Source: Candidatus Woesearchaeota archaeon | GTDB lineage: Archaea; Nanobdellota; Nanobdellia; Pacearchaeales; GW2011-AR1 | Reading direction: 5' to 3' | Assembly: GCA_964410025.1 (NCBI GenBank) | Contig: CAYPFA010000002.1 | Coordinates: forward strand, 15,653-79,652 | Length of the DNA: 64,000 bases | Shown here: positions 1 through 64,000 of the stretch, piece after piece | Numbering within the stretch: the first letter of the stretch is position 1 | How the letters are laid out: each line of letters starts with the position of its first letter | Notes under the pieces: generated by a model | Seen by the model: only the letters and a program-made list of their open reading frames with translations | Database searches by the model: none | What the model was told of the DNA's origin: nothing | Program-made: the position numbers and the translations under genes

Positions 1-3000
1 CCCAAAAACATCGACAGCAACATCACTAGATTCCAAAACAGCTGAACCATCACCAACACTTTTTTCCCACAAAACATTCCCATTAAAATCATACTTAGAT
101 ATAATTAATTCAGTATTATAATCTGGTGCCAATCTCTCTATATAACCACCAACAAAAACATTGCCAAAAACATCGACAGCAACATCAGACACCCAACCAC
201 TAGTTGATTTATTCCAAACCTGATTATCTGAAGAATTATATTTAGAAATAGAATAACCATCTACAATATATTGATTTCCAAAATCATCAACATCAATACC
301 ATACGCACCCGATCCAATTTTCCCGAGTGTCCTATAAGAAGATTGCACAAAAACCGTTCCATTTCTATACCAATCGCCAGAATATATAATCTCTTTTCCA
401 TAACCTGAAGTCGCATTAGCATAACAACTCAAATTTTCATTAGTATAATTTTTAATACCCGAACTAGCCAATCTTGCACTCGTTACATTTAACGGCACTT
501 GATAAATCATCCAAACACTCGAATTATTATTAGCCTGCCAAGCCAAATACGGATATTCATTATTAATGTTTGTTAAACCCTGAGTTATATTCCAACTACC
601 AAATGTTAAAATATTTTTCATCTGCGCAGTTGTCTTCGGTTCACCTCTTCCATCATTATCTGATTGCCCAGAAGTTTCAGAATCATAATAAGAATTAGTT
701 ATTGTTCCAGAAGAAGATCCTACTAATCCTCCGGTGTAGGAAGAGCCGACTACTTTCCCTATTGCATAAGAATTTGTAATTGTTCCGCCTCCGGCTTGCC
801 AACCAACAAAACCACCAACATAGTTTGTTCCCGTAACATTCCCAGTTGAATAAGAATTACTTACGGTTCCAGCAGAATAACCAATCAATCCTCCTGTGAT
901 CATACTGCCCCCACTAACCTTTACTCCAGAATAACAATTAGAAACGGCTCCACTAACCTGATAGCCAACCAAGCCACCTGTCCCAACACCAACACCCGTC
1001 ACATTTCCCGTCGAATACGAATTAGAGACTGTTCCTCCAGTCTGGTACCCAACCAAACCACCAACAACATCTGAACCACTTATATTTACATTAATCAATC
1101 CAAGATTAGAAATATCGCCAGAAGACCCTCCAAATAAACCAACATTAAATGTAGACGGCAAATTAATCTTCAAATTTGAAATAGTATTATTCTGACCATT
1201 AAAATTTCCGGAAAACTCATATCCTATCGTAGAGTTTCCAATCGGTACCCAACTATTTCCAATTCCGCTATAATATTGCGTTGCCGACGATAAATTTGCA
1301 GTCAAAATATAATACGCAGATAAATTATTTCTTACAGCATTCAAACTATACCAAGAATCTATTTGATAAGGATCTCCAGCAGTTCCACTTCCTGCTGCGA
1401 AAGTAGTTTCACTAATTGTATAATTCGACCAAGAAGAAACATTAAACTTAATTATTTCCGATGTCCTGTTATGACTTAAAATATTACATCCTGGAGCAAC
1501 ACAAAGAACTCCGTCTTTCAATATTTGAGGATTAACAAATTCAAAACTCGACAAATTCAAAGTTACATTTGCTGAACTGTTCAGGCTCGTAGCAGGAGTA
1601 ACATCCGAATTAACATATGCAAAATCATTTCCTATTTGCACCATCCCCAAAGGCAATACGGAATATCTCGTAGAAAAATTAGTTAAATATTTTAATTCTC
1701 CAAATTCATTAAACAGAACACTTTGTCTAAACAATATATTTCTCGTTGATTCATCAGAAGAATATCCGTCTCCAATATTTATTCCACCACTTAAATTAAC
1801 ACGAGAATATATCAAGGTCACAACGCCACCATATCCGCTTGCTGTGCCCCCCGCTCCTCCATATGCAGCAATTGAAGTTACATTTGAAGATGTTGCAGTT
1901 ATTGCTGCGCCGTTTCCGCCATTACCACCAAAAGATATGCCTCCGTATGCATTTATATCTCCTAACATATTTGAAGAAATTATATTTATTGCTGCGCTAT
2001 TTCCGCCACTAATAGCAAAAGAATTTCCACCATAAGCATTTATATTTCCAGAGATATTTGAAGAATTAATATTTATTATTGCACCACTTCCGGCAGTAGC
2101 ATACTCTGAATTTCCACCATAAGCATTTATATTTCCAGAGATATTTGAAGAATTAATATTTATTATTCCGCCGTTTCCAGCAAGTCCTTCATTAGAACTT
2201 CCGCCATAATTATTAATACTTCCAGTCACATTAGATGAAGTAATATTTATACCTGCGCCATTTCCGCCACTACTGGCAAAAGAATCGCCACCATAAGCAT
2301 CTATCTTTCCAGTTATATTCGAAGAAGAGATATCTATTGTTGCACCATTGCCACTAGCAGGATAAGATCCGCCAATCTCTCCTATTCCTCCATTTGCAAC
2401 AATATCTCCTGTTATATTTGACAAAGAAATATTTATTGCTCCAGCATTTCCGCTAGCAGAACCATACGCCCCCGAGCCCCCTGTTGTATTTATAAAAGCA
2501 ATAGTCGAATTGATCACATTAACAGCTCCGCCATTTTTTCCAGAATTTCCACTACCAACCATCCAATTACCCGCAGCAGTTGTAACGTTTTCTATAATTG
2601 AATTAATAATTCTAACATTTCCGCCAGCAGAACTATCTCCTCCATTAATACCATCTCCTCCCTGAGCAGATACCGACATTATCCTCGAACCACCAATTAC
2701 AACATCTCCTCCTCTTGATATTGCTGGACCATTACCATAATCTCCGTCATCGGAAATTATTGCTGTTATATTTGAATTTACTATCATAATTGCACCGCCT
2801 GAGCCACCTATGCCTCCATCTCCTCCGCTAACATTTATACTTCCAGAAATATTTGAAGAAGTTATATTTATTATTGCGCCATTTCCACCATTGCTATAAA
2901 TAGAATCTCCTCCGTTTGCGCTTATGTTTCCACCCATATTTGAAGAAACCATGTTGATAGATAACCCGCTGCCAGGATTACAATAAGATGATAATGACAA

Positions 3001-6000
3001 TGGAGAAAGAATATTCTCTCCTCCATTCGCATTAATATTTCCAGTTATATTTGACAGAGTAATATTTATTGCAGCGCCATTTCCACCATTACAATTATTT
3101 TCAGAGCTACTACTTGCAGAGACAGAACCTACGGAAGAATTAAAAATACCAATAGGAGAACTGTTCCCGCTACTACCTCCATATCCCCAGCCGGCTCCAC
3201 CATTCGCAATAATATTCCCCACAATAGAGTTGCTCATAGCTATCTGACCACTTGCACCACCGCTATCCAAAGATTCATCCCCAACACCTCCAGGTCCTCC
3301 ACTAGTATAAATCTCATTAATATTTGAAAAACTAATATTCACAAATCCTCCATTTCCCCCATTGCCTCCAATCAGAGTATAACCATCACTAACCGTCTGA
3401 GAACTACTTCCCAAGGCATACACATTCCCATCAATTATTAAATTATTCAAAACTAAATTAGTAAAAGCATCAAAGCCATTTCCTGTACTTAAATTAAAAC
3501 CAACAATAATAAATCCCGGTTCAGAACATGAATCTGAATTTAAAGCTGTGCAATACTGATTTTCCAACCTAGCAGCATTAACATTCCCAGTAATCGTAAA
3601 TCCATTTCCATCAATCGTAACATTATCTCCTCGAACATTACAATCTCCAGTAATATTATTTTGTAAATCATATCTTACAGGACTCCCATAGCTTAAATCA
3701 GAAGAACAATCATACAATAAATAATTTACTTCACCGTCTGTGCCATTGACCTCAAGACCAATTCCTCCAGAAACATTTATCGCCCAACCAGAATTTAGTA
3801 TAGAATAATTTAATGTAATTATCCCGCCAGAGCCACCATCTCCTGAACCCCCTCCTCCATGAACATCTATTAAAGTTGCACTAGATCCATCAAGTAAGTT
3901 AACTTCTCCACCAGAACAACCACCTAAAACTTCTCCTCCCGAATATCCTCCAAAAGAAAGAATATTTTCAACATTTGAATTTCTCAAAGTAACCAAACCC
4001 GCATCACAGCTTCCAAAAGAAGCGCCCATATCACTTACATCAACGAAAGAAGCATTTGAATTAATTAATTCTGCATAACTTGGAATACCCTTGTTGTCAG
4101 CAAAGGGGGCATTAGCACTAATATTTTGAGCACTAGAATTAAACAAATAAACATTCCCTCCTCCCCCTATAAAGACCATATTACCTCTTCCAAAAGTATT
4201 AATATTACCAGATATAATTGAGAAATTAGCTACCACCAAACCCCCGTTTCCTCCTCCCGCCGAATTATACCCCATAAAATCTTGTGAATCAATGCCACCA
4301 TAAGAATTAATCCCACTAACATTTGAAGAAATTAAAGTAACAGCACCACCACTTCCAACAGTATCACCGTATGCAATCCCCCCATAAGAATTAATAAATG
4401 ATACATTCGAATTATTCAGGGTCACGCTTCCCCCATTTCCTGAACCGCCTAAAGGAGCAGCCCCATTGCCTCCAATCAAACTAACATTTCCAATAATTGT
4501 AATATTATTTAAAATAAGTCCACCATAAGCCCCATATCCATTCATTAAAGTACCATCGCCATAATAATCATTTATTGAATTATTCGTCGCATTCACATTT
4601 CCCGTTACTGTAAATCCATTTCCGTTTATTGTAACATCATCAGCTCTAATAATTAAACAATCATTTCCTTCACCAGCAGAAATATCATTCAAAAGATTAT
4701 ATTCTCCTGCACTATTTAGATATCCACAATCAACAATATCAAAAGATGGAGCCTGATTAATCATCCAAACATAATCATTATTCGCAGCCTGCCATGCTAA
4801 ATATGGATAGCTATTAACGTCAGTCACATTAGAACTAATATTCCAACCACCAACATCATAAGTAAAAATATTTTTCATCTGCACAGTTGTCTTCGGTACT
4901 CCTCTTCCATCATTATCTGATTGCCCCGAAGTTTCAGAATTGTAATAAGAATTAGTAATCGTGCCCGAAGATAATCCTACAAGGCCTCCATAGTTAACGT
5001 CTCCATTATATACTATTCCAATTGAATATGAATTAGAAATTGTTCCTGATGCTTGATATCCGACAAGACCACCAACATAATCTGAACCAACATCTACATC
5101 TCCTATTGAATATGAATTAGAAATTGTTCCAGAAGATTGTCCAACAAGACCGCCAACGTAGTCACCATTTCCCTGGACATATCCTGTTGAATATGAATTA
5201 GAAATTATTCCAGAAGATTGTCCAACAAGACCGCCAGTCCAATCTCCATTGCTATAGGCGATTCCAGTTGAATATGAATTAGAAATTGTTCCGCCAACTT
5301 GATACCCAACAAGACCGCCAGTCCAATAATGACCTCTCACTTCTCCAGTTATATATGAATTAGAAATTGTTCCGCCAACTTGATACCCAACAAGACCGCC
5401 AACTATATCTCCATAACTACTAAAAGAAACATTAATCAGCCCAATATTAGAAACATTTCCCGTTATAAAACCAAAAAATCCGACCATATTTTCACCACTT
5501 CTGCTTATATCCGAAATAGTATTATTCTGCCCATCAAAATTACCAGAAAAAGAATAAGACAAGTCTCCCAAAAAACACTCTCCATCCGTTGGTCCACATC
5601 CTCCAATCGGCACCCAACTATCTCCCAAGCCGACATAACCCGCAGTTTCAGAAGATAAATTCGCAGTTAAAATATAATACGCAGTTAAATTATTTCTAGT
5701 CGCATTTAAAGCAGCCCAAGAATCTATTTGATAAGGATCTCCAGCAGTTCCAGATCCATGCATAAGCCACGAATCACAGCCACGTTGAGTTGTAAAGATC
5801 AATCCATTATTTGTATTCACACTGGAATTTAAACACCAAACATCATCATCTAAATTACCACCAGACACTCCACCTAAATTGTTATTTAAACTAGATTCTA
5901 AATAAATCCCTGTCCAATTATTTAAATTCGCACTTATATCAGATAAATTATTATTTGAACTATAATATAAATGGAGACCCACATAGCCATTTGAATTTAC

Positions 6001-9000
6001 AGTTATGTTTGAGAAAACATTACCTATACCCATAATATCTGAAACTCCATCACGCCCATTCTGTTCTGAAACTACATCAGAAAAGATATTCCCAGAATTT
6101 TCACCAATAGTAACGCCATCTATAGTTGAAGAAACATCAATACCAAAATTCAAATTATTAGAAGTAATTATGTTCGTCAAAACATTATTAGTTGAATTAT
6201 ACAAAGAAATACCACGCTCATTCTCGTTCGCAATAATATTGCTAAGATTATTATATTTAGAACTTTCTATATAAATACCCTCCTCCGAATTAGAATTTGC
6301 AGTTACATTATCTAAAACATTACTGTTTGCTGAATATAAATAAATACCATTTACAGAGTTAGAATTTGCAACAACATTTTCAATTTGATTTCCGCTTCCC
6401 AAAACACTCAAGCCAATATCACTATTGGATACATCCACGTTTCTTATTATATTATTCTGCTCGGTTACAATTCCTCCGTAAAATAATCCTGGGAAACCAG
6501 CAACTCCATGAACACTACTATCCTCCAGTATATTATTTGAGCCAAATAAATTTATTCCCGCCTCCACCCCGTAACTAACCGAAATTCTACTTAAGTTATT
6601 ATTATTACCAAAAACAAATATCCCAAAATAATTTGAATTTATAATATTTATATCACTAATCGTACTAAAAGAAGGCCCAGATGTAAGCTCCATTCTTCCA
6701 AAACTAATTGAGCCACCACCAACCAAACTTAAATCTCCGAAACCTTCAATTGTCATGTTTTTTATAGAAACACCACTCAAACCAGAATCAACAATAATCC
6801 CCCAATCACTACCAACAGAATCTCCACTTATTGTAAATCCATTCCCGTCTATTATAACATTATCCGCAGCTATATTAAAACAATTTTCTGTTGTTGTTAT
6901 ACTTTGATTCAATGTGTAAGTTCCTGGGAAGATGATATTCGTGCAATCATAAATTATATAATAAGTATCGGGAACAACAACACTCACACTTACATTTCCT
7001 GTTCTGCCTGGAGCAGCAGTATATATACCCGTAACATTAAAATCATTAAAATCATCCATCCAAGAATTATATGTAGCTGATGTGACAAAGTCTGACGAAT
7101 TTGTTAAAACATAATTAATCGCAGTTGCCCAAATATTAAATTCCGAATCGCTTCGGTTATACATTGGATAACCCCCATGATATCCCGAAAACATGTATGA
7201 TCCAGAAGGATCTGGGTCTAATGGACACTCTGCATCACAAGAAACTGTTAAATTAAGCGGGTATGTTCCATAACTAATATCAAAACTCTGATCACTCAAA
7301 TGCGGCGTTATCCATTCAATATAATCCAACTTCCCATTTCCATCCATATCATACGCATCAAAAGGAACATACTGATTTTCTTCAACCCAGTAAACACTAA
7401 TATTCCCCTCTTCACCTATATTATATATCTCAGAAATATTTGTAAAAGATAAAACATCAGTATAGTTCAATTCATCAGCAGCAGAAATAACAACCTGTTT
7501 TCCATAACTCGTTTCATTCTCAAAAGAAACCGGAGCTTCAGTATAATATTCTATACTATATTCTGTGGAATTCTGATCAATAACCAACTCAACAAAATAC
7601 TGAGAATCTGCAGACGAAGAAACATCTATTTCGCTCACAACTTTACCTGTCATTAAATTTTTAAAGAAATCAGAAATTTTTCCAGAAATTTTCTCAATCA
7701 GTGTAGGCTCTTTTTGTTCAAGTGAAATAACCACATTTCCCGTCAATAAACCACTTGTTTTTACATCAGAATTTTCAATATCACTCACACTAATATTTTC
7801 CGCACTAGCTGGCAGCTGAACAGTAATTTGCTCAGGCACATCAAGAGAAATATTTTGTGTCCATTTTACCTTTTCGCCAACCTTAATCTGCCCTCTTTCT
7901 GTTTTAACATTTATATTTCCCGAAGAAACCATCACATTAAAATCATTACTCTCAACCTGACCCACCGAACCATAGGCAACAATATTAGCTCTTCTAACTC
8001 CTCTAAAGTCTTCCTCGGGTATTAATGTCAAAATATTATTTTCAAAAACCACACTAAAATTATTTAAACTCAATTCATAACTCTCCGCTCCCACAAAATA
8101 TTTACCCAAATCCAAGCTATAATTTTCACCAGATTTAATTCTTATCGTTGGAATTTCTCCCACAAAACTTAAATTAGACAAACTATCATTAACCGCCTTA
8201 TCTATCACTGTTTCATTTTCCAAAGGCGCATTTTCATGAACATAAATTTGCTTTTCTATTTTAGCAAAATCAATTCCCTCATAAACCAATTCGATACTCA
8301 ATAAATTATCACTCACACTCAAATTCAATATATTCAAATCTAAAGCTATTGTCTTCGCAATATCTCCCAAATAATCTTCACCAAATCCACTTTCTTCTTT
8401 TTCATAATTAGTTTTAATAATTACCTTTCCATCCACAACACTTAAACCTAAAACAGCATCAGCAACACTTGCACTTCCCTCAATAATTTCAGCAACACAT
8501 CCTGAATCTAAATTATATTCGAAATCTTTTTCTTTACTAGCCTTTCCATCAACTTTAAAACCAGTAGGAGCAATAACATTTCCAGAAATTAAATTTACAG
8601 ATTCTTCAACAGAAGCTTCGGGAGCAGCACTTCCCTCGACTACCGGAGGAGAGGGAATGTTCTCTGAAGAAGTTTCTGAAACAATGGGAGTTTCAACAAC
8701 TGAAGTTTCTTCAATAACAGGAACAGTAGGGACTTCATTAGCTAAAGTTTCTTCTAAAACTGGAACAACAGGAAATTCCGTATTGAAAGCTTCTTCCACA
8801 TTCTCATTAATATTCCCCTCTGGATTATTTTCCACAACGGGAGTTTCATCAAAGCCAGAACATGTTACAGCTAATTTAAAATCAACCTCAGGATAAGTTA
8901 TTTTTTTACCCGCAACTCCAAAACCCTCTCCTGAATCCGAAAGCGCAATTCCCTCAGCATAAAATTTTCCATTCAAAGATTGTTCATTTATCAAATCTCT

Positions 9001-9237
9001 AAAAATATAATCATTAGAATAATTCCCCAAAGAAACTCTTAAAATAGAATTAACAGGAATCAATTCACCCGCCTTCATAGAAAGCTTAACTACTCCTTCT
9101 AAATTTTCTCCGACAATATAATCCTGTTTTATAGAAAAAATAGCATTACCCGTAGATGAAAAATTGTTACAAACTGCAAGGATTGCAATAACTAAAATGA
9201 TTAAAAAAATAACTCCATAAATATAGTTCTTACTCAT
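1..9237 (-). CDS. giant secreted/cell-surface protein, 3' end beyond window (at least 3079 codons): N-terminal hydrophobic anchor, acidic E/V/T/P linker, EF-hand-like Ca loop, parallel beta-helix repeats, two GLUG-repeat modules, Gly-rich Pmp-like ~29-aa repeats, SBBP-like beta-propeller repeats
   Basis: ATG at 9237-9235 gives MSKNYIYGVIFLIILVIAILAVCNNF. I hand-translated only spot segments (9237-9160, 7380-7321, 5400-5341, 4800-4741, 2109-2020, 560-500, 60-1), all open and in one frame. Continuity between them is inferred because the track lists no minus-strand ORF here, as expected if no stop falls in the window. Motifs read: GGLVGYQVGGTISNSY (GLUG), DMDGNGKLDY, SSNISGNINAYGGNS, DVAVDVFGNVFVGGY. 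Confidence 0.85.
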   Translation of the reverse strand, partial: MSKNYIYGVIFLIILVIAILAVCNNFSSTGNAIFSIKQDYIVGENLEGVVKLSMKAGELIPVNSILRVSLGNYSNDYIFRDLINEQSLNGKFYAEGIALSDSGEGFGVAGKKITYPEVDFKLAVTCSGFDETPVVENNPEGNINENVEEAFNTEFPVVPVLEETLANEVPTVPVIEETSVVETPIVSETSSENIPSPPVVEGSAAPEASVEESVNLISGNVIAPTGFKVDGKASKEKDFEYNLDSGCVAEIIEGSASVADAVLGLSVVDGKVIIKTNYEKEESGFGEDYLGDIAKTIALDLNILNLSVSDNLLSIELVYEGIDFAKIEKQIYVHENAPLENETVIDKAVNDSLSNLSFVGEIPTIRIKSGENYSLDLGKYFVGAESYELSLNNFSVVFENNILTLIPEEDFRGVRRANIVAYGSVGQVESNDFNVMVSSGNINVKTERGQIKVGEKVKWTQNISLDVPEQITVQLPASAENISVSDIENSDVKTSGLLTGNVVISLEQKEPTLIEKISGKISDFFKNLMTGKVVSEIDVSSSADSQYFVELVIDQNSTEYSIEYYTEAPVSFENETSYGKQVVISAADELNYTDVLSFTNISEIYNIGEEGNISVYWVEENQYVPFDAYDMDGNGKLDYIEWITPHLSDQSFDISYGTYPLNLTVSCDAECPLDPDPSGSYMFSGYHGGYPMYNRSDSEFNIWATAINYVLTNSSDFVTSATYNSWMDDFNDFNVTGIYTAAPGRTGNVSVSVVVPDTYYIIYDCTNIIFPGTYTLNQSITTTENCFNIAADNVIIDGNGFTISGDSVGSDWGIIVDSGLSGVSIKNMTIEGFGDLSLVGGGSISFGRMELTSGPSFSTISDINIINSNYFGIFVFGNNNNLSRISVSYGVEAGINLFGSNNILEDSSVHGVAGFPGLFYGGIVTEQNNIIRNVDVSNSDIGLSVLGSGNQIENVVANSNSVNGIYLYSANSNVLDNVTANSNSEEGIYIESSKYNNLSNIIANENERGISLYNSTNNVLTNIITSNNLNFGIDVSSTIDGVTIGENSGNIFSDVVSEQNGRDGVSDIMGIGNVFSNITVNSNGYVGLHLYYSSNNNLSDISANLNNWTGIYLESSLNNNLGGVSGGNLDDDVWCLNSSVNTNNGLIFTTQRGCDSWLMHGSGTAGDPYQIDSWAALNATRNNLTAYYILTANLSSETAGYVGLGDSWVPIGGCGPTDGECFLGDLSYSFSGNFDGQNNTISDISRSGENMVGFFGFITGNVSNIGLINVSFSSYGDIVGGLVGYQVGGTISNSYITGEVRGHYWTGGLVGYQVGGTISNSYSTGIAYSNGDWTGGLVGQSSGIISNSYSTGYVQGNGDYVGGLVGQSSGTISNSYSIGDVDVGSDYVGGLVGYQASGTISNSYSIGIVYNGDVNYGGLVGLSSGTITNSYYNSETSGQSDNDGRGVPKTTVQMKNIFTYDVGGWNISSNVTDVNSYPYLAWQAANNDYVWMINQAPSFDIVDCGYLNSAGEYNLLNDISAGEGNDCLIIRADDVTINGNGFTVTGNVNATNNSINDYYGDGTLMNGYGAYGGLILNNITIIGNVSLIGGNGAAPLGGSGNGGSVTLNNSNVSFINSYGGIAYGDTVGSGGAVTLISSNVSGINSYGGIDSQDFMGYNSAGGGNGGLVVANFSIISGNINTFGRGNMVFIGGGGNVYLFNSSAQNISANAPFADNKGIPSYAELINSNASFVDVSDMGASFGSCDAGLVTLRNSNVENILSFGGYSGGEVLGGCSGGEVNLLDGSSATLIDVHGGGGSGDGGSGGIITLNYSILNSGWAINVSGGIGLEVNGTDGEVNYLLYDCSSDLSYGSPVRYDLQNNITGDCNVRGDNVTIDGNGFTITGNVNAARLENQYCTALNSDSCSEPGFIIVGFNLSTGNGFDAFTNLVLNNLIIDGNVYALGSSSQTVSDGYTLIGGNGGNGGFVNISFSNINEIYTSGGPGGVGDESLDSGGASGQIAMSNSIVGNIIANGGAGWGYGGSSGNSSPIGIFNSSVGSVSASSSSENNCNGGNGAAINITLSNITGNINANGGENILSPLSLSSYCNPGSGLSINMVSSNMGGNISANGGDSIYSNGGNGAIINITSSNISGSINVSGGDGGIGGSGGAIMIVNSNITAIISDDGDYGNGPAISRGGDVVIGGSRIMSVSAQGGDGINGGDSSAGGNVRIINSIIENVTTAAGNWMVGSGNSGKNGGAVNVINSTIAFINTTGGSGAYGSASGNAGAINISLSNITGDIVANGGIGEIGGSYPASGNGATIDISSSNITGKIDAYGGDSFASSGGNGAGINITSSNVTGSINNYGGSSNEGLAGNGGIININSSNISGNINAYGGNSEYATAGSGAIININSSNISGNINAYGGNSFAISGGNSAAINIISSNMLGDINAYGGISFGGNGGNGAAITATSSNVTSIAAYGGAGGTASGYGGVVTLIYSRVNLSGGINIGDGYSSDESTRNILFRQSVLFNEFGELKYLTNFSTRYSVLPLGMVQIGNDFAYVNSDVTPATSLNSSANVTLNLSSFEFVNPQILKDGVLCVAPGCNILSHNRTSEIIKFNVSSWSNYTISETTFAAGSGTAGDPYQIDSWYSLNAVRNNLSAYYILTANLSSATQYYSGIGNSWVPIGNSTIGYEFSGNFNGQNNTISNLKINLPSTFNVGLFGGSSGDISNLGLINVNISGSDVVGGLVGYQTGGTVSNSYSTGNVTGVGVGTGGLVGYQVSGAVSNCYSGVKVSGGSMITGGLIGYSAGTVSNSYSTGNVTGTNYVGGFVGWQAGGGTITNSYAIGKVVGSSYTGGLVGSSSGTITNSYYDSETSGQSDNDGRGEPKTTAQMKNILTFGSWNITQGLTNINNEYPYLAWQANNNSSVWMIYQVPLNVTSARLASSGIKNYTNENLSCYANATSGYGKEIIYSGDWYRNGTVFVQSSYRTLGKIGSGAYGIDVDDFGNQYIVDGYSISKYNSSDNQVWNKSTSGWVSDVAVDVFGNVFVGGYIERLAPDYNTELIISKYDFNGNVLWEKSVGDGSAVLESSDVAVDVFG
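2021..2167 (-). repeat. in-frame 87-nt (29-codon) tandem repeat inside the giant gene
   Basis: The 60 nt at 2021-2080 are identical to 2108-2167. The same ~29-aa Gly/Asn/Ser unit recurs in diverged form from about 1840 to 3100. Confidence 0.9.
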
Positions 9238-9325
9238 CTGCCTCCTCTGCTCTCTTTTCATAAAAAATAATAAACATCAGACTTTATAAACTTTATAGAA
9301 ATAAATACCCCTCAATAAACCCTAA

Positions 9326-10108
9326 TTATATCGGTTGCACATCAATCCAAGCAACCTTCATTGTAAAAACCTGATTTGAATTCTTACTTGTTGGTTGTAT
9401 TTTCGGGCTATATGCCTCAGCCCACTCTACACCCGGAGCCCACATATTAAGATGTAAATGCATTGGACCAGAAGGCACATTAACTTTTTCTCTTCTAACT
9501 ACATTTCCATCTACGTACCAAATAACTTTATCCGGAAACCATTTAATCTCATATGTATGGAAATCATTTATTGTTCCTGAAGAGAAATTAACGAACTTCG
9601 GATGCCCTACGCCCAATGGTTCATTATCATAAATATTTGTATTAACTCCATTAGGCGAATTAGTCAAAAGCTCAAAATCTATTTCATCATGAAGTGTATT
9701 GCTTCCGTTTTTTAAATCATACAAAAAAATTCCACCAACAATTCCTGGCTTAGTTGCAATCATTCTCGCACGAACTTTTATATCCAAACCTGTTTTTATT
9801 GAAAAACTTTTATCACTAACTAAATCCGTACCATAAAAAGAAAAACCAGTTGGATTATAAGATTGCAATGTAATTAGCGCATTACTATTTTGAGAACTAG
9901 GAAGTAAAGAACTTTGCGAACATCTAAATTGCGTTCGACCAAGAAATGTTCCATCATTAGGAGAAACCCAAGTGGGAATATGCCAAATGTCTGAACTCGC
10001 AACATTTCCATTAAAATCGTCATAAAGTCTAACAGCTGCGCTCGCCATAGACGAAAAAAATATCATAGAAAAAATCAACAACACAGCAAATATTTTTTTG
10101 GTTTCCAT
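9326..10108 (-). CDS. secreted glycoside hydrolase family 16 (beta-glucanase/laminarinase-like)
   Basis: Signal peptide METKKIFAVLLIFSMIFFSSMASA; GH16 catalytic signature DEIDFELL (E-x-D-x-E). Confidence 0.8.
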   Translation of the reverse strand: METKKIFAVLLIFSMIFFSSMASAAVRLYDDFNGNVASSDIWHIPTWVSPNDGTFLGRTQFRCSQSSLLPSSQNSNALITLQSYNPTGFSFYGTDLVSDKSFSIKTGLDIKVRARMIATKPGIVGGIFLYDLKNGSNTLHDEIDFELLTNSPNGVNTNIYDNEPLGVGHPKFVNFSSGTINDFHTYEIKWFPDKVIWYVDGNVVRREKVNVPSGPMHLHLNMWAPGVEWAEAYSPKIQPTSKNSNQVFTMKVAWIDVQPI

Positions 10109-10212
10109 TTTAATAAATTATAATTCGGATTAACGCTTTATAATAATTTTCAATAGTTAGAATATATCATATAAATTATAAGAAAAATAAAGAATAGAAA
10201 AATACTTCCGCA

Positions 10213-10309
10213 TTTCATAACTGCGAGCGAGCAGCGAGCTTATAATATAAACAAATTTTTCATGAAAAAATTTGACAATTTCCTAAAGACTCTAGTTGCC
10301 TATTATAAA
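10213..10309 (+). repeat. bipartite-hairpin intergenic element, copy 1 (hairpin 1 degenerate)
   Basis: TTTCATAACTGCGAGCGAGCAGCGAGC, then hairpin 2 CAAATTTTT/AAAAATTTG, then ACAATT...CCTATTATAAA. The 3' end overlaps the stop of the minus gene at 10303. Confidence 0.7.
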
Positions 10310-10563
10310 GAACTATCTACCACTGTCCATCCACCCAATTCACTCTTCTCTAATTCTTCAGCTAACTTTAAAGCAAGCCCGTTAGAAGATTCCAATCTCT
10401 TCGGATTATCCAAAGCATCAGGGAAACAATAAGTAATATACCCTGGAAATAAACTTACATAAAAAGTTACATTATATTTATCATCTCTAACAATTAAGCT
10501 ATCGTCTCCAGCAGAAATATTTTTTAAACCAATATTTTTCGCAACTCCGAAAATATCATTCAC
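10303..10563 (-). CDS. hypothetical protein (86 aa)
   Basis: Track ORF with no recognisable motif. Confidence 0.45.
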   Translation of the reverse strand: MNDIFGVAKNIGLKNISAGDDSLIVRDDKYNVTFYVSLFPGYITYCFPDALDNPKRLESSNGLALKLAEELEKSELGGWTVVDSSL

Positions 10564-10616
10564 TCTTCTATTGGTTTCAACAACCCATTGATCATAACTT
10601 ATTTTTCTTATTATTT

Positions 10617-11675
10617 TTAGTCAACTACTACGTCGTGTAAACCATCTGTATCAACTGAGAAAACAGTTTCATTATCTGGCAAGTTTGGTGAATCTATTAA
10701 TTTTGCTACTCTTGTATCCTTCTTACTTCTTCTCAAATACATTCTGTAAGTTGAAGCATGAGCAACAATATTTCCACCAACAGCCTTTGTCGGATCTCCA
10801 AACATTTGAGCCGGGTCAGCCATTACCTGATTTGTAACATAAACAGCCAAATTATAACTTTCTGCAATTTTCATTAAATTATGTAAATATTTATTTAACT
10901 TCTGCTGTCTATCTGCTAACATTCCCCTTCCGGCAAACTCTGCTCTAAAATGCGCAGTTAAAGAATCGATAACAATTAACTTTATTGGCTCGCCATTCTT
11001 AATAAGCTCTGCAATTTTATCCATCAATAAAATCTGATGATCTGAATTAAATGCTCTAGCAACTAAAATATTTTTCAAAACCTTATCGGAATTTGCATTA
11101 TATCTTGCAGCGAACTGTCTAATTCTTTCCGGTCTAAATGTTCCTTCAGTATCGATAAAAACTGCCTTACCATTTAATCCGCCCTGTTCAATTGGCAACT
11201 GAACATTCACTGTCAAAGACAACGCCAACTGAGTCTTCCCTGAACCAAAAGCTCCGAAAGCCTCAGTAATGGACTTTGTCTCTAACCCTTTTCCACCCAG
11301 AAGATTATCTAAATTCTTACTACCTGTAGTAATATTACCTACCTCTTTTCTTTTTTCTGCGAATTCTAAACCATCCGAAAATCCTAAATTCATCATCGAA
11401 CGAGCAGCTTGAATTGCCTTTCTCGCAACAGCCTCTCCCATTCCAGCCATCTCAGCCAATTCAGAAGGACCCATTACGGCCAATCCCATTAAATCATAAA
11501 TTCCGGCAGCTTCAAGTTTCGCAGCAGCACCAGGACCAATACCAGGAACATCTGTTAATTTTTTGCTTTCAACTTCATCTTCAGAATCTTCCTTCTTGGC
11601 TTTCTTGGCTTTCTTATCTTTCTGCTCATCAGAGCTGACACCCGCGTGTGCCTCATCATCTTTTTTCTCAACCAT
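10617..11675 (-). CDS. radA: DNA repair and recombination protein RadA
   Basis: HhH LTDVPGIGPGAAAKLEAAGI; Walker A GAFGSGKTQ; RecA/Rad51 core; K/E/D-rich N-terminal extension. Confidence 0.95.
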   Translation of the reverse strand: MVEKKDDEAHAGVSSDEQKDKKAKKAKKEDSEDEVESKKLTDVPGIGPGAAAKLEAAGIYDLMGLAVMGPSELAEMAGMGEAVARKAIQAARSMMNLGFSDGLEFAEKRKEVGNITTGSKNLDNLLGGKGLETKSITEAFGAFGSGKTQLALSLTVNVQLPIEQGGLNGKAVFIDTEGTFRPERIRQFAARYNANSDKVLKNILVARAFNSDHQILLMDKIAELIKNGEPIKLIVIDSLTAHFRAEFAGRGMLADRQQKLNKYLHNLMKIAESYNLAVYVTNQVMADPAQMFGDPTKAVGGNIVAHASTYRMYLRRSKKDTRVAKLIDSPNLPDNETVFSVDTDGLHDVVVD

Positions 11676-11832
11676 AAAAAAATTATGCCACGTTTTCTTT
11701 ATAAAGATTTATGTGGTTCAAAATCTATTTTACAGCGTCTCTTTTCGTCGAGAAATATGCTACACAAAAGTAATGATAAAATTAAAACAAACCCAAAAGA
11801 GAAATAATCGTGAAATATATTTTATAAAATAG

Positions 11833-11908
11833 TCACTCGCAACTCCGTGCGAACAGCACGGAAGATTAAATAATTGATTTCATGACAAAAGTGAAATCGA
11901 CAAATGCG
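11833..11908 (+). repeat. bipartite-hairpin intergenic element, copy 2
   Basis: TCACTCGCAACTC; hairpin 1 CCGTGC-GAACA-GCACGG (11845-11861); hairpin 2 TTGATTTCA/TGAAATCGA with one T-G pair. Abuts the stop of the minus gene at 11909. Confidence 0.8.
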
Positions 11909-12367
11909 TCAAAAAAAAGCCCAATTAATTATCAACCATACATCCGTCAATAAAACCAAGACAAAAATAATTTGCTCTATCAAACCACCACTTCGAATTC
12001 CAAAAATTCTAATTTTTAAGTCAACCGGCCAAAATAAACTCACTCCCTGAGTAGTAAAACAATCGACTAACAAATGTAAAACATAACCAAAGAAAAATCC
12101 AACTCCAAAATCCTGACTAATAAAAAATAGAAACAAAGACAAAATAAATCCAAACAACAAACTATGCAACACGCCACGATGAGAAACAAACAATTGAAAC
12201 GGCCTAAGATACCAATGATTACCTGCTTTACTCTTTCGAGAATCTATATCAACCAAAAAAGTCGCAATCAAAAAAGCAATTCCAAATATAATTTTATTAC
12301 CTGGCAAATAATTATATAAAAACAAAAAACAAAAAACAGCAATAGTCAAATGAGTCCGCAATAACAT
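11909..12367 (-). CDS. polytopic membrane protein, possibly DUF457/YdjM-like membrane-bound metal-dependent hydrolase
   Basis: Start moved to the internal ATG (MLLRTHLTIAV...), leaving a 1-nt gap to the upstream stop. His-containing TM segments HSLLFG and HLLVDCF. Confidence 0.5.
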   Translation of the reverse strand: MLLRTHLTIAVFCFLFLYNYLPGNKIIFGIAFLIATFLVDIDSRKSKAGNHWYLRPFQLFVSHRGVLHSLLFGFILSLFLFFISQDFGVGFFFGYVLHLLVDCFTTQGVSLFWPVDLKIRIFGIRSGGLIEQIIFVLVLLTDVWLIINWAFF

Positions 12368-12368
12368 C

Positions 12369-13250
12369 TCACTTTCTCTTCTTGTCTCTTTCTTCAAGTT
12401 TTTTAAGCTCGTCCTTTCTATTATAATTCATCAAGTCTTTCTGTATCAATGGAATTTGTCTATCTATATCTCTAATTAAATCTGCAAAATTCTTTATCCT
12501 AATTCTATAATCTGCTTCCGAAAGCTTGCCAGTCTGAAAATAATCTCTCTGCGCATCCTCCATTAATTTTTTTAACGTCACTCTTCTTAAGGTTAAAGAA
12601 TCTAATTTTCCCTTTAATATCCACTCGGTAATTTTCGTACGATAAAACAAATAAAACAATAAAAGAAGAACGAATGCTACAGATAAAGAAATCCAATTTT
12701 CCTTAAAAAAATCCTTTAAATTTTTAGTAGTTGTTTTATAAGCTAAGGCAAGGGCAGTTTGTTCTGATTTTACTGACGTTATTTCAATATATCCTGTATC
12801 CACCAGGGTTGCAACATTCTCATATCTTTCTCCAACAAGTTCTGCATTAATTTGATTAATAATAACATCAATAGAAGACGTATTCATATTCTTATCCACT
12901 GTTTCATTATAGAAGTTTAAAAACACTCTAAAAACATCATAGGCATTAATTGCCGTACTATGCATTTTCTTTATCTGATCACAATAAACTATGACCTGTG
13001 TAAAATCCACCTTACCCTTTCTCGTCTGAATAATCAACTGAGCAGCATAAAGATCCCCTGCTTTTGAATAATAATCATTAAAACGATTGCTAGAAACATT
13101 ATAATTGGTCAAATCAGAAATAATATATGAAGATTCGTTCAAGCAATTTGCAGCGACCTGCTCCTGTGTTAAATTTCCTTCTGCAAATACAAAACTAGCA
13201 CTAAATGCTAAAAATGCAAAAGCTACAAATAGTATATTCAACCACCTCAT
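12369..13250 (-). CDS. secreted, C-terminally membrane-anchored protein with cytoplasmic coiled-coil tail
   Basis: Signal peptide MRWLNILFVAFAFLAFSASFVFA; TM SLSVAFVLLLLFYLFY; K/E/R-rich C-terminus. Confidence 0.6.
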   Translation of the reverse strand: MRWLNILFVAFAFLAFSASFVFAEGNLTQEQVAANCLNESSYIISDLTNYNVSSNRFNDYYSKAGDLYAAQLIIQTRKGKVDFTQVIVYCDQIKKMHSTAINAYDVFRVFLNFYNETVDKNMNTSSIDVIINQINAELVGERYENVATLVDTGYIEITSVKSEQTALALAYKTTTKNLKDFFKENWISLSVAFVLLLLFYLFYRTKITEWILKGKLDSLTLRRVTLKKLMEDAQRDYFQTGKLSEADYRIRIKNFADLIRDIDRQIPLIQKDLMNYNRKDELKKLEERDKKRK

Positions 13251-13287
13251 AGAGATAACAAAATTTCTTAATTTAAATACATTCCTA

Positions 13288-14232
13288 TTATTTTTTTTCC
13301 AACTGCTGGGCCAACAATTCCGGATCTACCCTCGAGATATCCTGTCCCGAAAGCTCTAAACTATTAAACAAAGCATTTTTCTTTACGACACCCTTAACAA
13401 AAATCTCTGTTCCTAAAAAGTCCGTCTTAAAATCAATGAATGCCATTCCATCTTTTAATTTATCCATGGGAATTAATTTCTCAAGCTGATCTGAAAACAA
13501 AACCACTCTCAAGCTTTCCGTTCCATCATCAATAACAAAATTCAATAATGCTCTTTCTCTCGGAGAAATTTTTCCATGTTCCAAACAAGAAAAGCCATCA
13601 GCCTCAGCATTTGCCTTCTTTCCACACTCAGGACAAACAGAAAAAAATCTTGGAGTAAAAACCTGAACCACCACTCCCCGAACATTAACACCACTACCCT
13701 CCTGCAAACTATCTATCGCCTTCTCGCTATAATTTCTCTCAGTCTTAACTCCCTCAATCGTTTTAGAACTTTTTTTCAATTCTGAAAATCCAGATAAGTG
13801 AATCTCTCCTTCTCTCGTTGAAGCATTTCCAATTTCAATAACATCGCCTTGTTTTATTTCTCCCTTCTCGATTAAATCAATATGATTTGTATCCCACAAA
13901 ACAACTTTTGTATTTCCAGTCTCATCAGCAACGATAAAATTAGCAACCTTGCCCTTTCTACCATTCTTATCAAAACTTCTTACCGGAAAAATATTTATCA
14001 CCTTCGCAGCAAGATTAACTTTTTTCATTCCACCCATTAACTCAGAAATTTTTAACTGCACATTATCAAATCTAACCCCCAATTCAGCCGCAATAATCTG
14101 TGCTGCTCCCTCTTTAGAAATTAACCCAGAAAGCTTTGCTCTTCTCGCCTCAACTCTTTTCTCTATCTCAAATTTATCGACATTAGCAGAACTCGCAATT
14201 CGTTCAATTAATAGCTCATAATTTTCTGGCAT
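13288..14232 (-). CDS. rpa: replication protein A-like ssDNA-binding protein (OB folds plus zinc finger)
   Basis: OB-fold-like blocks and CPECGKK...CLEHGK zinc finger, matching the archaeal RPA architecture. Confidence 0.7.
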   Translation of the reverse strand: MPENYELLIERIASSANVDKFEIEKRVEARRAKLSGLISKEGAAQIIAAELGVRFDNVQLKISELMGGMKKVNLAAKVINIFPVRSFDKNGRKGKVANFIVADETGNTKVVLWDTNHIDLIEKGEIKQGDVIEIGNASTREGEIHLSGFSELKKSSKTIEGVKTERNYSEKAIDSLQEGSGVNVRGVVVQVFTPRFFSVCPECGKKANAEADGFSCLEHGKISPRERALLNFVIDDGTESLRVVLFSDQLEKLIPMDKLKDGMAFIDFKTDFLGTEIFVKGVVKKNALFNSLELSGQDISRVDPELLAQQLEKK

Positions 14233-14408
14233 AAATTAAATCAACATCTGGCATTTTTAAGTATTGTTATAGTAAAAAGACAATTTGAAGACCTGCAAAA
14301 TTGACAAAAACGTTTCTTTTTGTTTAGAGAAATTTTTCTTTTGAGGCTAAAGGTCATCCCTTGCGGATAAAGAAAAAGAACTCATTGTTGTTTAAAAGTA
14401 TATTAAAT

Positions 14409-14627
14409 TTAAAGAGCTCTATACTTACAAGAAACCATCTTTTCTAAATCTATAACAGTATCATCACCACTATGTCCCGTAGGAATATACCTCATTCCCT
14501 CGCAATGATAAGTTCCCGTCTTCCGTCTTTCCTCACAACTACAAATCGCTCTCTCTCCTCTTCTTCCCGATTCAAACAACGCATATTTACAAACCCTTTT
14601 CAGATCTGATTGCTCCATAATAATCAT
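14409..14627 (-). CDS. small Cys-rich hypothetical protein
   Basis: Track ORF with several Cys/His residues; no family recognised. Confidence 0.35.
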   Translation of the reverse strand: MIIMEQSDLKRVCKYALFESGRRGERAICSCEERRKTGTYHCEGMRYIPTGHSGDDTVIDLEKMVSCKYRAL

Positions 14628-14716
14628 AAAACCCTCACCTTTTTAAGAATTTATATAATATAACACTCATTTTTTCACCCCAAAACCTTTATAAACCAAA
14701 ATCTCAAGTCTATGCT

Positions 14717-14863
14717 ATGGTAAAATGTACAAGCTGCGAAAAAGAAACACAAAATTGTGTAAAATTTCATTGCCCAAAATGCAATAAAGATTTATACCGA
14801 TGTGAAAAATGCAGAAACCTCCCAGTAAACTACAAATGTGTTTGCGGATTCGAGGGACCTTAA
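14717..14863 (+). CDS. small zinc-ribbon protein (48 aa), of the type found next to aEF-1beta in archaea
   Basis: Hand-translated MVKCTSCEKETQNCVKFHCPKCNKDLYRCEKCRNLPVNYKCVCGFEGP. Too short for the track. TATA-like CCTTTATAAACC about 25 nt upstream. Confidence 0.7.
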   Translation: MVKCTSCEKETQNCVKFHCPKCNKDLYRCEKCRNLPVNYKCVCGFEGP

Positions 14864-14864
14864 G

Positions 14865-15143
14865 ATGAGCATAGGAACAGCTTTATTTAAAATAAAATTA
14901 ATGCCCGAATCTCCTTCTATAGATTTAGAGAAAATGAAAACAGATGCGAAAACCAGCATTGAATCCTATGGCGGAAAAACAACTAATTTTGAAATAGAAG
15001 ACATTGCATTCGGACTAAAGGCTATTATTATAAGCGTCAGACTAACTGAAGACAAATCTGGAGAAATCATGGAAGCTAATTTAGCAAAAATAGAAGGCGT
15101 TTCCTCGGTCTCCGTTATTGACTACAGAAGAGCAGTTGAATAA
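14865..15143 (+). CDS. ef1b: translation elongation factor aEF-1 beta
   Basis: MSIGTALFKIKLMPESPSIDLEKMK is a typical aEF-1beta N-terminus. Start moved to ATG 14865, 1 nt after the zinc-ribbon stop. Confidence 0.85.
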   Translation: MSIGTALFKIKLMPESPSIDLEKMKTDAKTSIESYGGKTTNFEIEDIAFGLKAIIISVRLTEDKSGEIMEANLAKIEGVSSVSVIDYRRAVE

Positions 15144-15235
15144 ATAAAATAGTTTTAAATTCTCACAATACAATTTTTCATTTTATAAAATAATAATTCT
15201 GAATTCTCTAAACTTTATTAAAAAACCCATCAGCC

Positions 15236-15314
15236 ACTACGTAGTCACTCCAAACTCACGCAACGGAGTTGCGTGCATAATCAAAACAATTTGACGAAGT
15301 TAAGTTGACAACTC
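15236..15314 (+). repeat. bipartite-hairpin intergenic element, copy 3 (three-hairpin subtype)
   Basis: Extra palindrome ACTACGTAGT (15236-15245); CCAAACT; hairpin 1 CACGCAAC-GGA-GTTGCGTG (15257-15275); hairpin 2 CAATTT/AAGTTG; GACAACTC. Confidence 0.75.
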
Positions 15315-15389
15315 TGTCAAAACACTGGTCATATGATTAACTAAAAGATAATTCACAACCTTTAAAATCTTCAGATTCTTATTTCATTT

Positions 15390-16070
15390 ATGTTAAACGA
15401 TGAACAAACGCAAAATATTAAGCTACAACTTCTCAAGCAACTAGAAAATTTTCCAGAAGATCAAAGAAAAATGATGAAACACAAAATTATTTCTATGGGT
15501 AATGAGGAAATGGAACAATTTGTTCAAGAAAACAAACTAGACCACCTAGAAGAAAACGATGATAAGGAAGAAGAAAAGCCCTCTTGTATTTTTTGCGCCA
15601 TAGCAGAAAATAAACTAAAATCCTATAAAATAAGTGAAAACGAACACTACGTGGCCATACTAGAACTAAATCCTCTAAGTAAAGGAGACGTTCTTATAAT
15701 ACCAAAAAAACACACCACACTTGCAGAAATAAAAGAAGATTCCCTGGATTTTGCAAAAAAGGTTTCAGAAATTCTTATGAAAAAATTAAACCCAAAAGAA
15801 ATTAAATTATCTAAAAATGAAATTATGACTCACGCCATTATAGAAATTATTCCAATCTATGGAAATGAAACAGAAAGAAAAAAAGTCACAGAAGAAGAGC
15901 TTGCAAAACTTCAGCAAGAACTATCTGGAGAAAAAAAAGAAAAAGAGGAAGCGCCTGTAGGTGTCAGCACCGAGGAGCAGAAAAAAATACCAGAAATTCC
16001 CCTCCCACCAAAAGAACCAGAAAAAAAACAAGAATTACCAAAAATACCTCTTAGATTAAAGTGGATTTAA
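15390..16070 (+). CDS. HIT-superfamily-like protein with degenerate histidine triad and K/E/P-rich tail
   Basis: CIFCAI...YVAILELNPLSKGDVLIIPKKH is HIT-like, but the triad position reads THAIIEIIP instead of HxHxHxx. Confidence 0.6.
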   Translation: MLNDEQTQNIKLQLLKQLENFPEDQRKMMKHKIISMGNEEMEQFVQENKLDHLEENDDKEEEKPSCIFCAIAENKLKSYKISENEHYVAILELNPLSKGDVLIIPKKHTTLAEIKEDSLDFAKKVSEILMKKLNPKEIKLSKNEIMTHAIIEIIPIYGNETERKKVTEEELAKLQQELSGEKKEKEEAPVGVSTEEQKKIPEIPLPPKEPEKKQELPKIPLRLKWI

Positions 16071-16094
16071 TATATTTTGAAAAACAAATAGCAT

Positions 16095-16180
16095 TAAGTT
16101 AACTACTAACTTACATATATCAAAACAAATTTGACAATTTCCAAAAAATTAATCACTCGTCTAAAAATATTCTTATGTTA
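16095..16180 (+). repeat. bipartite-hairpin intergenic element, copy 4 (AT-rich hairpin 1, truncated hairpin 2)
   Basis: TAAGTTA-ACTAC-TAACTTA (16095-16113); CAAAACAAATTTGACAATTTCC...TTATGTTAAAAG. The 3' end overlaps the stop of the minus gene at 16173. Confidence 0.6.
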
Positions 16181-16955
16181 AAAGATAATCGCCCTTTAGA
16201 GTTTTTTCCTTATGTACCACAAAACCCTCGCCCTTTTTAATCTCTATCTCCACAATTCTTCTATCAATATTAGCTCCTCTTAACTTTATAACCTCTAATG
16301 CTCTTTTTCTTGCTCCGCCCTTGTAAAATACATTGTAAATTGCAATAATTCCATCAGATAAGAATGAAACAGCCTCGCCCTTTTCAACAAAAGTTACTCC
16401 AACGTGTGAAGGATTTGATACCTCTCTAATTAAAAATGAAGTCATATTATGTGCTTCTAAATATCTAAATAACTGTTCCATATAAATTCTGAAACGAGAT
16501 TCTTCTCCAGAAAACGCAGACGAAATAGAGGATAAAGAATCAATAAGAACAACATCTGCCTTAAATTCTCCAGGAATTAAAACTGGCTGTACATCAATCA
16601 ATAATTCTTTTTTAGCCTCGGATAAAAGAGCTTCTACGCTTCTAGCAATATCTAAAGCATTAAATCTTTTAACATATAACAATCCCTTTTTCTCATACTC
16701 TTTTACATTCGCACCAAAAGATTCCATGTGATGCTTTAATCTATATTCTGGCTCCTCAAAGCTCATGTATAAAACCTTTTTTCCCTTGTCACACATTTTC
16801 TTTGCAACTTCAAGACAAAAAATAGTTTTTCCACTTCCTGGACCACCCTCAACTAAAACAGAACTACCTTTAGGAATACCATCACCAATCAAATCATCAA
16901 AACCTCTAATATTTGTCTTAATAAATTCCTGCTTAAACTCTTTTTCTTCTCTCAT
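16173..16955 (-). CDS. KaiC/RecA-superfamily ATPase (possible ArlH/FlaH-like component)
   Basis: Walker A GGPGSGKT; KaiC-like single-domain size; sits next to the prepilin peptidase. Confidence 0.75.
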   Translation of the reverse strand: MREEKEFKQEFIKTNIRGFDDLIGDGIPKGSSVLVEGGPGSGKTIFCLEVAKKMCDKGKKVLYMSFEEPEYRLKHHMESFGANVKEYEKKGLLYVKRFNALDIARSVEALLSEAKKELLIDVQPVLIPGEFKADVVLIDSLSSISSAFSGEESRFRIYMEQLFRYLEAHNMTSFLIREVSNPSHVGVTFVEKGEAVSFLSDGIIAIYNVFYKGGARKRALEVIKLRGANIDRRIVEIEIKKGEGFVVHKEKTLKGDYLLT

Positions 16956-17002
16956 ATCACCATCTCTTAATTACTACTATGAATTGGTATTTAAAAACCT
17001 TA

Positions 17003-17797
17003 CTAAAAAAAATAAGAAAATAATTTATTCCTAAAAGCATAAAAAATAAATGCAATTAAAAAAGAAAGAGCATAAGGAATACCATCTTTTATTATACACC
17101 TCAAATTTTTCTTTCTTAAAAAATCCACCTGATCAGAATTTAATCTCTTTCCAGATTTAAAAATAATTTTTCCCACCCTTAAGTCCCTAGTTAAAATATC
17201 TTCTTCCCACAAATCTCTTGTAGAAAGCTCAAAATTCATCACATTCTTATCTAAAGATAAAGTTATACTGAAAAGAATAATAATAAATAAAATAAAAACA
17301 GCGAATAAAATAAAAAAATAATCAAAAAAACCTAACACTAGAAAAATAAAAGCCAATATAAAAAAACCAATTGAATATTTTTTAGACAATATCTGTAAAA
17401 AATATTTTTTAACTTTTGAAAAGTTTTTAATAAAGAAGAATAAAGAATAGACAACACCATAAATACTTCCTGATAACAAAAGTAAAAAAATAAATATTCC
17501 AAAATTAAAAAAAGATGATACAAAATTAAAACTATAAAAAAATGGAGAAAGCGCAAATAACAATTTAGAATCCCCGCCTGAGAATACTCTCCCCTTGGTG
17601 AACAAAAAGGAAATTCCTGCCGTCAAAAAAATAAAAAAACCCAAACTAGCAATATTATATTCTCTAAATAATAAAATAACTAAAATTCCCGAAAACAACA
17701 AAAATAAATTTAACCAATCATCTATTTCTCGTCTTTTAAAATCCTGAAACACAGCTAAAACCAATCCGACTAGACAAACAATAAAAATAAAATTCAT
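17003..17797 (-). CDS. A24-family type IV prepilin/preflagellin peptidase (PibD/FlaK-like)
   Basis: Two Asp motifs, KRREIDDW and GGDSKLLFAL, in a polytopic membrane protein. Confidence 0.75.
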   Translation of the reverse strand: MNFIFIVCLVGLVLAVFQDFKRREIDDWLNLFLLFSGILVILLFREYNIASLGFFIFLTAGISFLFTKGRVFSGGDSKLLFALSPFFYSFNFVSSFFNFGIFIFLLLLSGSIYGVVYSLFFFIKNFSKVKKYFLQILSKKYSIGFFILAFIFLVLGFFDYFFILFAVFILFIIILFSITLSLDKNVMNFELSTRDLWEEDILTRDLRVGKIIFKSGKRLNSDQVDFLRKKNLRCIIKDGIPYALSFLIAFIFYAFRNKLFSYFF

Positions 17798-17858
17798 TTT
17801 TTACCAAACTGACTATATTTATTTGTAAAAACAGAATGACTTAACATAATTAAGGCTA

Positions 17859-17984
17859 TCATTTTTTATCCTGCTCAGAAATATTCATAGAACGAAATCT
17901 TCCACCTCGCTTAAAAGCACGAAGCTGCCTCTTCTTTCTATCATCTTTCTTATTTTTTCTTTTTTCCGGATATCCGTAGTCCAT
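17859..17984 (-). CDS. possible small basic protein (41 aa)
   Basis: AGGAGG (rc of 17991-17996) lies 6 nt before the ATG. Hand-translated MDYGYPEKRKNKKDDRKKRQLRAFKRGGRFRSMNISEQDKK. Too short for the track. Confidence 0.35.
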   Translation of the reverse strand: MDYGYPEKRKNKKDDRKKRQLRAFKRGGRFRSMNISEQDKK

Positions 17985-17993
17985 TTTTTGCCT

Positions 17994-18178
17994 CCTGTTT
18001 TATATTTAATTGCAAAAATTGCTGAATCGAAGTTCTGCCCTTTTGCCTTCTGCCGAGCTGACACCCTTGTGGTGCCTGTTTTATATTTAATTGCAAAAAT
18101 TGCTGAATCGAAGTTCTGCCCTTTTGCCTTCTGCCGAGCTGACACCCTTGTGGTGCCTGTTTTATATTTATTTGCAAA
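17994..18178. repeat. 81-bp tandem direct repeat, about 2.3 copies
   Basis: Copies at 17994-18074 and 18075-18155, partial copy 18156-18178. The unit has a GC-rich core, CTGCCCTTTTGCCTTCTGCCGAGCTGACACCCTTGTGGTG. Confidence 0.95.
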
Positions 18179-18216
18179 ATAATAGAACCGCTATTACTCT
18201 ACTGTTTATTATCTTA

Positions 18217-20391
18217 TTAACTGAATCCCTTTAAAACCGTTGCACCTAGCAAAGACAGCCCTAAAATTGCGAGGAAAGATACAATTAAATAAAGAGATAT
18301 TCCCACTTTTAAATTCTCACCAATTTCAGCAGTTGTTTGCAAATCATCCTTTCCAGATTTAATTGTAACCAATGTAGCAGTTAATATAAATATTATTTCA
18401 ACTAAATATAACCCCACCGAAACCTGTATCCAATAAGGAGGAATCATTCCAGTTATCTTAAAAAAAGAAGTTAAAATTCCACCAACACCACCGCCAATAT
18501 TTGCAGCACCCCCTGCCCCAACACTAACCACCTTAGATAAACTAGCCAATATTGAGGTAATCATTCCAGATAAACCGACGATAATTCCCGAAAGCAATGG
18601 TGCTAAAAATGTCATATTAGACTTCATATCAGAAATAATATCTGCCAACAAATCTGTCAATCTGTCGTCAATTTTCCTAATATTTTTTACATAATCCGAA
18701 ATAGACATTAAGCTTCTTGCTGCCACTTGCAAACCTTTCTTGGAAGATTCAACTAAAATTTTCATAGATGTTTCAATTAAATGTGAAGGATAAAAAATCA
18801 AAGCTCCTCTTTTTGGATTAAATAATGCCTGCTCCACCGACATTCCCAACTGCTGTATATTCTGATTAACCAATCTGAAAAATCCTTCCGTAGAAGTTCC
18901 CTTCGTAGATTCTATAACTTTCGCAAAAGCAATTTCTGGAGGATTCCCGTCGCCCAATCTATTTCCCAATTGAAAAAGTGAAGATGTAAATTCTGCCTCC
19001 ACTTCTTTATATTTATCTCTTTCAACTAAAAGTTCTTTTGTTCTTATAGAATTTGCAATTATAAAAATCAGAGCAATCCCCAATGGCACAAGAAGTGAAA
19101 GCAAAAGTGAAAGCGTTCCCATTGGACCATAAACTATTTTATCCTGAATAGTAATGCCAAAAGCACCTGTATTTTCTCCCAAAAATCCTAAACCCAACTG
19201 ACCAAAAGTTGGATCCAAAGGAGCATTAGGAAACAAACTTCTCAAAGGCGTGAATGCCCATATTAACGGAAAAAGTCCCATCAAAATTAATGGAAATGCA
19301 ATCAAAGAAGATGTAACATATGGTTTCAAACTTGCATATTTATAATATAATGGATTCTTAGACAACATAGAAGCTTCACCATATCCACCCGGTCTTTCTA
19401 AAACAATTTTTCCCGTCATAAAAATTACAAAACAGGGAACAAGCAAATTAAAAATAACAAATAGATCATACCACTTCAACCCCTCACCCAACATTGTAGA
19501 CGCCAAAGGCAAAATAGCCAAAGATAACGTTGGCAAAACAATTCCTAACATATATAAATTTGTCAAGGGTGCTTTTACATTATGCGTATATTTTAACATC
19601 TTATCATAAACACCATCTAAAATAACTTGCAAAGATTTTTCTAAAAAAGCAACTCTTCTAGATTCCGATGGCTCAAATAAACTGGATTCAATTAAATGGA
19701 ATGCCTCAATAAACTCTAAAGAATAATCTCTCCATGTTTCCAAATAATTATCCATACTTTCTTTAACATTAGAAAACCTTCCAACTTCTACATCCCAAAA
19801 TATTTTCTTAAAATCCGATGCCAACGGTTCATCCAAATGTTCTCCGGCGAATGCTATTGCCTTTTCAAAATTACTCGTATGTTTCATATAAATTACAATA
19901 TACAAAATAGCCGGAACCATCTGAGCGCTCGCCTTCAATCTCCATTCAGTTGCAAGCGTCTTTGGAAAATTAAATGTATAATAATAAATAAACAAAGAAA
20001 GTAAGACTAGGAGTCCCAAAAGTAAAAGTGGAAATTTGTCCATAGACCCGCCCCATACAACCAACCACAAAGAAGTAATTAAAAGAAAACCTAATAAAAA
20101 AACTAATAAAAAAGATATAATAGAAAACCCCGCGGCCTCGGAAGGAGTTATGTTCAAATGTGCTATTGATATATTTTTTTGCAAATCTACACTATCTTTT
20201 TTTGACGCATTTATCCTTACTAGGTTACCAACAGTTTTACACATGGATTCATACTTACTAAAAACCGGAGTCATTTCCTGCCTAAATGTTTGATAAGATT
20301 TACTATAACCCGAAGATTGCTCACTCTGCATTTCCCCCTCTATCTTCGCACCATACTTTTTCATAATATCTTCTGTCGTTGGTTTTTCCAT
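18217..20391 (-). CDS. large polytopic membrane protein, putative FlaJ/TadC/PilC-like platform protein
   Basis: 724 aa with many TM segments and soluble loops. Assigned mainly from its position between the prepilin peptidase and the secretion ATPase. Confidence 0.45.
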   Translation of the reverse strand: MEKPTTEDIMKKYGAKIEGEMQSEQSSGYSKSYQTFRQEMTPVFSKYESMCKTVGNLVRINASKKDSVDLQKNISIAHLNITPSEAAGFSIISFLLVFLLGFLLITSLWLVVWGGSMDKFPLLLLGLLVLLSLFIYYYTFNFPKTLATEWRLKASAQMVPAILYIVIYMKHTSNFEKAIAFAGEHLDEPLASDFKKIFWDVEVGRFSNVKESMDNYLETWRDYSLEFIEAFHLIESSLFEPSESRRVAFLEKSLQVILDGVYDKMLKYTHNVKAPLTNLYMLGIVLPTLSLAILPLASTMLGEGLKWYDLFVIFNLLVPCFVIFMTGKIVLERPGGYGEASMLSKNPLYYKYASLKPYVTSSLIAFPLILMGLFPLIWAFTPLRSLFPNAPLDPTFGQLGLGFLGENTGAFGITIQDKIVYGPMGTLSLLLSLLVPLGIALIFIIANSIRTKELLVERDKYKEVEAEFTSSLFQLGNRLGDGNPPEIAFAKVIESTKGTSTEGFFRLVNQNIQQLGMSVEQALFNPKRGALIFYPSHLIETSMKILVESSKKGLQVAARSLMSISDYVKNIRKIDDRLTDLLADIISDMKSNMTFLAPLLSGIIVGLSGMITSILASLSKVVSVGAGGAANIGGGVGGILTSFFKITGMIPPYWIQVSVGLYLVEIIFILTATLVTIKSGKDDLQTTAEIGENLKVGISLYLIVSFLAILGLSLLGATVLKGFS

Positions 20392-20429
20392 TTTTATAAC
20401 ATATAAAATGGAAATATGAAAATTTCCAT
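20385..20429. promoter_or_regulatory. TTTCCAT / ATGGAAA / TTTCCAT repeat set at the 5' end of the platform gene
   Basis: Inverted repeat ATGGAAAT-N6-ATTTCCAT at 20408-20429, plus TTTCCAT at 20385-20391 overlapping the start codon. Confidence 0.4.
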
Positions 20430-20448
20430 CTCAATGAAATTTACTTTT

Positions 20449-20622
20449 TCAGTCATCTTTCACCCCTTCTTTTTGCAACTTCTCATAAACAGCTAAATCA
20501 ATAAACTGTTTCTTATTAACATATTTTAATTTATTGCTTTTTTTATTAATAAACTCTTCTACATCTTTCAAAATACCAGAATCTATCCTTACAACGCTAT
20601 CACCAGCCATTACTTTTACCAT
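20449..20622 (-). CDS. small ribbon-helix-helix-like (CopG/Arc type) protein, 57 aa
   Basis: Hand-translated MVKVMAGDSVVRIDSGILKDVEEFINKKSNKLKYVNKKQFIDLAVYEKLQKEGVKDD, a strand-helix-helix pattern. Too short for the track. Confidence 0.45.
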   Translation of the reverse strand: MVKVMAGDSVVRIDSGILKDVEEFINKKSNKLKYVNKKQFIDLAVYEKLQKEGVKDD

Positions 20623-20740
20623 CTTTATGATACTATATGTAACATTTTGTTACTTTATAAGGTTTTCTCGCAAGAGTTTAAATTGAAATATTCACAAACA
20701 TTATCCCATAAGGTTTAAACAAATAAAAAGGAGTATAGTA

Positions 20741-20836
20741 CCTCACAACTCCGCGTCAATGACGCGGAAGTTAAAATAAACAATTGCGAAGCAATTGACA
20801 ATTCACAATAAAAAAATGCGTATCCTGTTATATACA
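20741..20836 (+). repeat. bipartite-hairpin intergenic element, copy 5
   Basis: CCTCACAACT; hairpin 1 CCGCGTC-AAT-GACGCGG (20751-20767); hairpin 2 CAATTGC-GAA-GCAATTG (20781-20797); ACAATTC...CCTGTTATATA. Confidence 0.8.
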
Positions 20837-21040
20837 TCGACAAATCACCTAAACAAACCAATCTTTCTATTATGAAATTAACAATTTCTTAAAATCAGTA
20901 TATAATCAGAGAATTTAATGCCCGAGAGCCCCAGTTTTACCCAGAGCAAAGCTTCTCGAGCGGTACATAATTATGCAACAAATTCACCCTATTTAAAGCT
21001 AATTATTTGACAGAAAGCCAAATAACAAAAAAACAAGATA

Positions 21041-21151
21041 CTCACAACTCCGTGCGGGCAGCACGGAAATAATCAAATTGATTTCGCTGCAAAAAATCGC
21101 AAAAGTGAAATCAATAATTTGCCAAAAACAACGCTCTCTTCCTATTATAAA
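21041..21151 (+). repeat. bipartite-hairpin intergenic element, copy 6
   Basis: CTCACAACT; hairpin 1 CCGTGC-GGGCA-GCACGG (21050-21066); hairpin 2 TTGATTTC/GAAATCAA (21078-21114); TCTTCCTATTATAAAA. The stop of the minus gene is at 21158. Confidence 0.85.
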
Positions 21152-21157
21152 AACCAC

Positions 21158-23455
21158 TCACAATCCAGTCCGTTTAACGTTCTTATCTAACCATTTCTTC
21201 CACTCCGGGAAAACCCTATCACCCATAGGCAAACCAATTTCCATTCCGATCTTTTCCGAAGCTCTATGAAACGCATCATTTGCCAAAACAGTAAATTCTG
21301 CCTCAAGTAAATTATTATCTCCTGTCTTTTTCGCCATAGAAACAATTTCTTCTTTTATCTTTTGTCTCAGTGTAATATTGTCCCACACCGCATCCCAATT
21401 TCCTGCCCACCCCTTAACATTCGCCGCAATACTTTTAATCATTTCAGCGTCGCCATTTATCAAATCGTCCGTAGGCATAAGCTTATCGGCCTCCACATCA
21501 TACTTCATTAAATCCGAAAATCCTCCTTCAGCCAATGGGTCTTTCGTCCAATGTTTTCTAACTTCTGCAATTTCTAAAACTCTTCTAGAGGATTTTAAAC
21601 CATCAGGAGAACGAACTGGATTTGCCACTACAATGCAATCAGTCGCTTTGAAAGAAGTTACAGGAACACCCAAATCGTTTACAACTCTATCAAAAACAGC
21701 ATATGGAGACGAACCGTGAATTGTACCTGCAACCACATTTGCCAACGCACCAACTCTCATCGCTTCATAAAGTGCCTTCGCCTCTTCACTTCTAATTTCA
21801 CCCAAAATCAACGATGAATCTCCAAGTCTCAGCGAAGCTCTAATTCCCTCTTCCGCAGAAACTTCCGTTGTCTCTCCCGTCAAAGCACTTCTAACCTTCA
21901 TGGATAAAATATTATAATCTAATTTTCTCATCGCATCAATAGGAAGTTCCTGTGTATCTTCAACCGTAATAACCCTATATCTCGGCATAATCTCTAACAT
22001 TAAGGCGCCAAGCAATGAAGTCTTACCCGATGAACGAGTTCCTGCGACAATCATTGTTCTCGCACCATCAATTAAAAAACTCATTAGTCCTGCTCCAAGT
22101 CCATCAATCATTTTATTTTTCATAAACAACGGCAAAGTCCAAGGCTTATCCCTATGTCTTCTTAATGAATACGCAAGTCCTCCGATAGAAAGTGGTTGTT
22201 GAATTATAGCAACTCTCGCACTAAATGTAGACAAATTCAAACTCGTATCTAAAACGGGATTCGCCTCGTCCAAAGCACGACCAGAAATCATTCTAAACTT
22301 TGCAGCCCACGATTCCACATCCTCCTGAGAAACAACAATATTAGAAGAACATTCGTCATAATCATTATGTCTTACAAAAATCGGTGAAAGCGCAACCGGA
22401 GAATTAACCGCAATGTCTTGCAGCTTATCATCCTGCAACAAAACTTCCAAAATTCCAAAACCAACCGTATATCTAACAAGAATAGTCGCGAGTCTAGTCA
22501 CATCATTATAAGTTAAACTAATATTCTTGCTATTAGCCAGGTCCTGCAGAAGATCTCTAGCTACATTAAAAAATACCTGCCTAGTTCTCTCCACATCACT
22601 AAATTCCTTTTCCGTCGGACGATGTTCAATTAAAACATTTCTTGCAAGATTTAAAAGCATATGATGTTCCTCTCTCAAAGAATATTCTGGTGGAGACAAA
22701 TGATACATTAATTTTGCCTTAGCTTGTTCTCTAAAAATAGTAACCGTACTTTTATCATTTCCCGTCGCAATTTCATACTGATCCACAATTTCAGAACCCT
22801 CTGGAATCCTAGAAATCATTCTAGTAAATGTAAAATTTGGCATTACATCTGCTCTAAAAATTTTTGAATAAACATCCTTTGTTTCCGAATGCCCTTGTTC
22901 TGCAAATTCCACATACTTCTTAACTAAATCTAACTTATCAAAATAAGAAACAATTTTTTCAAGCGTCCAAATATAATTTTTATTATTTATACCATTTGAT
23001 CCAGCTACTCTCTGTTCCACTAAAACAGCCTTCAACGTCCTATAAGCCGCAAGGGGATCATATTTTAACAAACTATTAATAATATAACTAAGTGTATTAA
23101 ATGCTAAATTAAAATCCTCCACAAAGGAAAGTTTTTCTTTGGATAAAATTTTTTCTTGCTTCATTAAAAAATTATAAAGCGAAGCCACTTCTACCAACAT
23201 CTGAACCTGCGAAAAACTATAAGAATAGTTTCTCTGTTGCACAAGCACTACTCGCGTTATATTGGAATTTTCAGAAAGCGCATCAATCGTTCGAGCCATA
23301 ACTTGAGGAGAATCAGCAAGAGAAGGAACCGAAGCATCTCCCAAATAATTAATATACATAACGTTCTCACCAGACTCGCTAATTATCTCATAAGAGTACA
23401 ACTTTGTATCAGCTCTAAACATCATTTTCTTTTTTAAGTGGAAATGCACGAACAT
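21158..23455 (-). CDS. type II/IV secretion-family ATPase (FlaI/PilB/GspE-like) with N- and C-terminal extensions
   Basis: Walker A GTRSSGKTS; Asp box ITVEDTQEL; 765 aa. Confidence 0.85.
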   Translation of the reverse strand: MFVHFHLKKKMMFRADTKLYSYEIISESGENVMYINYLGDASVPSLADSPQVMARTIDALSENSNITRVVLVQQRNYSYSFSQVQMLVEVASLYNFLMKQEKILSKEKLSFVEDFNLAFNTLSYIINSLLKYDPLAAYRTLKAVLVEQRVAGSNGINNKNYIWTLEKIVSYFDKLDLVKKYVEFAEQGHSETKDVYSKIFRADVMPNFTFTRMISRIPEGSEIVDQYEIATGNDKSTVTIFREQAKAKLMYHLSPPEYSLREEHHMLLNLARNVLIEHRPTEKEFSDVERTRQVFFNVARDLLQDLANSKNISLTYNDVTRLATILVRYTVGFGILEVLLQDDKLQDIAVNSPVALSPIFVRHNDYDECSSNIVVSQEDVESWAAKFRMISGRALDEANPVLDTSLNLSTFSARVAIIQQPLSIGGLAYSLRRHRDKPWTLPLFMKNKMIDGLGAGLMSFLIDGARTMIVAGTRSSGKTSLLGALMLEIMPRYRVITVEDTQELPIDAMRKLDYNILSMKVRSALTGETTEVSAEEGIRASLRLGDSSLILGEIRSEEAKALYEAMRVGALANVVAGTIHGSSPYAVFDRVVNDLGVPVTSFKATDCIVVANPVRSPDGLKSSRRVLEIAEVRKHWTKDPLAEGGFSDLMKYDVEADKLMPTDDLINGDAEMIKSIAANVKGWAGNWDAVWDNITLRQKIKEEIVSMAKKTGDNNLLEAEFTVLANDAFHRASEKIGMEIGLPMGDRVFPEWKKWLDKNVKRTGL

Positions 23456-23719
23456 AACTCACGCAATCTTTTCACCTAAAAAATTAAGAATTTCTATCTA
23501 TTAAAAGATTTGTATAATTACTTTTCAAAAAGCAACTCTTATAAATACACGAAACATGAAATATTAAACAGAGGTCGTTGCGTCAACTTAAATTGCTAAA
23601 CCTCGACAAAGTCGATAAATAAGATAACATGAAATAAACTATCTTAAGCAATTTAAACTATAGATTTGCGAAGCAAGTAAATAGGAAGGTTGTTAGCAAG
23701 GAAACTTTGTGTCCTTACA

Positions 23720-24223
23720 ATGGCCGAACAACAACAAGATAATCAACTACAATTTCTTCTTTCTGATTTAGGAACAAGAATAAGAGATCTAGAAGAAAGA
23801 TCTGGCTCAATGAAAGAGAGAATTCTACTTATAGGAACAAATCTTCTAGAAACAAAAGAGGAAGTTCAACAAAAAGTTCTTCAAATAGAAAAACAAAACA
23901 ATCAACTCATATCGGAAATTAAAAAAATGAATTCAACAATAAATATGATTTCTTCTGAATTAAATAACTTTGTAAGAAAAGATGAAATTGTTTTAATAGA
24001 AAGAATGCTAAAAGATTTCCAACCACTAGAATTTGTTCGAAAAAAAGATTTAGAAGAAATGACACAAAATAAAATCAACCAAGAAACAGCAAGAGAAGAG
24101 AAGAAATCTGGCATGATTAAACCTTGGAATTCCGACGAGGGAACTAGAAGCCCCATCGAACCAAACGTCATTATACGAAACGAAAATCAAACACAAAAGA
24201 ATAAAAACCAGGAAAACAAATAA
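23720..24223 (+). CDS. coiled-coil protein, unknown function
   Basis: Start moved to ATG 23720 (MAEQQQDNQLQF...), since the track start is TTG. Heptad-like, E/K/Q/L-rich. Confidence 0.55.
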   Translation: MAEQQQDNQLQFLLSDLGTRIRDLEERSGSMKERILLIGTNLLETKEEVQQKVLQIEKQNNQLISEIKKMNSTINMISSELNNFVRKDEIVLIERMLKDFQPLEFVRKKDLEEMTQNKINQETAREEKKSGMIKPWNSDEGTRSPIEPNVIIRNENQTQKNKNQENK

Positions 24224-24228
24224 TTAAC

Positions 24229-24846
24229 ATGGGAATACTAGAGAGAGTGATAGAAATGCAACAACAGGGAATGCCTGATGGTGAAATTATTAATTCTTTA
24301 AGAAATGAAGGTATTCAACCAAAAGAAATCAACGATTCTATTGCTCAGGCAAGAATAAAAATGGCAGTTTCTCAAGAAGCTTCAGCGCCAGAAGGGTATC
24401 AAGAAAGCGCGCCTCAACAATACATAGAACCATTACCAGAACAAGAAGCTTTGCAACAAAATTATCCACAATATTCCGAAGCACCACAAGCCTATTCTAA
24501 CCAAGGAGCCTACCTAGAACAGGGCGGCATGAGTGTTGAAACAATATCTGAAATAGTAGATAGAATTGTTTCGGAAAAAATCAGAGAAATAAACTCAAAA
24601 ATAAAATCCGTTTCAGATTTTAAAACAAAAACAGAAGAAGAAATAAATGAAATAAAAGACAGGGTAAAAAGAATAGAACTTTCCATGGACAATCTACAAA
24701 GAGCGGTAATCTCTAAGGTTGGCGAAGTTGGACAATCAAATGTACTTGTTCATAAAGATCTAGATAACCTACACAATACTGTTTCCAAGCTAATGAATCC
24801 TCTAATAGATAATTATAATGAAATGAAGAAACTTAATTCTAAATAA
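24229..24846 (+). CDS. hypothetical protein: small N-terminal helical domain, Q/P/E-rich linker, C-terminal coiled coil
   Basis: Track ORF starting 5 nt after the previous stop. Confidence 0.6.
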   Translation: MGILERVIEMQQQGMPDGEIINSLRNEGIQPKEINDSIAQARIKMAVSQEASAPEGYQESAPQQYIEPLPEQEALQQNYPQYSEAPQAYSNQGAYLEQGGMSVETISEIVDRIVSEKIREINSKIKSVSDFKTKTEEEINEIKDRVKRIELSMDNLQRAVISKVGEVGQSNVLVHKDLDNLHNTVSKLMNPLIDNYNEMKKLNSK

Positions 24847-24930
24847 AAATTAATTTACCCTTCGTAGAAACAACCATCAAATGCTTTTAATAAAAATTTA
24901 ATTCTAATCAAAAGAATTGAAGAGCGTTTA

Positions 24931-25029
24931 TTCACAACTCTGTGCGAGCAGCACGGAAATAATCAAAACAAATTTTTCACAAAAAATTTGACAATTAACT
25001 TAAAAAAATACTCGTATTCTTGTTAAAAC
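24931..25029 (+). repeat. bipartite-hairpin intergenic element, copy 7
   Basis: TTCACAACT; hairpin 1 CTGTGC-GAGCA-GCACGG (24940-24956, one T-G pair); hairpin 2 CAAATTTTT/AAAAATTTG (24969-24990); ACAATT...CTTGTTAAAA. The minus gene stop is at 25031. Confidence 0.85.
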
Positions 25030-25030
25030 C

Positions 25031-25522
25031 TTATTCTCCAGGCACAACGCCGCCCTTTGTTAAAACCACAGAAACAATTGCAGCAACTACGATAAGCGCA
25101 ACCATTCCAAACCAAGACTGATCAAACCAAGATTGCACAACATCCCAACTCAGTGCCCAATTAAAAACATAACTTGATGAGAATATAAATACAATAACCA
25201 AAATAGCAAGAATAATCCATGCCACTGCCTTATTTTCAGAAACTATTTTTATAGCATCTTTTCCAGTAAACGCCAAAACTGTCATAATTAAAAATAAACA
25301 TATAAAAAAAACAGCAAACCAAGAAACATTTATTCTAACAAAATCCACAAGTCTAACGTTAACAATAAAAAAAGTAGCGATAATAAATGATAAAAACAAG
25401 GATACTAGATTATTATCTCCTAACAATTTAGTTTTCTGTAATAAAGCATAAATTAAGATAAATACAAATAAAAAAGAAATTATAGGCATAACTGTCAAAA
25501 AAGGAGAAAGAGAAATCACCAT
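25031..25522 (-). CDS. membrane protein, LQKTK-motif paralog A
   Basis: N-terminal TM ending ...FILIYALLQKTKLLGD; about 5 TM segments. Confidence 0.65.
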   Translation of the reverse strand: MVISLSPFLTVMPIISFLFVFILIYALLQKTKLLGDNNLVSLFLSFIIATFFIVNVRLVDFVRINVSWFAVFFICLFLIMTVLAFTGKDAIKIVSENKAVAWIILAILVIVFIFSSSYVFNWALSWDVVQSWFDQSWFGMVALIVVAAIVSVVLTKGGVVPGE

Positions 25523-26038
25523 TTATTTTGCAATCCAATAGATTATTCCACCAAGAGCAAGAAGTAAAACTATTCCTCCAAAATAATCAGAGAAGAAAGA
25601 AACAAAATTCATTCCAATACCGCCTCCAAACATCTCTCCCCAATTAGACCATGCCCAAATAACTACTCCAATTCCTAAAACCCAACCGATCCAACTTACA
25701 GAGCCTGGATATTTTCCCTCTTTATCCGGCTGTATAAAAAATCCTAAAAAAATCATCAAAACCAAAAATATTGCCAAAGCAACTCCGAATCTAGGAAAAA
25801 TTGTTGCAAAAAAAGTTGTAACAAAACTATTCAATAATGCCAAAAAACCAACACAAATTGCGATAACAGCATTTATTCCCTTTGCGTTACCAGCTCCAGT
25901 AGTGCCGCTAGCTTCAAACAATTTTGTCTTCTGTAAAATTGCAAAAACCATTGCGAAAATAATTAAAAATGGAAATACATAATCAAATACGCCCATGCCT
26001 TGCAACTGATTCAGCGCCACACCTATATTAAAAACCAT
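25523..26038 (-). CDS. membrane protein, LQKTK-motif paralog B
   Basis: PFLIIFAMVFAILQKTKLF. Start moved to the internal ATG (MVFNIGV...), which sits about 25 nt from a palindromic TATA-like box. Its stop abuts the start of paralog A. Confidence 0.6.
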   Translation of the reverse strand: MVFNIGVALNQLQGMGVFDYVFPFLIIFAMVFAILQKTKLFEASGTTGAGNAKGINAVIAICVGFLALLNSFVTTFFATIFPRFGVALAIFLVLMIFLGFFIQPDKEGKYPGSVSWIGWVLGIGVVIWAWSNWGEMFGGGIGMNFVSFFSDYFGGIVLLLALGGIIYWIAK

Positions 26039-26086
26039 AATCAAATAATATGAAAGGTATTTAAATATCTTTTGATTCCAATAAAT

Positions 26087-26344
26087 ATGCAAATACTAAA
26101 AACAAAAAAATCTTTTAAAAAGGAATTTAGACGACAAATTCGTCTTGCGATCACAGCGGGAATTGGATTTACCATTGCCTACGCATGGAGAGAATCCATA
26201 TTCAACACATTTGAAAATTTTATTTCTAGATTTTTTGATTTAACCAAAGGCCATTATGATACTCAAATATATACTGCTCTAACAATAACCATCTTCGGAG
26301 TAGCTCTAATATTTCTAACATCTAAAATCCTAAAAGAAAACTAA
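26087..26344 (+). CDS. small two-TM membrane protein
   Basis: MQILKTKKSFKKEFRRQIRLAITAGIGFTIAYAWRESI.... ATG 26087 preferred over the track TTG start. Confidence 0.5.
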   Translation: MQILKTKKSFKKEFRRQIRLAITAGIGFTIAYAWRESIFNTFENFISRFFDLTKGHYDTQIYTALTITIFGVALIFLTSKILKEN

Positions 26345-26415
26345 TTTTAAAGTATAATCTATAAAATAATAACAAACAATTTCTGACATACATAATAAAA
26401 TAAAAAACATTCACC

Positions 26416-26557
26416 AATCACAACTCCTCGTCACAAAGTTCGTGACTCCCAACTCACGCAACGAAGTTGCGTATATAATATAATTGATTTTTCGAAAACA
26501 AAATTCAAAAGAAAAATCAACAATTCTCAACAAAAAACTCTTCCTCCTAGTATAAAA
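26416..26557 (+). repeat. bipartite-hairpin intergenic element, copy 8 (three-hairpin subtype)
   Basis: AATCACAACTCC; extra hairpin GTCAC/GTGAC (26430-26446); CCCAACT; hairpin 1 ACGCAAC-GAA-GTTGCGT (26456-26472); hairpin 2 TTGATTTTT/AAAAATCAA (26484-26520); CAATTCTCAACAAAAAACTCTTCCTCCTAGTATAAAA. Confidence 0.85.
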
Positions 26558-26570
26558 CTAAAAACAAAGT

Positions 26571-27056
26571 TTAAGAACCAGACTTACTACCGCCGAATGC
26601 AACCCACATCGCAACTCCAATTGCCGCAATAATTAATATATTACCTATAACATTCTCGCCACTAAGCCAATCTTTAATACTTCCCCATGTACCCGTTACG
26701 TTTAAAACCAATACTACAACGAAAATAATAGCTAAAATTAAAATCATATTTTTTGTCCAGCCAGGAATAACAAAACCCTTTTCTTTATCGCTTCCTGCTG
26801 CAAATCCATATAATAAGAAAAATACCAACAAAACCACAAGCGCAACCGCAAGCCATGGCATCATATTAATAATATAATTTCTAGGAGTGGGTGTTCCTAC
26901 CAAAATTAAACCAATTGCTAAAGAAACTAATGCATCAATCTGAGATTTACCCTCACCAAGAATTTTTGTCTTTTGTAAAACTGCAAAAACTAGTACAAAA
27001 ACAAGTAAGAATGGCAATATTCCCTCTGTGAAAATTGTATTGGTAAATAAATTCAT
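26571..27056 (-). CDS. membrane protein, LQKTK-motif paralog C
   Basis: ILPFLLVFVLVFAVLQKTKILGEG; about 5 TM segments. Confidence 0.65.
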   Translation of the reverse strand: MNLFTNTIFTEGILPFLLVFVLVFAVLQKTKILGEGKSQIDALVSLAIGLILVGTPTPRNYIINMMPWLAVALVVLLVFFLLYGFAAGSDKEKGFVIPGWTKNMILILAIIFVVVLVLNVTGTWGSIKDWLSGENVIGNILIIAAIGVAMWVAFGGSKSGS

Positions 27057-27057
27057 T

Positions 27058-27348
27058 TTATTGATCGTTTCCAGTCATATCCATCTCGTCGTCATCTTCT
27101 TTCAACGGAACTGCGTTCTTGCTAATAATCAAAACATCTCCAACAGCTTTCAAAAATTGCTGAGGAACAATAACTCCTCTTGCTCCACCAAGAACTGAAC
27201 TCATTCCAGAATCTCGAGAAACAACAATTCTCCAACCATCGATTTTGTTATCAACAAGGTTAACTTCTTCCACCATTCCAAAAAGATCGCCGGAATCTGT
27301 AAAAACCTTCTTGCCAACCATTTCACTCAACTTTTTTATTTTTAACAT
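27058..27348 (-). CDS. PRC-barrel domain protein
   Basis: VGKKVFTDSGDLFGMVEEVNLVDNKIDGWRIVV. Its stop lies 1 nt from the start of paralog C. Confidence 0.7.
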   Translation of the reverse strand: MLKIKKLSEMVGKKVFTDSGDLFGMVEEVNLVDNKIDGWRIVVSRDSGMSSVLGGARGVIVPQQFLKAVGDVLIISKNAVPLKEDDDEMDMTGNDQ

Positions 27349-27450
27349 AACCTAAAGACAAAAGTCCCCTTTAAATATATTTCTATGTTATAAAATACTG
27401 GATTCGAGCATAAACATTAAATTTATAAAAAACAAATAACATCTAAATAT

Positions 27451-28086
27451 ATGGAAACGCAAAAATTTCTTAAAGAAGCAAGTATAATATTTATTGCAAC
27501 TTTAGTAATTGCACTATCTTTCACCTATCCTACAAGAAATTTTTCCACTCTATTAATATTTTTTACATCCTTTTTAATAATAATAACTGCTAACTTTGCA
27601 GCTAAAAAGTTTTTTGCCTACAATCTTGAAACAAATGTAGATCTAAATTTGTGGTCGATAAATCACTTCGGACTTGCAAAAAGCGCACACTTCAATAAAC
27701 CCTTACCAATGTTATGGCTACCAATTTTAACATCCCTAATTAGTCTTGGAAAATTTATTTGGATTCCTATTATTGAATTTGACGTTTCTCCAAGACCTGA
27801 AAGAATCTCCAGAAGACATGGTCTTTATAGATATACAGAAGTAACCGAATGGCATCTTGCATTAATTGCGGCTGCCGGAATTTTCATAAACATTGTTTTA
27901 GCAATTATCGCCTACTTCGCAGGATTTGAACAATTCACAAAATTAAGCGTTATGTTTGCATTCTGGAATCTACTTCCAGTAAGTAGACTAGACGGTTCAA
28001 AAATATTCTTCGGAAGTAAAAACCTTTGGTTTGCATTGGTTCTAATCGTCGGAGCATTCCTTATCTGGGGCCTAAGTATAAATTAA
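27451..28086 (+). CDS. M50 (site-2 protease)-like membrane protein lacking the HExxH motif
   Basis: The conserved NLLPVSRLDG motif is present. No HExxH occurs anywhere in the 211 aa. Confidence 0.55.
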   Translation: METQKFLKEASIIFIATLVIALSFTYPTRNFSTLLIFFTSFLIIITANFAAKKFFAYNLETNVDLNLWSINHFGLAKSAHFNKPLPMLWLPILTSLISLGKFIWIPIIEFDVSPRPERISRRHGLYRYTEVTEWHLALIAAAGIFINIVLAIIAYFAGFEQFTKLSVMFAFWNLLPVSRLDGSKIFFGSKNLWFALVLIVGAFLIWGLSIN

Positions 28087-28169
28087 AATAAAGGAAAAAT
28101 AAACGATTTCCTAAAAATCTCGGCCACCTACCCCAAAACTCTTTAAACTAATTCAAGCTTTTCTATTTT

Positions 28170-29717
28170 ATGCAACCAATAAAACTAACTCCTCGTGAAT
28201 ATCAAAAGGCAATTCTAGAATCCTGTAAAAAAGAATCCTGCATAGTCATTCTCCCAACCGGAACCGGAAAAACTCTTGTCGCGCTTATGCTCGCTTATGA
28301 AAAATTTATAGAAAATCCTTTAAAAAAAGTTTTATTCCTCGCGCCAACTCGTCCTCTAATCGAACAACACATTTCTTATTTTAACAAAAATCTTCCAGAA
28401 GGTTTTGCTCAAATAGATTTATTCACAGGAAAAACACCCGCACCCCAAAGAAAAAAAATATGGCAAACGGCTGAATTTATTTTTTCAACCCCCCAATGTA
28501 TTGGCAACGATCTAAAGCACAATTTATATGACTTATCCGACGTTTGTCTAATTATTTTTGACGAATGCCATAGATGCCTAAAAAATTATGCATATAACTT
28601 CGTAGCACAAAAATACAAAGAACAAGCCCTAAAGCCCTTAGTGCTTGGACTAACAGCCTCTCCAGGAAGCGACAGGAAAACAATTCAAAAAGTCTGCGAT
28701 AATCTTGGAGTTTCTAAAGTAGAAATAAGAACCCGAGACTCCGAAGACGTAAAACCCTACCTACAAGAACTTGATTTTGAAAAAGTTGACATAGAATTCC
28801 CCATTGAGTTTGAGGAAATTCGACAACTGATGCGAGATGTTTATAACGACAAAATAGACGAATTAAAATCAAAAAAATTATTATTTGGGCCAGCATCAAA
28901 AACCGCTCTATTTGAATTACAAAAAAGAATGTTCGCCAATTTAAGCGGCGAAGAAAAAAATCCGCTTTATTATTCGGGAATTTCAATTTGCTCTCAGGCA
29001 ATAAAAATCAGCCACTCAATCGAACTTTTAGAAACCCAAACACTTGCTTCTTTTACAAATTATCTAAAAGAACTTTTCAAACAAGCTGCCGAAAAAAAAT
29101 CGCGAGGTGTTCAATCGTTGGTTCACGATTTAAGATTCGCGAAGGCATACACTCTCGCAACAACTCTAGACCTGGAGCATCCAAAGCTTGCGAAACTAAA
29201 AGAAATTATCGATGGTGCTATAATCGATAACGAAAAGGCAAAAATAATCGTCTTTGTACAATTTAGAGAAACCGCAGTAAAAATTTCACACGAACTTTCA
29301 AAAAACGAAAAAATAAAGGTAGGAATATTTGTCGGTCAGGCAAAGAAAGAACATGAGGGTGGAAAGTCCTCTACTGGATTAAAACAAAATGAGCAGAAAG
29401 AAATGATAAAAAAATTCTCAGCTGGAGAGATAAATGTTTTATGTGCAACCTCTATCGCCGAAGAAGGCCTAGATATTCCAGAAGTTAATGAAGTTATTTT
29501 TTATGAACCAGTTCCCTCAGCAATTAGAAAGATTCAGAGAGCAGGAAGAACCGCAAGATTATTCCCTGGAAAATTAAAAATCCTCGTCACCAGAAATACA
29601 AGAGACCAAATATATCATTACGCTTCACAGGCAAAAGAAAAAAGAATGCATCAGGCAATTCAAGATATGAAAGACGAAAAAGAAGAAGAAAGTCAAGGAC
29701 AAAAAAAATTATTTTAA
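28170..29717 (+). CDS. hef: Hef/FANCM-type SF2 helicase (helicase part only)
   Basis: LPTGTGKT, FDECH, QRAGRTAR; 515 aa with no nuclease domain. Confidence 0.75.
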   Translation: MQPIKLTPREYQKAILESCKKESCIVILPTGTGKTLVALMLAYEKFIENPLKKVLFLAPTRPLIEQHISYFNKNLPEGFAQIDLFTGKTPAPQRKKIWQTAEFIFSTPQCIGNDLKHNLYDLSDVCLIIFDECHRCLKNYAYNFVAQKYKEQALKPLVLGLTASPGSDRKTIQKVCDNLGVSKVEIRTRDSEDVKPYLQELDFEKVDIEFPIEFEEIRQLMRDVYNDKIDELKSKKLLFGPASKTALFELQKRMFANLSGEEKNPLYYSGISICSQAIKISHSIELLETQTLASFTNYLKELFKQAAEKKSRGVQSLVHDLRFAKAYTLATTLDLEHPKLAKLKEIIDGAIIDNEKAKIIVFVQFRETAVKISHELSKNEKIKVGIFVGQAKKEHEGGKSSTGLKQNEQKEMIKKFSAGEINVLCATSIAEEGLDIPEVNEVIFYEPVPSAIRKIQRAGRTARLFPGKLKILVTRNTRDQIYHYASQAKEKRMHQAIQDMKDEKEEESQGQKKLF

Positions 29718-29767
29718 AAAAAATAAAAGAAGAATAAATAATTTATGATTCTCAAAACGCGACATGG

Positions 29768-29880
29768 TCACTCACAACCCCGTGCGAGTAGCACGGAAAT
29801 AATCAAATTGATTTCACAGAACAAAAGTCAAAAGTGAAATCAACAACTTCCAACAAAAAAACTTTCCTCCTGGTATAAAT
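29768..29880 (+). repeat. bipartite-hairpin intergenic element, copy 9
   Basis: TCACTCACAACC; hairpin 1 CCGTGC-GAGTA-GCACGG (29780-29796); hairpin 2 TTGATTTCAC/GTGAAATCAA (29808-29843); CAACTTCCAACAAAAAAACTTTCCTCCTGGTATAAAT. Confidence 0.9.
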
Positions 29881-29908
29881 AAAAAAAATAAAAATAAAAT
29901 TTGTTTTA

Positions 29909-30139
29909 TTACTTTTTCTTAACAACAACTGTATTCCCCTCTTTTCTAAAGGATAAAATTACAGCAACTATCGCCAAAAAAATCACAGCAATTTGCTGGC
30001 CAACACTTCCTAAAATTAACAAAGAATATTCTCCTGCCAATAAAAATAGGTTTGGAATAACAGCTATAGTTTCAAGGACAACGAGAATCAAAGCAATCAC
30101 ACTCAGCCACTTTGCCCATTTAATCGCACTCATATACAC
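29909..30139 (-). CDS. small membrane protein (76 aa)
   Basis: Two to three hydrophobic segments. Preferred over the overlapping plus-strand ORF 29901-30176. Confidence 0.45.
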   Translation of the reverse strand: MYMSAIKWAKWLSVIALILVVLETIAVIPNLFLLAGEYSLLILGSVGQQIAVIFLAIVAVILSFRKEGNTVVVKKK

Positions 30140-30253
30140 ACCTCCATTAAAACTACCAAATTATTATTCTTTTTAAATTCTCTCAATCTATCTTATTCAA
30201 AGCATATATTCAACCACAACGTTCTTTATAAAAGATTTAATCAACGAAAGAAC

Positions 30254-31303
30254 ATGGCTACGGACGTTATTACTGGAGGACAGGGCGGTGATGAGGGTAA
30301 GGGAAAAATATGCGCATACCTCGCCAAAGAAAAAAAATATTCTATATGTATTCGAGTTCCTTCGCCTCAGGCTGGCCATTCAATTCATTACAACGGAAAA
30401 AGAATAGGTCTCGCGCTACTTTCATGCGGAGTAGTTAATCCTTCTTCGAGAATCTTCATCGGCGCAGGCGGACTAATATCACTTGAAAAATTAGCATCTG
30501 AACTCTCACAACTACCAGGATTACTAGAAGATGCAAGACTCGGAATCGACTACCGTGCAACAATCGTAACCCCAGAGCACAAAGAAAAAGAAAAATCCAA
30601 CGAATATTTAATGAAAAATGTGGGAAGCGTAGGAACGGGAGTAAGCCAGTGTAGAATAGAAAAAATACTAAGAGATCCAAATTTAAAATTTGCAAGAGAC
30701 ATCCCAGAACTAAAGCCATTCTTAGTAGATACAAAAAAAGAAATTTTTGAAGCGCTAGAAAGAGGAGAACATATATTATTGGAAGGAGATCATGGAGCAA
30801 AATTAGATTTAATTCACGGCGAATATCCCATGGTAACCACAAGAGCTGTTAATGCTGCCGGATTTTTATCCGAAGCGGGAATTGGTCCGAAATCAGTCGG
30901 AGATATATACATTGTTCTAAAACCATACACTACTAGAGTCGCTGCAGGTCCAATGCAAGGAGAAATTTTTGATGAAAAAATTTTAGAGTGGGGACATAAT
31001 GTTGGCGGAGAAACTGGAACAGTAAGTAAAAGACTAAGAAGAATGAGCAATTTTGAATGGGAAAATGTTCAAGAAGTAATACGAATGAACTCTGCAACAA
31101 AACTCGTCTTCACTCACATGGATGCACCCGAGTACGTTTGGAATGCACTTGGATACAAAGGCGATATGGATTTCCTCGCAAACGTAGATAAAAAATTATG
31201 CCAAAAATGGCCCTTTCCACAAATATCACTTCTATCATATGGTCCAGAAGAAAAACACGTAATTACTTATACTGAATATCTAGACGGATTTCTAAAAAAA
31301 TAA
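30254..31303 (+). CDS. purA: adenylosuccinate synthetase (short archaeal form)
   Basis: GGQGGDEGKGKI P-loop signature; 349 aa. Confidence 0.8.
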   Translation: MATDVITGGQGGDEGKGKICAYLAKEKKYSICIRVPSPQAGHSIHYNGKRIGLALLSCGVVNPSSRIFIGAGGLISLEKLASELSQLPGLLEDARLGIDYRATIVTPEHKEKEKSNEYLMKNVGSVGTGVSQCRIEKILRDPNLKFARDIPELKPFLVDTKKEIFEALERGEHILLEGDHGAKLDLIHGEYPMVTTRAVNAAGFLSEAGIGPKSVGDIYIVLKPYTTRVAAGPMQGEIFDEKILEWGHNVGGETGTVSKRLRRMSNFEWENVQEVIRMNSATKLVFTHMDAPEYVWNALGYKGDMDFLANVDKKLCQKWPFPQISLLSYGPEEKHVITYTEYLDGFLKK

Positions 31304-31304
31304 A

Positions 31305-32663
31305 ATGACAAAAAAAGTTGTTATAGTTGGCGCAGGACCTGCAGGATTATTTGCAGCTAAACAATTGGCAGGCAAATTAGATGTAGTTATTTATGACAAA
31401 GGCAAAGAAGCTGACCAAAGATCTTGTCCAAAAAACACCAACAAAAGAGGCGAATGTGTTCATTGTAAACCCTGTCAAGTAACGCATGGAATTGGTGGAG
31501 CTGGACTCACAACTGATGGAAAATTAATGTATGACATTAGAATTGGAGATAATTTAAATGAAATCACCACTCCAGTAAAAAATCAACAAGTAATGGATAT
31601 TGTAGAAATGGGTTTCGCTGAATATGGAGTTAAAACTGCCGTAGGAGATTTGGAAAAAATAGAACGTTTACAAAAAAAAGCATTACAAAACCGAGTAGAC
31701 TTTATCTACCCCAGACAAGCACATATTGGCTCAAATAATTTACCCACATTAATTCAAAAATTTAAACAAGATCTAGAAATTAAGGGAGTTGAATTCAGAA
31801 CATCTACAGAAATTAATGCACTTGAAGAAATTTGCAAGAATGGCGACATTGTATTGCTTGCACCCGGGAGAGTCGGAGGGGGAGAAGATTGGTTAGAAAA
31901 TATTCTAAGAAAAAAAGGTGTTCAAATTGACTATCGCCCTGTAGACATTGGAACACGAATAGAAACTGATAGCATTGTTACAAAAGATATTACTGATATA
32001 ACCAGAGATATGAAATTTTATATGACCACTGATAAATATCAAACAAGGGTAAGAACTTTCTGCACTTGCCCGAATGGATTTGTAGCACAAGAAACCTATA
32101 ATGGATTTGTAACAGTAAATGGACACGCCGAATCTCTAGAAACTGGAAAACAATCTCAAAACACAAACTTTTCACTCTTAGTTACAGTACCATTAACTCA
32201 ACCACAATCCAACTCCAATGAAAATGCTAGAAAACTCGGAGAATACATTTATAATTTGGGCGGAGGAAAAATAATCGCACAAAGATATGGAGACTTAAAA
32301 AGAAACAGAAGAAGCAAGGAAGACAAACAATCTCAATATTTTCTTCAACCAACACTTAAAGATTTTACCTGGGGAAGTTTGTATTTTTTACCAGAAATTT
32401 ACCATTCCGGAATTCATGAAGGAATACAAAGACTCGACGGAATTATGCCCGGACTTGCCAATGATTCAACCATTCTCTATGTTCCAGAAATAAAATTCCA
32501 CGGATTAAAAATTCCCACAAATGATCACCTTAGAGTAATTAGTAAAGACAATCATCCTGTTTATGTTGCGGGAGACGGCTCTGGTTTTTCAAGAGGAATT
32601 GTTGGTGCCGCAGCCTGTGGAGTTTTAGCTGCCGAAGGCATAATGCAAGAATTGAATTTGTAA
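31305..32663 (+). CDS. FAD-dependent oxidoreductase (COG2509-like uncharacterised dehydrogenase)
   Basis: VVIVGAGPAGLFAA dinucleotide-binding motif; C-terminal AGDGSGFSRGI. Confidence 0.7.
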   Translation: MTKKVVIVGAGPAGLFAAKQLAGKLDVVIYDKGKEADQRSCPKNTNKRGECVHCKPCQVTHGIGGAGLTTDGKLMYDIRIGDNLNEITTPVKNQQVMDIVEMGFAEYGVKTAVGDLEKIERLQKKALQNRVDFIYPRQAHIGSNNLPTLIQKFKQDLEIKGVEFRTSTEINALEEICKNGDIVLLAPGRVGGGEDWLENILRKKGVQIDYRPVDIGTRIETDSIVTKDITDITRDMKFYMTTDKYQTRVRTFCTCPNGFVAQETYNGFVTVNGHAESLETGKQSQNTNFSLLVTVPLTQPQSNSNENARKLGEYIYNLGGGKIIAQRYGDLKRNRRSKEDKQSQYFLQPTLKDFTWGSLYFLPEIYHSGIHEGIQRLDGIMPGLANDSTILYVPEIKFHGLKIPTNDHLRVISKDNHPVYVAGDGSGFSRGIVGAAACGVLAAEGIMQELNL

Positions 32664-32756
32664 AAATAAAACAACAAATAAACAATTTCTAATAAAAAAA
32701 CCTTCATCCTATAATCTCCAAAAGCAAAAATATTTATCTTAAACAAAGTTCATCAT

Positions 32757-32860
32757 CACTCACAACTCGAGTGCGAAGCACTCGTATAACATAATTGATT
32801 TTTCGAAAACAAAATTCAAAAGAAAAATCAATAATTCTCTAAAAACTCCGGTCGCCCAAT
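32757..32860 (+). repeat. bipartite-hairpin intergenic element, copy 10
   Basis: TCACTCACAACT; hairpin 1 CGAGTGC-GAA-GCACTCG (32768-32784); hairpin 2 TTGATTTTT/AAAAATCAA (32795-32831) with the same loop as copy 8; ends in ATATTTAAAAA about 32 nt before ATG 32891. Confidence 0.9.
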
Positions 32861-32890
32861 ATTTAAAAACATCTATCCCCTAGACATTTT

Positions 32891-33577
32891 ATGCCCAAAC
32901 CCATTGAAAATATTTTTTCAACAAAACCGGAACCTCTGCCAGGGCCACCAAATAAATTTCCAATTATCATCGATACTCGTGAAAAACAATCCCTAGTTTT
33001 TTCCTTTCTCGTTGGCAAAAATGCAAACGCCAAATTTGAAAAATTAGATATTGGAGACTATTTAATTGGAGAAACTATCATAGAAAGAAAGACTTCTTCC
33101 GATTTTCAATCAAGCATCTTAGATAAACGACTCCTAAATCAGCTTACCGAAATGAAAAAATACCCTCATCAACTTCTCATAATAGAAAAATATCAAAATT
33201 TATTTTTAGACACAAAAATTCATGAAAATGCAATCCGGGGAATGATATATGCCATATTATTTGATTTTCAAATTCCAATTATATTCACAGAAAATGAAGA
33301 AGACACCGCAAAAAACCTAATTTCAATCGCAAAAAGACTAGAAAAAGAAAAAAAAGATCTTTCTCTAAGATTCAAAAAAACAGAAATGACTTTCGAAGAG
33401 CAAAAGCAATTTATTTTAGAAGGATTTCCGGGAGTTGGACCAACAACATCCAAAAAACTACTTGAAAAATATAAAACACTCAATAAAATATTTTCTCAAA
33501 CACAAAAAGAATTAGAAAAAATAGGGTCCATAGACGAAAAAAAAGCAGAAAATTTTAAAAAATTATTGGAAAAATAA
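32891..33577 (+). CDS. xpf: ERCC4/XPF-type structure-specific nuclease with C-terminal (HhH)2
   Basis: IIIDTREKQS, GDYLIGETIIERKTSSDF, GFPGVGPTTSKKLLEKY. Confidence 0.85.
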   Translation: MPKPIENIFSTKPEPLPGPPNKFPIIIDTREKQSLVFSFLVGKNANAKFEKLDIGDYLIGETIIERKTSSDFQSSILDKRLLNQLTEMKKYPHQLLIIEKYQNLFLDTKIHENAIRGMIYAILFDFQIPIIFTENEEDTAKNLISIAKRLEKEKKDLSLRFKKTEMTFEEQKQFILEGFPGVGPTTSKKLLEKYKTLNKIFSQTQKELEKIGSIDEKKAENFKKLLEK

Positions 33578-34768
33578 TTAAGGACTTAAAACTGCAGACG
33601 CAAATCCATCTAGTTTAGAAATCTTTCTAACTTCTTCCAAGCCAACAGCTCTTACGTTTTTTTCATACTCATAATATTTCTCTGCAGAAAAATTAACCTC
33701 TTCAGCAACTAATTCATTTGCGCTCTCTTCACTAGCCTCAGCACCAATTCTAAAATTTCCAATCAATTGCTCTTTAGCATCATCTAATTCTTGTTGAGTA
33801 ATCTCTCCCATTTTTTTAAATTCCTCTATGCAAACCTGTTTTGCCTGCTCTAGATTTTTCTTATCACAGCCAAGATAAATCATTAAATAGCCAAACTCTT
33901 TTCCACTATCAACATCTGATTTAACCGCATAAACCAAACCTCTTTTTTCTCTAACTTCGGAAAATAATTTGCTAGACATACCCTCTCCCAATATTGCATT
34001 AAAAACATCAACTGCATATCTTTCCTTCTCGCTAAACGGCACATGTATTCCTATAGCCATGTTTGCCTGCTCTATTCCTGGTCTTTTTTCAGAAAAATCC
34101 TTTACCTGTGTTTCAGGCTTTTCTAATTTTACCTTAACCCTAATTCTACTTCCACAAAATTTTTCAGCCAATTCTACAATTTCATCCGTAGAATTATTTC
34201 CAACCACACAGAGTATAGAATTACCTGGAGAATACATTTCATCATGCTTTTTCAAAAGAAAATCTCGATCAAATCCAAGCACATTTTTTTCAGAACCAGC
34301 TATGGATAATCCAAATGGTTTTTTATAAAGCAACTCCTTCAATTTAGTCAACACAAACATCCTCGGATGATCCTTATACATCTTAATTTCCTCACATACA
34401 ACCTTAGCCTCTTTTTTTATTTCATCTTCAGAAAAAACCGAATTAAAATACATATCAAACAAAACTTCCATTGCTTTACCCAAATGCTCCGAAGGAAGCT
34501 TTACATGAAAATTAGTAACCTCTTCACCGGTATATGCGTTAAGAATTCCTCCAAGTTTTTCAACATCAGAAGAAATCTGTTTCGCATTTCTTTTTTTGGT
34601 GCCCTTAAAACACATATGTTCTAAAAAATGAGCAATACCTTTTTCTTTTTCAGATTCATAAGCAGATCCAAACCTCGAAGCCAACATAACCGTTGTAACA
34701 GCTAGCTCTCTTTTTTCATGCAAAATGATTAATCCATTTTTTAACTTCACTCTTTTAAACTCTACCAT
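33578..34768 (-). CDS. M16-family (pitrilysin/insulinase-like) zinc peptidase
   Basis: HFLEHMCFKGT (HxxEH). Confidence 0.85.
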   Translation of the reverse strand: MVEFKRVKLKNGLIILHEKRELAVTTVMLASRFGSAYESEKEKGIAHFLEHMCFKGTKKRNAKQISSDVEKLGGILNAYTGEEVTNFHVKLPSEHLGKAMEVLFDMYFNSVFSEDEIKKEAKVVCEEIKMYKDHPRMFVLTKLKELLYKKPFGLSIAGSEKNVLGFDRDFLLKKHDEMYSPGNSILCVVGNNSTDEIVELAEKFCGSRIRVKVKLEKPETQVKDFSEKRPGIEQANMAIGIHVPFSEKERYAVDVFNAILGEGMSSKLFSEVREKRGLVYAVKSDVDSGKEFGYLMIYLGCDKKNLEQAKQVCIEEFKKMGEITQQELDDAKEQLIGNFRIGAEASEESANELVAEEVNFSAEKYYEYEKNVRAVGLEEVRKISKLDGFASAVLSP

Positions 34769-34832
34769 TCTTAGAAAACGAAAAAGTCTTTTTTATACCT
34801 TATGTTTTATAAAACATTTACAAATTAAAAAA

Positions 34833-35582
34833 TTATAACAATTGCCTATTTTTTCTAGCTCTAAAAACCATTTCGTTTCCAACTAAAAACTCTTCAACCT
34901 TAAAATTATCCTCTAAAAAATACCTAAGCCAATTTCTACTTGCCTCAAATTTAGTCTTACCAGAAATACTTTTCATTGGCATAGTTATCACAATCAAATC
35001 CTTTTCTCCCAATGTTTCATTTATCGCTAATAATAACTTCTTAGAAGAATTTTTTTCAAACCCCTCTAACGCATCCAGCACCTGCAATAATAAAATAACA
35101 CGCGGAGAATGCTGCGATATTATAATCTGTTTCATCTTTTCACTATTAAAAACATCTTCACAAATAGCTTTCGCATTAAACTCGTTTTCTTTAAAATATT
35201 CATTCATATTTCCAACCACCTGGCCAACTGCTTCAACGCCAATATAACTAACGCTTCCTAAAACCTCTTCCAAATACTTATAAGAAAACCCATTCACGCC
35301 ACATCCAATATCAACAACTGACTCAAACTCGTTTGTTCCATCAAAAATATTCTGATAAAAACTAGAATAACCTCTATCTTTGGAAGAAATATGACTTCTC
35401 AAAACCTCTTCATTTTTAATTTTTAAAACCTTATTCGTTAAAAAAACACCAAAATATTTTCTTAGCAAAGCACGAGAAGCCTTCACGTCTCCTTTCGCAA
35501 TCTTTGCCACTCTTTCCACAACCGAATCTGGAAGCTTAGAAAACTCGCCTTTCTTTTTTATTTCTAAAATTATTTCATTCAT
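34833..35582 (-). CDS. class I SAM-dependent methyltransferase
   Basis: Motif I VVDIGCGVNGFS. Overlaps the upstream dph6-like gene by 8 nt. Confidence 0.6.
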   Translation of the reverse strand: MNEIILEIKKKGEFSKLPDSVVERVAKIAKGDVKASRALLRKYFGVFLTNKVLKIKNEEVLRSHISSKDRGYSSFYQNIFDGTNEFESVVDIGCGVNGFSYKYLEEVLGSVSYIGVEAVGQVVGNMNEYFKENEFNAKAICEDVFNSEKMKQIIISQHSPRVILLLQVLDALEGFEKNSSKKLLLAINETLGEKDLIVITMPMKSISGKTKFEASRNWLRYFLEDNFKVEEFLVGNEMVFRARKNRQLL

Positions 35583-36240
35583 TTAAAACCATTCTCCACG
35601 CATTTCCTTCTCCATTTATTTTAAACTTCGGCAAATCTAATTTTTTATTAAACAATGGACAATTAACAACCAAACTTTCAAACTCTCCGCCCTCTCCAGC
35701 CGGATGTATTTTATACTTTTCATTTAATTTTTTAAGCTCTTCAATAAATTTTAAATCTATCTTTCTTCCAATCCAAGATTTGTCCAAAGGATACGCAGCA
35801 ACACTAACAATAATGGCTTCAAATTTATTTTCAATCAACTCCTCTAATAAACTAAACTGCTTTTTCTGCCAAAGTGGATTAACACATTTTATTTTTAACT
35901 CATCACAAATTTTTTGAATTCTATCTGCCTGATACACGCTCCCCACGGCTCCAGTAATTATTCCTTCAATTTTATATTTCTTAACAGCCTCCCTAATAAT
36001 TCTTTTTAAATCAACAAGCTCTATTTCTTTTTCTCCTTTTGTTGTTCCTAGAACCATAGGCAAACCCATAAGCTCTGCTTGCCTTTTAGTCAATTCAATC
36101 GCAGGAGTATGAAACATATAACTGTCTTCATTTTCACTAAAAACAGAAATCAAACAAACTAATTCATTCCCTTTTTGTTTTTCCAAATATGCAGCATAGG
36201 TAGAATCCTTACCGCCAGAAAATAAAACTCCCAATTTCAT
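35575..36240 (-). CDS. dph6: diphthine-ammonia ligase (Dph6/MJ0570-like PP-loop ATPase)
   Basis: MKLGVLFSGGKDSTYA PP-loop; 221 aa. Confidence 0.8.
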   Translation of the reverse strand: MKLGVLFSGGKDSTYAAYLEKQKGNELVCLISVFSENEDSYMFHTPAIELTKRQAELMGLPMVLGTTKGEKEIELVDLKRIIREAVKKYKIEGIITGAVGSVYQADRIQKICDELKIKCVNPLWQKKQFSLLEELIENKFEAIIVSVAAYPLDKSWIGRKIDLKFIEELKKLNEKYKIHPAGEGGEFESLVVNCPLFNKKLDLPKFKINGEGNAWRMVLNE

Positions 36241-36290
36241 AATATAAATAATAAAATCAAGTTTAAAAATATCGCTTTCCTATTAATTTT

Positions 36291-37205
36291 ATGCCAGCAA
36301 ACGCTTCCCCTGAATTTTCACACGCTGAAAAGAAATTTGATATAGCTAAAAACGATGATGAAAAAATTCTCGCACTTGAGGAAATGATCAAAACCATGCC
36401 TCAACATAAATCTGCCGAATCTCTACGTTCAAATCTAAGAACTCGTTATAAAAAACTTAAAGAAAAAATGGAGACCAAGGGCAAGAAGTCTGGTGGTGGG
36501 GCAAAACCAACAATCAGAAAAGAAGAAATCCAGGCAGTAATTTGTGGATTTCCAAACACAGGAAAATCCTATTTATTCAAAAGCCTAACCGGGCAAAATA
36601 CCTTCATTTCAGATATCGCCTTCTCCACTTATCAACCGACTCCTGCAATGATGAACTTCGAAAACACTCAAACTCAAATAATAGATATGCCTCCATTTCC
36701 CAACGAAGATAAAAGTTTAATTAATAATGCAGACACTTTATTAATAACAATAAATGAACTTCCGCAAATTCAAGAATCGGAAAAATATTTACAGAGAAGC
36801 CTAGCTAAAAAAATTTATATCTTCACAAAAATAGACCTATTAAGTGAAGTAGAAAAAAGAAGACTAGATGCAAATCTAAAATCAAAATACAAAAACATAG
36901 ATTATGTATTATTCTCCAATGTTAATCATACGGGTGAAGAGCTTAAACATCTGAAACAAAAAATATTCGCAACATTCCCAGTTATTAGAGTGTTTACCAA
37001 AGAACCAAAAAAAGAATCGGGTGGAATACCTATGATAATGGAAATAGGTTCAACAACCTCCGATGTTGCAGAAAAAATATTAAAAGGCATGTCAAAAAAA
37101 CTTAAAAAAACAAAAATTTGGGGACCTTCTTCAAAATTTCCAGGTCAACTAGTAGGCAAAGACCACGTTTTAAAAGACAAAGACACTGTTGAGTTTCAGA
37201 CATAA
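36291..37205 (+). CDS. DRG/Obg-family GTP-binding protein with C-terminal TGS domain
   Basis: G1 motif GFPNTGKS; C-terminal TGS-like GQLVGKDHVLKDKDTVEF. Confidence 0.7.
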   Translation: MPANASPEFSHAEKKFDIAKNDDEKILALEEMIKTMPQHKSAESLRSNLRTRYKKLKEKMETKGKKSGGGAKPTIRKEEIQAVICGFPNTGKSYLFKSLTGQNTFISDIAFSTYQPTPAMMNFENTQTQIIDMPPFPNEDKSLINNADTLLITINELPQIQESEKYLQRSLAKKIYIFTKIDLLSEVEKRRLDANLKSKYKNIDYVLFSNVNHTGEELKHLKQKIFATFPVIRVFTKEPKKESGGIPMIMEIGSTTSDVAEKILKGMSKKLKKTKIWGPSSKFPGQLVGKDHVLKDKDTVEFQT

Positions 37206-37483
37206 TGAAAAAAGAACAACTCTTTCTAATTCTCTCATTCATCGGCATAATCATTCTTCTACTTCTTCTAAATTTCCAAAAACCAATTCTAACAGGAAAA
37301 ATTTCCTCAATAAAAATAGAAAATGATGCAACAAAAATTTACCTGGAAAACAAGCCAGAAATAATTTATATCTCAAATAAAACAAAACTAAACTTACAAA
37401 TAAACGATCAAATAAAAGCCTACGGTAAATCTTCCAAATTTCAAAACAAAACCTTTATTTTTGCAGACAAAATTACAAAATGA
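37205..37483 (+). CDS. small N-terminally anchored protein (92 aa)
   Basis: One N-terminal TM segment. ATG overlaps the previous stop. Confidence 0.5.
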   Translation: MKKEQLFLILSFIGIIILLLLLNFQKPILTGKISSIKIENDATKIYLENKPEIIYISNKTKLNLQINDQIKAYGKSSKFQNKTFIFADKITK

Positions 37484-37540
37484 AATATAAATTAGCAAAT
37501 TCAAATAAAAAATACTATATCAAAATAAGGATGCATAAGT

Positions 37541-37616
37541 GCACTCACAACTCCATGCCAAGCACGGAAGTTAAAAGAAACAAATTGAGAAGCAATTTGA
37601 CAATTCTCTTAAACTA
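37541..37616 (+). repeat. bipartite-hairpin intergenic element, copy 11
   Basis: GCACTCACAACT; hairpin 1 CCATGC-CAA-GCACGG (37553-37567, one mismatch); hairpin 2 CAAATTG-AGAAG-CAATTTG (37581-37599); ACAATTCTCTTAAACT about 25 nt before ATG 37638. Confidence 0.8.
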
Positions 37617-37637
37617 CTGGTTGCCACTTGCAAAAAG

Positions 37638-38822
37638 ATGCTAACCATTATCCTCGCCATCACACTCGGAATCATCTTGGGAATAATTACAGGTTTAATT
37701 CCCGGACTTCACACAAACCTAATTTCCGCATTGACAATTACAATACTTCCATTCCTTTTACTTTATTTTTCACCATTCTCACTTGCAATCTTTATAGTCT
37801 CACTTTCTATAACAAACCTATTTATTGAATTTATTCCTTCAACCTATTTAGGCGCACCAGATGAAGACACGGCACTTTCAGTTTTACCAGGACATGAACT
37901 CCTATTAAAAGGAAAAGCCCATTTCGCAATTTTCCTCTCATCACTCGGAAGTCTAATTGGATTATTTATGGCAATTATTTTAGCACCTCTTTTATTTATT
38001 TCACTCAACACAATTTACCCATTTTTCGAAACAATGATGCCCTGGCTTTTAGTTTGGATTTGCATTCTTCTTCTATTGGACTCAAAACAACTCGCCCTTT
38101 CTCTAATTATTTTTATTCTTTCTGGGTTTTTAGGAATTGCCTCTCTAAACCTAACAATTAACCAACCACTTCTTCCACTCCTAACCGGGTTATTTGGAAT
38201 TTCTAGTATAATTTATTCCATCTCTCAAAAAACAAATATTCCTAATCAAGACACAACCCTTGATTTTATCGATAAAAAAACTTTCACAAAACCAATTCTA
38301 ATCAGCGCACTAATTTCCCCCATCTGCTCTTTTCTTCCCGGACTCGGAAGTTCCCAAGCAACCATAATTGGATCAAAAATTTCAAACCTAAAAAGAGAAC
38401 AATTTCTAATTTTAAATAGTACAATAAGTCCTATTCTAATGTCCTTGTCTTTTGTGACAGTTTTTCTAATAAATAAATCAAGAACAGGTTCAGCAAGCGC
38501 CATTTCAGAAATGATTCAACTTTCAAAAAATCAAATCTGGATTATCCTTGCACTTACAATAATCGTCGGACTTATTGTATTTTTTATCACACTTAAAATT
38601 TCAAAATCCATTGCAAATAAAATTCAAAACATAAATTATGAAAAGCTTTCATGGACCATTCTAATTTTCCTAATAATTATGACGGCAGTTATCTCTGGAC
38701 ACCTGGGGCTTTTAGTTTTAATAATATCTACATTTCTCGGACTTTCCTGCCAATATTACGGAATAAGAAAAGGTTTACTGATGGGTTGCTTGTTAATTCC
38801 GACTATTATTATATATTTATAA
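37638..38822 (+). CDS. TctA/DUF112-family polytopic membrane protein
   Basis: GLIPGLH and LPGLGSSQATI motifs; about 10 TM segments. Confidence 0.55.
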   Translation: MLTIILAITLGIILGIITGLIPGLHTNLISALTITILPFLLLYFSPFSLAIFIVSLSITNLFIEFIPSTYLGAPDEDTALSVLPGHELLLKGKAHFAIFLSSLGSLIGLFMAIILAPLLFISLNTIYPFFETMMPWLLVWICILLLLDSKQLALSLIIFILSGFLGIASLNLTINQPLLPLLTGLFGISSIIYSISQKTNIPNQDTTLDFIDKKTFTKPILISALISPICSFLPGLGSSQATIIGSKISNLKREQFLILNSTISPILMSLSFVTVFLINKSRTGSASAISEMIQLSKNQIWIILALTIIVGLIVFFITLKISKSIANKIQNINYEKLSWTILIFLIIMTAVISGHLGLLVLIISTFLGLSCQYYGIRKGLLMGCLLIPTIIIYL

Positions 38823-38867
38823 AAAATCATTCTAAATTTTTAATAGACTTATCTGTCAGATTTGAGA

Positions 38868-38967
38868 CACTCATAACTCCGTGCGAGCAGCACGGAAATA
38901 ATCAAAACAAATTTTTCATCAGAAAAATTTGACAATTCCCAACAAAAAACATTTCTTCCTGTTATAT
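38868..38967 (+). repeat. bipartite-hairpin intergenic element, copy 12
   Basis: CACTCATAACT; hairpin 1 CCGTGC-GAGCA-GCACGG (38879-38895); hairpin 2 CAAATTTTT/AAAAATTTG (38908-38931); ACAATTCCCAACAAAAAACATTTCTTCCTGTTATAT. The dnaE stop is at 38974. Confidence 0.9.
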
Positions 38968-38973
38968 CCACTC

Positions 38974-41900
38974 TTAAAACTCCAGCGGTCTACAAATTCC
39001 AATCTTCTTTGCAATAAATGCATCTCCGTATTCTTTATCTTTTACAAAAGTTCCCAATATTCTAAGCCCCATTCCTTCCTTAATTTCTTTATTACCAATT
39101 GTCTCCTTAAAAATTTTAGGAAAAACAGTGATCTTTAACTCTCCCTCTTTATTATAAATATTCATAAACGCCATTTCATCCGCCCCCTTTGTCATAATTT
39201 TACTATATCTTTTCACGAGTCCAAAAACATCTGTCTCTTTATCTTCCGCCAATTGACCATAAGGCATAAAAAATTTGGATTTTGATTCGGCATAAACATC
39301 AACAGGATGACCAGAAACACAAACTCCCAATAATTCTTGCTCGACCGCAAGTCTATGCTTAAGCGGCATCTGCGGCAAATCAGGATATTTCATCACACTA
39401 GCAATTCCTCCAAATAAATTCATTTGCTTATCTTTTTTCTGACTTTCTTTCTCAACTTTTTCATAGACAGCCAAAAGACTCGACCTATTTACTCCCAACT
39501 CATCAAAGCATCCCACTGAAATTAAATTATGACAAACTCTCTTATTTACCTTTGATAAATCCACCTTATTGATAAAATCCTGATAATTTTTATACGGTCT
39601 ATTTTCAATAATACTCTTAAGCGCCTCATCTCCAACATTTTTAATTCCCTTAAGACCTACACGAATAACTTTTTCGCCATCGATTTTTTCTACATTAAAA
39701 CTTTCCTGAGAACTATTAATATCTGGTGGCAAAATACTTATTCCTTCCTCTCTAGCTGCATTCAAATAAAAAGATAATTTATCTGGATCACCCACCGAAG
39801 AAGAAATTGTTGCCGCATAAAACTCAACTGGATAATGCATTTTCAAATATGCGGTTCTATATGAAATTAAAGCATAGGCCGCCGCATGACTTTTATTAAA
39901 AGAATATGAAGCGAATTTCACAATATCATCCCACAATTTATCTATATCTCTCTCTTGCATTCCAGAAACACTCAAACACCCATCCTTAAATTTTTTCTCC
40001 ATCTGCATCATTAGATCAAGTTTCTTCTTACCTATCGCTTTTCTTAAAGTATCCGACTCTCCACGAGTAAAGCCCGCCAAAACTCTAGATAACTGCATAA
40101 CTTGTTCCTGATAAACCATAATTCCATAGGTTGGTTCTAAAACTTCTCTAGCTTTTTCATGCGGATATTCAACACTCTCTCTTCCGTGTTTTCTATTCGC
40201 ATAAACTTCTAAATATTGCATCGGTCCCGGTCTATAAAGTGCCACAAGTGCAATAATGTCATCAAAGCAAGTTGGCTGAATTAACGACAAAGTTTTTCTC
40301 ATCCCCTCGCTTTCAATTTGAAAAACCCCAATGCTTTTTGAACGCCTCAGCATCTCATAAACATCGTCATCATCTCGAGGAATATTTTCCAGCCACTCAT
40401 CTGTTTTGCCAATCTGATCCAAAACTTTCTTAATAATATTTAAAGTTTCAAGTCCTAAAAAATCAAACTTCACTAGTCCATAAGTTTCAATATCTGGCCC
40501 TTCAATTTGCGTAACAACATCTCCGTCTCTCAAATATGTTGGAATATATTCCGTAATTGGTTTTTGCCCCCAAACAACTCCGCAAGCATGAACTCCCTTA
40601 TGACGAACACAACCCTCAAGTCTTCGCGCCGCCTTAAATATTTCAGAATATTTTTCCTCAAACTCTCTAAGTTGCCTAGCTTCTTCACTCAAATTCCCCT
40701 TCTGGTCTTTTGAATCAATCGAACCCTGAATAGAATCCTCTAAGACAAGTTTAGTGATTGCATTAGCCTCATCAAACGGAACCTTAAACACTCGCATAAC
40801 ATCTTTTAAAACAGCCTTCGCTCCCATCGTTCCAAAAGTTCCAATCATTGCAACTTTATCTTCACCATATTTCTTTCTAACATAATCAAGCACAATATCC
40901 TTATTTCCAAAATCAATATCAAAATCTGGCAGAGAAACTCTATCTGGATTCAAAAATCTCTCAAACAAAAGTCCTAAACTCAACGGTTCCAACTGTGTGA
41001 TTCCTAAACAGTATGCTACAATAGAACCTGCACCAGACCCCCTACCTGGTCCAACCTGACAGAATTTTTTCGCATGCGCAATAAAATCAGCTACAATTAA
41101 AAAATATGCCTCAAAACCCATCTTCTCAATAACTGAAAGTTCAAAATCCATTCTCTCAGAAGCTTCTTTATAATTTGTTTTTCCGCCATAATTCTTTTCC
41201 AGCCCCTCCGTGCACCACTTTCTTAAATATTCTTTGTGAGTCATTCCATCCGGCGCAACAAAATCTGGAAAAATAGATGTGCCCATTTTTAACTCCACAT
41301 TGCATCTGTCCGCAATCTCTTTTGTCACGTCAATATATTCTGGATTTTCTGGAAACAAATTTCTAACCTCCTCTTCCGACATAACATGATATCCTTCACC
41401 ACTGAAAGTCATTCTATTTGGATCACTCATTAAGGCATTTGTTTGAATAGCTAACATAATTTCATGAGCATGTGCATCTTCTTTTTTCAAATAATGACTA
41501 TCTGTAGTAGCAACAATTTTTAAACCATATTCCTTTGCAAATCTCTGATAAACCTCTCTGACAACAACCTCTTCTTTTATTTTATGATTTTGAACCTCTA
41601 AATAAAAATTCTCCTTACCAAATATATCTAAATATTCTTCCAATATTTTTCTTGCACTCGCCTCATCGCCAGCCATAATAGATCTAGAAACATCATTGGC
41701 AATACACGCACTCATGCAAATAATCCCCTCAGAATATTTTCGCAAAGTTTTCCTATCAATTCTCGCTCTATAATAAAATCCATCACTATTAGCAATTGAA
41801 ACAAGCTTTACCAAATTTTGATAACCAGCCAAATCTTTTGCCAACAAAACCAAGTGATAATCTTTGCCTTTTTGTCTACTCAGCATATCCTCAGTAATAT

Positions 41901-42102
41901 AAGCCTCAAAACCAAAAATTAATTTTATGCCAGCCTTTTTTGCCGCCTGATATTTCTTAATAATCGCACCCATGTTTCCATGATCAGTCACGGCAACCGC
42001 ATCCATACCCAATTTTTTCACGTGCTCAAAAAGCTCATCTACCTTTGTCGCTCCATCCAGAAGGCTATATTCTGTGTGTAAATGTAGATGTGTAAATGCC
42101 AT
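38974..42102 (-). CDS. dnaE: bacterial-type family C DNA polymerase, DNA polymerase III alpha subunit (DnaE)
   Basis: PHP domain HLHLHTEYSLLDGA; GPGRGSGAGSIVAYCLGIT; catalytic PDFDIDF; C-terminal OB-fold-like region; 1042 aa, uninterrupted. Confidence 0.9.
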   Translation of the reverse strand: MAFTHLHLHTEYSLLDGATKVDELFEHVKKLGMDAVAVTDHGNMGAIIKKYQAAKKAGIKLIFGFEAYITEDMLSRQKGKDYHLVLLAKDLAGYQNLVKLVSIANSDGFYYRARIDRKTLRKYSEGIICMSACIANDVSRSIMAGDEASARKILEEYLDIFGKENFYLEVQNHKIKEEVVVREVYQRFAKEYGLKIVATTDSHYLKKEDAHAHEIMLAIQTNALMSDPNRMTFSGEGYHVMSEEEVRNLFPENPEYIDVTKEIADRCNVELKMGTSIFPDFVAPDGMTHKEYLRKWCTEGLEKNYGGKTNYKEASERMDFELSVIEKMGFEAYFLIVADFIAHAKKFCQVGPGRGSGAGSIVAYCLGITQLEPLSLGLLFERFLNPDRVSLPDFDIDFGNKDIVLDYVRKKYGEDKVAMIGTFGTMGAKAVLKDVMRVFKVPFDEANAITKLVLEDSIQGSIDSKDQKGNLSEEARQLREFEEKYSEIFKAARRLEGCVRHKGVHACGVVWGQKPITEYIPTYLRDGDVVTQIEGPDIETYGLVKFDFLGLETLNIIKKVLDQIGKTDEWLENIPRDDDDVYEMLRRSKSIGVFQIESEGMRKTLSLIQPTCFDDIIALVALYRPGPMQYLEVYANRKHGRESVEYPHEKAREVLEPTYGIMVYQEQVMQLSRVLAGFTRGESDTLRKAIGKKKLDLMMQMEKKFKDGCLSVSGMQERDIDKLWDDIVKFASYSFNKSHAAAYALISYRTAYLKMHYPVEFYAATISSSVGDPDKLSFYLNAAREEGISILPPDINSSQESFNVEKIDGEKVIRVGLKGIKNVGDEALKSIIENRPYKNYQDFINKVDLSKVNKRVCHNLISVGCFDELGVNRSSLLAVYEKVEKESQKKDKQMNLFGGIASVMKYPDLPQMPLKHRLAVEQELLGVCVSGHPVDVYAESKSKFFMPYGQLAEDKETDVFGLVKRYSKIMTKGADEMAFMNIYNKEGELKITVFPKIFKETIGNKEIKEGMGLRILGTFVKDKEYGDAFIAKKIGICRPLEF

Positions 42103-42162
42103 GCCTCACTCCATCTCTTCCTGTTTATAATTATATCTTATCATCTAAGGGTGGTTAATTTT

Positions 42163-45100
42163 TCAAAATTCTCCGAGTCCGGTTTGTTTCATAGTCTCTT
42201 TCCCAAAAATACTCTCGATATATAATTTTGCCAAATTAAGTGATTGTATTGTATAATCAGGAATATGATATTTATCTGCCAACATTATTGCATGTTCTAA
42301 ATATTTTTTTATACTTCCTTCTGAAATTGTAAAAATAATTTTTCCTCCACACTTATAGCAAACCCCAGCTAAAGGTGGTCTCCTAAATTTTTGATTACAA
42401 CTAGAACATCTAAATTGTTGATGTGAAAACTTTCTCAAATTACCTCTAATGTCTCGGATAAAATGTCTCTCAATAATCAATCTTGCCACATCCGACGCAT
42501 CCACCGCTCTAATTTTTTCACACAAATCCATTTGTTGCTCCACCTTTTCTCTCATCGTGGGAAGAATTTTATAAGCAGAATTAAAAACACCTGCATTAAA
42601 ATTTCCCGTATCATGAGTAAATCCCATATTAACAAAAGTATCCTTCCCTTCTTTTAAAAGAGTTTTAACCGTAGTAATTTTTACCTCAGACGAATGCTTT
42701 CTCTGCTCGGCCAACTCATACACAGATAAAGGATATCTTGAACAAGTTTCAAAATCTAAAATCTGATCATCAACCTCTCCAGCCCTAATATGCGCGTTCA
42801 AGACAAGCGGCGCATCCTGAGTTCCTCCACGATGAGAAGGTAAAAACTTTCTAGAAAAATTAATCAGAACGTCCATTAACATCATAATTGCAGCCTCGTC
42901 TCCATCACAATCTCTCCTCATTGCCGCATGCATAAATGGACTAGCAACCAAACCCTGTAATTTACAAAAACCTATTATTCTCCCCACAACTCCCGCACAA
43001 TTATGCGGAGCCATACAAACCACCATCTGCCCCACCAAATCCTCTTTTGTTTTAAGATTATAAAATCTCGGAAGACCATAGGCCTTTTCTAATAATTCAT
43101 CAATAAAATTAGCTATATTAAAGAAAACATCATCAGCTCTTTCGTCTTTCGTATCTGGGCAACAAGGTAAAACAATATCATGCGGCATTAAAACTAAAAG
43201 CTGATCAGAACTAACCAGCTCCTTTCCATAAATATCTTCATCATATCCTAAATTTTTTAATTTTTCAACACTCACGCCAATCTCAATTGGCTTAAAATGA
43301 GTAAGTGGTATTTCTGTTGCATCATATCTTATCGTCCCATCTTTATTAACACAAAGATTATATTTAGCCCTTAAAATTCCCTTAATGGGATCTTCAAAAT
43401 CATGTCCCTCGCAGTTAGTTCCCCTAACTCCCTTAATTAAATTCGGTATTTCTCCAGAAGAATAATTTATTCGCTTAACTGAATTATTAAAAATATCTAA
43501 AATTTCAACCTTTCTATTTGAATAACCCCTACATTTCCCATGGACAATACACTCTTCATGCTCCTTATTTTCATTACACCTAACACAATAATATTTTTTT
43601 ACTGTCTCCTTGCCACAAGTTTCACAATTTTTTAAAATAGTTTCTTTCTTGCACTCATTACAGAAAAAAAGAGGAAATTCTGATTTTACATTTCCAATCC
43701 TCACTGCCTCATTTAAACTTCTAAATCTTCCGCCCTGCTCTCCAACGGGAAACAAAACATTTGGACTTCCAGTAAGTTTTCTAAGTTTTGCTTTTTCAGG
43801 CCTTCCCATTCTTGCACCAATAAAATCTCCTGCCTTATCCTTAATTAAATAACCTGAAAGAACATTAACAATTTCTAAAACATTTTTACCTTCATATTTT
43901 TCATCAATAATTTTTTTTATCTGCTCTTTAAAATTAAGGTTCTTATCTAATCCTAAGTTCATTAAAAAAAACTCTCCATTATCTATAACAACATTATCTA
44001 AAACGACCTCGTGTTCTACCCCTAATATTTCTAAAGTCCTCTTACTTTCTGCAAATTTTTCCCTAACGTGTTTGGAATATGGCAAAACTAAACTCCCCGT
44101 CCATTCAGCATTTTGTAGCCAATCTAAAAGAGGGGCAAAATTTTCTCTTGAAATCTGCGTCCAATAAAATATATAACTAGGATGCATAGGCACACTATAT
44201 TTTTTAGAAAAATCTTTAGCCTGATCAAAAGATATATTATATTCATCAACAGCAACCTCTTCCTTGATGGCTTCTATTTTTTTCTGGAGATCCAACTGCC
44301 ACCACTCTTCAACATAACCCGGCCGAGGCAACTCTGCATTTCTATTTATAACATCTCCAAGTGGAAACAAAATATCACCTAAATAAATTACCTCTTCAAT
44401 ATCTTTGTAAATTTTTCTAGCCTGCTCTGGATTTTGAATTTTTTTAACATTTCCATTTTTAAATCTAACAATTGGCCCATCAATTTTATCACAAGAGGTT
44501 AAGATACATCCCTTTGTGGGCTTTTCAATTTTTAATTGATTTCCACTAGATAAAAAATTATTTGAAATAAACATGGTTGCTGGATGTATAGATGTCGCAG
44601 AAAAACCCGCAACACGAGAACGCCCATATCTAAATCTAAAACTTCCCGAACGAGATGGGTGCCCAAAAATTGGTCGCCCCGCAACCAAATCTTTAATATA
44701 TGTAGCAGTAGTATCTTTAGTTCCTTTTTCTCGTTTTTTATGAAGTTCTATATAGCCATCCAAAAAACTCCAATCCGATAAAACAAAACCCTTAGATTTT
44801 ACAACCCTAATCATTCTAGAAATTTTAGCTGCCTTTTGAGCCAAGCCTTCCGCAAAAACCAAACACATACCTCCTCTAATAAAATTTGTTTCTATTCTTG
44901 GTAAGTCTTTAAAATTAGATACCTCTTTGTCTTCCGAAGGCTCACCAGAAATTTGAACAGGAATTGCCCTAGCTAAATAAATTAATTCTTCTTCCGTTGG
45001 TAAATACTGTAAATTATTAATTCTTTCATGATAATCTATAATCTCTGTAACAAATCTCTTAACTTCTTTTTCCGTAGGATCATATTTTGCAAAACCAAAC

Positions 45101-45621
45101 AACTCTCTTAAATAATCAGCAATAACTACAGAAAAAGCAGCACCAGTTCCACCTGCGCTTCTAACTGGCCCAGAATAATTAATAGCAAAATAATCTTTTC
45201 CGTCCTCTGTCTTATTTAATTTTATACCAGTAAATCCCTCTATTGGGGAAGAAACAACACCTAGCGTCATATATGCAAAGCCCACTCTTATTCCGGCATC
45301 AATAGCTTGGATTAAGGATTCAAACTTACAATATCTCTCTTTCGCAATCTCCTCGGCAATTTTCAAAGCAACACAAGGATCCAACTGGCCAAATTCTATT
45401 TCTAAATCTAAAATTCTTCTTGAAATCTTTTTTCCAATATCATCACCCATTTGAGGATAAATTGTAGAAATCAAACCAACCACCTTCTCAGCCAAAGACA
45501 TTGCAAGAGGAATTTCCACCTTCCCAACAGGATCAAAACCTTTTTTTCGAGCCATTTCTGCTACAATATATTCTTTTCTAACACCTAAAACAATTTCATC
45601 AAAATATTTTTCAGTTTCCAT
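42163..45621 (-). CDS. dp2: DNA polymerase D (Pol II) large subunit DP2
   Basis: 1152 aa; Cys clusters CNECKKETILKNCETCGKE and CSSCNQKFRRPPLAGVCYKCGG; CMAPHNCAGVVGRIIGF; no intein-sized insertion apparent from its length. Confidence 0.9.
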   Translation of the reverse strand: METEKYFDEIVLGVRKEYIVAEMARKKGFDPVGKVEIPLAMSLAEKVVGLISTIYPQMGDDIGKKISRRILDLEIEFGQLDPCVALKIAEEIAKERYCKFESLIQAIDAGIRVGFAYMTLGVVSSPIEGFTGIKLNKTEDGKDYFAINYSGPVRSAGGTGAAFSVVIADYLRELFGFAKYDPTEKEVKRFVTEIIDYHERINNLQYLPTEEELIYLARAIPVQISGEPSEDKEVSNFKDLPRIETNFIRGGMCLVFAEGLAQKAAKISRMIRVVKSKGFVLSDWSFLDGYIELHKKREKGTKDTTATYIKDLVAGRPIFGHPSRSGSFRFRYGRSRVAGFSATSIHPATMFISNNFLSSGNQLKIEKPTKGCILTSCDKIDGPIVRFKNGNVKKIQNPEQARKIYKDIEEVIYLGDILFPLGDVINRNAELPRPGYVEEWWQLDLQKKIEAIKEEVAVDEYNISFDQAKDFSKKYSVPMHPSYIFYWTQISRENFAPLLDWLQNAEWTGSLVLPYSKHVREKFAESKRTLEILGVEHEVVLDNVVIDNGEFFLMNLGLDKNLNFKEQIKKIIDEKYEGKNVLEIVNVLSGYLIKDKAGDFIGARMGRPEKAKLRKLTGSPNVLFPVGEQGGRFRSLNEAVRIGNVKSEFPLFFCNECKKETILKNCETCGKETVKKYYCVRCNENKEHEECIVHGKCRGYSNRKVEILDIFNNSVKRINYSSGEIPNLIKGVRGTNCEGHDFEDPIKGILRAKYNLCVNKDGTIRYDATEIPLTHFKPIEIGVSVEKLKNLGYDEDIYGKELVSSDQLLVLMPHDIVLPCCPDTKDERADDVFFNIANFIDELLEKAYGLPRFYNLKTKEDLVGQMVVCMAPHNCAGVVGRIIGFCKLQGLVASPFMHAAMRRDCDGDEAAIMMLMDVLINFSRKFLPSHRGGTQDAPLVLNAHIRAGEVDDQILDFETCSRYPLSVYELAEQRKHSSEVKITTVKTLLKEGKDTFVNMGFTHDTGNFNAGVFNSAYKILPTMREKVEQQMDLCEKIRAVDASDVARLIIERHFIRDIRGNLRKFSHQQFRCSSCNQKFRRPPLAGVCYKCGGKIIFTISEGSIKKYLEHAIMLADKYHIPDYTIQSLNLAKLYIESIFGKETMKQTGLGEF

Positions 45622-47173
45622 TATTACTCTCCTTTTTTTTATTACTAAAATCCATTATTTTTACTTCTCTAGTTTTTAAGTTAAAAATAGGAACTTTACA
45701 TGGATCTGGATTATTTCCTACTTTTTCCTCAAAGGGTGTAATTGACTGCCAGCAAGAACTAGCTATAAGTAAAATATTATTATAAACAGAAACCTCTGGT
45801 CTATGTAAATCACCAGTAGCCACAATATCTGGAATAATATCAATAACTAATGGGTCATTCTCACTAGGGACATAATCACAACTTCCATGAATAGGTGCAA
45901 GATGTCGTCTTTTAAGCAATTCTTTAACGATGGTAGTTGGAGAATTATGCCCAAAATTTATTCTAATATCACTCATTTCTTCAATAATACCATGAAAACT
46001 TGCACCATGATACATTAATATTTTAAAACCACCCTCAATTTCCACAGTACATGGATTAGTAGCTAAAAAAACATTTTCCATTTTATGTAATTCTGGCGCC
46101 CAATTTATACCAATTGCCGGCTGTGGCTCACCAACCCAAACAGCATCATGCTGCCCTGGAGAAATAATTATTTTAACATCTTTTCTTATAAGATTAAGTA
46201 AATCTGAAAGTTTTTTATATTGCTTTGTTGTTTCTAATATATTTAAAAGCCTCTCCTGATCTGGGAAAATACCAATTCCATCAACATTATCTCCAACTAA
46301 AAAAAGATATTTAACTTTTTTAGCAATATTTTTTTGTTCTTCATCGCCATCCTCTCCATTAAGCCATTTGATAAATTTTAAAAAACTATCTTCTAAAAAC
46401 ATTTTTGAACCAATATGAATATCTGAAGTAAAGGCCACTAAAACCTCTTTGTCGTATTTTCTCTTTTCTATTAAAAATGCATCTGGAAAAAACACCTCAT
46501 TTGCGAACAACATCTCTTTTGTTCCAGAAACACTAAAGGCAACAATATCATCAGGAAGAATGTCTTTGCATTTTTCATATAAATCTTCTCTATTTGCATT
46601 AATAAGAACCCTAGTTCTTCCTGTCATATCTTCCACCTCAAACATAAGATTTTTATTTTTTGTTGTTCTTTTATCAGCTATAGAAACAATAATTTGCTGA
46701 GCATCTCTTTCACCTGTCAATCTTCTTAATGATTTTAAATTTCCTAAATTTTTGGTTTGTAAAATATTTTTTAACTTCTCATATCTACTCCTATAGTGTT
46801 TAACAAAATCCTGAACTTCTATTTTTTTAGGAGAAATTATACTAGAAGATAATATTTTTATATCACTATTACTTAAATTTACTCGAGAACCAAAAGAAAC
46901 ATCTTCCATTCCCACAATACATCCTATATTTTTAAAAAATAAACCTAGTTGCTCTTGTTTATTATCTTTAATTAGACTTTTTTTTATTTCCTCAATATAA
47001 TTATTAAAAATAACTTTTGTAATAACTCTCTCTTTTATTTTTAAACTCAATAAGATATTAATTATTTTTTTAAAAAAATCCTCATCTAAACTAGAAAGCG
47101 CCTCAAGAATGTCTTTATCTAATAAAAACCCATTCTGCATACATAACTTTAATATTTGTTTTTTAATTTCCAT
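45611..47173 (-). CDS. dp1: DNA polymerase D small subunit DP1 (exonuclease)
   Basis: Metallophosphoesterase motifs FTSDIHIGS, VGDNVDG, PGQHD. Overlaps dp2 by 11 nt. Confidence 0.9.
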   Translation of the reverse strand: MEIKKQILKLCMQNGFLLDKDILEALSSLDEDFFKKIINILLSLKIKERVITKVIFNNYIEEIKKSLIKDNKQEQLGLFFKNIGCIVGMEDVSFGSRVNLSNSDIKILSSSIISPKKIEVQDFVKHYRSRYEKLKNILQTKNLGNLKSLRRLTGERDAQQIIVSIADKRTTKNKNLMFEVEDMTGRTRVLINANREDLYEKCKDILPDDIVAFSVSGTKEMLFANEVFFPDAFLIEKRKYDKEVLVAFTSDIHIGSKMFLEDSFLKFIKWLNGEDGDEEQKNIAKKVKYLFLVGDNVDGIGIFPDQERLLNILETTKQYKKLSDLLNLIRKDVKIIISPGQHDAVWVGEPQPAIGINWAPELHKMENVFLATNPCTVEIEGGFKILMYHGASFHGIIEEMSDIRINFGHNSPTTIVKELLKRRHLAPIHGSCDYVPSENDPLVIDIIPDIVATGDLHRPEVSVYNNILLIASSCWQSITPFEEKVGNNPDPCKVPIFNLKTREVKIMDFSNKKKESNNGN

Positions 47174-47222
47174 GTCTTATCACTCCGAACCCTGTTTAAA
47201 ACAGTTTAATTGTCTAAGTGAA

Positions 47223-48443
47223 TTACAATCCTAACGATTCAACTAAAATTGCCTCTACTTTCTCCAAAATATTTGAAGGAATAGAAAGCTTAACTTCCCT
47301 TGTTCTTCCGTGCCTCCCTTTTGAGATAACTCTCGCATTTATTAGCCCAAGCATATCTATTTCACCAATAATATCTGAAACTCTCCTTTGGGTAAGAAAT
47401 TCTATTTTTATCTTATTACAAACATCTTGATAATAATTATAAATATCTCCTGTAAAAAAATTATTTGATTCATTTCCGTCTTTTCCTTCCTTCTTTGTTA
47501 ATTGTAATATAGAATATAAAACCACTTGAAATTGTGTCGGTTCGGTTTCAACTATGTCTAATATTTTATCTTTTTCCATTTTCTGATTAGCCTGATCAAT
47601 ATAAATCTCATCTATTCTTAATTTTCCATCTCTTTCAGCAAGTTCACCTGCTATCCTAAGTAAATCTAAAGCTCTTCTTGCATCACCATGTTCTCTAGCT
47701 GCAAAAGCTGCACATTTTGAAATAACGGCCTCATCGACAGCATTTTCTTTAAATGCCTGCTTACACCTCTCATTTAAAATATCTTTTAACTGTACTGCAT
47801 TATATGGTGGAAATATCACTTCTTCTTCTCCAAGAGAACTTTTTACACGCGGATCTATATTTTCTAAAAAAGTAACATCATTAGAAATCCCTATAATTGA
47901 TATTTGGGCCTTACTTAACTCAGAATTTAACCTCGTAAGAGAATATAAAAAACTATCATCTATTTTTTTAACAGCTTGATCAATTTCATCAAATATAATA
48001 ACAACTAATTGTTTTTTAGAATCTATTAAATCAATAAATATTGAATAAACCTTATCGGTTGGAAGACCTGTTGCTGGAACACTTCCTCCAAGTTCTGCAA
48101 TTAATGCTGCTAAAATCCTATATTCCGTATCGGCAATTTTTCTTAATTTACAATTAATATATTCTATTCTTATATCCACACCTATTTCTTTAGCTCTTTT
48201 AAGCAACTCTTCCCTAACATATTGAACTGAAAGTGTTTTTCCAGTACCTGTTTTACCATAAACAAAAAGATTACTAGTTCTTTCTCCTCTTAAAATAGGA
48301 GCCATCATTGAAGCTACTTGCTCAATTTGTTTATCTCTATGGGGAATAGATTGAGGTGTATAATTTGTTTGTAAAACACTCTTATCTTTAAATAAAGAAT
48401 TTTTAATAGCTGAATCAAATATATGTGAAATTTGTGTTCCCAT
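47223..48443 (-). CDS. cdc6: Orc1/Cdc6 replication initiator
   Basis: Walker A GKTGTGKT; Walker B IIFDEID; C-terminal winged-helix-like region. Confidence 0.9.
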   Translation of the reverse strand: MGTQISHIFDSAIKNSLFKDKSVLQTNYTPQSIPHRDKQIEQVASMMAPILRGERTSNLFVYGKTGTGKTLSVQYVREELLKRAKEIGVDIRIEYINCKLRKIADTEYRILAALIAELGGSVPATGLPTDKVYSIFIDLIDSKKQLVVIIFDEIDQAVKKIDDSFLYSLTRLNSELSKAQISIIGISNDVTFLENIDPRVKSSLGEEEVIFPPYNAVQLKDILNERCKQAFKENAVDEAVISKCAAFAAREHGDARRALDLLRIAGELAERDGKLRIDEIYIDQANQKMEKDKILDIVETEPTQFQVVLYSILQLTKKEGKDGNESNNFFTGDIYNYYQDVCNKIKIEFLTQRRVSDIIGEIDMLGLINARVISKGRHGRTREVKLSIPSNILEKVEAILVESLGL

Positions 48444-48934
48444 TTTTTAAACCTCTAAAACAAGAAATGAATAAAGACTATTTAAATATTCATATATCGG
48501 AAAACATATATCTATCACCTCTATTTCCTTTAGAAAAATTATTTTAAATTATCTTTATTTAATTAATTAATAATTATTTTTACCGATGATAATCATTATT
48601 AAACACAAACACTCCCTCACACCTCTATTTCCTTTCCAGAAGAAATAGAGTTAAATAAAAAAATTTATTATACTATATACTATAATGTATATAATATAAT
48701 ATATATAATATAATATATAAAAGCTTATAAATAAAAAATAAACATTTTTGATTTTCTTTTTTGCTTTATAAATCTTATTCCATTTGAAATTAAGGGGTGA
48801 GTGTTTATAAAAAATACATCAAATATGTATTTTAAGTTGACTTTTTTAGAGAAAATTTTAATTAAATTATAAAAATAAGATATATTATACACGACTATAC
48901 AAAGGTTTATAAATAAATTTACAATATTTTTATC
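48444..48934. other. candidate replication origin (oriC): repeated ORB-like boxes flanking an AT-only unwinding region
   Basis: CACCTCTATTTCCTTT at 48516-48531 and 48620-48635; dyad CTCTATTTC/GAAATAGAG at 48623-48650 containing TTCCAGAAGAAA; AAACACTC at 48607 with inverted GAGTGTTT at about 48799; (TA)-rich tract about 48650-48790. Lies directly upstream of orc1/cdc6. Confidence 0.6.
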
Positions 48935-49189
48935 ATGGACAAAAGACCCTTCAAAAGTTTATTGGGAAAGCAAGTGGTGACAAAAGAAGGTAAGAGGCTA
49001 GGAATAGCTAAAGACTTAACTTTTGAAACAAAAACAGGAGAATTAATTCACTTGGTCATACGAGATTTAACTCCATACACAGCGAATCTTTCTTTGGAAA
49101 GAACAAAAGATAAAGAGGCATTACTTCCTTTTAATTCTTTAATAGCTGTTGGAGATTTTATAGTCGTTTCAGAAGAAGACCTAGTTTAA
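48935..49189 (+). CDS. PRC-barrel domain protein
   Basis: LLGKQVVTKEGKRLGIAKDLTFETKTGELIHLVI. Confidence 0.65.
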   Translation: MDKRPFKSLLGKQVVTKEGKRLGIAKDLTFETKTGELIHLVIRDLTPYTANLSLERTKDKEALLPFNSLIAVGDFIVVSEEDLV

Positions 49190-49223
49190 TTCTACAAAAG
49201 TTTTAAATCATCAAACTAATAAA

Positions 49224-49643
49224 ATGGCAAGAGAAATAAAGTTAGCAGGATTCAAGTACACTAAACTTAGTGCTGAACGAGTTGAAGATTTTAAAGGAGA
49301 CTTAAAAATAACTCCAAATATTAATATTTCAAATATTGATAAACCTAAATCTTCCATAAAACAAGATTCTTTAGTTGTTGATTTTATTTTTGGCGTTGAT
49401 TATAATGGTTTAGGAAAAATAGAATTGTTTGGAAAAATGTATCTAATTGTTGATTCTAAAACAGTTAAAGAAGTTATTGATGGTTGGAATTTAAAAAAAC
49501 TAGATAATGAAATTAATATGGTAATTTTAAATATAATTATGCAAAAGGCATCACTTAAGGCTTTAGAATTAGAAGAAGAGTTAAATCTTCCTCCCCATAT
49601 TCAATTACCAAGACTTCAATTAGAAAAACAAGAAAAAAATTAA
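49224..49643 (+). CDS. hypothetical protein (139 aa)
   Basis: Track ORF; no motif recognised. Confidence 0.5.
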   Translation: MAREIKLAGFKYTKLSAERVEDFKGDLKITPNINISNIDKPKSSIKQDSLVVDFIFGVDYNGLGKIELFGKMYLIVDSKTVKEVIDGWNLKKLDNEINMVILNIIMQKASLKALELEEELNLPPHIQLPRLQLEKQEKN

Positions 49644-49689
49644 TTTTTAATAAACAGTTTTATAAATTCATTTCTAATATATTTTTTAG

Positions 49690-49713
49690 GCCCACATAAC
49701 ACAATAGTACTCG
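49690..49713 (+). pseudogene. tRNA-Ser 5' fragment (positions about 1-24)
   Basis: GCCCACATAACACAATAGTACT compared with GCCCACATGGCACAATGGTACT in the intact gene. Confidence 0.6.
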
Positions 49714-49735
49714 CGAATAATTTGGTTTAAGAAAT

Positions 49736-49816
49736 GCCCACATGGCACAATGGTACTGCAATGGTCTCGAACACCATACCTTTACTGGTTTCCCAGTTCG
49801 ATTCTGGGTGTGGGCG
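49736..49816 (+). tRNA. tRNA-Ser (anticodon CGA)
   Basis: Hand-folded: acceptor GCCCACA/TGTGGGC plus G73; D stem GCA/TGC with GG loop; anticodon stem ATGGT/ACCAT with loop CTCGAAC; long variable arm; T arm CCCAG-TTCGATT-CTGGG. Confidence 0.85.
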
Positions 49817-49848
49817 TTAAGTAAAAAAATTAAACCAAATTATGAGTA

Positions 49849-49901
49849 GGTCTCGAAAACCGTGCCCTAACAGGTCTCCAGGTTTAATTCCTAGTATGAA
49901 C
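49849..49901 (+). pseudogene. degenerate tRNA-Ser 3' fragment (anticodon loop to 3' end)
   Basis: GGTCTCGAAAACC...CCAGGTTTAATTCCTAG aligns to the 3' two-thirds of the tRNA, but the acceptor strand is destroyed. Confidence 0.5.
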
Positions 49902-49980
49902 ATTTTACTTGGCTTTTAAGATAAAACCAACTAATTAATGAAAGGCAAACAAAACGTAGTTTCAAAACAAATCACAAGCA

Positions 49981-50034
49981 GGTCTCGAACACCATGCCTT
50001 TACTTTTTTCCCAGTTCGATTCTGGATCTGGGCG
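49981..50034 (+). pseudogene. tRNA-Ser 3' fragment, 49/54 identical to positions 49763-49816
   Basis: GGTCTCGAACACCATGCCTTTACTTTTTTCCCAGTTCGATTCTGGATCTGGGCG. The five mismatches break the variable-arm, T-stem and acceptor pairing. Confidence 0.75.
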
Positions 50035-50050
50035 TTTTTAATTATCTAAA

Positions 50051-50785
50051 TTAGATCTTTCCGAAATTATAAACTTTCCCATCATCCGCAACCAAAACAA
50101 CCTTCATACCTTTTTCATAAATTTCTAAATCTTTTATAATATCACTTCCTTCAATTAAAGGGAAAAAACTAGGCGCAAAAATCACATTTTTACCATATTC
50201 ACTAGATTTACCATATAAAAAGCACTTATATTTTTCTTCTTTAATGCTTTTTTTATCTTTCAGTAGGTAAGCTGGATGAAAATGACCTAAAACAACTAAT
50301 TTTGTTTTTTCATTTTTTATTTTTTCGTAATTTTTCTTTACACTTTGTGAATCTCCATGTAAAAAAATTATTCCCTGTTCACTAAGGCCATCTAAAAGCA
50401 CAACGTTTGGATGGTTTTTGATTATAGGTTCTAGTATGTTATCATGGTTTCCTTTGGTAATTATAATTTTACCATCTTTAATTAAATATTTATTAAAAAA
50501 TAAAACTAATTCTTCAAAATCTTGCAGCTCTTGTTTTAAAATTCCTCCAAGTTGATGCTTTATATCCCCTAAAAGTATTATTCTTTCAACTCTTCCTATT
50601 TTGGTAAAAATTCTCTCAAAAATCTCTTTTGTTTGATTTAATTGATCTCTTATAACACTAATACCTCTTTCATTTAAGCTTTGCTCGTAGCCCAAATGTA
50701 GATCTCCAGCTATTAAAGTGTTTTTTATCTTCCAAAATAAACACCTATCAATCACTTCAAACTCAAAAATATTTATTTTACTCAT
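50051..50785 (-). CDS. metallophosphoesterase (Lhr-associated MPE type)
   Basis: GDLHLG, GDIKH, GNHDN, LHGD, GHFHP. Start is coupled to the Lhr stop by a 4-nt overlap. Confidence 0.8.
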   Translation of the reverse strand: MSKINIFEFEVIDRCLFWKIKNTLIAGDLHLGYEQSLNERGISVIRDQLNQTKEIFERIFTKIGRVERIILLGDIKHQLGGILKQELQDFEELVLFFNKYLIKDGKIIITKGNHDNILEPIIKNHPNVVLLDGLSEQGIIFLHGDSQSVKKNYEKIKNEKTKLVVLGHFHPAYLLKDKKSIKEEKYKCFLYGKSSEYGKNVIFAPSFFPLIEGSDIIKDLEIYEKGMKVVLVADDGKVYNFGKI

Positions 50786-53370
50786 TTTTCCAACTCACTC
50801 CAAACTCTCTTAATAAAAGAATTTTTGTCTTCAATTTTAATTAAATCAGAATGGCTCTGTAAAACCAGATTTATAGCAAAAGGGCTCATTATTTTGGTGT
50901 TTTTCATCTCAATTTTTATCTCACTCCTTTGTATTTTTTTTAAAATTTCTTCTGCATTTATTACATCCATTAAGTCTTCCATAACCTCACGCCTAGCCTC
51001 TTTTAAAATTGGAAAGTCTTTGGTCGTTTTTAAGACAGCGGCCATTAAAAAATGACTAGACATTTGCTGCCTGCCCACAGACTTTGTGTTTCCCTTATAA
51101 TTTCTTAAAATCATTAGTCCTCTGGTAGCACAATGTCTAAATCTTCTTTTTAAAATCTCAGTTTTATCAATAGCTTCATCCAAAACCTTTCTCAAGTTTT
51201 CAGGTTCGAGTAATTTAAAGCCTTTTACTATTTTTTCAAGCTCAATTTCTTTTCCTGCAATAAAAAACCCATTATCACTCACTCCAACCTCAACATCCCT
51301 TCTTCTTGCGGCAGCCACAACATAAGCACAGGCCCGAGAAAGAGCGTCATTTATCCTTCTTCCAAATAAACTATGAAAAAGCACGTATTTTTTGCCATCA
51401 GATATATATTCTTCGACCAATATTTTTTTATCCGTAGGAATTATTGAAGATTTAAACTGTTTTTCAAAGTATTTATAGATTACAGATGATGTTTTTTCGC
51501 CAGAGTATACATAGTTTGAGATAAACTCTTTAATTTCATCCGGAGATTTTTTTGCTCTGAATTTTTCATCAATTAATCTTCTAAATTTACCAATAGCAAG
51601 CGCTGTGGTGAAACTTAATGGCAACATTTCTGAAAACCAGGAGGGAATAGTAGGCGTCCTATCTGATGCAACAACATAAACTTTCATTCCTTTTGAATAT
51701 AAAAACTGATATTTTTTGCCACCAAGTACAAATACATCACCTTTTTTTAATTTTTCAAGAAAAATCTCGTCAATTTTACCAATATTATTTCCAGCCCTAT
51801 CAACCACGTTTGCAAAACTTTCATCTGGAATAGTACCAATGTTTGTCATATAAATCACTCTAGCCATCTTCCCCTTTTTTCCAATTTCATTTGTTTCGGG
51901 ATCAAACCATATTTTTGAATATAAATTTCTAGCATTAAGTTCGTATTCTCCAGAAAGATAAGAAATTACCGAGAAAAAATCCTCTTTTGTTAGATTTCTA
52001 TAGCAATAACTTTTTTTTATTAATTCAAAAGCTTCATTTACTTTCCAATTTTTGTAAATTGCCATGCCATATATCTGTTGTGCCAACACATCTAAACAGT
52101 TTTCAGGTATATGTACATCATCAATTATTTTTTCTTTAGAGTTTTTTAGTATGACTGCACACTCAACCAGGTCATCAAAGTCAGAAACTATAAATTTTCC
52201 TCTTGCGGTTTCATGTAATTGGTGTCCAGCTCTTCCAATTCTTTGCATTGCTCGCGAAACAGCCTTTGGCGAACCCAATAAAATCACTAAATCTATATAA
52301 CCAATGTCAATACCAAGCTCTAAAGATGTTGAACTTACAACAACCTTTAGCTTTCCATCCCTTAAACTCTGTTCAATGTCTAATCTATGTTCTTTTGAGA
52401 GTGAAGAATGATGTGCTCCAATGTTTTCAATGTATTTTTTTGGAAATTTTTCTTTCAAATTATGTACAACTCGTTCTGTTGCAGCACGAGTGTTGGTAAA
52501 AATTAATATTGTTCTATTTTTTTGCACCAAATCATCAATCATTTCATATAGTTTAGTGTTTAATTCAATAGTATTAGTGTTTAAAAAATCATTTATAGGG
52601 CTTAGTACCTCTAAATCAAGTTTTTTTACCATCTCAACCTCTGCAATTAAACAATCTCTGTCTACACCAACCAAGTAGTTTGCAACTTTTTCCAATGGAG
52701 ACACCGTAGCTGATAACCCAATTCTTACAATTGGCATCACAGAAATATCACAAATTCTCTCAATTGTGATGTTTAAGTGCACTCCTCTTTTATTTTCTGC
52801 CAAAGAATGTATCTCATCAATGATTAAAAACTCTAAACGTGTAAATTTTTCAACAAATTTTGGAGATGCAATCATAATTGCTGCACTTTCGGGTGTTGTT
52901 ATTAAGATATGAGGTGATTTTTTTAACATTCTTGCTTTTTCTTTTGCCTCTGTATCTCCAGTTCTCAATCCAACTTCAATTTTTTGCAATTTAATACCTT
53001 TTTTTTGAGCCAACTCTTCAATTTCTTTCAATGGTTGTACTAAATTGGTGTAAATATCTGCATTTAATGCCTTAAGTGGTGAACAGTACAGTGCGTAAAT
53101 CCGGTTTTCAAGCTCATCTTTCCTTGCAAGGCCCACCAAGTAGTTTAAAATACTTAAAAATGCTGTTAATGTTTTCGTTCCCCCAGTTGGAGCAGATATT
53201 AAGATATTTTTTCTTTCAAAAATAGGTAAAACACCATATCTTTGAGTAAGTGAAAAGTTAGGAAATCTAGAAAAAAACCACTCTCTAACTAAGAGGTCCA
53301 AACTAGCCGAGATATTTTTTTCATCTCTTGCGTTTGTTTTAATATATTCAGTTTTTTCCATTTTTAACAC
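50782..53370 (-). CDS. lhr: Lhr-like DEAD/DEAH-box helicase with DEAD/H-associated C-terminal region
   Basis: APTGGTKT, DEIH, SSTSLELGIDIG, QRIGRAGH; 862 aa. Confidence 0.85.
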   Translation of the reverse strand: MLKMEKTEYIKTNARDEKNISASLDLLVREWFFSRFPNFSLTQRYGVLPIFERKNILISAPTGGTKTLTAFLSILNYLVGLARKDELENRIYALYCSPLKALNADIYTNLVQPLKEIEELAQKKGIKLQKIEVGLRTGDTEAKEKARMLKKSPHILITTPESAAIMIASPKFVEKFTRLEFLIIDEIHSLAENKRGVHLNITIERICDISVMPIVRIGLSATVSPLEKVANYLVGVDRDCLIAEVEMVKKLDLEVLSPINDFLNTNTIELNTKLYEMIDDLVQKNRTILIFTNTRAATERVVHNLKEKFPKKYIENIGAHHSSLSKEHRLDIEQSLRDGKLKVVVSSTSLELGIDIGYIDLVILLGSPKAVSRAMQRIGRAGHQLHETARGKFIVSDFDDLVECAVILKNSKEKIIDDVHIPENCLDVLAQQIYGMAIYKNWKVNEAFELIKKSYCYRNLTKEDFFSVISYLSGEYELNARNLYSKIWFDPETNEIGKKGKMARVIYMTNIGTIPDESFANVVDRAGNNIGKIDEIFLEKLKKGDVFVLGGKKYQFLYSKGMKVYVVASDRTPTIPSWFSEMLPLSFTTALAIGKFRRLIDEKFRAKKSPDEIKEFISNYVYSGEKTSSVIYKYFEKQFKSSIIPTDKKILVEEYISDGKKYVLFHSLFGRRINDALSRACAYVVAAARRRDVEVGVSDNGFFIAGKEIELEKIVKGFKLLEPENLRKVLDEAIDKTEILKRRFRHCATRGLMILRNYKGNTKSVGRQQMSSHFLMAAVLKTTKDFPILKEARREVMEDLMDVINAEEILKKIQRSEIKIEMKNTKIMSPFAINLVLQSHSDLIKIEDKNSFIKRVWSELEK

Positions 53371-53466
53371 CTAAGAATTCAATTAAATAAATACCTACGA
53401 ATATTTAAATATTGCTATATTTTTAGAAACCGATTAACTTTTAAAGCCCTATTCATAATTAATTAT

Positions 53467-53778
53467 ATGCCAAGAATATCAAAAGAAAAACAAGAAAAAA
53501 TTCAAGAGCAAGTTTTATTTTTTCTCTATTCAATTTTTCCAAAACAAGTTTTTACGGCAGATATAGCAAAAGAAATTGCAAGAGATGAGGAATTTATTAA
53601 GGTTTTGATGTTAGAATTAGAAAAAAATAGCCTAGTTGTTAAGGTAACAAAGAATTCTGAAGGTGTTAATTATGAACGAAGACTCCGTTGGAGAATTTCA
53701 AATAATGCCTATGAAATTTATAATCAACATCAAAATAAATCTTCTCAATTGGAAATACAAGAAAAACTTGAAGGATAA
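53467..53778 (+). CDS. small winged-helix-like DNA-binding protein
   Basis: FTADIAKEIARDEEFIKVLMLELEKNSLVVKV... has an HTH-plus-wing pattern. Confidence 0.5.
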   Translation: MPRISKEKQEKIQEQVLFFLYSIFPKQVFTADIAKEIARDEEFIKVLMLELEKNSLVVKVTKNSEGVNYERRLRWRISNNAYEIYNQHQNKSSQLEIQEKLEG

Positions 53779-53845
53779 AAGAATAACTCTGAAGTATATC
53801 TTAGAGAATAAATAACATTAAAAAGAAACAGGGACTTAATTTTTT

Positions 53846-54520
53846 ATGGATCCAATTAAAGAAGCTTTTCAGAAAATAAAAGAAGAAATGTTGGAAATTA
53901 GAAAAGAAATTTCCGCTTTAAAACAAGAAATTTCTTTAAAGCCAAACTTATCAGACTTAGGTGGTTCTTCGGCAAATCCGTCAATTATTCCAACACAAAC
54001 CCATCATCCAACAGACACTCCCGCACAAACTCCGGCAGTTCCACAGGAAATAGGGGGGTTAAAACAATCAAGTTTCATAATCTCCACAGGAAATAGGGGG
54101 GGTCCAACAAACACATCCACAGACAGTCAAACAAACCAACAAACCAGCAATTTCAACATTTCTCCTCGAGAAACACTATTAGATAGGTCCATAAACCTTC
54201 ACGAAACTCTCTCTAGTGTAGATAATATTAAGCGAGAATTAAGGCTTAAGTTTAAGAGATTAACTACTCAAGAAATGCTCGTTTTTTCAACCCTCTATAG
54301 TTTAGAATCTCAGGGTTTTCAGGAAATTACCTATAAAATCCTTGCAAACAATCTTAATCTCAGCGAATCTTCAATTAGAGATTATATATCTAAAATCTCA
54401 GCCAAAGGAATACCCGTTTCCAAGACTAGGTTGAATAATAAACTTATAGTATTGAATATCTCTCAAGATCTGCAAAAAATAGCTTCCCTAGCCACCATAA
54501 TGCGTTTGAGAGAGCTTTAA
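53846..54520 (+). CDS. coiled-coil / P,T,Q-rich linker / C-terminal HTH protein
   Basis: N-terminal heptads; C-terminal LTTQEMLVFSTLYSLESQGFQEITYKILANNLNLSESSIRDYISKI. Contains the duplicated poly-G 18-mer. Confidence 0.6.
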   Translation: MDPIKEAFQKIKEEMLEIRKEISALKQEISLKPNLSDLGGSSANPSIIPTQTHHPTDTPAQTPAVPQEIGGLKQSSFIISTGNRGGPTNTSTDSQTNQQTSNFNISPRETLLDRSINLHETLSSVDNIKRELRLKFKRLTTQEMLVFSTLYSLESQGFQEITYKILANNLNLSESSIRDYISKISAKGIPVSKTRLNNKLIVLNISQDLQKIASLATIMRLREL

Positions 54521-54819
54521 TTTTATAAGTAAATATCATGTTTTTACGCTTTAAAATATAAGTCATTCGGCTAAACGAATAGTTATTACAATCCTCTCTT
54601 TTTGACCTTGAATCCAACATATTCAAGCCAGTCAATTATTTTTTCTTTGATTTTTAACGTTGTTTTTGAGTTTTATCAGTAGATTTTTAATCTAAACTCA
54701 CTTTTGCGCCAAAAATAATTTTTTTAAGTTATTATAAAAACTCTCACTTAAATCCTTTGTATTGTTATATTCACAAACTCTCCTTTTTTTTCTCACTTTT
54801 CCAGTAAATTTTATGCTTT

Positions 54820-55422
54820 TCATTGTTCTACCTGTTTTCTTCTTTGTAGTTTAACTCTCACTTTTCCATTTTTGAGCATAATTTGCTTCATTTCTTCAGG
54901 AATATACAATCTTTTCTTGCCATTTGCCTCTCTAGCCTCCATTATTAATCCTTCACTCTTCTGCCTTATGGTATTAATCTGTCCCCTAACGGTGCTTTTA
55001 TCTTTTCCTAATAAAACAGCTAAATCTTCATAGCTTAGTTTTTGATCAGAGTTTGCAAGCGCCCAAATTACAGCTCGCTCCATAAGTGATAAATTGTCTA
55101 AAATAGTTGTTTGAACAGCCGTTTGCACGCCTTCTTGAACACTTACAACACTTGTTTGTTTATTAGAATTTGCCTGCGGTTGTTTGGACAGCTTAGAACC
55201 AAACAGTGAAATAAAATTTTTCATCTCTTCCATTTCACTCTGTACTTCAAAAAGTTGTTTCTTTACATCATCTATTTCAGTGTCTTGGACATGTTCTTTA
55301 GCGTCGAAATGCTTTATCCATTGACTAACTTTACCAAAATCTTGTTTCACAGAATCAAAAGACTTTTGTATTTCAAGCCTCATTTGTTCATTCTCATCTC
55401 TTTTTTTAAACCAACCAAACAT
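54820..55422 (-). CDS. coiled-coil / Q,T-rich linker / C-terminal HTH protein (same architecture as 53846-54520)
   Basis: LSLMERAVIWALANSDQKLSYEDLAVLLGKDKSTVRGQINTIRQK. Confidence 0.6.
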   Translation of the reverse strand: MFGWFKKRDENEQMRLEIQKSFDSVKQDFGKVSQWIKHFDAKEHVQDTEIDDVKKQLFEVQSEMEEMKNFISLFGSKLSKQPQANSNKQTSVVSVQEGVQTAVQTTILDNLSLMERAVIWALANSDQKLSYEDLAVLLGKDKSTVRGQINTIRQKSEGLIMEAREANGKKRLYIPEEMKQIMLKNGKVRVKLQRRKQVEQ

Positions 55423-55803
55423 CTTAATATTGTTTAAACAACCATCTTTATAAACCTTTCGTTTTTTTATCGTTTTTACATCTAAAATAGGTTAAAAATA
55501 GACAAATTTAGCTGTTGTTTAAAACAAAAACATTATATTTTATACTCGATAAAACACATTAAATCTTGTTTATAACTAAACAACTGATAAACATCAATTT
55601 AAACAGTCAATTCTGTCAAACAACACCCATATAATACATAAAAATGAGTCAAAAAAGCACATATTTTATAAACAGCTGTTTGGAGTTGTTTGCTTGTTTG
55701 TTAAACAATGAAGATCTATTAACTAACACCTGTTTAAACAGGTGTTTATCGTCGGTAAATTTTAATTAAAAACATTTATAAACAACAACCAACTGAATAA
55801 AAT
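55423..55803. promoter_or_regulatory. palindrome-rich control region (TGTTTAAACA-type sites)
   Basis: TGTTTAAACA at 55431-55440; 20-nt perfect palindrome ACACCTGTTTAAACAGGTGT at 55726-55745; AAACAGCTGTTT at 55670-55681; further TGTTTA/TAAACA half-sites throughout. Confidence 0.6.
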
Positions 55804-56106
55804 ATGGGTGTGATGCGTAATATTTCAATATCTTTAGGTTGTTCTTTGGCTTATTTTTTCTCATCTTTTTTCGTAAACATAATTCCATGTCAAATGGCGC
55901 CAAATGTTCCAAATCCGATTTATTCATGGGCACTTTGCAATATAAATCCAGACCAAATTTCATCTTTCGGGATACAGAAGCTTTACTTTGGCATAACCAC
56001 AAAGTTAGCTGAAACATACTTTATTTCGTTAGTTTTGATTTTCGCAATATTTATGATAATTTTATCTCTATTTTTTAGAAAATCAAAAAAAATAAAAGAT
56101 GAGTGA
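55804..56106 (+). CDS. doubtful hypothetical ORF with C-terminal TM
   Basis: Track ORF. A competing minus-strand ORF (55766-56017) covers the same DNA. Confidence 0.25.
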   Translation: MGVMRNISISLGCSLAYFFSSFFVNIIPCQMAPNVPNPIYSWALCNINPDQISSFGIQKLYFGITTKLAETYFISLVLIFAIFMIILSLFFRKSKKIKDE

Positions 56107-56117
56107 AAGGAGGTTTA

Positions 56118-56327
56118 ATGGCAAAAATACAGGAAAAAAGCAAGTTTAATTTTTCAGCTTTCCTTGCGTGGATGGTTGGAATCTTAGTATCTTTAGCAGT
56201 AGGTTCCGGAATGATCGATAAGATACTTACAATTCCATTTGTTCCAAATATAATAACAGCTATCGCAGGTTGGATTGTAGTAATCGGCGCAATAATTTCA
56301 GTAATCGCTGCAATTTTTAACAGATAA
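56118..56327 (+). CDS. small two-TM membrane protein (69 aa)
   Basis: GGAGGT lies 5 nt upstream of ATG 56118. MAKIQEKSKFNFSAFLAWMVGILVSLAVG.... Confidence 0.6.
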   Translation: MAKIQEKSKFNFSAFLAWMVGILVSLAVGSGMIDKILTIPFVPNIITAIAGWIVVIGAIISVIAAIFNR

Positions 56328-56539
56328 ACAATCAATCATTTTATTTTTTATTTTTATTTTTAAGTAAAAAGAATTATAGTTTGCATCCAGTGTATTTTTA
56401 GCCGCAGGCTGTTAATTAAGTCGTATGCAAAGGTAACCTTAGTGCATAAAACCGCGGTAACTGAAAAATCTGTGAGCGCGAAGGCAAAATATAGCATAAT
56501 CACATAAATATTTATAAACAAAACTCATAATAAAATCAA

Positions 56540-56935
56540 ATGAACAAAATAACCATTTCAGGATTTGCCCAAGGCGGAGGATCTTTTTATTTAGAATATA
56601 AAGATAGGCAAAACAGTGAAATCATAAGAGTATTTAGGTTGGAAGATACAGAATCATCGCCAGTTTGGTGTTCAGTCGATACAAAATTTTCAAACGGACA
56701 AAGAGAACATTTTTCTGAAGAAATGCCATTCCCAAGAAGAAATCCATTCTTACCAAGAGCACTTTATCTTCAACCTCTCGAATATCTTGCGGCAAGAGAA
56801 TATGCAGAAACAATTGTTAAAACCAATCCTGGAGAATTTAAAGTTGATGACGAAATAGAGAAAAGGTTTGAATATGATATAAAGAAATCATTGCTTTCTG
56901 AGTTAAATGGGATAATTAAACAAAAAAAGAATTAA
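56540..56935 (+). CDS. hypothetical protein, gene 1 of the four-gene operon
   Basis: Track ORF; no motif recognised. Confidence 0.6.
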   Translation: MNKITISGFAQGGGSFYLEYKDRQNSEIIRVFRLEDTESSPVWCSVDTKFSNGQREHFSEEMPFPRRNPFLPRALYLQPLEYLAAREYAETIVKTNPGEFKVDDEIEKRFEYDIKKSLLSELNGIIKQKKN

Positions 56936-56936
56936 C

Positions 56937-57281
56937 ATGACAAAACCAAAACCATCACTTGAAGTTGAGAAAAGATCAGACGGATATCTTTTTACAGAAG
57001 TTAGACCAACCTATGAAGTTTATCATGGAAGAGTTCACTGTTTATCAAATAATATTCAATATGCAATAGTTTTTGACCAAGAAATTCCTTCTGCCGGAAT
57101 GGGCCCACCATTTACTAAGCCACAGCTCTTAAAGGCTGGAGACTATCCAATGATAGGTAGACATTATTTTTTAGAACATTTTATGGAAATCGAAGTAATA
57201 AGTCAGGCTAAAAAACTAGCAAAAGAAAAAGGATTAGTATTAAAGTTGGCACAAAGCCAACCTAAGTGCACAAAAAAATAA
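56937..57281 (+). CDS. hypothetical protein, gene 2 of the four-gene operon
   Basis: 1-nt spacer to gene 1. Ends ...LAQSQPKCTKK. Confidence 0.6.
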   Translation: MTKPKPSLEVEKRSDGYLFTEVRPTYEVYHGRVHCLSNNIQYAIVFDQEIPSAGMGPPFTKPQLLKAGDYPMIGRHYFLEHFMEIEVISQAKKLAKEKGLVLKLAQSQPKCTKK

Positions 57282-57282
57282 A

Positions 57283-57786
57283 ATGGAACCCAAAAAACTA
57301 ATCTTCGGACCACCATATCCATCAATCTTATTTACGGGAGAAAAGACAAAAACCTTTAGGGTTACTGGTGGCAATAGATATCAAATTGGCGATTTGGTTT
57401 CACTTTGCACGCCAGAAAAAGAAGAATTTGCTCAAGCTGCAATATTTAGCAAAACCCGAAAAAGATTTTATGACTTAACCACATCAGACTGGAAGGGCCA
57501 CGAAACATTCGCATCAGAACGAGAAATGTATATAATTTACTCCAATTGGCAAGGATTTCCGGTCGGCGGAGCAACACCGCTCGATATTATTGAATACAAA
57601 GACTTTAGAATCACAAATCCAGATTTAATCAGTCGTCTTAAACAAGGCATTTACGCTACAGATGATACCAAAGGTAACCTTGGTGCAAAGATTTTAGATT
57701 TCCAAAAAGCCTTGGCAGAAAAAGAACAAAAACAAAGGCAAGAAGATTATAAAAAAATCGCACATATAGCAGATCATCTAAAATAA
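57283..57786 (+). CDS. ASCH (PUA-like) domain protein, gene 3 of the four-gene operon
   Basis: ILFTGEKTKTFRV resembles the ASCH GxKxxExR block. Size and beta-rich pattern fit. Confidence 0.5.
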   Translation: MEPKKLIFGPPYPSILFTGEKTKTFRVTGGNRYQIGDLVSLCTPEKEEFAQAAIFSKTRKRFYDLTTSDWKGHETFASEREMYIIYSNWQGFPVGGATPLDIIEYKDFRITNPDLISRLKQGIYATDDTKGNLGAKILDFQKALAEKEQKQRQEDYKKIAHIADHLK

Positions 57787-57787
57787 A

Positions 57788-58126
57788 ATGGTAGAACAAA
57801 AAATTTATTTCTGTAAATATTTAGGTTATAATATCACTGGCATTGCCGCACGAAATTGTAACTATTCCAATCTAGATGGCTACACCTGCAGGCATTCTGG
57901 CGAAGATTGTGTTGCAAAAGAGGGATTAATCGCATTTCAGCAAAAATTAGAACAAAGTCAACCTAAGTGCATAGATTCAATAATTGATGAAACTTTGCGC
58001 CAATTAGAGTGGTTACATGAAATAGGATCAAATCTTCCCAAATCTGTCATTCACACAGCGCAGGGAGGAATTGCTATAAAAATTCCAAATTATACTGCAC
58101 CAGATGATTGGCGCCCTAAAAAATAG
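57788..58126 (+). CDS. Cys-rich hypothetical protein, gene 4 of the four-gene operon
   Basis: Six Cys in the first 42 aa. Contains ...LEQSQPKCIDS. Confidence 0.6.
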   Translation: MVEQKIYFCKYLGYNITGIAARNCNYSNLDGYTCRHSGEDCVAKEGLIAFQQKLEQSQPKCIDSIIDETLRQLEWLHEIGSNLPKSVIHTAQGGIAIKIPNYTAPDDWRPKK

Positions 58127-58152
58127 AATTTTAATTCAAAATCACTCCAAAG

Positions 58153-58178
58153 GTTCGCACAAGATACATTGTGCGAAC
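58153..58178 (+). terminator. 9-bp perfect hairpin downstream of the operon
   Basis: GTTCGCACA-AGATACAT-TGTGCGAAC, 27 nt after the stop at 58126. Confidence 0.35.
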
Positions 58179-58287
58179 TCAATTTCAAACCCTTAAAGCA
58201 CGATTTTTTATCCTTTTCATGGTTTTGGAAAATTACAAGAAACACCCATGATAAGTCATCCATGCACTAACCCACCAAAGTATAAAA

Positions 58288-58437
58288 TTACCTCTTTCTA
58301 AAACTTAAACAGAAAAATAAAGCCGTACTTCCAGCCCATAAAATATTAAAGAAGTCCCTATCCAAAAAGCTATAAAGTAATAAAAGTCCCAAAACACCAA
58401 GTGGCCAATTTTTTTGAAATTGTTTGCCCTTAATCAT
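58288..58437 (-). CDS. possible small membrane protein (49 aa)
   Basis: Hand-translated MIKGKQFQKNWPLGVLGLLLLYSFLDRDFFNILWAGSTALFFCLSFRKR. Too short for the track. Confidence 0.25.
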   Translation of the reverse strand: MIKGKQFQKNWPLGVLGLLLLYSFLDRDFFNILWAGSTALFFCLSFRKR

Positions 58438-58460
58438 AATTAAACCAGGCTTTTTAGGCT

Positions 58461-58520
58461 TTTAAACCTTTGGCCGCAGGCCGTTAGATCAAATTTTTAA
58501 ACCTTTGGCCGCAGGCCGTT
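58461..58520. repeat. 25-nt perfect direct repeat x2 (period 35) containing GCCGCAGGCCGTT
   Basis: TTTAAACCTTTGGCCGCAGGCCGTT at 58461-58485 and 58496-58520. A related GCCGCAGGCTGTT is at 56401-56413. Confidence 0.9.
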
Positions 58521-58521
58521 C

Positions 58522-59154
58522 TTAAACCTTACCGACAAAACCAATGACTGTTTTCCCAGAATCCACATGCTGTCCCTTGTGTGCAATTAAAACCACATTT
58601 TTTTTGGGCAAAATAATGCTTACTTGCGAACCAAAGTTAATTCTTCCGATTCGGTCACTTCTCTGAAGTTTTTGTCCAGGTCTAACCCAATTTTCTATCC
58701 TTCTAACAAAAAACCCCGCAATTTGAATAATCTTAAACTTTCCAATTTTCGGATTTTCAAACAATGTCTCGGTTTTTTCATTTAATGCCAAACTCTTAAA
58801 ACTATTACTAAACCTAAACTTTCCATCCACATGCTTCACTCCTAAAACCTTTCCATCAACAGAAGCCCTTTGGATATGTACATCCATCGGACTCATAAAA
58901 ATAGACACTAAATAGCAAGAATCCGCCACATCCTTTGCGCTTGTTTTAATTTTCCCAAACCAGCCCTTTTTTATTTCCATATCATTTTTTTGGTTTATTT
59001 CTAGGATTTCAATAATTTTTCCAGAAGCAGGTGAGACAATATAATTCTCTTTTTGAATTTCTACCCTAGGATCTCTAAGAAACCAAACTCTCCAAAAAAC
59101 AAGAAAACAAGCCACAATTACTATTAAATATAATAAAATAATAAATGATATCAT
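58522..59154 (-). CDS. psd: phosphatidylserine (archaetidylserine) decarboxylase proenzyme, short form
   Basis: N-terminal TM; FGSQV self-cleavage-type G-S motif near the C-terminus; 210 aa. Confidence 0.7.
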   Translation of the reverse strand: MISFIILLYLIVIVACFLVFWRVWFLRDPRVEIQKENYIVSPASGKIIEILEINQKNDMEIKKGWFGKIKTSAKDVADSCYLVSIFMSPMDVHIQRASVDGKVLGVKHVDGKFRFSNSFKSLALNEKTETLFENPKIGKFKIIQIAGFFVRRIENWVRPGQKLQRSDRIGRINFGSQVSIILPKKNVVLIAHKGQHVDSGKTVIGFVGKV

Positions 59155-59243
59155 CCCTAGTCTCCTCCTTTTAACACTAACCCCTCTTTTTTTATAAAAA
59201 AATAAAAATAAATAAATATTGTTTGCAAAACTAAATCAGATTG

Positions 59244-59426
59244 TTAAAATCTGTTTGGTCTTGGCATTTTGCTGAAACATTCTCTGCAATAGACTGGTTT
59301 TCCCTCTGTTGGTTTGAAAGGTACTTCGCATTCTTTATTACATTTTGAACATGTAGCTTTGTGCATTTCTCTTGGTCCATCGAAATCTCTTCTAGGTCCT
59401 CTGCTGAATCCGCCGTTAAATCCCAT
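59244..59426 (-). CDS. small CxxC...CxxC zinc-ribbon protein with RG-rich N-terminus
   Basis: CSKCNKECEVPFKPTEGKPVYCRECF. Confidence 0.7.
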   Translation of the reverse strand: MGFNGGFSRGPRRDFDGPREMHKATCSKCNKECEVPFKPTEGKPVYCRECFSKMPRPNRF

Positions 59427-59535
59427 TGTTGTATTTTTATATCCTCCGTGTGTATTTAATTAATCTGAGAAGTCTTAATTGCTTAATCTAACTCAAATAC
59501 ATAATTTTACATAAAATTGAGGTTATAAACCTATG

Positions 59536-60111
59536 CTATTTAAAATAAACTCTCTTTATTACAATATTTTCAGTCGGCCAATCAGACATTCCGCCCCTTA
59601 TTCCAGTTTTAACAATGCCAATTTTTTCAACAACTTCCATGCCAGAAATCACTTTTCCAAAAACAGCATAGCCAGGATTTCCAGGAGTATAATCTAAGAA
59701 ATCATTATCAATTAAATTTATAAAAAATTGTCCAGTTGCAGAATCCGGCACATTAGTTCTAGCCATTGCAATTGTTCCTTTATCATTTTTCAACCCATTA
59801 TTTGATTCCAGTTTTATCGGAGCATTCGTTTGTTTCTGTTGTCCACTTTGTGTAAACCCGCCACCCTGAATCATAAATCCAGCCATCACTCTATGAAAAA
59901 CCGTTCCGTCATAAAAATTAGATTTAATATAATTTTCAAAATTTGCTACAGTTATCGGAGCCTTTTCTGAATTAAGTTCTACTTCTATATTTCCTACCGA
60001 AGTTTCAATTACTACAATTTGTCGTTTATCCATTGTTGTTATTAAAAATCCCACAATAATCAGCGCCAAAATAAAAATTCCGGAACCAATCATAATGAAT
60101 TTCTTCTTCAT
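59536..60111 (-). CDS. ppi: cyclophilin-type peptidyl-prolyl isomerase, membrane-anchored or secreted
   Basis: FHRVMAGFMIQGGG; N-terminal TM. Confidence 0.9.
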   Translation of the reverse strand: MKKKFIMIGSGIFILALIIVGFLITTMDKRQIVVIETSVGNIEVELNSEKAPITVANFENYIKSNFYDGTVFHRVMAGFMIQGGGFTQSGQQKQTNAPIKLESNNGLKNDKGTIAMARTNVPDSATGQFFINLIDNDFLDYTPGNPGYAVFGKVISGMEVVEKIGIVKTGIRGGMSDWPTENIVIKRVYFK

Positions 60112-60218
60112 AAAATATAATATAAAAAAAGCTTTTTAATTCTTTCTAAACTCTACTAGAGAATAATGTTCCATAGTGTTTTCCAAATATATTTAAACCA
60201 AGGTTCGTACAATCTGGT

Positions 60219-60722
60219 ATGAAAAAAGTGGTTGTTAGTGATTTAATGCAAAAAAATTATTCTTATTTTTTATCAGAACCAGAGGGTAAAAATTTTGATA
60301 CAGAATTTAAACCCGAATTAACGCCAAAAAAAATGCTTGAACTTGGGATTTTCGGTGGCAAATATATGACAGATTGCAAAAAAGAATTTCCGAAGGATTG
60401 GTTTGTAAAAGCAAAATTTTGTCACGAATTTCATGACGCAAACTTAAATTTTTTTAAAGTAAATGCATCGCAACCTCTTTCCGTTTGGCGAAAAAAAAGT
60501 TGGATTTTTTCAGAAGATCCACGTGGTTGGTTTCAATGGTATTGTAGATATTTTTTAGGTCGAAGGATTCCAGAGATGGATTTAATTCAAATAAAAAGAT
60601 GGAAAGCAATCAAACGACACATTTCACAGATTAAAAAAAATTGTTCAAAAGGAGATTTAAATTGTCGTCCCAAACAACGTCAAGCAGTTCTTCATTGGGC
60701 ATACGATTCGAGGAAACTATGA
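60219..60722 (+). CDS. conserved-looking hypothetical protein (167 aa)
   Basis: GIFGGKYM and GWFQWYCRYFLGRR blocks. Its stop overlaps the xerA-like ATG (ATGA). Confidence 0.6.
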   Translation: MKKVVVSDLMQKNYSYFLSEPEGKNFDTEFKPELTPKKMLELGIFGGKYMTDCKKEFPKDWFVKAKFCHEFHDANLNFFKVNASQPLSVWRKKSWIFSEDPRGWFQWYCRYFLGRRIPEMDLIQIKRWKAIKRHISQIKKNCSKGDLNCRPKQRQAVLHWAYDSRKL

Positions 60723-61552
60723 CGCCGGAAGAATTTCTTAAAAAACTTGAAATAGAATTAAAGATTTCCAAAAATTCCCCATATACTCTTAGAAATTATA
60801 TTGATGCAAACAAACAGCTGTTTGAACACTCAAACAAACAACCAGAAGAAATGAGTATTGACAATGTCAAGCATTTTATGGCAGAAAAACTTTCAGATAA
60901 GTCTTCTTCATCAATTATTCTTTTTTTGGCAGCACTCAAATATGCATACACCAATATTCTCAAAACCGACGTGACTCTTGGCATTAAACGTCCAAGAAAA
61001 GAAAAAAGAATTCCCACTGTTTTAACAAAAGAAGAAGTAAAAAAGCTGTTTGCTATTTTAATAAACAACAAGTCACGTCTAATGGTTTCTCTGCTTTATG
61101 CCTGTGGTTTTCGAGTTTCCGAACTAACAAAACTAAAAGTTAATGATTTAAATTTTGATGAAATGTCTGGTTCTGTTAAGCAGGCTAAGGGCAAAAAAGA
61201 TAGAGGGTTTAATATTCCAGCTTTTCTACTAGAGGATCTAAAATCTCAAGTTGATGAACAAAAAAAATTAAACCAAGAATTTCTTTTCTCAAATCCAACA
61301 ACTGGAGCTAGAATGAGCTCGGCAAATTTAGAAAAAATAGTTAGAAAGGCAGCCAAAAGAGCGGGAATTCAAAAAGACGTTCACTGTCATACACTAAGGC
61401 ATTCTTTTGCGACACATTTGCTCGAAAACAACGTGGACATAAGAAAAATACAAGAACTTTTGGGCCACGCAGATTTAAGCACAACGCAAATTTATACACA
61501 TGTTTCAAGGGAAGAATTGAAAAAAATAAAATCTCCTATTGATTTGCTTTAA
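60719..61552 (+). CDS. xerA: tyrosine recombinase, XerA/XerC/D-like
   Basis: MTPEEFLKKLE... start preferred over the track start 60641. R (GFRVSEL), HTLRHSFATHLL, LGHADLSTTQIYTHV. Confidence 0.85.
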   Translation: MTPEEFLKKLEIELKISKNSPYTLRNYIDANKQLFEHSNKQPEEMSIDNVKHFMAEKLSDKSSSSIILFLAALKYAYTNILKTDVTLGIKRPRKEKRIPTVLTKEEVKKLFAILINNKSRLMVSLLYACGFRVSELTKLKVNDLNFDEMSGSVKQAKGKKDRGFNIPAFLLEDLKSQVDEQKKLNQEFLFSNPTTGARMSSANLEKIVRKAAKRAGIQKDVHCHTLRHSFATHLLENNVDIRKIQELLGHADLSTTQIYTHVSREELKKIKSPIDLL

Positions 61553-61922
61553 TTATATAAAATATAACCAGCCCAAGTATTACTATTCCAATTATAACTA
61601 ACCATATAAATAATTTTTCCAGACTATTTGTCTGAGTTTTAATAGAAAGTATTTCCTCTCTTTGCGCCCTACCTAGCGTACTTAAGTCGTCTCCCCATTC
61701 TCTTCTTTTTAATACACCTATTATAAAAAATAAAAAACCTATGACAATCAAAAACCACATCTTGAATAAAAAACCCAAAACAACCCATGCAATTCCAACC
61801 AAAAACATCATATAAAAATCAAATGTTTTTCTTTTAATCTTATAATTCAAAAAACCAAATGCAACAGCCAGCATGAGTGCTACTATAAAAATAATTATTA
61901 ATAAAAAACTAGTTTGTAGCAT
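61536..61922 (-). CDS. membrane protein (4 TM)
   Basis: Track ORF with hydrophobic segments. Confidence 0.55.
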   Translation of the reverse strand: MLQTSFLLIIIFIVALMLAVAFGFLNYKIKRKTFDFYMMFLVGIAWVVLGFLFKMWFLIVIGFLFFIIGVLKRREWGDDLSTLGRAQREEILSIKTQTNSLEKLFIWLVIIGIVILGLVIFYIIKANQ

Positions 61923-61965
61923 AGAGAATTAACTGCAAGGAAATTTATAAATGTTCTTTATTCAT

Positions 61966-63396
61966 CTAAGCGTGATATTTGCCATCCATGATATTTACCA
62001 ATTGTGCTTGGCCATTTGAATAAAAGAGCAAATGTGTATGCATCCAGTTTGAAGCACCTTCGTTATATCCCAAATCAAGCTTTGAAGAAGTTCCAACTTT
62101 CCATGCGTCTCTGAAAATTCCAGGATGGTGTGAGTGTCCAGTCACTGATTTACCATAAACCCTAGCTTGAGTTCTTATTCCCATGTTTTTACTTCCACCG
62201 GGACCTTGATCTCCATGAACTGCAAACTGCCATCCTCTTTTTTTAAAGTCCTCATCTCGTCGTAAAAATCTCACTCCTTCAATATTTCCATAGGTTCTTT
62301 GTATACCGAGCTTCAGTGCACCACCGGCTAATTCTTCTATTGGATTTTCAATTAAGTCAGCAGATAATTTGTATAACAAGGAAAGATTTTTTCCATTAGA
62401 TTTTCTAAAGTCTGCTTTTTGTAAATATCTATCTAAAAATGTATCATGATTTGATCTAACAATTACTATTTCTGAACCAGTGGGTAGATTTTTTTTAAGC
62501 CGTGAAAGCATTTCTCCACAACGGTATAATTCTTTTCCAAGTAAGTCATATCCTTCATTTGCCGCTCTTGCTCTTTTAATTTCATTTTCTTGTTCATGCG
62601 GATTTACAGACAATCCACTAAATAAATCATGAATAACGACATATCCAGGATTAAATTCTCTCATCATTTTTAACGTTGCTTTCAAAACTTCTGGATCCGT
62701 TTCTCCAGAGTGAAGATCTCCTAATACCATAAGTTCTATATTTTCTTTTTTAGGAGCAGTAATTCCATCATATCTTTTTCCTAGGTCATAAAAAACACCC
62801 TTATTATTTGCAGCCAACTGTCTAAAGTGATATCGGTGATCATCAACAACCTCCACAAGAACTGCGGCAAAATCATGATCAAGATATGCATGCGTTCCCC
62901 AGTTATTATTTTTATAACTAGGCATAGTCATAGCTCCAGTAGACATAAGTATTTTTGGTAAACTTTGTTTAGAATTTGGTTCCGGGCTCATCATCATTTT
63001 TGGCGAAGCAATAATTGCAGATTTATCTACCTTCACATGTCGATCCCAACTTGTTAGTGGAATCATTTGTTGTGCCTTTACCGGATAATTTACAGCATAT
63101 AATGATTGATTTAATTTTCTTTTTTCTGCCATACCAACCTCGCTCATTTCATCATCAAAAATTATTTCTGTTTTTTCATGATTCATGGCCCAATCTCTAA
63201 TGCTATTTTGTATTTTATCTTCCTCGTCCCTATCTTCCCCTCTTTTTGAAGTTGTTTGCCTCCCATTTGTAGGCATAATCCATAAATTTCCGTCTCTTTC
63301 TTTCCTTAATGTCTCCAGACCGTTTAGAAAATTCTCATTGGGGTTAGCACCACGCTGCGCCGTCGTGATTATATATGTTTTACCTCTCCCCTTCAT
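61966..63396 (-). CDS. calcineurin-like metallophosphoesterase with a ~220-aa N-terminal domain of unknown function
   Basis: LGDLHSGE, VIHDLFSG, RSNHD, VHGD, GHSHHPG. Confidence 0.7.
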   Translation of the reverse strand: MKGRGKTYIITTAQRGANPNENFLNGLETLRKERDGNLWIMPTNGRQTTSKRGEDRDEEDKIQNSIRDWAMNHEKTEIIFDDEMSEVGMAEKRKLNQSLYAVNYPVKAQQMIPLTSWDRHVKVDKSAIIASPKMMMSPEPNSKQSLPKILMSTGAMTMPSYKNNNWGTHAYLDHDFAAVLVEVVDDHRYHFRQLAANNKGVFYDLGKRYDGITAPKKENIELMVLGDLHSGETDPEVLKATLKMMREFNPGYVVIHDLFSGLSVNPHEQENEIKRARAANEGYDLLGKELYRCGEMLSRLKKNLPTGSEIVIVRSNHDTFLDRYLQKADFRKSNGKNLSLLYKLSADLIENPIEELAGGALKLGIQRTYGNIEGVRFLRRDEDFKKRGWQFAVHGDQGPGGSKNMGIRTQARVYGKSVTGHSHHPGIFRDAWKVGTSSKLDLGYNEGASNWMHTHLLFYSNGQAQLVNIMDGKYHA

Positions 63397-63498
63397 GTAT
63401 TTAAGAAGGGTATCTTGTTTAAAAATGTTTATGTCCTGTAGAATATAGATTATGACTCAACATATATATTTATAAAATTAAAAAATGTTCTATAGGCA

Positions 63499-63936
63499 AT
63501 GGTAACTAGAAAATGCGATAGGCCACAATCCAGAAAACTTTTTAATACGCATATGAGGCTTACGCCATTTCTTGATGAGAATAATTCTAGATTTTTAGTT
63601 TACTGTTCCTGCGCAAGACATCCGGGTTTTTTAAGAACAATGAAAAGACTCGAAGATCATCCCTATTGCAAACCAACCGAGTGCGCTCATCATAAAAAAT
63701 TATCCATAGAAAATAGTCATGAATATGATATTGATTTAATTAATACTAATTTGAAAAATCAGGAACACGGAATTCATCCAACCTATAAATTTCATCCTCA
63801 AAGAGATGACAAAGGCAAGCCTTTCTTTTGGGTTCTTGATAGGGGAAATTTTATTTATTTACTTTATCAAAACAAACAATCTCTTTTTGAACAACTGGAT
63901 AGAGATCATTTTCAACTCTATTTCACTAACCCCTAA
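63499..63936 (+). CDS. hypothetical Cys/His-rich protein
   Basis: Track ORF. Confidence 0.45.
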   Translation: MVTRKCDRPQSRKLFNTHMRLTPFLDENNSRFLVYCSCARHPGFLRTMKRLEDHPYCKPTECAHHKKLSIENSHEYDIDLINTNLKNQEHGIHPTYKFHPQRDDKGKPFFWVLDRGNFIYLLYQNKQSLFEQLDRDHFQLYFTNP

Positions 63937-63966
63937 TTTTTTAAACTCCCTTTTATAATAATATTT

Positions 63967-64000
63967 ATGGTTTGTGAGAAATGCGGCTATATCGATAAAA
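63967..64000 (+). CDS. start of a possible zinc-ribbon ORF, truncated by the window end
   Basis: ATG GTT TGT GAG AAA TGC GGC... (MVCEKCGYIDK). Confidence 0.25.
   Translation, partial: MVCEKCGYIDK

Follow-up and report, generated by a model that had tools for sequence, protein, structure and literature searches.

A plus-strand two-hairpin repeat at the gene junctions of a Pacearchaeota chromosome

Introduction

What is a unit of ∼100 bases, folded as two hairpins, doing at nearly every gene junction of a 30 kb stretch of an archaeal chromosome? The window analysed here, 64,000 nucleotides in full, belongs to the chromosome of an uncultivated Pacearchaeota (DPANN) archaeon and adjoins a probable cdc6–PolD origin. 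A preliminary description listed 12 such sites and proposed four roles for them: terminator/promoter punctuation, antisense or 3'-UTR RNAs, a replication-polar signal or a non-autonomous mobile element.

Results

Copies and orientation

The described layout is present at all 12 sites (Table 1) and runs from a G-free box and GC-rich hairpin through a G-free linker and an AT-rich hairpin to an A/C-rich tail with a TATA-like end. Run without filters on both strands of the window, a covariance model trained on 11 copies returns these 11 as strong matches (60–100 bits, E 1e-9 to 1e-17). A single degenerate copy and one or more solo fragments complete the family, which lies entirely on the plus strand, between 10.2 and 39.0 kb. 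The model gives no minus-strand match in the window and nothing convincing in 1–10 kb or 39–64 kb. The reported co-orientation is thus borne out (12/12), and it holds across tandem-minus, tandem-plus and convergent contexts, independent of gene direction. The 5' box CACTCACAACTC (≤2 mismatches) occurs 19 times, always on the plus strand, against an expectation of 3.7 ± 1.9 (0/100 shuffles reach 19). Searches of Rfam and public databases turned up no match to the repeat.

Left of the origin, copies occupy 11 of the 12 non-divergent intergenic regions longer than 100 nt and none of the five divergent (promoter–promoter) regions. The ORF 26087–26344 (+) is a real DUF5654 gene, which places the copy at 26416 in a convergent junction and thereby sets the contexts of the 12 sites at four tandem-minus, four tandem-plus, four convergent and no divergent.

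Table 1. Repeat copies, solo fragment and probable origin (scores from the covariance model; H1 and H2, hairpins 1 and 2)
Feature	Position	Strand	Evidence	Box and hairpins	Tail and setting
c10213	10211–10302	+	76.9 bits	degenerate box TTTCATAACTG; H1 GCGAGC/GCGAGC with tandem G.A; H2 CAAATTTTT/AAAAATTTG	variant 2, terminal TATTATAAAG; right end 4 nt from stop of minus gene 10303–10563
c11833	11833–11908	+	78.4 bits	box TCACTCGCAACTC; H1 CCGTGC/GCACGG; H2 TTGATTTCA/TGAAATCGA, one T.G pair	truncated to an A8 run, abutting stop of YdjM-like minus gene
c15236	15245–15340	+	60.5 bits; fold	H1 CACGCAAC-GGA-GTTGCGTG; H2 CAATTTGAC-GAA-GTTAAGTTG, two G.T pairs	variant 2; flanked by aEF-1beta (+) and HIT/CwfJ-like (+) genes
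c16095, degenerate	16095–16164	+	sequence; just 14.4 bits	no box; H1 TAAGTTA/TAACTTA; H2 collapsed to CAAATTTG, then ACAATTTCCAAAAAA	convergent junction
c20741	20739–20836	+	77.1 bits	H1 CCGCGTC-AAT-GACGCGG; H2 CAATTGC-GAA-GCAATTG	variant 1 (GTTATATAC); same intergenic region as c21041; abuts no gene
c21041	21038–21152	+	100.2 bits	H1 CCGTGC/GCACGG; long-loop H2 TTGATTTCGC...GTGAAATCAA, one G.T pair	...CTCTTCCTATTATAAAA; end 5 nt from stop of T2SSE-like ATPase gene (−)
c24931	24928–25028	+	95.2 bits	H1 CTGTGC/GCACGG, one T.G pair; H2 CAAATTTTT/AAAAATTTG	convergent junction; adjoins stop of minus gene 25031–25522
c26416	26414–26557	+	82 bits for 26443–26555	tandem extra 5' unit 26414–26447 (box CAATCACAACTC, hairpin GTCAC...GTGAC) ahead of full element; H1 ACGCAAC-GAA-GTTGCGT; H2 TTGATTTTTC...GAAAAATCAA	TTCCTCCTAGTATAAAA; between DUF5654 gene (+) and minus gene stop
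c29768	29768–29880	+	99.8 bits; promoter geometry	H1 CCGTGC/GCACGG; H2 TTGATTTCAC...GTGAAATCAA	TTCCTCCTGGTATAAAT, giving a TATA box about 22–30 nt ahead of ORF 29901 (+)
Solo 3' tail	32674–32717	+	repeat family D9; weak match 32619–32717, 23.6 bits, E 0.039		ACAAATAAACAATTTCTAATAAAAAAACCTTCATCCTATAATC; 40 nt upstream of c32757
c32757	32756–32868	+	83.9 bits	H1 CGAGTGC-GAA-GCACTCG; H2 that of c26416	variant 2, terminal ATATTTAAAA, at promoter position for ERCC4 nuclease gene 32891 (+)
c37541	37541–37637	+	67.2 bits	H1 CCATGC/GCACGG, one A.C mismatch; H2 CAAATTG/CAATTTG	variant 2; CTTAAAC at promoter position for TctA (37638, +)
c38868	38867–38968	+	96.2 bits	box CACTCATAACTC; H1 CCGTGC/GCACGG; H2 CAAATTTTTC/GAAAAATTTG	end 5 nt from stop of PolIII-alpha-like gene (−)
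Probable origin	48444–48934		beside cdc6 (47223–48443, −)		ORB-like repeats 48513–48539, 48606–48650 and, inverted, 48774–48804, around AT-rich stretch 48660–48720

Mosaic structure

Copy-to-copy identity by region is only 43–74%, and the unpaired segments are almost G-free (2–6% G). The 3' consensus first proposed, ...CAACAAAAAAC-TTCCTCCTrGTATAAA, describes about six copies only; four others (10213, 15236, 32757 and 37541) carry tail variant 2 (ACAATTyCyTAAAnACTCyGGTyGCC...) and the tail of 11833 is 3'-truncated. Nine of the 12 tails contain an A5–A8 run, read as a run of T on the minus strand. The copies are put together as mosaics from exchangeable modules, and tandem, nested and decayed pieces occur among them. 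One hairpin 1 (CCGTGC) is combined with three hairpin-2 types, while c26416 and c32757 share an identical hairpin 2 and differ in their hairpin 1 stems and tails. The two tail variants, the tandem 5' unit of c26416, the solo tail, the collapsed copy at 16095 and the pair c20741/c21041 within one intergenic region are further signs.

Hairpins and folded strand

All of the stem sequences quoted in the preliminary description are found in the copies, and the two hairpins have both persisted while their sequences changed. Stem cells are paired in 92.3% of cases, compared with 75.8 ± 2.0% in shuffles (0/500 reach the observed value) and only 27–41% in slid controls, and eight of the 13 stem pairs have changed on both sides (reached by 1/500 shuffles). 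The earlier observation that the stems vary while pairing is kept therefore stands. Its reading as selection on structure is less secure, since templated correction of quasi-palindromes would yield complementary stems, and hence the same pattern, without selection.

On the plus strand the copies fold cleanly: the two-hairpin fold is the minimum-free-energy structure in 11/11 copies, where it accounts for 0.11–0.76 of the ensemble. Plus-strand z-scores are −4.3 to −7.4 for eight copies, −2.7 for one and −1.0 and −1.5 for the two weakest, and are stronger than those of the minus strand in 10/11 copies. On the plus strand the non-Watson–Crick stem pairs comprise five G.T, one internal A.C and one tandem G.A. 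Several imperfections had earlier been described as T-G pairs, which RNA helices tolerate; the excess of G.T over A.C is suggestive of plus-strand folding, but is not significant. The plus strand would be the likelier one to fold, as RNA or single-stranded DNA.

Comparison with relatives

No copy is present in relatives at 72–80% nucleotide identity, and two covariance models and nhmmer give no match across related Pacearchaeota loci totalling about 100 kb. Orthologous junctions there are compact, with overlapping genes or spacers of 18–48 nt. The YdjM–RadA spacer (c11833) is 48 nt in L011, L012 and L014 versus 233 nt here, and the convergent spacer of c24931 is 18 nt in L011 versus 184 nt here. 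In the gene map of the closest relative the DUF5654/163-aa junction (c26416) measures 23 nt and the helicase/ERCC4 junction 37 nt. The L011 region downstream of the T2SSE gene, homologous to the c20741/c21041 region, lacks a copy. The 92-aa/TctA pair (c37541) overlaps or abuts with no spacer in L020, L021, L025 and L026 (overlapping in L020 and L026, versus 154 nt here), and TctA/PolIII-alpha (c38868) overlap at their stops in L020 and L026 versus 151 nt here. Because these junctions are compact, the copies are lineage-specific insertions into formerly compact junctions. The contigs of this species from other samples all match at 100% identity, so presence/absence polymorphism, the direct sign of mobility, could not show.

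Origin and strand asymmetry

The candidate origin near 48.5 kb is plausible: cdc6 lies here together with ORB-like repeats and an AT-rich unwinding region, and the third-codon-position GC skew shifts abruptly. Pfam matches identify cdc6, DP1 and DP2 nearby, and the relative L025 has the same origin architecture. Left of the origin the plus-strand skew is about −0.35 for plus genes and −0.54 for minus genes. Every copy lies on this side. The reported absence beyond the origin holds in that 39–64 kb contains no convincing match, but it does not support a polarity reading: most of the region right of the origin is a mobile island (53–65 kb, with an integrase, a recombinase, Fic, a phage-like DNA transfer protein and many orphan genes), which makes the absence uninformative. 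The only eligible core intergenic region to the right contains a tRNA. A single replichore is in view, with about 30 kb of eligible sequence.

Discussion

Among the four proposed roles a non-autonomous repeat is favoured, because the copies are lineage-specific insertions, are mosaic and are in some cases decayed or tandem; terminator/promoter function would be secondary. With about even confidence, the 12 sites represent a lineage-specific, non-coding, non-autonomous mosaic repeat, REP/BIME- or MITE-like, that has spread into compact junctions. Bacterial REP/BIME elements and MITEs lacking terminal inverted repeats are its analogues, although at 43–74% identity the family is old compared with an active MITE. 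No transposase is found in the window, and neither terminal inverted repeats nor a clear target-site duplication was detected at the inspected copy junctions. Each insertion also carries a unique, non-repeated left spacer of 24–107 nt, so no discrete mobile unit is delimited. No promoter recurs at a consistent position upstream of the box across copies, so a plus-strand sRNA gene is unsupported.

Copies may have inserted, or survived, in one orientation only relative to the strong strand asymmetry of the chromosome. The simplest cause would be a mechanism that works on hairpins formed by one DNA strand, for example single-strand transposition coupled to replication, its enzyme being encoded in another part of the genome. 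Across archaea, the insertion-sequence family with the widest distribution is IS200/IS605, which transposes as a single strand into the lagging-strand template (PMC13343696, PMC6006769). Its ends are alike, whereas the two hairpins of the present repeat are unlike each other.

The tail most likely doubles as an oligo-T terminator for minus genes and a TATA box for plus genes. Of the eight copies previously placed near minus-strand stops, seven lie within 0–13 nt; the exception is c20741. The tail reverse complement, TTTATAC-AGGAGGAAAG-TTTTTTTG, would put a T6–7 archaeal terminator right after these stop codons and resembles a native L011 junction, TTTATAAAAGGAAGAGGGTTTTTTTGAATATG upstream of RadA. 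Promoters of the host genome have a TTTATAAA box beginning about 32–33 nt before the ATG, and the suggested TATA-box placement of the 3' TATAAA matches this geometry for the plus genes 29901, 32891 and 37638. At that distance, operons split by insertion could still be expressed. That the tail works both ways may explain why copies were tolerated at first and later retained.

A point against the proposed explanation concerns strand geometry: with an origin at 48.5 kb, lagging-strand synthesis would expose the minus strand, but the wobble pairs point to folding of the plus strand.

Composition of the repeat family

The elements are a real, well structured and lineage-specific repeat family. Their 12-nt 5' box occurs 19 times with up to two mismatches, always on the plus strand, against 3.7 occurrences expected, and the module order reported in the preliminary description (box, GC-rich hairpin 1, A-rich linker, AT-rich hairpin 2 and A/C-rich tail) is found at all 12 listed sites. 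An unfiltered covariance-model search of both strands of the window recovers 11 copies at 60–100 bits, together with weaker matches at 32619–32717 (23.6 bits) and to the degenerate copy c16095 (14.4 bits); a second model containing only the box and hairpin 1 leaves this picture unchanged. Neither model, run unfiltered on both strands of the window, detects a minus-strand copy, in agreement with the co-orientation originally claimed, and no copies are found at 1–10 kb or 39–64 kb. The single 3' consensus first assigned to the layout does not hold: the tail comes in two variants, and one copy is truncated and another collapsed. In addition, c26416 carries a tandem 5' unit, and a solo tail occurs.

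The modules occur in varied combinations. The hairpin 1 stem CCGTGC is combined with three types of hairpin 2, each tail variant is found with several hairpin types, and c26416 and c32757 have a 93% identical hairpin 2 segment in common while differing in hairpin 1 and tail. Tandem, nested, truncated and collapsed pieces are all present. Taken together, the freely recombining modules and the broken pieces resemble a BIME-type repeat family undergoing turnover.

Two candidate decayed pieces were noted by eye and are not picked up by the covariance models or nhmmer: CAATTT...AAATTG, which resembles hairpin 2 and precedes ACAAAAAC, and a sequence resembling tail variant 2, GATTTCCTAAAAATCTCGGCCACC. 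A AAACCTTT-hairpin motif at 58.4 kb was considered and rejected, as it does not form a family within the window.

Hairpin structure and folded strand

Hairpin 1 is GC-rich, with a stem of 6–8 bp and a loop of 3–5 nt, and hairpin 2 is AT-rich, with a stem of 7–10 bp and a loop of 3–18 nt; their sequences are unrelated. When the copies are aligned to the model, pairing is seen in 92.3% of the stem cells, compared with 75.8 ± 2.0% in shuffles and 27–41% with slid partners, and both sides have changed in eight of the 13 stem pairs. Hairpin 2 falls into two main classes, so that part of this pairing signal arises from the existence of subfamilies, and hairpin 1 has at least six different stems, each individually complementary. 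The proposal that structure is kept under selection is thus borne out as far as pairing despite sequence change is concerned, but not as regards selection alone, since subfamilies and templated correction fit as well; the complementary stems could stem from templated correction of quasi-palindromes instead of selection.

On the plus strand, the minimum-free-energy fold consists of two independent local hairpins in all 11 of the copies folded and is well defined, with z-scores of −4.3 to −7.4 in eight of them. The minus-strand fold is less specific, with a weaker z-score than the plus strand in 10 of the 11 copies and a minimum-free-energy structure that accounts for only 0.01–0.12 of the ensemble, a difference that is due in part to the G-poor composition of the plus strand. 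The stem imperfections on the plus strand are five G·T pairs and one internal A·C, in line with the T–G pairs already described. The unpaired segments contain 2–6% G and are the best conserved parts of the elements (pairwise identity is 0.74 in the box, 0.70 in the linker and 0.43–0.46 in the loops). Several hairpin loops are of the C-GAA-G or G-NNN-A type, which are unusually stable in single-stranded DNA (GCGAAGC). The G·T excess, the cleaner fold, the G-poor conserved unpaired parts and the loop types together favour the plus strand as the one that would fold, as RNA or as single-stranded DNA alike.

Conserved unpaired segments with co-varying stems are typical of functional RNAs, and the elements might accordingly be read as small structured RNA genes, transcribed either from the minus strand, starting at the promoter-like tail (TTTATAC-N18-T7) and crossing both hairpins to reach a T-run beyond the box, or from the plus strand, as antisense or 3'-UTR RNAs. 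Read in reverse complement, the tail looks like a promoter of this genome and, in approximately nine copies, keeps a constant spacing from hairpin 2; a minus-strand T5–T7 run is found 8–20 nt beyond the box in six of the 12, and the plus-strand motifs CCUCC and UCACUC resemble anti-Shine–Dalgarno sequences. However, five stem positions become C·A mismatches on the minus strand, where the fold is poorly defined, the tail TATA is missing from three copies, and TATA-like matches upstream of the box on the plus strand stand at inconsistent distances. Rfam 15 yields only tRNA at the gathering threshold and no match to the elements up to E = 5, and 12 paralogues within 29 kb with none in relatives would be extraordinary. 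RNA genes are considered unlikely. Coding potential was rejected: short minus-strand ORFs lie behind an AGGAGG motif, and neither their frame nor their length is conserved because the loop lengths differ. Six-frame translations of the copies, used as protein queries for spurious ORFs over other copies, gave no match.

Comparison with related genomes

Five other samples contain contigs of this species, all of them 100% identical to the window and therefore uninformative on strain polymorphism of the copies. The nearest other genomes have 72–80% DNA identity, with the TctA protein at 81 and 77%. In the loci of these relatives, two covariance models and nhmmer identified no element copy and no significant diverged homologue, and every junction open to comparison is compact (see table). 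The surviving ancestral spacer sequence lies to the left of the insertion. The compact junctions and the lack of copies in relatives indicate that the copies are gains in the lineage of the window. In this streamlined DPANN genome, whose relatives have overlapping genes, one repeat family has enlarged nearly all eligible junctions over 30 kb.

Junctions and other features of the window and of related loci (L010, L011, L020, L025 and L026 are loci of related Pacearchaeota genomes)
Feature	Window	Strand	Relatives	Remark
92-aa gene/TctA junction	154 nt		overlapping ATGA	
TctA/PolIII alpha junction	151 nt		overlapping stop codons	
YdjM/RadA junction	233 nt		48 nt	
Convergent pair near 25 kb	184 nt		18 nt	
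DUF5654/163-aa gene junction	226 nt		23 nt (gene map only)	
Helicase/ERCC4 junction	two copies flanking three-gene block		37 nt (gene map only)	
Three-gene block	29901–32663			flanked by c29768 and c32757
Tandem 5' unit of c26416	26414–26447			
Solo tail	32674–32717			
Candidate decayed piece, hairpin-2-like	14279–14312			
Candidate decayed piece, tail-variant-2-like	28104–28128			
Two-tier hairpin	~20905–20965	minus (window)	L010 3395–3450; L011 5305–5362	bracketed by c20741 and c21041
Direct repeats around hairpin segment			L010 7288–7472	one intergenic region
cdc6	47223–48443	minus		
Probable replication origin	48444–48934			
ORB-like repeats of the origin	48513–48804		L025 18194–18490	
PolIII alpha gene	38974–42102	minus	in L020 and L026, not in L025	
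tRNA-Ser (CGA) region	49735–50036			
Partial tRNA-Ser copy	49849–49904			68% identity
Partial tRNA-Ser copy	49981–50036			91% identity
Tyrosine recombinase gene	60719–61552			
Tandem duplication	17994–18155			
Small ORF overlapping the duplication	17885–18145	minus		
Giant surface-type protein gene, 5' part	1–9276	minus		runs off window

The three-gene block, which contains a 91-aa ORF, an adenylosuccinate synthetase-like gene and a gene for an FAD-dependent protein, has the helicase and ERCC4-nuclease genes on its two sides and is absent between them in the gene map of the closest relative. A fragment upstream of RadA in L010 that appeared similar by eye has no support from the covariance models or nhmmer, and no analogous repeat family was found in the more distant relative L025. 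One intergenic region of L010 holds two near-identical 40-nt direct repeats around a hairpin-containing segment of about 59 nt, which is a separate small repeat or duplication event in the clade.

A degenerate 27-nt pattern of the commonest subfamily gave only chance matches, in Planctomycetes and Verrucomicrobia, among genome and metagenome contigs. Two pattern scans of viral contigs returned nothing or a chance match without the hairpin, and blastn against phages and plasmids produced no match to the elements. A literature search found no account of such repeats for Pacearchaeota or DPANN archaea.

Gene context and transcription signals

Four copies lie between tandem minus-strand genes, four between tandem plus-strand genes and four between convergent genes, while none of the five divergent regions is occupied; all 12 copies follow the end of one gene or more. 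Of the 12 non-divergent spacers longer than 100 nt at 9.3–48.4 kb, 11 hold a copy. The right end of the element lies 0–13 nt from the stop codon of a minus-strand gene in seven copies, one fewer than first counted although the abutting itself is confirmed, or approximately 22–30 nt before the start of a plus-strand gene in three; c20741 abuts no gene. The left side consists of unique spacer (24–107 nt), and a search for transduced flanks found no repeats among the left spacers.

The promoters of this genome carry a TTTATAAA box that begins approximately 32–33 nt before the ATG, implying leaderless mRNAs; in archaeal promoters the TATA box stands about 26 nt ahead of the transcription start. 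The suggestion that the tail can serve as a TATA box agrees with c29768, c32757 and c37541, in which the TATA-like box stands at this usual distance before the ATG codons at 29901, 32891 and 37638, respectively, and is predicted to act as a promoter. In c15236 a separate TATA box downstream of the element is predicted to serve the next gene. On the minus strand the tail reads TTTATAC-AGGAGGAAAG-TTTTTTTG, with a T6–7 run directly past the stop codon, and is closely similar to a native stop-to-start junction in a relative. A putative oligo-T terminator (T5–T8 on the minus strand, within about 45 nt of the stop) is found in six of the seven copies that abut minus-strand stops. The genes between the copies, which include RadA, aEF-1beta, a purA-like gene, a helicase and TctA, are encoded on both strands, and several of them are preceded by TATA boxes of their own.

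This placement, always downstream of a gene and never in a divergent promoter region, with the right end close to minus-strand stops or at a set distance before plus-strand starts, could reflect a punctuation cassette evolved by the host. Such a cassette would be neither selfish nor mobile but a bidirectional terminator and promoter, or an insulator, copied by recombination or gene conversion and kept by selection. Minus-strand T-runs in nine of the 12 tails, a plus-strand T5 inside hairpin 2 in six copies, boxes and linkers that are better conserved than the loops and a mosaic make-up consistent with gene conversion point the same way. A cassette of this kind should, however, flip with gene direction, whereas here the same end faces minus-strand stops and plus-strand starts, and it offers no role for the conserved box or the GC hairpin. 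The copy that abuts no gene, the decayed, truncated and tandem pieces, which suggest turnover rather than maintained signals, and the close relatives that do without elements, their genes overlapping, also make this explanation improbable.

A conserved two-tier hairpin of approximately 45–60 nt is present upstream of the 57-aa/724-aa genes in three genomes, with the apical loop GUAAAAC, AGUAAAAU or AUAAAAC. Both sides have changed in four of its 16 pairs and it has no Rfam match; it is a candidate conserved noncoding RNA.

Replication origin and polarity

Among the proteins encoded in the window are RadA, both PolD subunits, Orc1/Cdc6, aEF-1beta and a PolIII alpha of bacterial type, and the closest named homologues are from Candidatus Pacearchaeota. 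The order cdc6-DP1-DP2, beside a 491-nt AT-rich spacer with three repeats resembling origin recognition boxes (ORBs) around an AT-rich core, is repeated in L025. In both genomes two of the ORB-like repeats are direct and one is inverted, with the G-string AGGGGTGAG(T/A)G, and the architecture is conserved. The region at 48.4–48.9 kb is a probable replication origin. To the left of cdc6 (1–48443), the plus-strand GC skew at third codon positions is approximately −0.35 for plus-strand genes and −0.54 for minus-strand genes; to the right (48935–64000), it is approximately 0 and −0.3, weaker and without reversal of sign. Leading strands are usually G-rich, and with the probable origin at this position forks would accordingly cross the element-bearing region in a leftward direction. 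The 12 copies all share one orientation and one replichore, and the strand inferred to fold, the plus strand, would be the leading-strand template.

The reported absence of elements beyond the origin is correct for 49–64 kb but says little as a signal of polarity, because the syntenic core on that side spans only 48.9–53.4 kb and contains one eligible spacer, that of tRNA-Ser with two partial tRNA copies. These are 3'-half copies that look like leftover attachment sites of integrations into the tRNA gene. The region at approximately 53.4–65 kb, which extends partly past the window, contains a tyrosine recombinase gene, many orphan genes and a gene whose 476-aa product matches phrog_1745, a phage 'DNA transfer protein' family (E = 4.5 × 10−100), with a serine recombinase and Fic just past the window. 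Strand skew is weaker at approximately 53.4–64 kb than in the core, and this stretch and its continuation are probably an integrated mobile element.

Co-orientation of all copies to the left of a cdc6-adjacent origin would also suit replication-polar DNA sites, in which the box and hairpin 1 act as a pseudo-ORB or other strand-specific signal to which Orc1/Cdc6 or a protein of the replisome binds, or as a single-strand signal for priming or pausing, oriented by fork direction. In reverse complement the box reads GAGTTGTGAGTGA, which agrees at 11 of 13 positions with GAGGTGTGAGGGA, the G-string of the origin repeat ORB-b, and follows a dyad (hairpin 1) in an ORB-like manner; it has the same polarity as the two ORBs that share its side of the unwinding region, and the stability of the loop types in single-stranded DNA is compatible with such a signal. 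The box match is nevertheless post hoc and ranks only as the fourth best non-element match in the window, and the box also resembles Shine–Dalgarno-like GGAGTGA motifs. The dyad is unrelated to that of the ORBs and varies between copies, which is unexpected for a protein-binding site, the copies are purely intergenic whereas KOPS and Chi are found inside genes too, and the relatives have the origin but no elements. Sites of this kind are very unlikely to be the explanation.

Relationship to known repeat systems

By analogy, the elements behave most like REP/BIME repeats or a single-strand element of the IS200/IS605 type. Bacteria are well known to carry structured intergenic repeats of REP/BIME type at high density, whereas such repeats are barely documented in archaea. 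Similarly to these, the elements are short extragenic hairpin repeats, dense between tandem and convergent genes and preferentially downstream of genes, with a conserved single-stranded motif beside a stem of varying but complementary sequence; they are mosaics of a few hairpin and linker types, with a possible secondary role as terminators or mRNA-end structures. They cannot be classed as REPs because a REP is an imperfect palindrome of 20–40 nt with GT[AG]G at its 5' foot and commonly occurs in inverted pairs, whereas GTAG and GTGG are absent from both strands of the elements (the hairpin flanks are ...CACAACTC and AAATAATCAAA) and all copies have one orientation, with no inverted pairs. Each unit also has two dissimilar hairpins and a promoter-like tail. 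REP/BIME repeats (REPINs) are bacterial and are mobilized by RAYT/TnpA-REP Y1 HUH enzymes, the cognate RAYT gene lying between REPs in the same genome, whereas the host here is archaeal; a 2018 survey found REP-associated transposases (RAYT) to be confined to Bacteria, with only IS200-type Y1 enzymes in Archaea (PMC6006769). No Y1 transposase domain or RAYT was detected in the approximately 40 proteins scanned of the ~60 encoded in the window.

IS200/IS605 is the most widespread insertion-sequence family in archaea (PMC13343696). As in its PATEs and MITEs, the elements lack terminal inverted repeats, the 5' end (CACTCAC...) being unrelated to the reverse complement of the 3' end (TTTATAC...), and target duplication is not evident, with none clear at four junctions compared with the empty sites in relatives; this sets them apart from classical MITEs, which have terminal inverted repeats and target-site duplications of fixed length. 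A hairpin lies near each end, a conserved segment of approximately 12 nt separates one hairpin from the boundary, and the single orientation would be as expected of replication-coupled single-strand transposition. Assignment to IS200/IS605 ends is contradicted by the hairpins, since those of IS200/IS605 resemble each other (same TnpA) whereas those of the elements are unlike and vary between copies. The active strand of IS200/IS605 is on the lagging-strand template, whereas the wobble evidence here would point to the other strand. Neither tnpA nor tnpB was detected among the approximately 40 window proteins scanned, and no conserved target tetranucleotide is definable. An autonomous partner (tnpA, with or without tnpB) would have the ends of the elements, and the pattern scans of genome and metagenome contigs turned up chance matches only.

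The preferred reading, in which moderate confidence is placed, is that of a lineage-specific non-autonomous mosaic repeat with strand-specific insertion or retention and a dual-use terminator/promoter tail. Its weak points are that no transposase was detected among the proteins scanned, that there are no defined ends and no observed polymorphism, that the two hairpins are dissimilar and that identity between copies is only moderate. A bolder and rather doubtful extension is that the elements are products of a hitherto undescribed strand-specific, replication-coupled system of single-stranded DNA propagation in DPANN archaea, an archaeal counterpart of REP/RAYT in which hairpins are read by their shape and G-free flanks and which the host has co-opted to rebuild transcription units. 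The box, resembling the ORB G-string, might tie such a system to the replication machinery. Of note are the strict polarity and the occurrence in a DPANN archaeon, yet intergenic hairpin repeats are common in prokaryotes. If the polarity is genome-wide, the elements would naturally mark the direction of replication and would be evidence of single-strand-based DNA mobility in DPANN archaea, and the dual-use tail would represent a selfish insertion that brings the terminator and promoter signals required for splitting an operon without killing the host. If it is not, they would be an ordinary lineage-specific repeat family.

Integron attC sites are likewise recognized by their folded structure in a strand-specific manner, are co-oriented and occur once per gene pair, and structure-specific recombination sites, attC-like or Xer-like, might shuffle gene blocks between junctions. 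The conservation of structure over sequence, the co-oriented positions between genes, the three-gene block that the closest relative lacks and that two direct copies flank here, and the tyrosine recombinase gene would fit. The elements are not attC sites, because attC is a single long bulged hairpin (R''/L'' and L'/R' boxes, RYYYAAC/GTTRRRY cores) in arrays beside intI, whereas they form two separate local hairpins without pairing core sites and without intI. Pairing of the attC type between the box (...CACAAC) and the tail (...GTTATAT) is seen only in c38868. Integron cassettes are mostly promoterless, whereas the intervening genes here are housekeeping genes on both strands that have promoters of their own. 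The copies that flank the three-gene block differ in every module, and the recombinase resembles Xer in its size and domains, its gene lying 22 kb away in the probable mobile island. Recombination sites are thus extremely improbable. Inspection by eye also led to rejection of attC, K-turn/K-loop, C/D box, H/ACA and bulge–helix–bulge motifs as the identity of the elements.

The pneumococcal BOX element (boxA-boxB-boxC) is a modular Gram-positive intergenic repeat with variable modules and a stable predicted structure. It shares with the elements a modular and variable composition, and BOX affects the expression of neighbouring genes; it differs in being bacterial, in having no strict orientation rule and in its unrelated sequence. 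Double-hairpin elements were reportedly described in fungal mitochondria by Paquin and coworkers in 2000. Mitochondrial hairpin repeats resemble the elements as one- or two-hairpin units in the intergenic regions of compact genomes that are lineage-specific and form several subfamilies. They differ in being organellar rather than archaeal and have no sequence relationship to the elements; neither co-orientation nor a promoter/terminator tail is known for them. Repetitive hairpin-forming elements also occur in sponge mitochondria (PMC2800124), in an account in which the word 'orientation' does not occur.

Other features of the window

The PolIII alpha gene, which encodes PHP, alpha, finger and HhH domains, adjoins the archaeal PolD DP2/DP1 genes and cdc6 (42163–47173), an arrangement already known from Pacearchaeota (PMC8204110). 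A perfect tandem duplication (2 × 81 nt, 100% identical) overlaps a small minus-strand ORF. The left end of the window contains the 5' part (>3,092 aa) of a gene for a giant, repeat-rich protein of surface type, in which the coding repeats measure 81 and 87 nt; in another sample its product is recorded as at least 3,841 aa.

Follow-up and report, generated by a model that had tools for sequence, protein, structure and literature searches.

Family C polymerases are the replicases of bacteria, and archaea replicate with PolB and/or PolD. The closest described counterpart of the locus analyzed here comes from a survey of DPANN genomes, in which DNA polymerase III (fam03494) was verified on DPANN contigs and two Pacearchaeota were found to carry the Pol III gene beside those encoding both PolD subunits, small and large; horizontal acquisition was suggested, with phage sequences present in the tree (Castelle et al., 2021, Front Microbiol 12:660052, PMC8204110). 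The adjacency of DnaE and PolD is thus already described and is not new, and the present locus, in which dnaE adjoins both PolD subunit genes on a DPANN contig, follows the same pattern. That account devotes a single paragraph to three verified sequences, without residue-level, distribution or functional analysis. DP2::DnaE fusions, the lack of a C-terminal domain (CTD), the conservation of the PHP site and of the clamp motif, the position of the insertion (between dp2 and TctA) and the fact that most relatives lack the gene are not part of it. It describes the Pacearchaeota sequences as “highly divergent” from those of bacteria, whereas the DnaE studied here shares about 40–45% identity with ordinary bacterial DnaE1 and scores above the NCBIfam DnaE cutoff. 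The present analysis adds a single clade in 41 species, residue conservation, the missing CTD, the insertion site, a ranking of selection, a fusion subclade and virus-like outgroups.

Bacterial family C enzymes provide the remaining points of comparison. A tau-binding CTD is found in 91% of DnaE1, the PHP metal site is conserved in DnaE1 outside the alpha-, beta-, and gamma-proteobacteria, and an intact site is associated with DnaE1 and PolC as opposed to DnaE2 and DnaE3 (Timinskas et al., 2014, PMC3919608). Two-polymerase replisomes pair PolC with DnaE3 in Bacillus subtilis and PolC with DnaE1 in clostridia, and B. subtilis DnaE3 is held at the fork by SSB and not by tau (Timinskas et al., 2014, PMC3919608). 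These replisomes serve as a working analogy, in that a main replicase is joined by a second DnaE-type polymerase whose contact with the fork is something other than tau. The partner in the present case is the unrelated family D polymerase, and the PHP site and clamp motif, which are degenerate and weak, respectively, in DnaE3 (PMC3919608), are both intact.

The dnaE Gene

The window, that is, the whole 64-kb stretch of DNA that was analyzed, encodes on its minus strand a family C DNA polymerase (Pol III alpha-like) of 1042 aa. This dnaE gene (38974..42102) is an uninterrupted ATG-to-stop ORF whose translation holds HLHLHTEYSLLDGA, GPGRGSGAGSIVAYCLGIT, and PDFDIDF, in agreement with the first-pass annotation, which had reported an intact DnaE reading frame with these motifs. 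Four Pfam domains score far above their gathering thresholds (E 1e-25 to 5e-83), namely PHP (PF02811, aa 5–173), DNA_pol3_alpha (PF07733, 291–550), DNA_pol3_finger (PF17657, 553–710), and HHH_6 (PF14579, 787–875). The resulting order of PHP, palm/thumb, fingers, (HhH)2, and OB is that of the DnaE type of family C. The protein scores 1150.9 bits against the NCBIfam DnaE equivalog model NF004226/PRK05673, above the cutoff of 1002, and its best matches in the PDB are the Pol III alpha subunits of Thermus aquaticus, M. tuberculosis, and E. coli (E 1e-233 to 1e-198), with T. aquaticus 2hpi at E 8.8e-233. An AlphaFold2 (AF2) model with a pLDDT of 75.5 likewise has 2hpi as its top fold match (TM 0.68). 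It is confirmed that the gene is an intact family C DnaE encoded by an archaeon.

Two other family C identities were considered and rejected. The error-prone DnaE2/ImuC model NF004225 gives 607.3 bits against a cutoff of 939; moreover, the protein has an intact PHP site and a canonical clamp motif, and imuA-imuB neighbors are lacking in the window and in the loci viewed. The PolC models fall far below their cutoffs (NF001688, 201 against 873 bits; TIGR01405, 189 against 1043), and no DnaQ-like exonuclease insert, a PolC trait, was found in the PHP region.

The orc1-dp1-dp2-dnaE-TctA Locus

The gene closes a cluster that begins beside a candidate origin, an A/T-rich intergenic region upstream of orc1 (48444..49223, GC ~0.27) recognized by its composition and repeats. 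Copies of CACCTCTATTTCCTTT lie at 48511–48538 and 48615–48642, with an inverted copy at 48633–48650. The replication initiator orc1/cdc6 (47223..48443, minus strand, 406 aa) scores 502.3 bits against NCBIfam PRK00411.1-3 (cutoff 501) and 421.9 bits against TIGR02928. It is followed by dp1, encoding the small subunit of PolD (45611..47173, minus strand, 520 aa; Pfam DNA_pol_E_B; PDB 6knb_A, E 7e-75), in which the phosphodiesterase site is variant, with GQHD for GNHD in motif III and GDLH for GHxH in motif V. The large catalytic subunit is encoded by dp2 (42163..45621, minus strand, 1152 aa) and matches the Pfam DP2 N, central, and catalytic domains and PDB 6hms_B (E 8e-247). DP2 is intein-free, carries the catalytic RRDCDGDE and, as read from the sequence, ends in a PIP-like KQTGLGEF.

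The dp2 stop codon occupies 42163–42165, and a separate ATG starts dnaE after a gap of 60 nt, so the two genes are unfused in the window. The spacer (42103–42162, minus strand) contains an A/T-rich, TATA-like stretch, ATATAATTATAAA, and GGAGTGAGG directly before the dnaE ATG, a putative promoter and Shine-Dalgarno (SD) sequence identified by eye. On the far side of dnaE, a gene for a TctA-family transporter (37638..38822, plus strand; Pfam PF01970) runs in the opposite direction, and an intergenic hairpin element carrying CCGTGCGAGCAGCACGG sits between the two convergent stop codons (38865–38942; families D5 and D10 of the repeat search). The 27-nt core of this element occurs in four copies at three or fewer mismatches, against zero expected, and looser copies also appear in the repeat search.

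Archaeal neighbors in the window include ribosomal proteins L21e, S13, S4, S11, L13, and S9, together with Rpb4, EF-1beta, RadA, XPF/Hef, and diphthamide synthase. Genes of repair type are represented by an Lhr-type helicase, an SbcD-like phosphoesterase, RadA, and XPF/Hef, and positions 1–9276 are taken up by a single giant repeat-protein ORF. Genes for DnaN, DnaX tau/gamma, delta, delta', and epsilon were found neither in the 64-kb window nor in the fetched flanks of relatives, and no beta-clamp, clamp-loader, or epsilon Pfam family was matched by the genes from about 8 to 64 kb of the window. The first-pass annotation had placed dnaE closely downstream of dp2 and on the same strand as cdc6, dp1, and dp2, had an intergenic element following its 3' end, and saw no clamp or clamp-loader gene in the window; each of these statements holds, the gap to dp2 measuring 60 nt and all four genes lying on the minus strand.

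Domains and Key Residues

The PHP domain (aa 5–173; 41584..42090, minus strand) is, by alignment to T. aquaticus DnaE, a predicted 3'–5' proofreading exonuclease. Each of the nine metal ligands is in place (H7, H9, D16, H41, E66, H83, C133, D201, and H203), the last two just past the end of the Pfam domain, and N-terminal gaps aside they are invariant in a 110-member family wherever the column has a residue. In this conserved metal site the protein resembles DnaE1. The palm/thumb core (aa 291–550; 40453..41232, minus strand), defined by Pfam and the T. aquaticus alignment, contains the catalytic residues D395 and D397 (PDFDIDF) and D547 (VKFDFLGL), which align with Taq D463, D465, and D618 and are invariant in 110 of 110 relatives. 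Within it lies a clade signature, HACGVVWG (aa 505–512), which is found in all 58 archaeal-clade sequences and in none of 149 bacterial representatives; bacteria have HAAGVVI at this place. The fingers domain (aa 553–710; 39973..40446, minus strand; PF17657, E 2.4e-58) and the (HhH)2 duplex-DNA or clamp-proximal domain (aa 787–875; 39478..39744, minus strand; PF14579, E 1.2e-25) follow.

A clamp-binding-type motif, QMNLFG (aa 893–898; 39409..39426, minus strand), was located by alignment in a predicted flexible linker (aa 888–932, AF2 pLDDT < 50). Its QMNLF columns are those of the bacterial beta-clamp motif Qx[SD]LF, and it agrees with the Qxx[LM]F form expected of DnaE1. It is a bacterial-type beta motif without the two aromatics of a canonical PIP box. 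The Q, L, and F are kept in 58/58 archaeal-clade sequences, and across the 110-member alignment Q893 and L896 are invariant (110/110), with G898 in 109 and F897 in 108. The protein closes with an OB fold (~aa 956–1037; 38992..39237, minus strand), recognized as a block of beta strands in the AF2 model and by fold matches to the LysRS anticodon (OB) domain; PF01336 (OB) is annotated on many members of the family.

Only five residues follow this fold, the strands reaching 1037 of 1042, and alignments stop early, at 1029/1146 of the NCBIfam profile and 1110/1220 of the Taq protein. The tau-binding CTD of DnaE1 is therefore missing. The description of the gene as full-length consequently stands for the PHP-to-OB core but not for the tau-binding domain of ~100 aa with which typical bacterial DnaE1 ends. 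In sum, bacterial DnaE1 (Taq 2hpi; M. tuberculosis 7pu7/5lew) is the best match in sequence and fold and shares the PHP-to-OB order, the catalytic triad, the nine PHP ligands, and the clamp motif; the window protein differs in the absent CTD, in being encoded behind PolD in an archaeal genome, and in that genes for a beta clamp, clamp loader, or epsilon are missing from the window.

Distribution and Selection among Relatives

Members of the archaeal DnaE clade were found in 41 GTDB species, and the relatives carry the names Pacearchaeota, Woesearchaeota, or Nanoarchaeota. The synteny orc1-dp1-dp2-dnaE-TctA recurs in relatives at 60–82% identity. In 20 of the 41 species loci the gene immediately upstream, in the same orientation, is dp2 (three of these loci carry in-frame fusions), as is also the case in loci L015 and L016. 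In three divergent carriers (L107, L113, and L115; DnaE 51–59% identical), no dp2 occurs within the 3.7–4.9 kb upstream, and the linkage is therefore not universal. Several genomes have variable, unrelated small ORFs inserted between dp2 and dnaE, which mark an insertion hot spot.

Most of the wider lineage lacks the gene. It is absent from 78 of the 80 related species genomes sampled and therefore dispensable in that lineage, and because closely related genomes do without it, DnaE is best regarded as an accessory second polymerase and not as the sole replicase. Among 80 loci anchored on DP2 in related species, TctA comes directly after dp2 and dnaE is present in one only, so the insertion site of dnaE is between dp2 and TctA. 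The carriers fall into three to four separate clades of the DP2 tree, which points to repeated loss or to transfer at the level of the locus; this split pattern also fits an accessory or mobile gene.

Where present, dnaE is under strong purifying selection and evolves more slowly than DP2 or DP1. Between the window and its relative L004, dN/dS is 0.07 for dnaE, 0.09 for orc1, 0.16 for dp2, and 0.36 for dp1, values that serve as rank-order evidence only because dS is saturated (0.9–1.8). Protein identities to the window give the same order, DnaE exceeding DP2 and DP1 in every DnaE-carrying relative compared (DnaE/DP2/DP1: L004, 82/71/55%; L005, 69/57/50%; L015, 70/61/48%; L016, 67/56/40%).

A DP2::DnaE Fusion Subclade

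In a subclade spanning four GTDB species, DP2 and DnaE form a single protein of 2153–2367 aa. These proteins make up eight 90%-identity clusters with 58–78% mutual identity, come from NCBI, JGI, ENA, and Logan on contigs of up to 382 kb, and are in frame at the DNA level in L017, L104, L110, and L122. Each consists of a complete DP2, an E/K/V-rich linker, and a complete DnaE; the linker, in frame, 50–230 aa long and predicted to be flexible, takes the place of the 60-nt spacer. The context, orc1-dp1-[fusion]...TctA, has the same synteny as the unfused loci. All fusions retain both catalytic centers, the nine PHP ligands, and QxTLF. The group is monophyletic (100/100 NJ bootstraps), and the window DnaE falls in its unfused sister clade. 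The retention of both active sites in these fusions implies that joint function is under selection, and the fused relatives suggest that PolD and DnaE work together.

Phylogeny and Possible Viral Source

The archaeal DnaEs group together in 100 of 100 NJ bootstraps, and the window protein, with its HACGVVWG, belongs to this clade. The next outgroups are the intein-bearing P0122 and P0123 (100/100), followed by P0213 (81/100). Inteins also occur in some members of the DnaE family (P0047 and P0074). Of the contigs that carry outgroup DnaEs, L018 and L019 have dense same-strand ORFs, nearly all without Pfam matches, while the 217-kb L020 is phage-like, with RNR, SSB, UvsX/RecA, resolvase, ThyX, and transglycosylase genes. 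Phage DnaEs (PHROG 405; the jumbo-phage-like contig L020; P0122 and P0123) are thus the nearest phylogenetic neighbors. They are similarly short (P0213, 1066 aa), have no CTD, and retain the catalytic and PHP residues, but they are only 42–51% identical, lack HACGVVWG, and lie in viral replication modules (RNR, SSB, UvsX) and not beside PolD. A search of IMG/VR returned no sequence closer than 39% identity to DnaE. Judged by impressions of gene context and by NJ trees built from the 150 best-scoring representatives, the source of the archaeal DnaE was probably viral. Since the nearest non-archaeal relatives sit on virus-like contigs, the first-pass label “bacterial-type” may in truth mean “phage-type.”

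Proposed Role and Alternatives

The reading favored here, at a probability of roughly 55%, is that DnaE is an active, self-proofreading polymerase that was acquired once, probably from a virus, and kept as a partner of PolD. The single acquisition would have taken place in an ancestral member of the Pacearchaeota/Woesearchaeota (GTDB Nanoarchaeota) radiation; dnaE would have entered between dp2 and TctA, where the origin-proximal orc1-dp1-dp2 cluster ends, and have been retained alongside the archaeal replicase. DnaE and PolD may then carry out DNA synthesis together at or near the replication fork, whether by taking one strand each, by splitting bulk from primer-proximal synthesis, or with DnaE standing in for PolB. 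Thermococcus PolD docks on GINS/CMG via DP1, and tethering to DP2 could replace the missing tau contact, non-covalently in the window and through the flexible 50–230-aa linker in the fused subclade. The PHP domain would provide DnaE with its own 3'–5' proofreading, as in the DnaE1 of T. aquaticus and M. tuberculosis, and the conserved QxxLF may recruit a sliding clamp, for which host PCNA is the simplest candidate because no bacterial clamp gene was seen.

The enzyme could instead serve repair, gap filling, or damage tolerance, like DnaE2/ImuC or the archaeal accessory PolBs, and lie beside the PolD operon by chance without acting at the fork. Such a role would suit a patchily distributed accessory gene that is missing from most related genomes, a DnaE that, like DnaE2, has no CTD (Timinskas et al., 2014, PMC3919608), and a window that holds the repair-type genes listed above. 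It is nonetheless unlikely, given that the protein scores below the DnaE2 cutoff (607 against 939 bits) and above that of DnaE (1151 against 1002), that its PHP metal site is fully conserved, a trait of DnaE1 and PolC (Timinskas et al., PMC3919608), that its clamp motif is canonical, and that no imuA/imuB-like cassette neighbors it in the loci viewed. Its sequence is also very strongly constrained, and a conserved covalent fusion to the catalytic subunit of the replicase is hard to square with an independent repair enzyme. As one form of the favored partnership with PolD, DnaE may have displaced PolB as the second polymerase of the PolD replisome, a non-orthologous displacement that is rather improbable as a specific scenario. 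It draws on the fact that most PolD-bearing archaea also have PolB, and on the absence of the PolB motif YGDTDS from 2.1 Mb of fetched archaeal loci, all around the same region. Woesearchaeota and Pacearchaeota are also reported to have an unusual, bacterially derived PolB group, B7 (PMC7544198), so polymerase turnover does occur in the lineage.

It is quite improbable that dnaE is a relic of a virus or selfish element, or serves as replicase to an element that is integrated or episomal, and hitch-hikes without a function for the host. The virus-like contigs of the nearest outgroups, the patchy presence among related genomes, the inteins of P0047 and P0074, and the insertion hot spot between dp2 and dnaE are in keeping with this idea, as are the nearby phage-like genes mentioned by Castelle et al. 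(PMC8204110). No other viral gene, however, accompanies dnaE in the window, L015, L016, or L017, where its direct flanks are dp2 and TctA; its codon usage is fully ameliorated; its dN/dS of 0.07 and the invariance of all its functional residues across a clade spanning 60–100% identity speak against such a relic; and the DP2 fusions again imply selection on a joint function. As for an artefact, in which misassembly or bin contamination attached a piece of bacterial or phage DNA to an archaeal contig, suspicion could arise because family C polymerases elsewhere belong to bacteria and phages and because several carrier MAGs are taxonomically mislabelled (e.g., “Methanococcoides sp. SA1” and “uncultured Methanosarcinales”). 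A chimera is effectively refuted by the conservation of synteny in dozens of species, by the in-frame fusions with an archaeal gene, and by the occurrence of an identical DnaE protein with the same dp1-dp2-dnaE junction on seven contigs from at least three independent samples and two assembly pipelines. The composition of dnaE is host-like as well, its GC (0.359), GC3 (0.282), and RSCU correlation with other genes (0.90) all falling inside the range of its neighbors. The first-pass view of a resident gene with the base composition of its surroundings is thereby upheld by the repeated junctions, the archaeal neighbors, the recurring synteny, and the codon usage.

The polymerase gene and its archaeal setting

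That bacteria replicate with family C enzymes, and archaea and eukaryotes with families B and D, is cited in textbooks as a sign that DNA replication arose twice, independently. In the window, the family C gene dnaE occupies positions 38974-42102 on the minus strand as a 1042-aa ORF, in which Pfam recognizes a PHP domain (aa 5-173), DNA_pol3_alpha (aa 291-550), a finger domain (aa 553-710), and HHH_6 (aa 787-875). Upstream on the same strand lie dp2 (42163-45621), with all three DP2 Pfam domains and the catalytic RRDCDGDE, dp1 (45611-47173), and the initiator gene orc1/cdc6 (47223-48443); a spacer of 60 nt separates dp2 from dnaE. On the downstream side, dnaE is set apart from a convergent TctA gene by one copy (38865-38942) of a hairpin element that recurs between genes of the window. 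The protein passes the NCBIfam DnaE equivalog model PRK05673 (1150.9 bits, cutoff 1002) and fails both the error-prone DnaE2 model (607 bits, cutoff 939) and the PolC models (about 200 bits, cutoffs 873-1043). Its closest solved structures by sequence are Pol III alpha from T. aquaticus (E 8.8e-233), M. tuberculosis, and E. coli, and its AlphaFold2 model (mean pLDDT 75.5, pTM 0.59) matches 2hpi with a TM-score of 0.68; in the model the terminal OB fold extends to residue 1037. The first-pass annotation had proposed an intact DnaE, co-oriented with cdc6, dp1, and dp2 and followed by the intergenic repeat. The ORF call together with the Pfam, NCBIfam, and structure matches confirms the first point, the ORF positions and the repeat copy confirm the others, and every motif quoted for the protein is present in its translation.

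Chimeric assembly or contamination as the source of the gene is ruled out by independent assemblies, synteny, and codon usage. An identical DnaE protein and an identical dp1-dp2-dnaE junction occur in 7 contigs from at least 3 samples (JGI 3300045131, JGI 3300044987, and Logan SRR12261226). The flanking genes are archaeal and encode ribosomal proteins L21e, S13, S4, S11, L13, and S9, Rpb4, an RpoD-like subunit, EF-1beta, RadA, XPF/Hef, diphthamide synthase, and an archaeal prepilin peptidase. In GC, GC3, and relative synonymous codon usage, dnaE resembles its neighbours. The earlier view of dnaE as a resident gene with neighbour-like composition is borne out on all of these counts, and the protein is very probably a functional resident polymerase.

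The first-pass annotation also left open whether such an archaeal gene had been described, and in brief it had. In a single paragraph, Castelle et al. (2021; PMC8204110) reported that in two Pacearchaeota a polymerase III gene adjoins the small and large subunit genes of DNA polymerase II (PolD), and regarded horizontal transfer, perhaps with phages, as likely. The supplementary text of that paper makes no mention of clamp or Pol III terms. In public annotation, many relatives are already named 'DNA polymerase III subunit alpha [Candidatus Pacearchaeota archaeon]'. The window locus is a further member of this known, little-studied group, and the value of the analysis lies in the family-wide evidence, above all in the fusions described below, rather than in the single locus.

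Family, phylogeny and functional residues

The window DnaE has relatives at 60% identity or above in more than 120 distinct 90%-identity clusters. When the search is widened to all 1.84 billion 50%-identity representatives, the family shrinks to P0081, the fusion protein P0121, and the intein-bearing P0122 (51% identity) and P0123 (47%), beyond which stretches a plateau of ordinary bacterial DnaE of 1140-1190 aa and 40-45% identity. In a neighbour-joining tree (209 sequences, 1000 well-occupied columns, 100 bootstraps), the archaeal DnaEs form one clade with 100/100 support; P0122 and P0123 group with them at 100/100, and P0213 comes next at 81/100. The peptide HACGVVWG (aa 505-512) is present in 58/58 clade members and 0/149 bacterial representatives. 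Back-translated, it matches 50 stretches in GTDB species-representative genomes. Archaeal MAGs in which DnaE is also matched account for 41 of these, under the labels Woesearchaeota, Pacearchaeota, Nanoarchaeota, or 'archaeon' and, in some cases, an evidently wrong name; the remaining nine are chance matches in bacteria and show no similarity to DnaE.

Conservation across 110 aligned full-length relatives indicates which functions are kept. The catalytic D395, D397, and D547 are invariant, as are the nine PHP metal ligands (H7, H9, D16, H41, E66, H83, C133, D201, and H203) wherever the residue is aligned, and the PHP exonuclease site is apparently competent, as predicted from these residues. 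The clamp motif, which occupies exactly the alignment columns of the bacterial beta-clamp-binding motif, retains Q893 and L896 without exception, G898 in 109/110 and F897 in 108/110 relatives. With pLDDT below 50 in the AlphaFold model, this segment probably forms a flexible connection from the (HhH)2 to the OB domain. A C-terminal PIP box on DnaE can be ruled out, as the C-termini are not conserved. In the scheme of Timinskas et al. (2014; PMC3919608), DnaE1 and PolC are marked by conservation of the PHP site and by a good clamp motif, and DnaE2 and the inferred ancestral form typically lack the tau-binding CTD. The window protein has the first two features in common with DnaE1 and PolC and shares the third with DnaE2, although its DnaE2 model score is below cutoff. 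Since the PHP site and clamp motif are kept and the tau-binding CTD is absent, its sequence is that of a DnaE1-like core without the tau handle.

Selection, distribution and origin

Purifying selection on dnaE is strong. Between the window and an 82%-identical relative (L004), Nei-Gojobori dN/dS is 0.07 for dnaE, 0.09 for orc1, 0.16 for dp2, and 0.36 for dp1, values of which only the ranking is to be trusted because dS is saturated. Wherever a DnaE-carrying relative was compared, DnaE likewise proved better conserved than either PolD subunit.

The gene is sparsely distributed. A DP2-anchored scan of 80 loci from related species (DP2 48-65% identical) found orc1-dp1-dp2 in almost all of them, and wherever downstream DNA exists TctA follows dp2 directly on the opposite strand, the exception being L032, the one locus of the 80 with dnaE after dp2. 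Only two of the 80 assemblies are among the 41 signature-positive genomes. The contiguity of dp2 and TctA in DnaE-less loci means that dnaE is an insertion between them that is missing from most relatives. Vertical inheritance from a single gain without loss is ruled out, as carriers are not monophyletic in the DP2 tree; they form three well-supported clades and a singleton interleaved with non-carriers, a pattern implying that the locus was repeatedly lost or passed on among related lineages. With most relatives lacking the gene and the carriers scattered, DnaE is an accessory gene at order scale and not a universal replacement for the archaeal replicase. The dp2-dnaE junction is itself an insertion hot spot. 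In seven carriers it holds a small same-strand ORF of 98-164 aa (L004:9437-9766, L032:13605-13901, and in L105, L108, L117, L140, and L142); these ORFs have no Pfam match and no homology to one another, which rules out a conserved small accessory gene at this position.

The three nearest outgroups of the archaeal DnaEs are all found in virus-like contexts, and for this reason a viral source is the best guess for the origin of the gene. The contigs L018 and L019, which carry P0123 and P0122, consist of runs of short co-oriented ORFs that nearly all lack Pfam and PHROG matches; the exceptions are a sugar-modifying gene block at one end of L018 and one PHROG match in L019. P0213 (1066 aa) is encoded in L020, part of a 217-kb contig with genes for ribonucleotide reductase, SSB, a UvsX/RecA recombinase, a Holliday-junction resolvase, ThyX, a UvrD helicase, tRNA nucleotidyltransferase, and a lytic transglycosylase, most of which match PHROG families. 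All three outgroup proteins keep the PHP and catalytic residues. No close phage donor turned up in the two collections searched: tblastn against GenBank phages gave at most 43% identity, solely to unannotated 'Bacteriophage sp.' faecal contigs, and single-protein, signature, and alignment queries of IMG/VR gave nothing above 39%.

Inteins were observed at several points in these families. Most Pacearchaeota DP2 proteins, at about 1600-1700 aa, carry them, although the DP2 of the window is intein-free, and they are also present in some DnaEs of the archaeal clade (P0047 and P0074) as well as in the virus-like P0122 and P0123.

DP2::DnaE fusions and a proposed partnership with PolD

P0121, the second-best 50% representative, is a protein of 2207 aa in which the N-terminal, central, and catalytic domains of DP2 are followed by a complete DnaE. 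A search with P0121 recovered eight distinct 90% clusters of such DP2::DnaE proteins (P0121 and P0290-P0296; 2153-2367 aa, 58-78% mutual identity) from NCBI, JGI, ENA, and Logan assemblies, on contigs of up to 382 kb and across four GTDB species. At the DNA level, the DP2 frame continues into DnaE without a stop in L017 (10001-16783), L104, L110, and L122; it stops before dnaE in 17 other adjacent pairs, the window included. Gene order matches that of the window (PRC-domain gene, orc1, dp1, dp2::dnaE), with TctA, a GTPase, and diphthamide synthase further on in one locus. The fusions retain the entire DP2 including its C-terminal zinc module and, of the PIP-like motif at its end, a Q-x-x-L remnant (the window DP2 ends in KQTGLGEF); after an E/K/V-rich, low-complexity linker of roughly 50-230 aa, DnaE begins with its first PHP residues. 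In all of them the DP2 RRDCDGDE, the three DnaE aspartates, all nine PHP ligands, and QxTLF remain in place. The fusions form one clade (100/100), whose sister is the unfused clade holding the window gene. Persistence of the fusion through wide divergence, with both catalytic centres kept, is 'Rosetta stone' evidence that DP2 and DnaE act together. A literature search found no published description of such a fusion.

The tight linkage to dp2, the strong purifying selection, and the fusion in the sister clade form the observed basis for a proposed role, and the chances that DnaE is a replisome partner of PolD appear about even. In such a role, DnaE would serve as a second, self-proofreading polymerase alongside PolD in chromosome replication. 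In Thermococcus, PolD docks on GINS/CMG through DP1 (PMC9023282). The association would be non-covalent in this organism and covalent in the fusion subclade, and contact with DP2 could take over from the lost tau contact in holding the polymerase in the replisome. As the first-pass annotation had noted, no beta-clamp or clamp-loader gene is visible in the window, and the same holds for every fetched flank; the candidate clamp is for this reason most simply PCNA, which DnaE might engage through its retained bacterial-type QxxLF motif. Nothing on DPANN beta clamps appears in PMC8357120, a study of sliding-clamp evolution, and no PolB motif was found in the fetched loci, which all cover the same genomic region and are therefore uninformative on this point. 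The full proposal, a hybrid archaeal replicase in which PolD, docked to the CMG helicase, carries a virus-derived, self-proofreading DnaE as its second catalytic module and DnaE uses PCNA via QxxLF, is tentatively assigned a probability of about 0.4.

An archaeal lineage holds a family C polymerase under strong selection, in an origin-proximal replicase operon and sometimes joined to the catalytic subunit of PolD, which shows that the two replication machineries can combine in one cell and probably in one complex. If the proposal is true, this would be the first archaeal replisome with a family C enzyme, and the fusions would be the first natural case of two active replicative polymerases from unrelated families within one polypeptide. 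The family-wide analysis turns a curiosity into a testable hypothesis, and PolD-DnaE offers a concrete, clonable system for asking whether a bacterial- or phage-type polymerase can work with PCNA and CMG. It also bears on how a second polymerase is tethered without tau and on the swapping of replisome parts via viruses.

DP1 variants and PolD-linked enzymes

In the window DP1, GQHD and GDLH replace the GNHD and GHxH of Thermococcus DP1, which are the canonical phosphodiesterase motifs. Non-canonical motifs of this type run through a large sub-lineage, seen among the DP1 genes of L004-L100 both with DnaE and without it. Inactivation of the DP1 exonuclease is ruled out as the reason for the gain of DnaE: the variant (GQHD, G[DE]xH) is common to about 27 DnaE-less genomes among the 80 loci and is therefore older than DnaE. 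Stronger motif erosion is found only in three DnaE carriers, namely L015 (ANQH), L016 (GLHD, motif IV H-to-Y, and GGRH), and the fusion genome L017 (motif II GN, GDRD, and GNLH). PolD proofreading may be altered or lost there. These motif changes hint that PolD's own proofreading comes under weaker constraint when it has a partner with PHP proofreading, which with n = 3 is a lead only.

NT5C (5'-deoxynucleotidase) or HD-phosphohydrolase domains recur in the PolD subunits of this lineage or in their operon. DP2 is joined to PF06941 in seven proteins (P0299, P0302, P0304, P0307, P0313, P0321, and P0385) and to HD in P0397; a 695-aa gene with NT5C stands in the DP1 position in L016 (4138-6225), and an HD gene lies between orc1 and dp1 in L015 (3914-4495). 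This recurrence suggests a coupling of dNTP-pool enzymes to the replicase.

Other features of the window and related records

Several further features of the window were recorded. A single minus-strand ORF of more than 3092 aa (1-9276) runs off the window start; it is G/S/N-rich, with internal repeats of 81-87 nt and longer and an N-terminal hydrophobic segment, and its product is probably a very large surface protein. Just upstream of a 724-aa minus-strand ORF (18217-20391), an 81-nt sequence is duplicated in tandem without a mismatch (17994-18155, two 100%-identical copies). The tRNA-Ser(CGA) gene at 49735-49817 is accompanied by two more copies of its 3' half (49849-49904, 68%; 49981-50036, 91%), a partial duplication of the kind left by integrating elements. 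From about 53400 to 61600, and in L014, short Pfam-less ORFs accompany a tyrosine integrase (60641-61552), with a serine recombinase and a Fic gene just outside the window. This block may be an integrated element and may correspond to the phage-like genes near the polymerase of Castelle et al.

Some public MAGs with a Pacearchaeota-type orc1-dp1-dp2(-dnaE) locus bear names at odds with their gene content (JABKBV010000002.1, CAYZMD01, CAZMDB01, CAYONI01, CAYSDY01, JAHYJW01, and DATKUW01), among them 'Methanococcoides sp. SA1', 'uncultured Methanosarcinales', 'Patescibacteria group bacterium', and 'Bacillota bacterium'; these are likely mis-binned or mislabelled. The intergenic element, finally, consists of the hairpin CCGTGCGAGCAGCACGG followed by AAATAATCAAA and an A/T-rich tail, with copies of about 40-75 nt each at 10209, 11831, 21036, 24926, 29766, and 38865. 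Its core occurs in 4 copies against 0 expected by chance, and the element resembles a terminator shared by several genes or a REP-like sequence.

Follow-up and report, generated by a model that had tools for sequence, protein, structure and literature searches.

Shufflons of the R64 type carry 19-bp sfx repeats together with the Rci recombinase; the repeats are inverted, and inversions swap C-terminal tails within one cell line. In polymorphic toxin loci, a motif conserved at the DNA level (VENN in CdiA, PxxxxDPxGL in Rhs) marks recombinational module exchange, with a constant N-terminus and a C-terminal toxin and immunity gene that vary. Archaeal and bacterial dif sites have an 11-6-11 layout (PMC2958812, PMC5357621), and the sites that flank IMEX are dif-like, having one arm and the central region in common with dif (PMC5357621). 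IMEX are not known to be reported from archaea, and the term is absent from the review PMC8371274. The cassette of four small genes described here lies in a 64-kb stretch of Woesearchaeota DNA, the whole of which was analysed and is referred to as the window. We read the cassette as one population's version of a lineage-specific mosaic mini-gene array in Woesearchaeota (DPANN), rather than as a fixed four-gene system, and a 19-nt element within it as the protein-bound joint of module exchange; this is a tentative reading, to which we give a little less than an even chance. The array layout, the joints at the 19-nt element and the dif-like end do not seem to have been described before, as a literature search returned no description of such an array and did not find the string QSQPKC, which the element encodes in two of the genes.

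The four open reading frames proposed in the sequence-only reading (131, 114, 167 and 112 aa, 56540-58126, + strand) were borne out, as was their 1-nt spacing, with TAA-N-ATG at all three gene boundaries, and the results support its description of uncharacterised accessory genes that lie in a variable region, are all read in one direction and form a tightly coupled operon. The accompanying remark that no housekeeping genes lie nearby is partly true, the exceptions being genes for phosphatidylserine decarboxylase, a PPIase and xerA at most 3.5 kb downstream. In relatives, an RHH-like gene (assigned by eye, without a family match) and two HTH genes flank the array, and HNH and recombinase genes of mobile type flank the variable locus; the 64-kb window contains no RHH gene, serine recombinase or HNH gene of the kind that neighbours the array in relatives. 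A strain-specific repeat found by repeat count, RGCCGCAGGCYGTT, occurs at 56400..56413 (+), 58472-58485 and 58507-58520, three copies where 0.02 are expected, and the copies together bracket the cassette and the dif-like site described below. These repeats were rejected as a conserved boundary, being present in this strain and not in relatives.

Genes 2 and 4 had been noted to share the peptide L-x-QSQPKC. The peptide is indeed there, but what had been taken for a peptide is really a 19-nt DNA repeat, CAAAGNNAACCTNNGTGCA, which occurs at 56428, 57252, 57669 and 57953, all on the + strand and within 1.5 kb. No further copy was found on either strand of the 64 kb with up to 3 mismatches allowed, the expectation from shuffles being 0.17. 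The first copy, m1 (CAAAGGTAACCTTAGTGCA, 56428..56446, +), is non-coding ('class L'), with 112 nt between it and gene 1 downstream; a conserved extension that begins TAAAACCGCGG comes directly after it and reaches ~56475. Copies m2 (CAAAGCCAACCTAAGTGCA, 57252..57270, +) and m4 (CAAAGTCAACCTAAGTGCA, 57953..57971, +) are read in frame 0 as QSQPKC within genes 2 and 4, and m3 (CAAAGGTAACCTTGGTGCA, 57669..57687, +) is read in frame 2 as KGNLGA within gene 3. The non-coding m1 and the coding m3 have 18/19 bases equal, between flanks that are unrelated. An imperfect palindrome, GCACWAAG-N5-CTTAGTGC, has the element as its core, and some copies match the search pattern on both strands, which indicates dyad symmetry. 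Coding copies show only weak conservation in the left palindrome half. In eight lineages the element is written with the codons AAG (8/8), TGC (8/8) and AGC (6/8), the background use of which is 25%, 25% and 5%, respectively, while the invariant Pro and Ser residues of the adjoining tail are written with three to four different codons. Conservation in non-coding DNA and in two reading frames, the rare codons and the island of identity between unrelated flanks show that the joint element is conserved as DNA.

A search with the 20-mer ACCTTAGTGCAYAAAAYCGC returned 18 metagenome loci and seven genome matches, six of which fall in Woesearchaeota or unclassified 'archaeon' MAGs. The element is found at the syntenic locus of ~16 related Woesearchaeota lineages, in 2-5 copies that are co-oriented with the genes. 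Because related loci were recruited with element-derived patterns, the sampling itself contributes to this association with the array; the loci found through their proteins (L008, L011, L069) carry the joint element too. In the relatives, the element is the junction at which unrelated heads (YqfB-like ASCH, the g2 type, the 4-Cys CysN and several orphans) meet a few shared tails, termed X (a helix), Y (35 aa, Pro/Asn-rich) and W. Compared with L011, genes 3 and 4 have exchanged tails, the g2 head bears tail Y in L072 and L082, and in P0013 CysN lies between two element copies inside one ORF. L074 and L086 have a common head with ~80% DNA identity up to the end of GTGCACAG, where homology is lost, to be regained in CysN; the homology of gene 3 to its ASCH-only relatives likewise ends at m3. 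These data show that heads and tails have been re-assorted across the element between genomes, with homology breaking at the element edges.

The recurrent unit in relatives is a two-gene pair, a head with tail Y followed by CysN with tail X; the number of cassettes varies among genomes, and arrays without ASCH also carry the joint element. The four-gene unit occurs in contigs of the same population only, an outcome that the sequence-only reading had named in advance as one that would refute it, and the relatives carry its modules in other combinations. Within this population, gene order is identical in ~12 contigs from at least 8 samples, which suggests that exchange is not frequent here; no population-level rearrangement was seen in these contigs, which are consensus assemblies that could hide minority forms. 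Replacement of a head needs a second breakpoint near the ATG, where there is no element.

Gene 2 (56937..57281, +, 114 aa) consists of a g2-type head and the joint element (QSQPKC), after which only TKK-stop follows, so that the tail is missing. Its homologues in L072, L082, L087 and L079 (49% identity) have the same head, QSQPKCT and tail Y, and DNA homology to L082 ends directly after GTGCACA; by these alignments, gene 2 is a truncated version of the head-tail protein. Tail Y follows QSQPKCT as FPFPHxDPNSPxYNPxKxGGDNPxP, with frame 0 used in the large majority of coding copies. QSQPKCT and tail Y are conserved as protein too, and part of the conservation is thus at the protein level. A tail Y profile, too short for such a search, gave no match in a set of 5.8 billion proteins. 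Directly before its ATG, gene 2 has 12 nt that agree with the 5' region of its homologue in L082, and gene 1 (56540..56935, +, 131 aa) therefore looks like an insertion between the promoter and gene 2. Gene 1 is an orphan without joint element or shared tail, and no relative of it was found in any related locus; an exhaustive HMMER search gave two weak matches only, to a 23-aa repeat unit of long repeat proteins, and this similarity was judged uninformative. Gene 4 (57788..58126, +, 112 aa) joins a 4-Cys CysN head through the element (QSQPKC) to tail W. Its first 42 residues, previously credited with six Cys, contain four (C9, C24, C34, C41), the fifth being at 61. The CysN domain is present in almost every related array, and tail W is a separate 79-aa gene beside a solo ASCH gene in L008. 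The AF2 model of gene 4, built on a 2-sequence alignment, has a pLDDT of 40 and is unusable. Searches of Pfam, PHROGs, NCBIfam, PADLOC and PDB sequences placed neither genes 1, 2 and 4 nor the heads from relatives in a known family.

For gene 3 (57283..57786, +, 167 aa), the ASCH/PUA-like fold recognised at first sight gave a weak Pfam signal (ASCH, PF04266; 18.0 bits, under the 21.2 cut-off, E = 0.005) and was then confirmed by the predicted fold; the score against the YqfB NCBIfam model is 13.4 bits, with a cut-off of 93. The AF2 model (mean pLDDT 84) is a PUA-like ASCH beta-barrel, in which the YqfB-like head extends from residue 1 to ~120, the joint at 125-131 is disordered, and tail X forms a long helix at 129-166. 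The top Foldseek match is E. coli YqfB (9kyf, E 1.8e-4, TM 0.79 normalised to the target), and the ASCH structures 3s9x and 5guq come next. ASCH-domain proteins include ac4C amidohydrolases, YqfB among them (PMC6972931; bioRxiv 10.64898/2026.02.27.708502), with YqfB-type catalytic residues Lys21, Thr24 and Arg26 in the ASCH octapeptide and Glu74 (PMC6972931). In gene 3, G19-x-K21-T-x-T24-x-R26 (GEK21TKT24FR26) aligns to the YqfB motif GRKTITIR, and E74, which is invariant in the gene 3 family, is a candidate counterpart of YqfB Glu74. While the ASCH barrel and the Lys-Thr-Arg motif liken the head to YqfB, it is only 17% identical to it, scores below the Pfam gathering threshold and carries a 38-residue helix, attached by way of the joint element. 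Judging from the model, the probable substrate of gene 3 is N4-acylcytidine, which it would hydrolyse, or RNA, from which it would remove ac4C.

Upstream of gene 1, the palindromes are as described earlier (TTTGCAT at 56380 and ATGCAAA at 56425, AGCCGCAGGCT at 56400, AAGGTAACCTT at 56430 and ACCGCGGT at 56452), but the unusual structure ascribed to the leader is not, the MFE being -27.8 kcal/mol vs -26.2 +/- 3.1 for shuffles (z = -0.53). RNAalifold gave no consensus RNA structure for 19 leader-type copies (-0.27 kcal/mol), the extension hairpin has a mean z of -0.65 over 19 copies, and Rfam yielded no match at E <= 1. On the strength of the z, alifold and Rfam results, a structured leader or ncRNA was rejected as the main explanation. 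A predicted archaeal BRE/TATA-like box, AAATATTTATAAACAA (56506..56521, +; called from the sequence), is centred ~26 nt before the gene 1 ATG, which suggests that the operon mRNA is leaderless and that what had been called a ~200-nt leader is probably untranscribed. The block ACATATAAATATTTAAAAAG is kept at equal distance from the ATG in relatives. In ~12 related cassettes, the element and its extension precede the first ATG by 112-116 nt and a BRE/TATA box is likewise conserved, and by sequence criteria such a box precedes the ATG by 22-41 nt in each unit. An internal CysN promoter, which would explain a 127-136 nt spacing from the coding element, was rejected because there is no TATA-like box.

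Downstream of gene 4, a hairpin is present as reported, though with a stem of 11 bp (58152-58179, z = -4.8) rather than 9 bp, and a dif-like XerA site is a better reading of it than a plain terminator. The site, GGTTCGCACAA-GATACA-TTGTGCGAACT (58152..58179, unstranded), comprises 28 bp, with two 11-bp inverted arms that are complementary at 10/11 positions and a 6-bp spacer. The left arm and spacer recur exactly in L073, L074, L078, L080, L085 and L091 and near-exactly in L072, L086, L008 and L081; in four relatives, 147-148 nt separate the last joint element from the site, which in relatives always lies upstream of the xerA operon. The full site is single-copy in the 64 kb. A second left arm, GGTTCGTACAA (60202..60212, +), covers -17 to -7 relative to the ATG of a 167-aa gene, and the arm likewise precedes the ATG of this gene in L073. 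The gene opens the xerA operon (60219..61552, +), which encodes a conserved, uncharacterised 167-aa protein (60219-60722) and XerA (60719-61552, 277 aa) and follows the array in L073, L078, L086 and the P0002 contig. The xerA product scores 221.7 bits against NCBIfam recomb_XerA_Arch (cut-off 220) and matches IntI4 and XerA (5hxy, 4a8e) in the PDB; against the integron integrase model TIGR02249 it reaches 216 bits, below the cut-off of 265, and IntI4 is matched as two stretches only. Taken at the level of sequence, 58152-58179 is better read as a candidate dif site beside an XerA orthologue. At a distance of only ~9 kb from this site, the 64-kb window contains a Cdc6/Orc1 gene and an AT-rich gap, which is unexpected for a replication terminus. 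The idea that the 19-nt element is itself a hybrid dif site was rejected, since it has no GATACA and no GGTTCG arm and its GCAC..GTGC span is 3 nt longer.

On the mosaic-array reading that we favour, each protein would be assembled from an interchangeable head domain and a short tail, joined at the 19-nt element. The element would be bound by a dimeric DNA-binding protein whose gene lies within the locus or beside it; its upstream copy would help control the leaderless operon, and at its identical internal copies modules would be exchanged in frame by recombination. The RHH-like and HTH genes that flank the array in relatives speak for this reading. Against it stand the lack of RHH, serine recombinase and HNH genes in the window, the uniform gene order in this population, the weakly conserved left palindrome half of the coding copies, the part of the conservation that is at the protein level and the second breakpoint that head replacement needs. 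As the array ends at the dif-like site by the xerA operon, it would occupy the recombination-prone flank of the XerA module. The heads may be cargoes or effectors that stand in for one another and dock to one shared partner, a speculation that draws on the shared tails and the ubiquity of CysN. As to the element itself, we lean toward a regulator's operator that is also a hot spot of recombination, with a dedicated recombinase site nearly as likely.

The strongest alternative to the mosaic-array reading as a whole, possible although we consider it unlikely, is that the 19-nt elements serve specifically as sites of site-specific recombination on an integron-, shufflon- or IMEX-like platform, where XerA, or in some genomes a serine recombinase, would cut out segments lying between co-oriented sites and insert them anew, giving mosaic ORFs that stay in frame. 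Homology breaks at a constant 3' edge, directly after GTGCA(CA), and hybrid junctions exist: at 6789 in L074, a coding-type element is followed by a leader-type extension, and in m3 a tail comes after a leader-type element. The element resembles a palindrome, the array adjoins the dif-like site and xerA, in L069 12 nt separate the last copy from the following ATG of a Resolvase-domain recombinase, a copy in L081 lies 148 nt before xerA, and cassette number varies by genome. However, all copies are direct repeats, between which simple recombination would only delete, and the ~12 contigs are without population heterogeneity. The element lacks the dif spacer GATACA and has a different arm spacing, and its central bases vary between copies. 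The integrase is of the ordinary XerA type, under the integron-integrase cut-off, no catalytic serine recombinase is found in the 64-kb window, and the conserved promoter block in each unit is left unexplained. That the elements are substrates of XerA (by dif) or of the L069 serine recombinase, in an archaeal platform that builds proteins by in-frame domain shuffling and would, by analogy, be integron-like with sites inside genes doubling as peptide linkers, is a claim that we regard as doubtful.

The shared peptide could alternatively be the selected feature, with QSQPKCT starting a tail peptide for docking or processing, the DNA identity arising from gene conversion and the other copies being relics. 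The prevalence of frame 0 QSQPKCT followed by the conserved 35-aa tail favours this, as does the disordered, linker-like joint in the gene 3 model. We nevertheless give it only a small chance: in ~16 lineages the non-coding copy is conserved as well as the coding ones, it sits at a fixed promoter distance with its own 45-nt conserved extension, m3 and the copy at 8614 in L069 are kept in another frame, and rare codons are fixed in the element where the adjoining invariant residues vary synonymously.

A self-contained four-gene accessory system for defence, toxicity or nucleic-acid modification, the products of which work together, was the earlier suggestion, and we now find it quite improbable. 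Tight translational coupling, a single promoter, an ASCH head that probably acts on modified cytidine, as its model and the work on YqfB suggest (PMC6972931; bioRxiv 10.64898/2026.02.27.708502), and a variable locus with mobile-type neighbours in relatives would all fit, but the four-gene set is confined to this population and includes an orphan, gene 1, and a truncated gene 2, and elsewhere it is the two-gene pair that recurs. None of the four proteins matches PADLOC at E <= 1, and Pfam, NCBIfam and PHROGs lend such a system no support either; phage and viral collections hold no relatives. In IMG/VR, the general 19-nt pattern has 56 single matches, consistent with chance, and two specific element patterns have none; genes 3 and 4 had no tblastn match in phages, and the CysN profile found no viral relative. 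A viral or phage origin was rejected on these results. Finally, an element acting in RNA, as a site for an RNA-binding protein, an antisense sRNA or processing along the polycistronic transcript, is highly improbable, for although every copy is on the sense strand, the palindrome could give an 8-bp RNA hairpin and the ASCH head is a nucleic-acid-binding fold, the upstream copy lies ~85 nt before the predicted transcription start and is thus probably outside the operon mRNA, consensus structure and Rfam matches are absent and z is weak, the 64 kb hold no complementary copy, and the element also occurs in arrays without ASCH.

If the mosaic-array reading is true, a DPANN lineage keeps a dedicated locus beside XerA/dif that assembles small proteins from swappable parts, and this would be natural prokaryotic domain shuffling at a defined nucleotide site and a tractable model of mosaic protein origin. 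It would also be a new kind of cassette array besides integrons, shufflons and IMEX. The locus offers a first handle on Woesearchaeota 'dark matter' proteins, including the probable, model-based ac4C-type amidohydrolase head and the ubiquitous 4-Cys partner, as well as a candidate dif site for Woesearchaeota, with a dif half-site in the predicted xerA promoter.

Set beside the known systems, the array resembles the shufflon in its ~19-bp repeats, located inside ORFs at the boundary with alternative protein parts, and in the tyrosine recombinase gene downstream. Unlike in the shufflon, the repeats are direct in the window and in relatives, it is mainly the N-terminal head that varies, each unit has its own predicted promoter, and no coexisting arrangements were seen in ~12 contigs. 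With integrons, including archaeal ones (PMC9668308), it has in common the co-oriented small accessory ORFs punctuated by a repeated, recombination-site-like element, and the position next to a Xer-related tyrosine recombinase. It differs from them in having repeats of 19-23 nt and no attC (55-140 nt, GTTRRRY core), in a recombinase without the IntI-specific insertion, in cassettes with predicted promoters of their own rather than promoterless ones served by a common Pc, and in elements that lie inside ORFs or before promoters and join protein domains. The likeness to IMEX (CTX/TLC, GGI; PMC5357621) lies in a variable array beside a dif-like site, a Xer gene nearby and short repeated bounding sites, whereas the 19-nt element shares neither the dif arm nor the central region. 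Family searches recognised no toxin or immunity domains in the array proteins. As in polymorphic toxin loci, a short motif marks the exchange point, but the polarity is reversed here, in that the heads vary and the tails are shared.

The 19-nt element CAAAGNNAACCTNNGTGCA occurs four times in the window, always on the plus strand, with one copy (56428) in the non-coding region upstream of the cassette and one each in gene 2 (57252), gene 3 (57669) and gene 4 (57953). Shuffling predicts 0.17 copies, and a search of both strands of the 64 kb with up to three mismatches allowed returned zero further copies, so that the element is confined to this locus. The sequence-only reading had noted a peptide, L-x-QSQPKC, in genes 2 and 4. 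The peptide is indeed common to both, but the DNA that encodes it is near-identical and is the repeated 19-mer. The gene 3 copy is read in a different frame, giving KGNLGA, and equals the non-coding copy at 18 of 19 bases, with unrelated flanks. Across eight related lineages, Lys in the coding element is always AAG, Cys always TGC and Ser mostly AGC, against a background use of 25%, 25% and 5% for these codons in the window's genome, whereas Pro and Ser positions that never change, only a few codons 3' of it, are spelled with three or four different codons. The fixed codons, set against the varied ones nearby, therefore reveal a nucleotide-level constraint, and the element is conserved as DNA. 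At its core the element forms an imperfect palindrome, so that the pattern matches some copies on either strand.

The four open reading frames themselves lie where they had been placed (56540-56935, 56937-57281, 57283-57786 and 57788-58126), with the single-nucleotide spacing described, in the form TAA-N-ATG at each junction. The first 42 residues of gene 4 hold four Cys, not six. The upstream ~200 nt, described as unusually structured, contain the palindromes listed for them, but their folding is unexceptional against shuffled sequence (z = -0.53). The hairpin 3' of gene 4 exists and is stronger than claimed (z = -4.8), its stem being 11 bp (58152-58179) rather than 9 bp. As a conserved unit the four-gene set does not hold, since the arrangement is found only in the window's own population; there the order is invariant in ~12 contigs from at least eight samples. 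Samples with this population include SRR12261223-27, SRR35365923, JGI 3300044987/90/91 and 3300045131. The host is archaeal: the contig also encodes Cdc6/Orc1, a helicase of the Lhr type and ribosomal proteins of archaeal kind. Gene 1, an orphan, looks like an insertion between the promoter and gene 2.

Related contexts were gathered in three ways: through the proteins, with a 20-mer of the upstream copy against one genome per species, and with the same 20-mer against metagenomes. Some 16 distinct lineages carry two to five co-oriented element copies within 1-2 kb. Candidatus Woesearchaeota is the label on genome records that contain this locus, and six of the seven genome matches to the 20-mer are Woesearchaeota or unclassified "archaeon" MAGs. 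Where loci are long enough to show neighbours, the position is syntenic among relatives. On the upstream side, the array is preceded by a pair of HTH genes, a pair of genes for small membrane proteins and, in most cases, a 53-aa gene, which has no family match and is ribbon-helix-helix-like as read by eye; downstream lie a 167-aa gene and then xerA. The window encodes two wHTH proteins (53846-54520; 54820-55422, minus strand). The small membrane-protein genes (74 and 100 aa; window 56103-56327 and 55804-56106) are directly 5' of the array and are kept in all relatives, and in the more distant loci L081, L089 and L092 it is small membrane-protein genes, not head-tail genes, that the element precedes. 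Mobile-type genes directly follow some arrays, namely a Resolvase-domain serine recombinase with "Recombinase"-only proteins in L069 (8743-10051) and a zinc-ribbon/HNH-like endonuclease in L072 (oriented 6341-6808) and L008 (6684-7136); none of these is in the window.

Two forms of the element can be told apart. The leader type, approximately CWAAGNNNACCTTAGTGCA followed by YAAAACCGCCG..., lies at a constant 112-116 nt 5' of the cassette's first ATG, a fixed position 5' of a conserved BRE/TATA-like box 22-41 nt before that ATG; the placement of the box would imply leaderless transcripts, with a predicted start at about 56540 in the window. A full inverted copy ~30 nt 5' of the leader-type copy in L077 (6579-6597; also L088) is the sole inverted copy seen. 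The coding type, CAAAGYCAACCTAAGTGCA-CA, encodes QSQPKCT and links an N-terminal head domain to tail Y, which is conserved and rich in Pro and Asn. Most often the unit comprises two genes, the first being [head - QSQPKCT - tail Y] and the second [4-Cys CysN domain - degenerate element - helical tail X].

These modules meet at the element and are re-assorted across it. In the window, the ASCH head of gene 3 is paired with tail X and the CysN head of gene 4 with tail W, the third kind; the pairs in L011 are ASCH with tail Y and CysN with tail X. The gene 3 relatives are mostly ASCH-only proteins of 116-123 aa. Gene 2 of the window ends three codons past the element, with the ASCH gene 12 nt further, and its head bears tail Y in L072 and L082. 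A single ORF in P0013 has CysN between two elements, and in L008 tail W has a 79-aa gene of its own, adjoining a solo ASCH gene. Between L074 and L086 the head shows ~80% DNA identity until GTGCACAG, after which there is no homology until it returns in CysN; homology between the window and L082 is likewise lost at the element. The re-paired heads and tails, with these breaks, therefore set the element apart as an island of identity whose flanks, left and right, can be exchanged.

We envisage that the element would be the binding site of a dimeric protein. The reading that we tentatively favour takes it as a regulator's operator, in keeping with its place 5' of the promoter, whose repeated identical copies double as recombination joints. 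Ranked close behind, though on balance improbable, is a dedicated recombinase site. The other readings fit less well than these two. That the element acts only as protein is doubtful: QSQPKC recurs, but the codons are fixed and gene 3 reads another frame. A fixed four-gene system, as first proposed, is still less probable, being seen only in one population. An RNA-level role is the least likely, as the leader-type copy lies 5' of the promoter.

The hairpin downstream of gene 4 consists of two 11-bp inverted arms and a 6-bp spacer, GGTTCGCACAA-GATACA-TTGTGCGAACT (58152-58179), an 11-6-11 arrangement that dif sites of bacteria and archaea also show (PMC2958812, PMC5357621). Its left arm and spacer are exact in six related loci and near-exact in four more, and in 10 of 10 related loci the site is at the array's 3' end, upstream of the xerA operon; in L074, L078, L080 and L086 it lies 147-148 nt past the last element. 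It equals E. coli dif at 19 of 28 positions and is a candidate dif of this Woesearchaeon. The integrase scores narrowly above the archaeal XerA model cut-off and below that of the integron-integrase model; with the dif-like site at the array end, this places a variable array on the flank of a xerA/dif module. The 167-aa gene (60219-60722), 5' of xerA with a 4-nt overlap, is kept in L073, L078, L086 and the P0002 contig, and its protein has no significant match in Pfam or NCBIfam. A second copy of the dif left arm (60202-60212, -17 to -7 from the ATG of this gene) falls within the region where the 167-aa/xerA operon is predicted to start, so XerA may regulate itself. The 19-nt element was also considered as a hybrid dif site and rejected, since neither its spacer nor the spacing of its arms is that of dif.

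Around the dif-like site, a minus-strand block (58522-60111) encoding phosphatidylserine decarboxylase, a small zinc-ribbon protein and a PPIase separates it from the 167-aa/xerA operon. In L073, L078 and L086 the 167-aa gene comes almost directly after the site, and the block thus looks inserted or inverted in the window. A conserved ~150-nt block links the last element to the site in L074 (6789-6935), L078 (566-712), L080 and L086, and the stem of the hairpin within it, CTGTTGAGAGAT...ATCTC...AACAG, seems to covary between genomes; this block is absent from the window. The repeat RGCCGCAGGCYGTT, found only in the window's strain, has three copies (56400-56413, 58472-58485 and 58507-58520; 0.02 expected), placed on either side of the cassette with its dif-like site. 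Downstream, the two copies form perfect repeats of 26 nt in which, on the minus strand, the element's left half (CAAAGGT) adjoins the GC hairpin. A Cdc6/Orc1 gene followed by an AT-rich gap (27% GC; 47223-49224) looks like a replication origin, only ~9 kb from the dif-like site, which would be unexpected if that site marks the terminus.

In the predicted model of gene 3 (pLDDT 84), an ASCH barrel is followed by a stretch of disorder that coincides exactly with the element, and then by a long helix. Its top structural match is E. coli YqfB, an ac4C amidohydrolase, with which the motif G-x-K21-T-x-T24-x-R26 is aligned; for YqfB, Lys21, Thr24 and Arg26 are described as essential and Glu74 as important (PMC6972931). 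ASCH proteins have been reported as tRNA ac4C erasers (2026 preprint, bioRxiv 10.64898/2026.02.27.708502). Genes 1, 2 and 4 and the heads of the relatives had no match in Pfam, PHROGs, NCBIfam, PADLOC or PDB sequences, and structure prediction gave no usable model for gene 4. Elsewhere in the window, a giant minus-strand ORF (1-9300; at least 3092 aa, running off the window start) probably encodes a large surface protein, given its N-terminal hydrophobic segment; such proteins are common in DPANN genomes.

A description of this locus was not found in the literature searched. In part the locus is like shufflons, integrons, IMEX arrays and polymorphic-toxin cassettes, but in each case it is without a feature that defines the known system. 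We regard it as a locus of the cassette or mosaic kind, and see a real chance that it stands further away from these systems.
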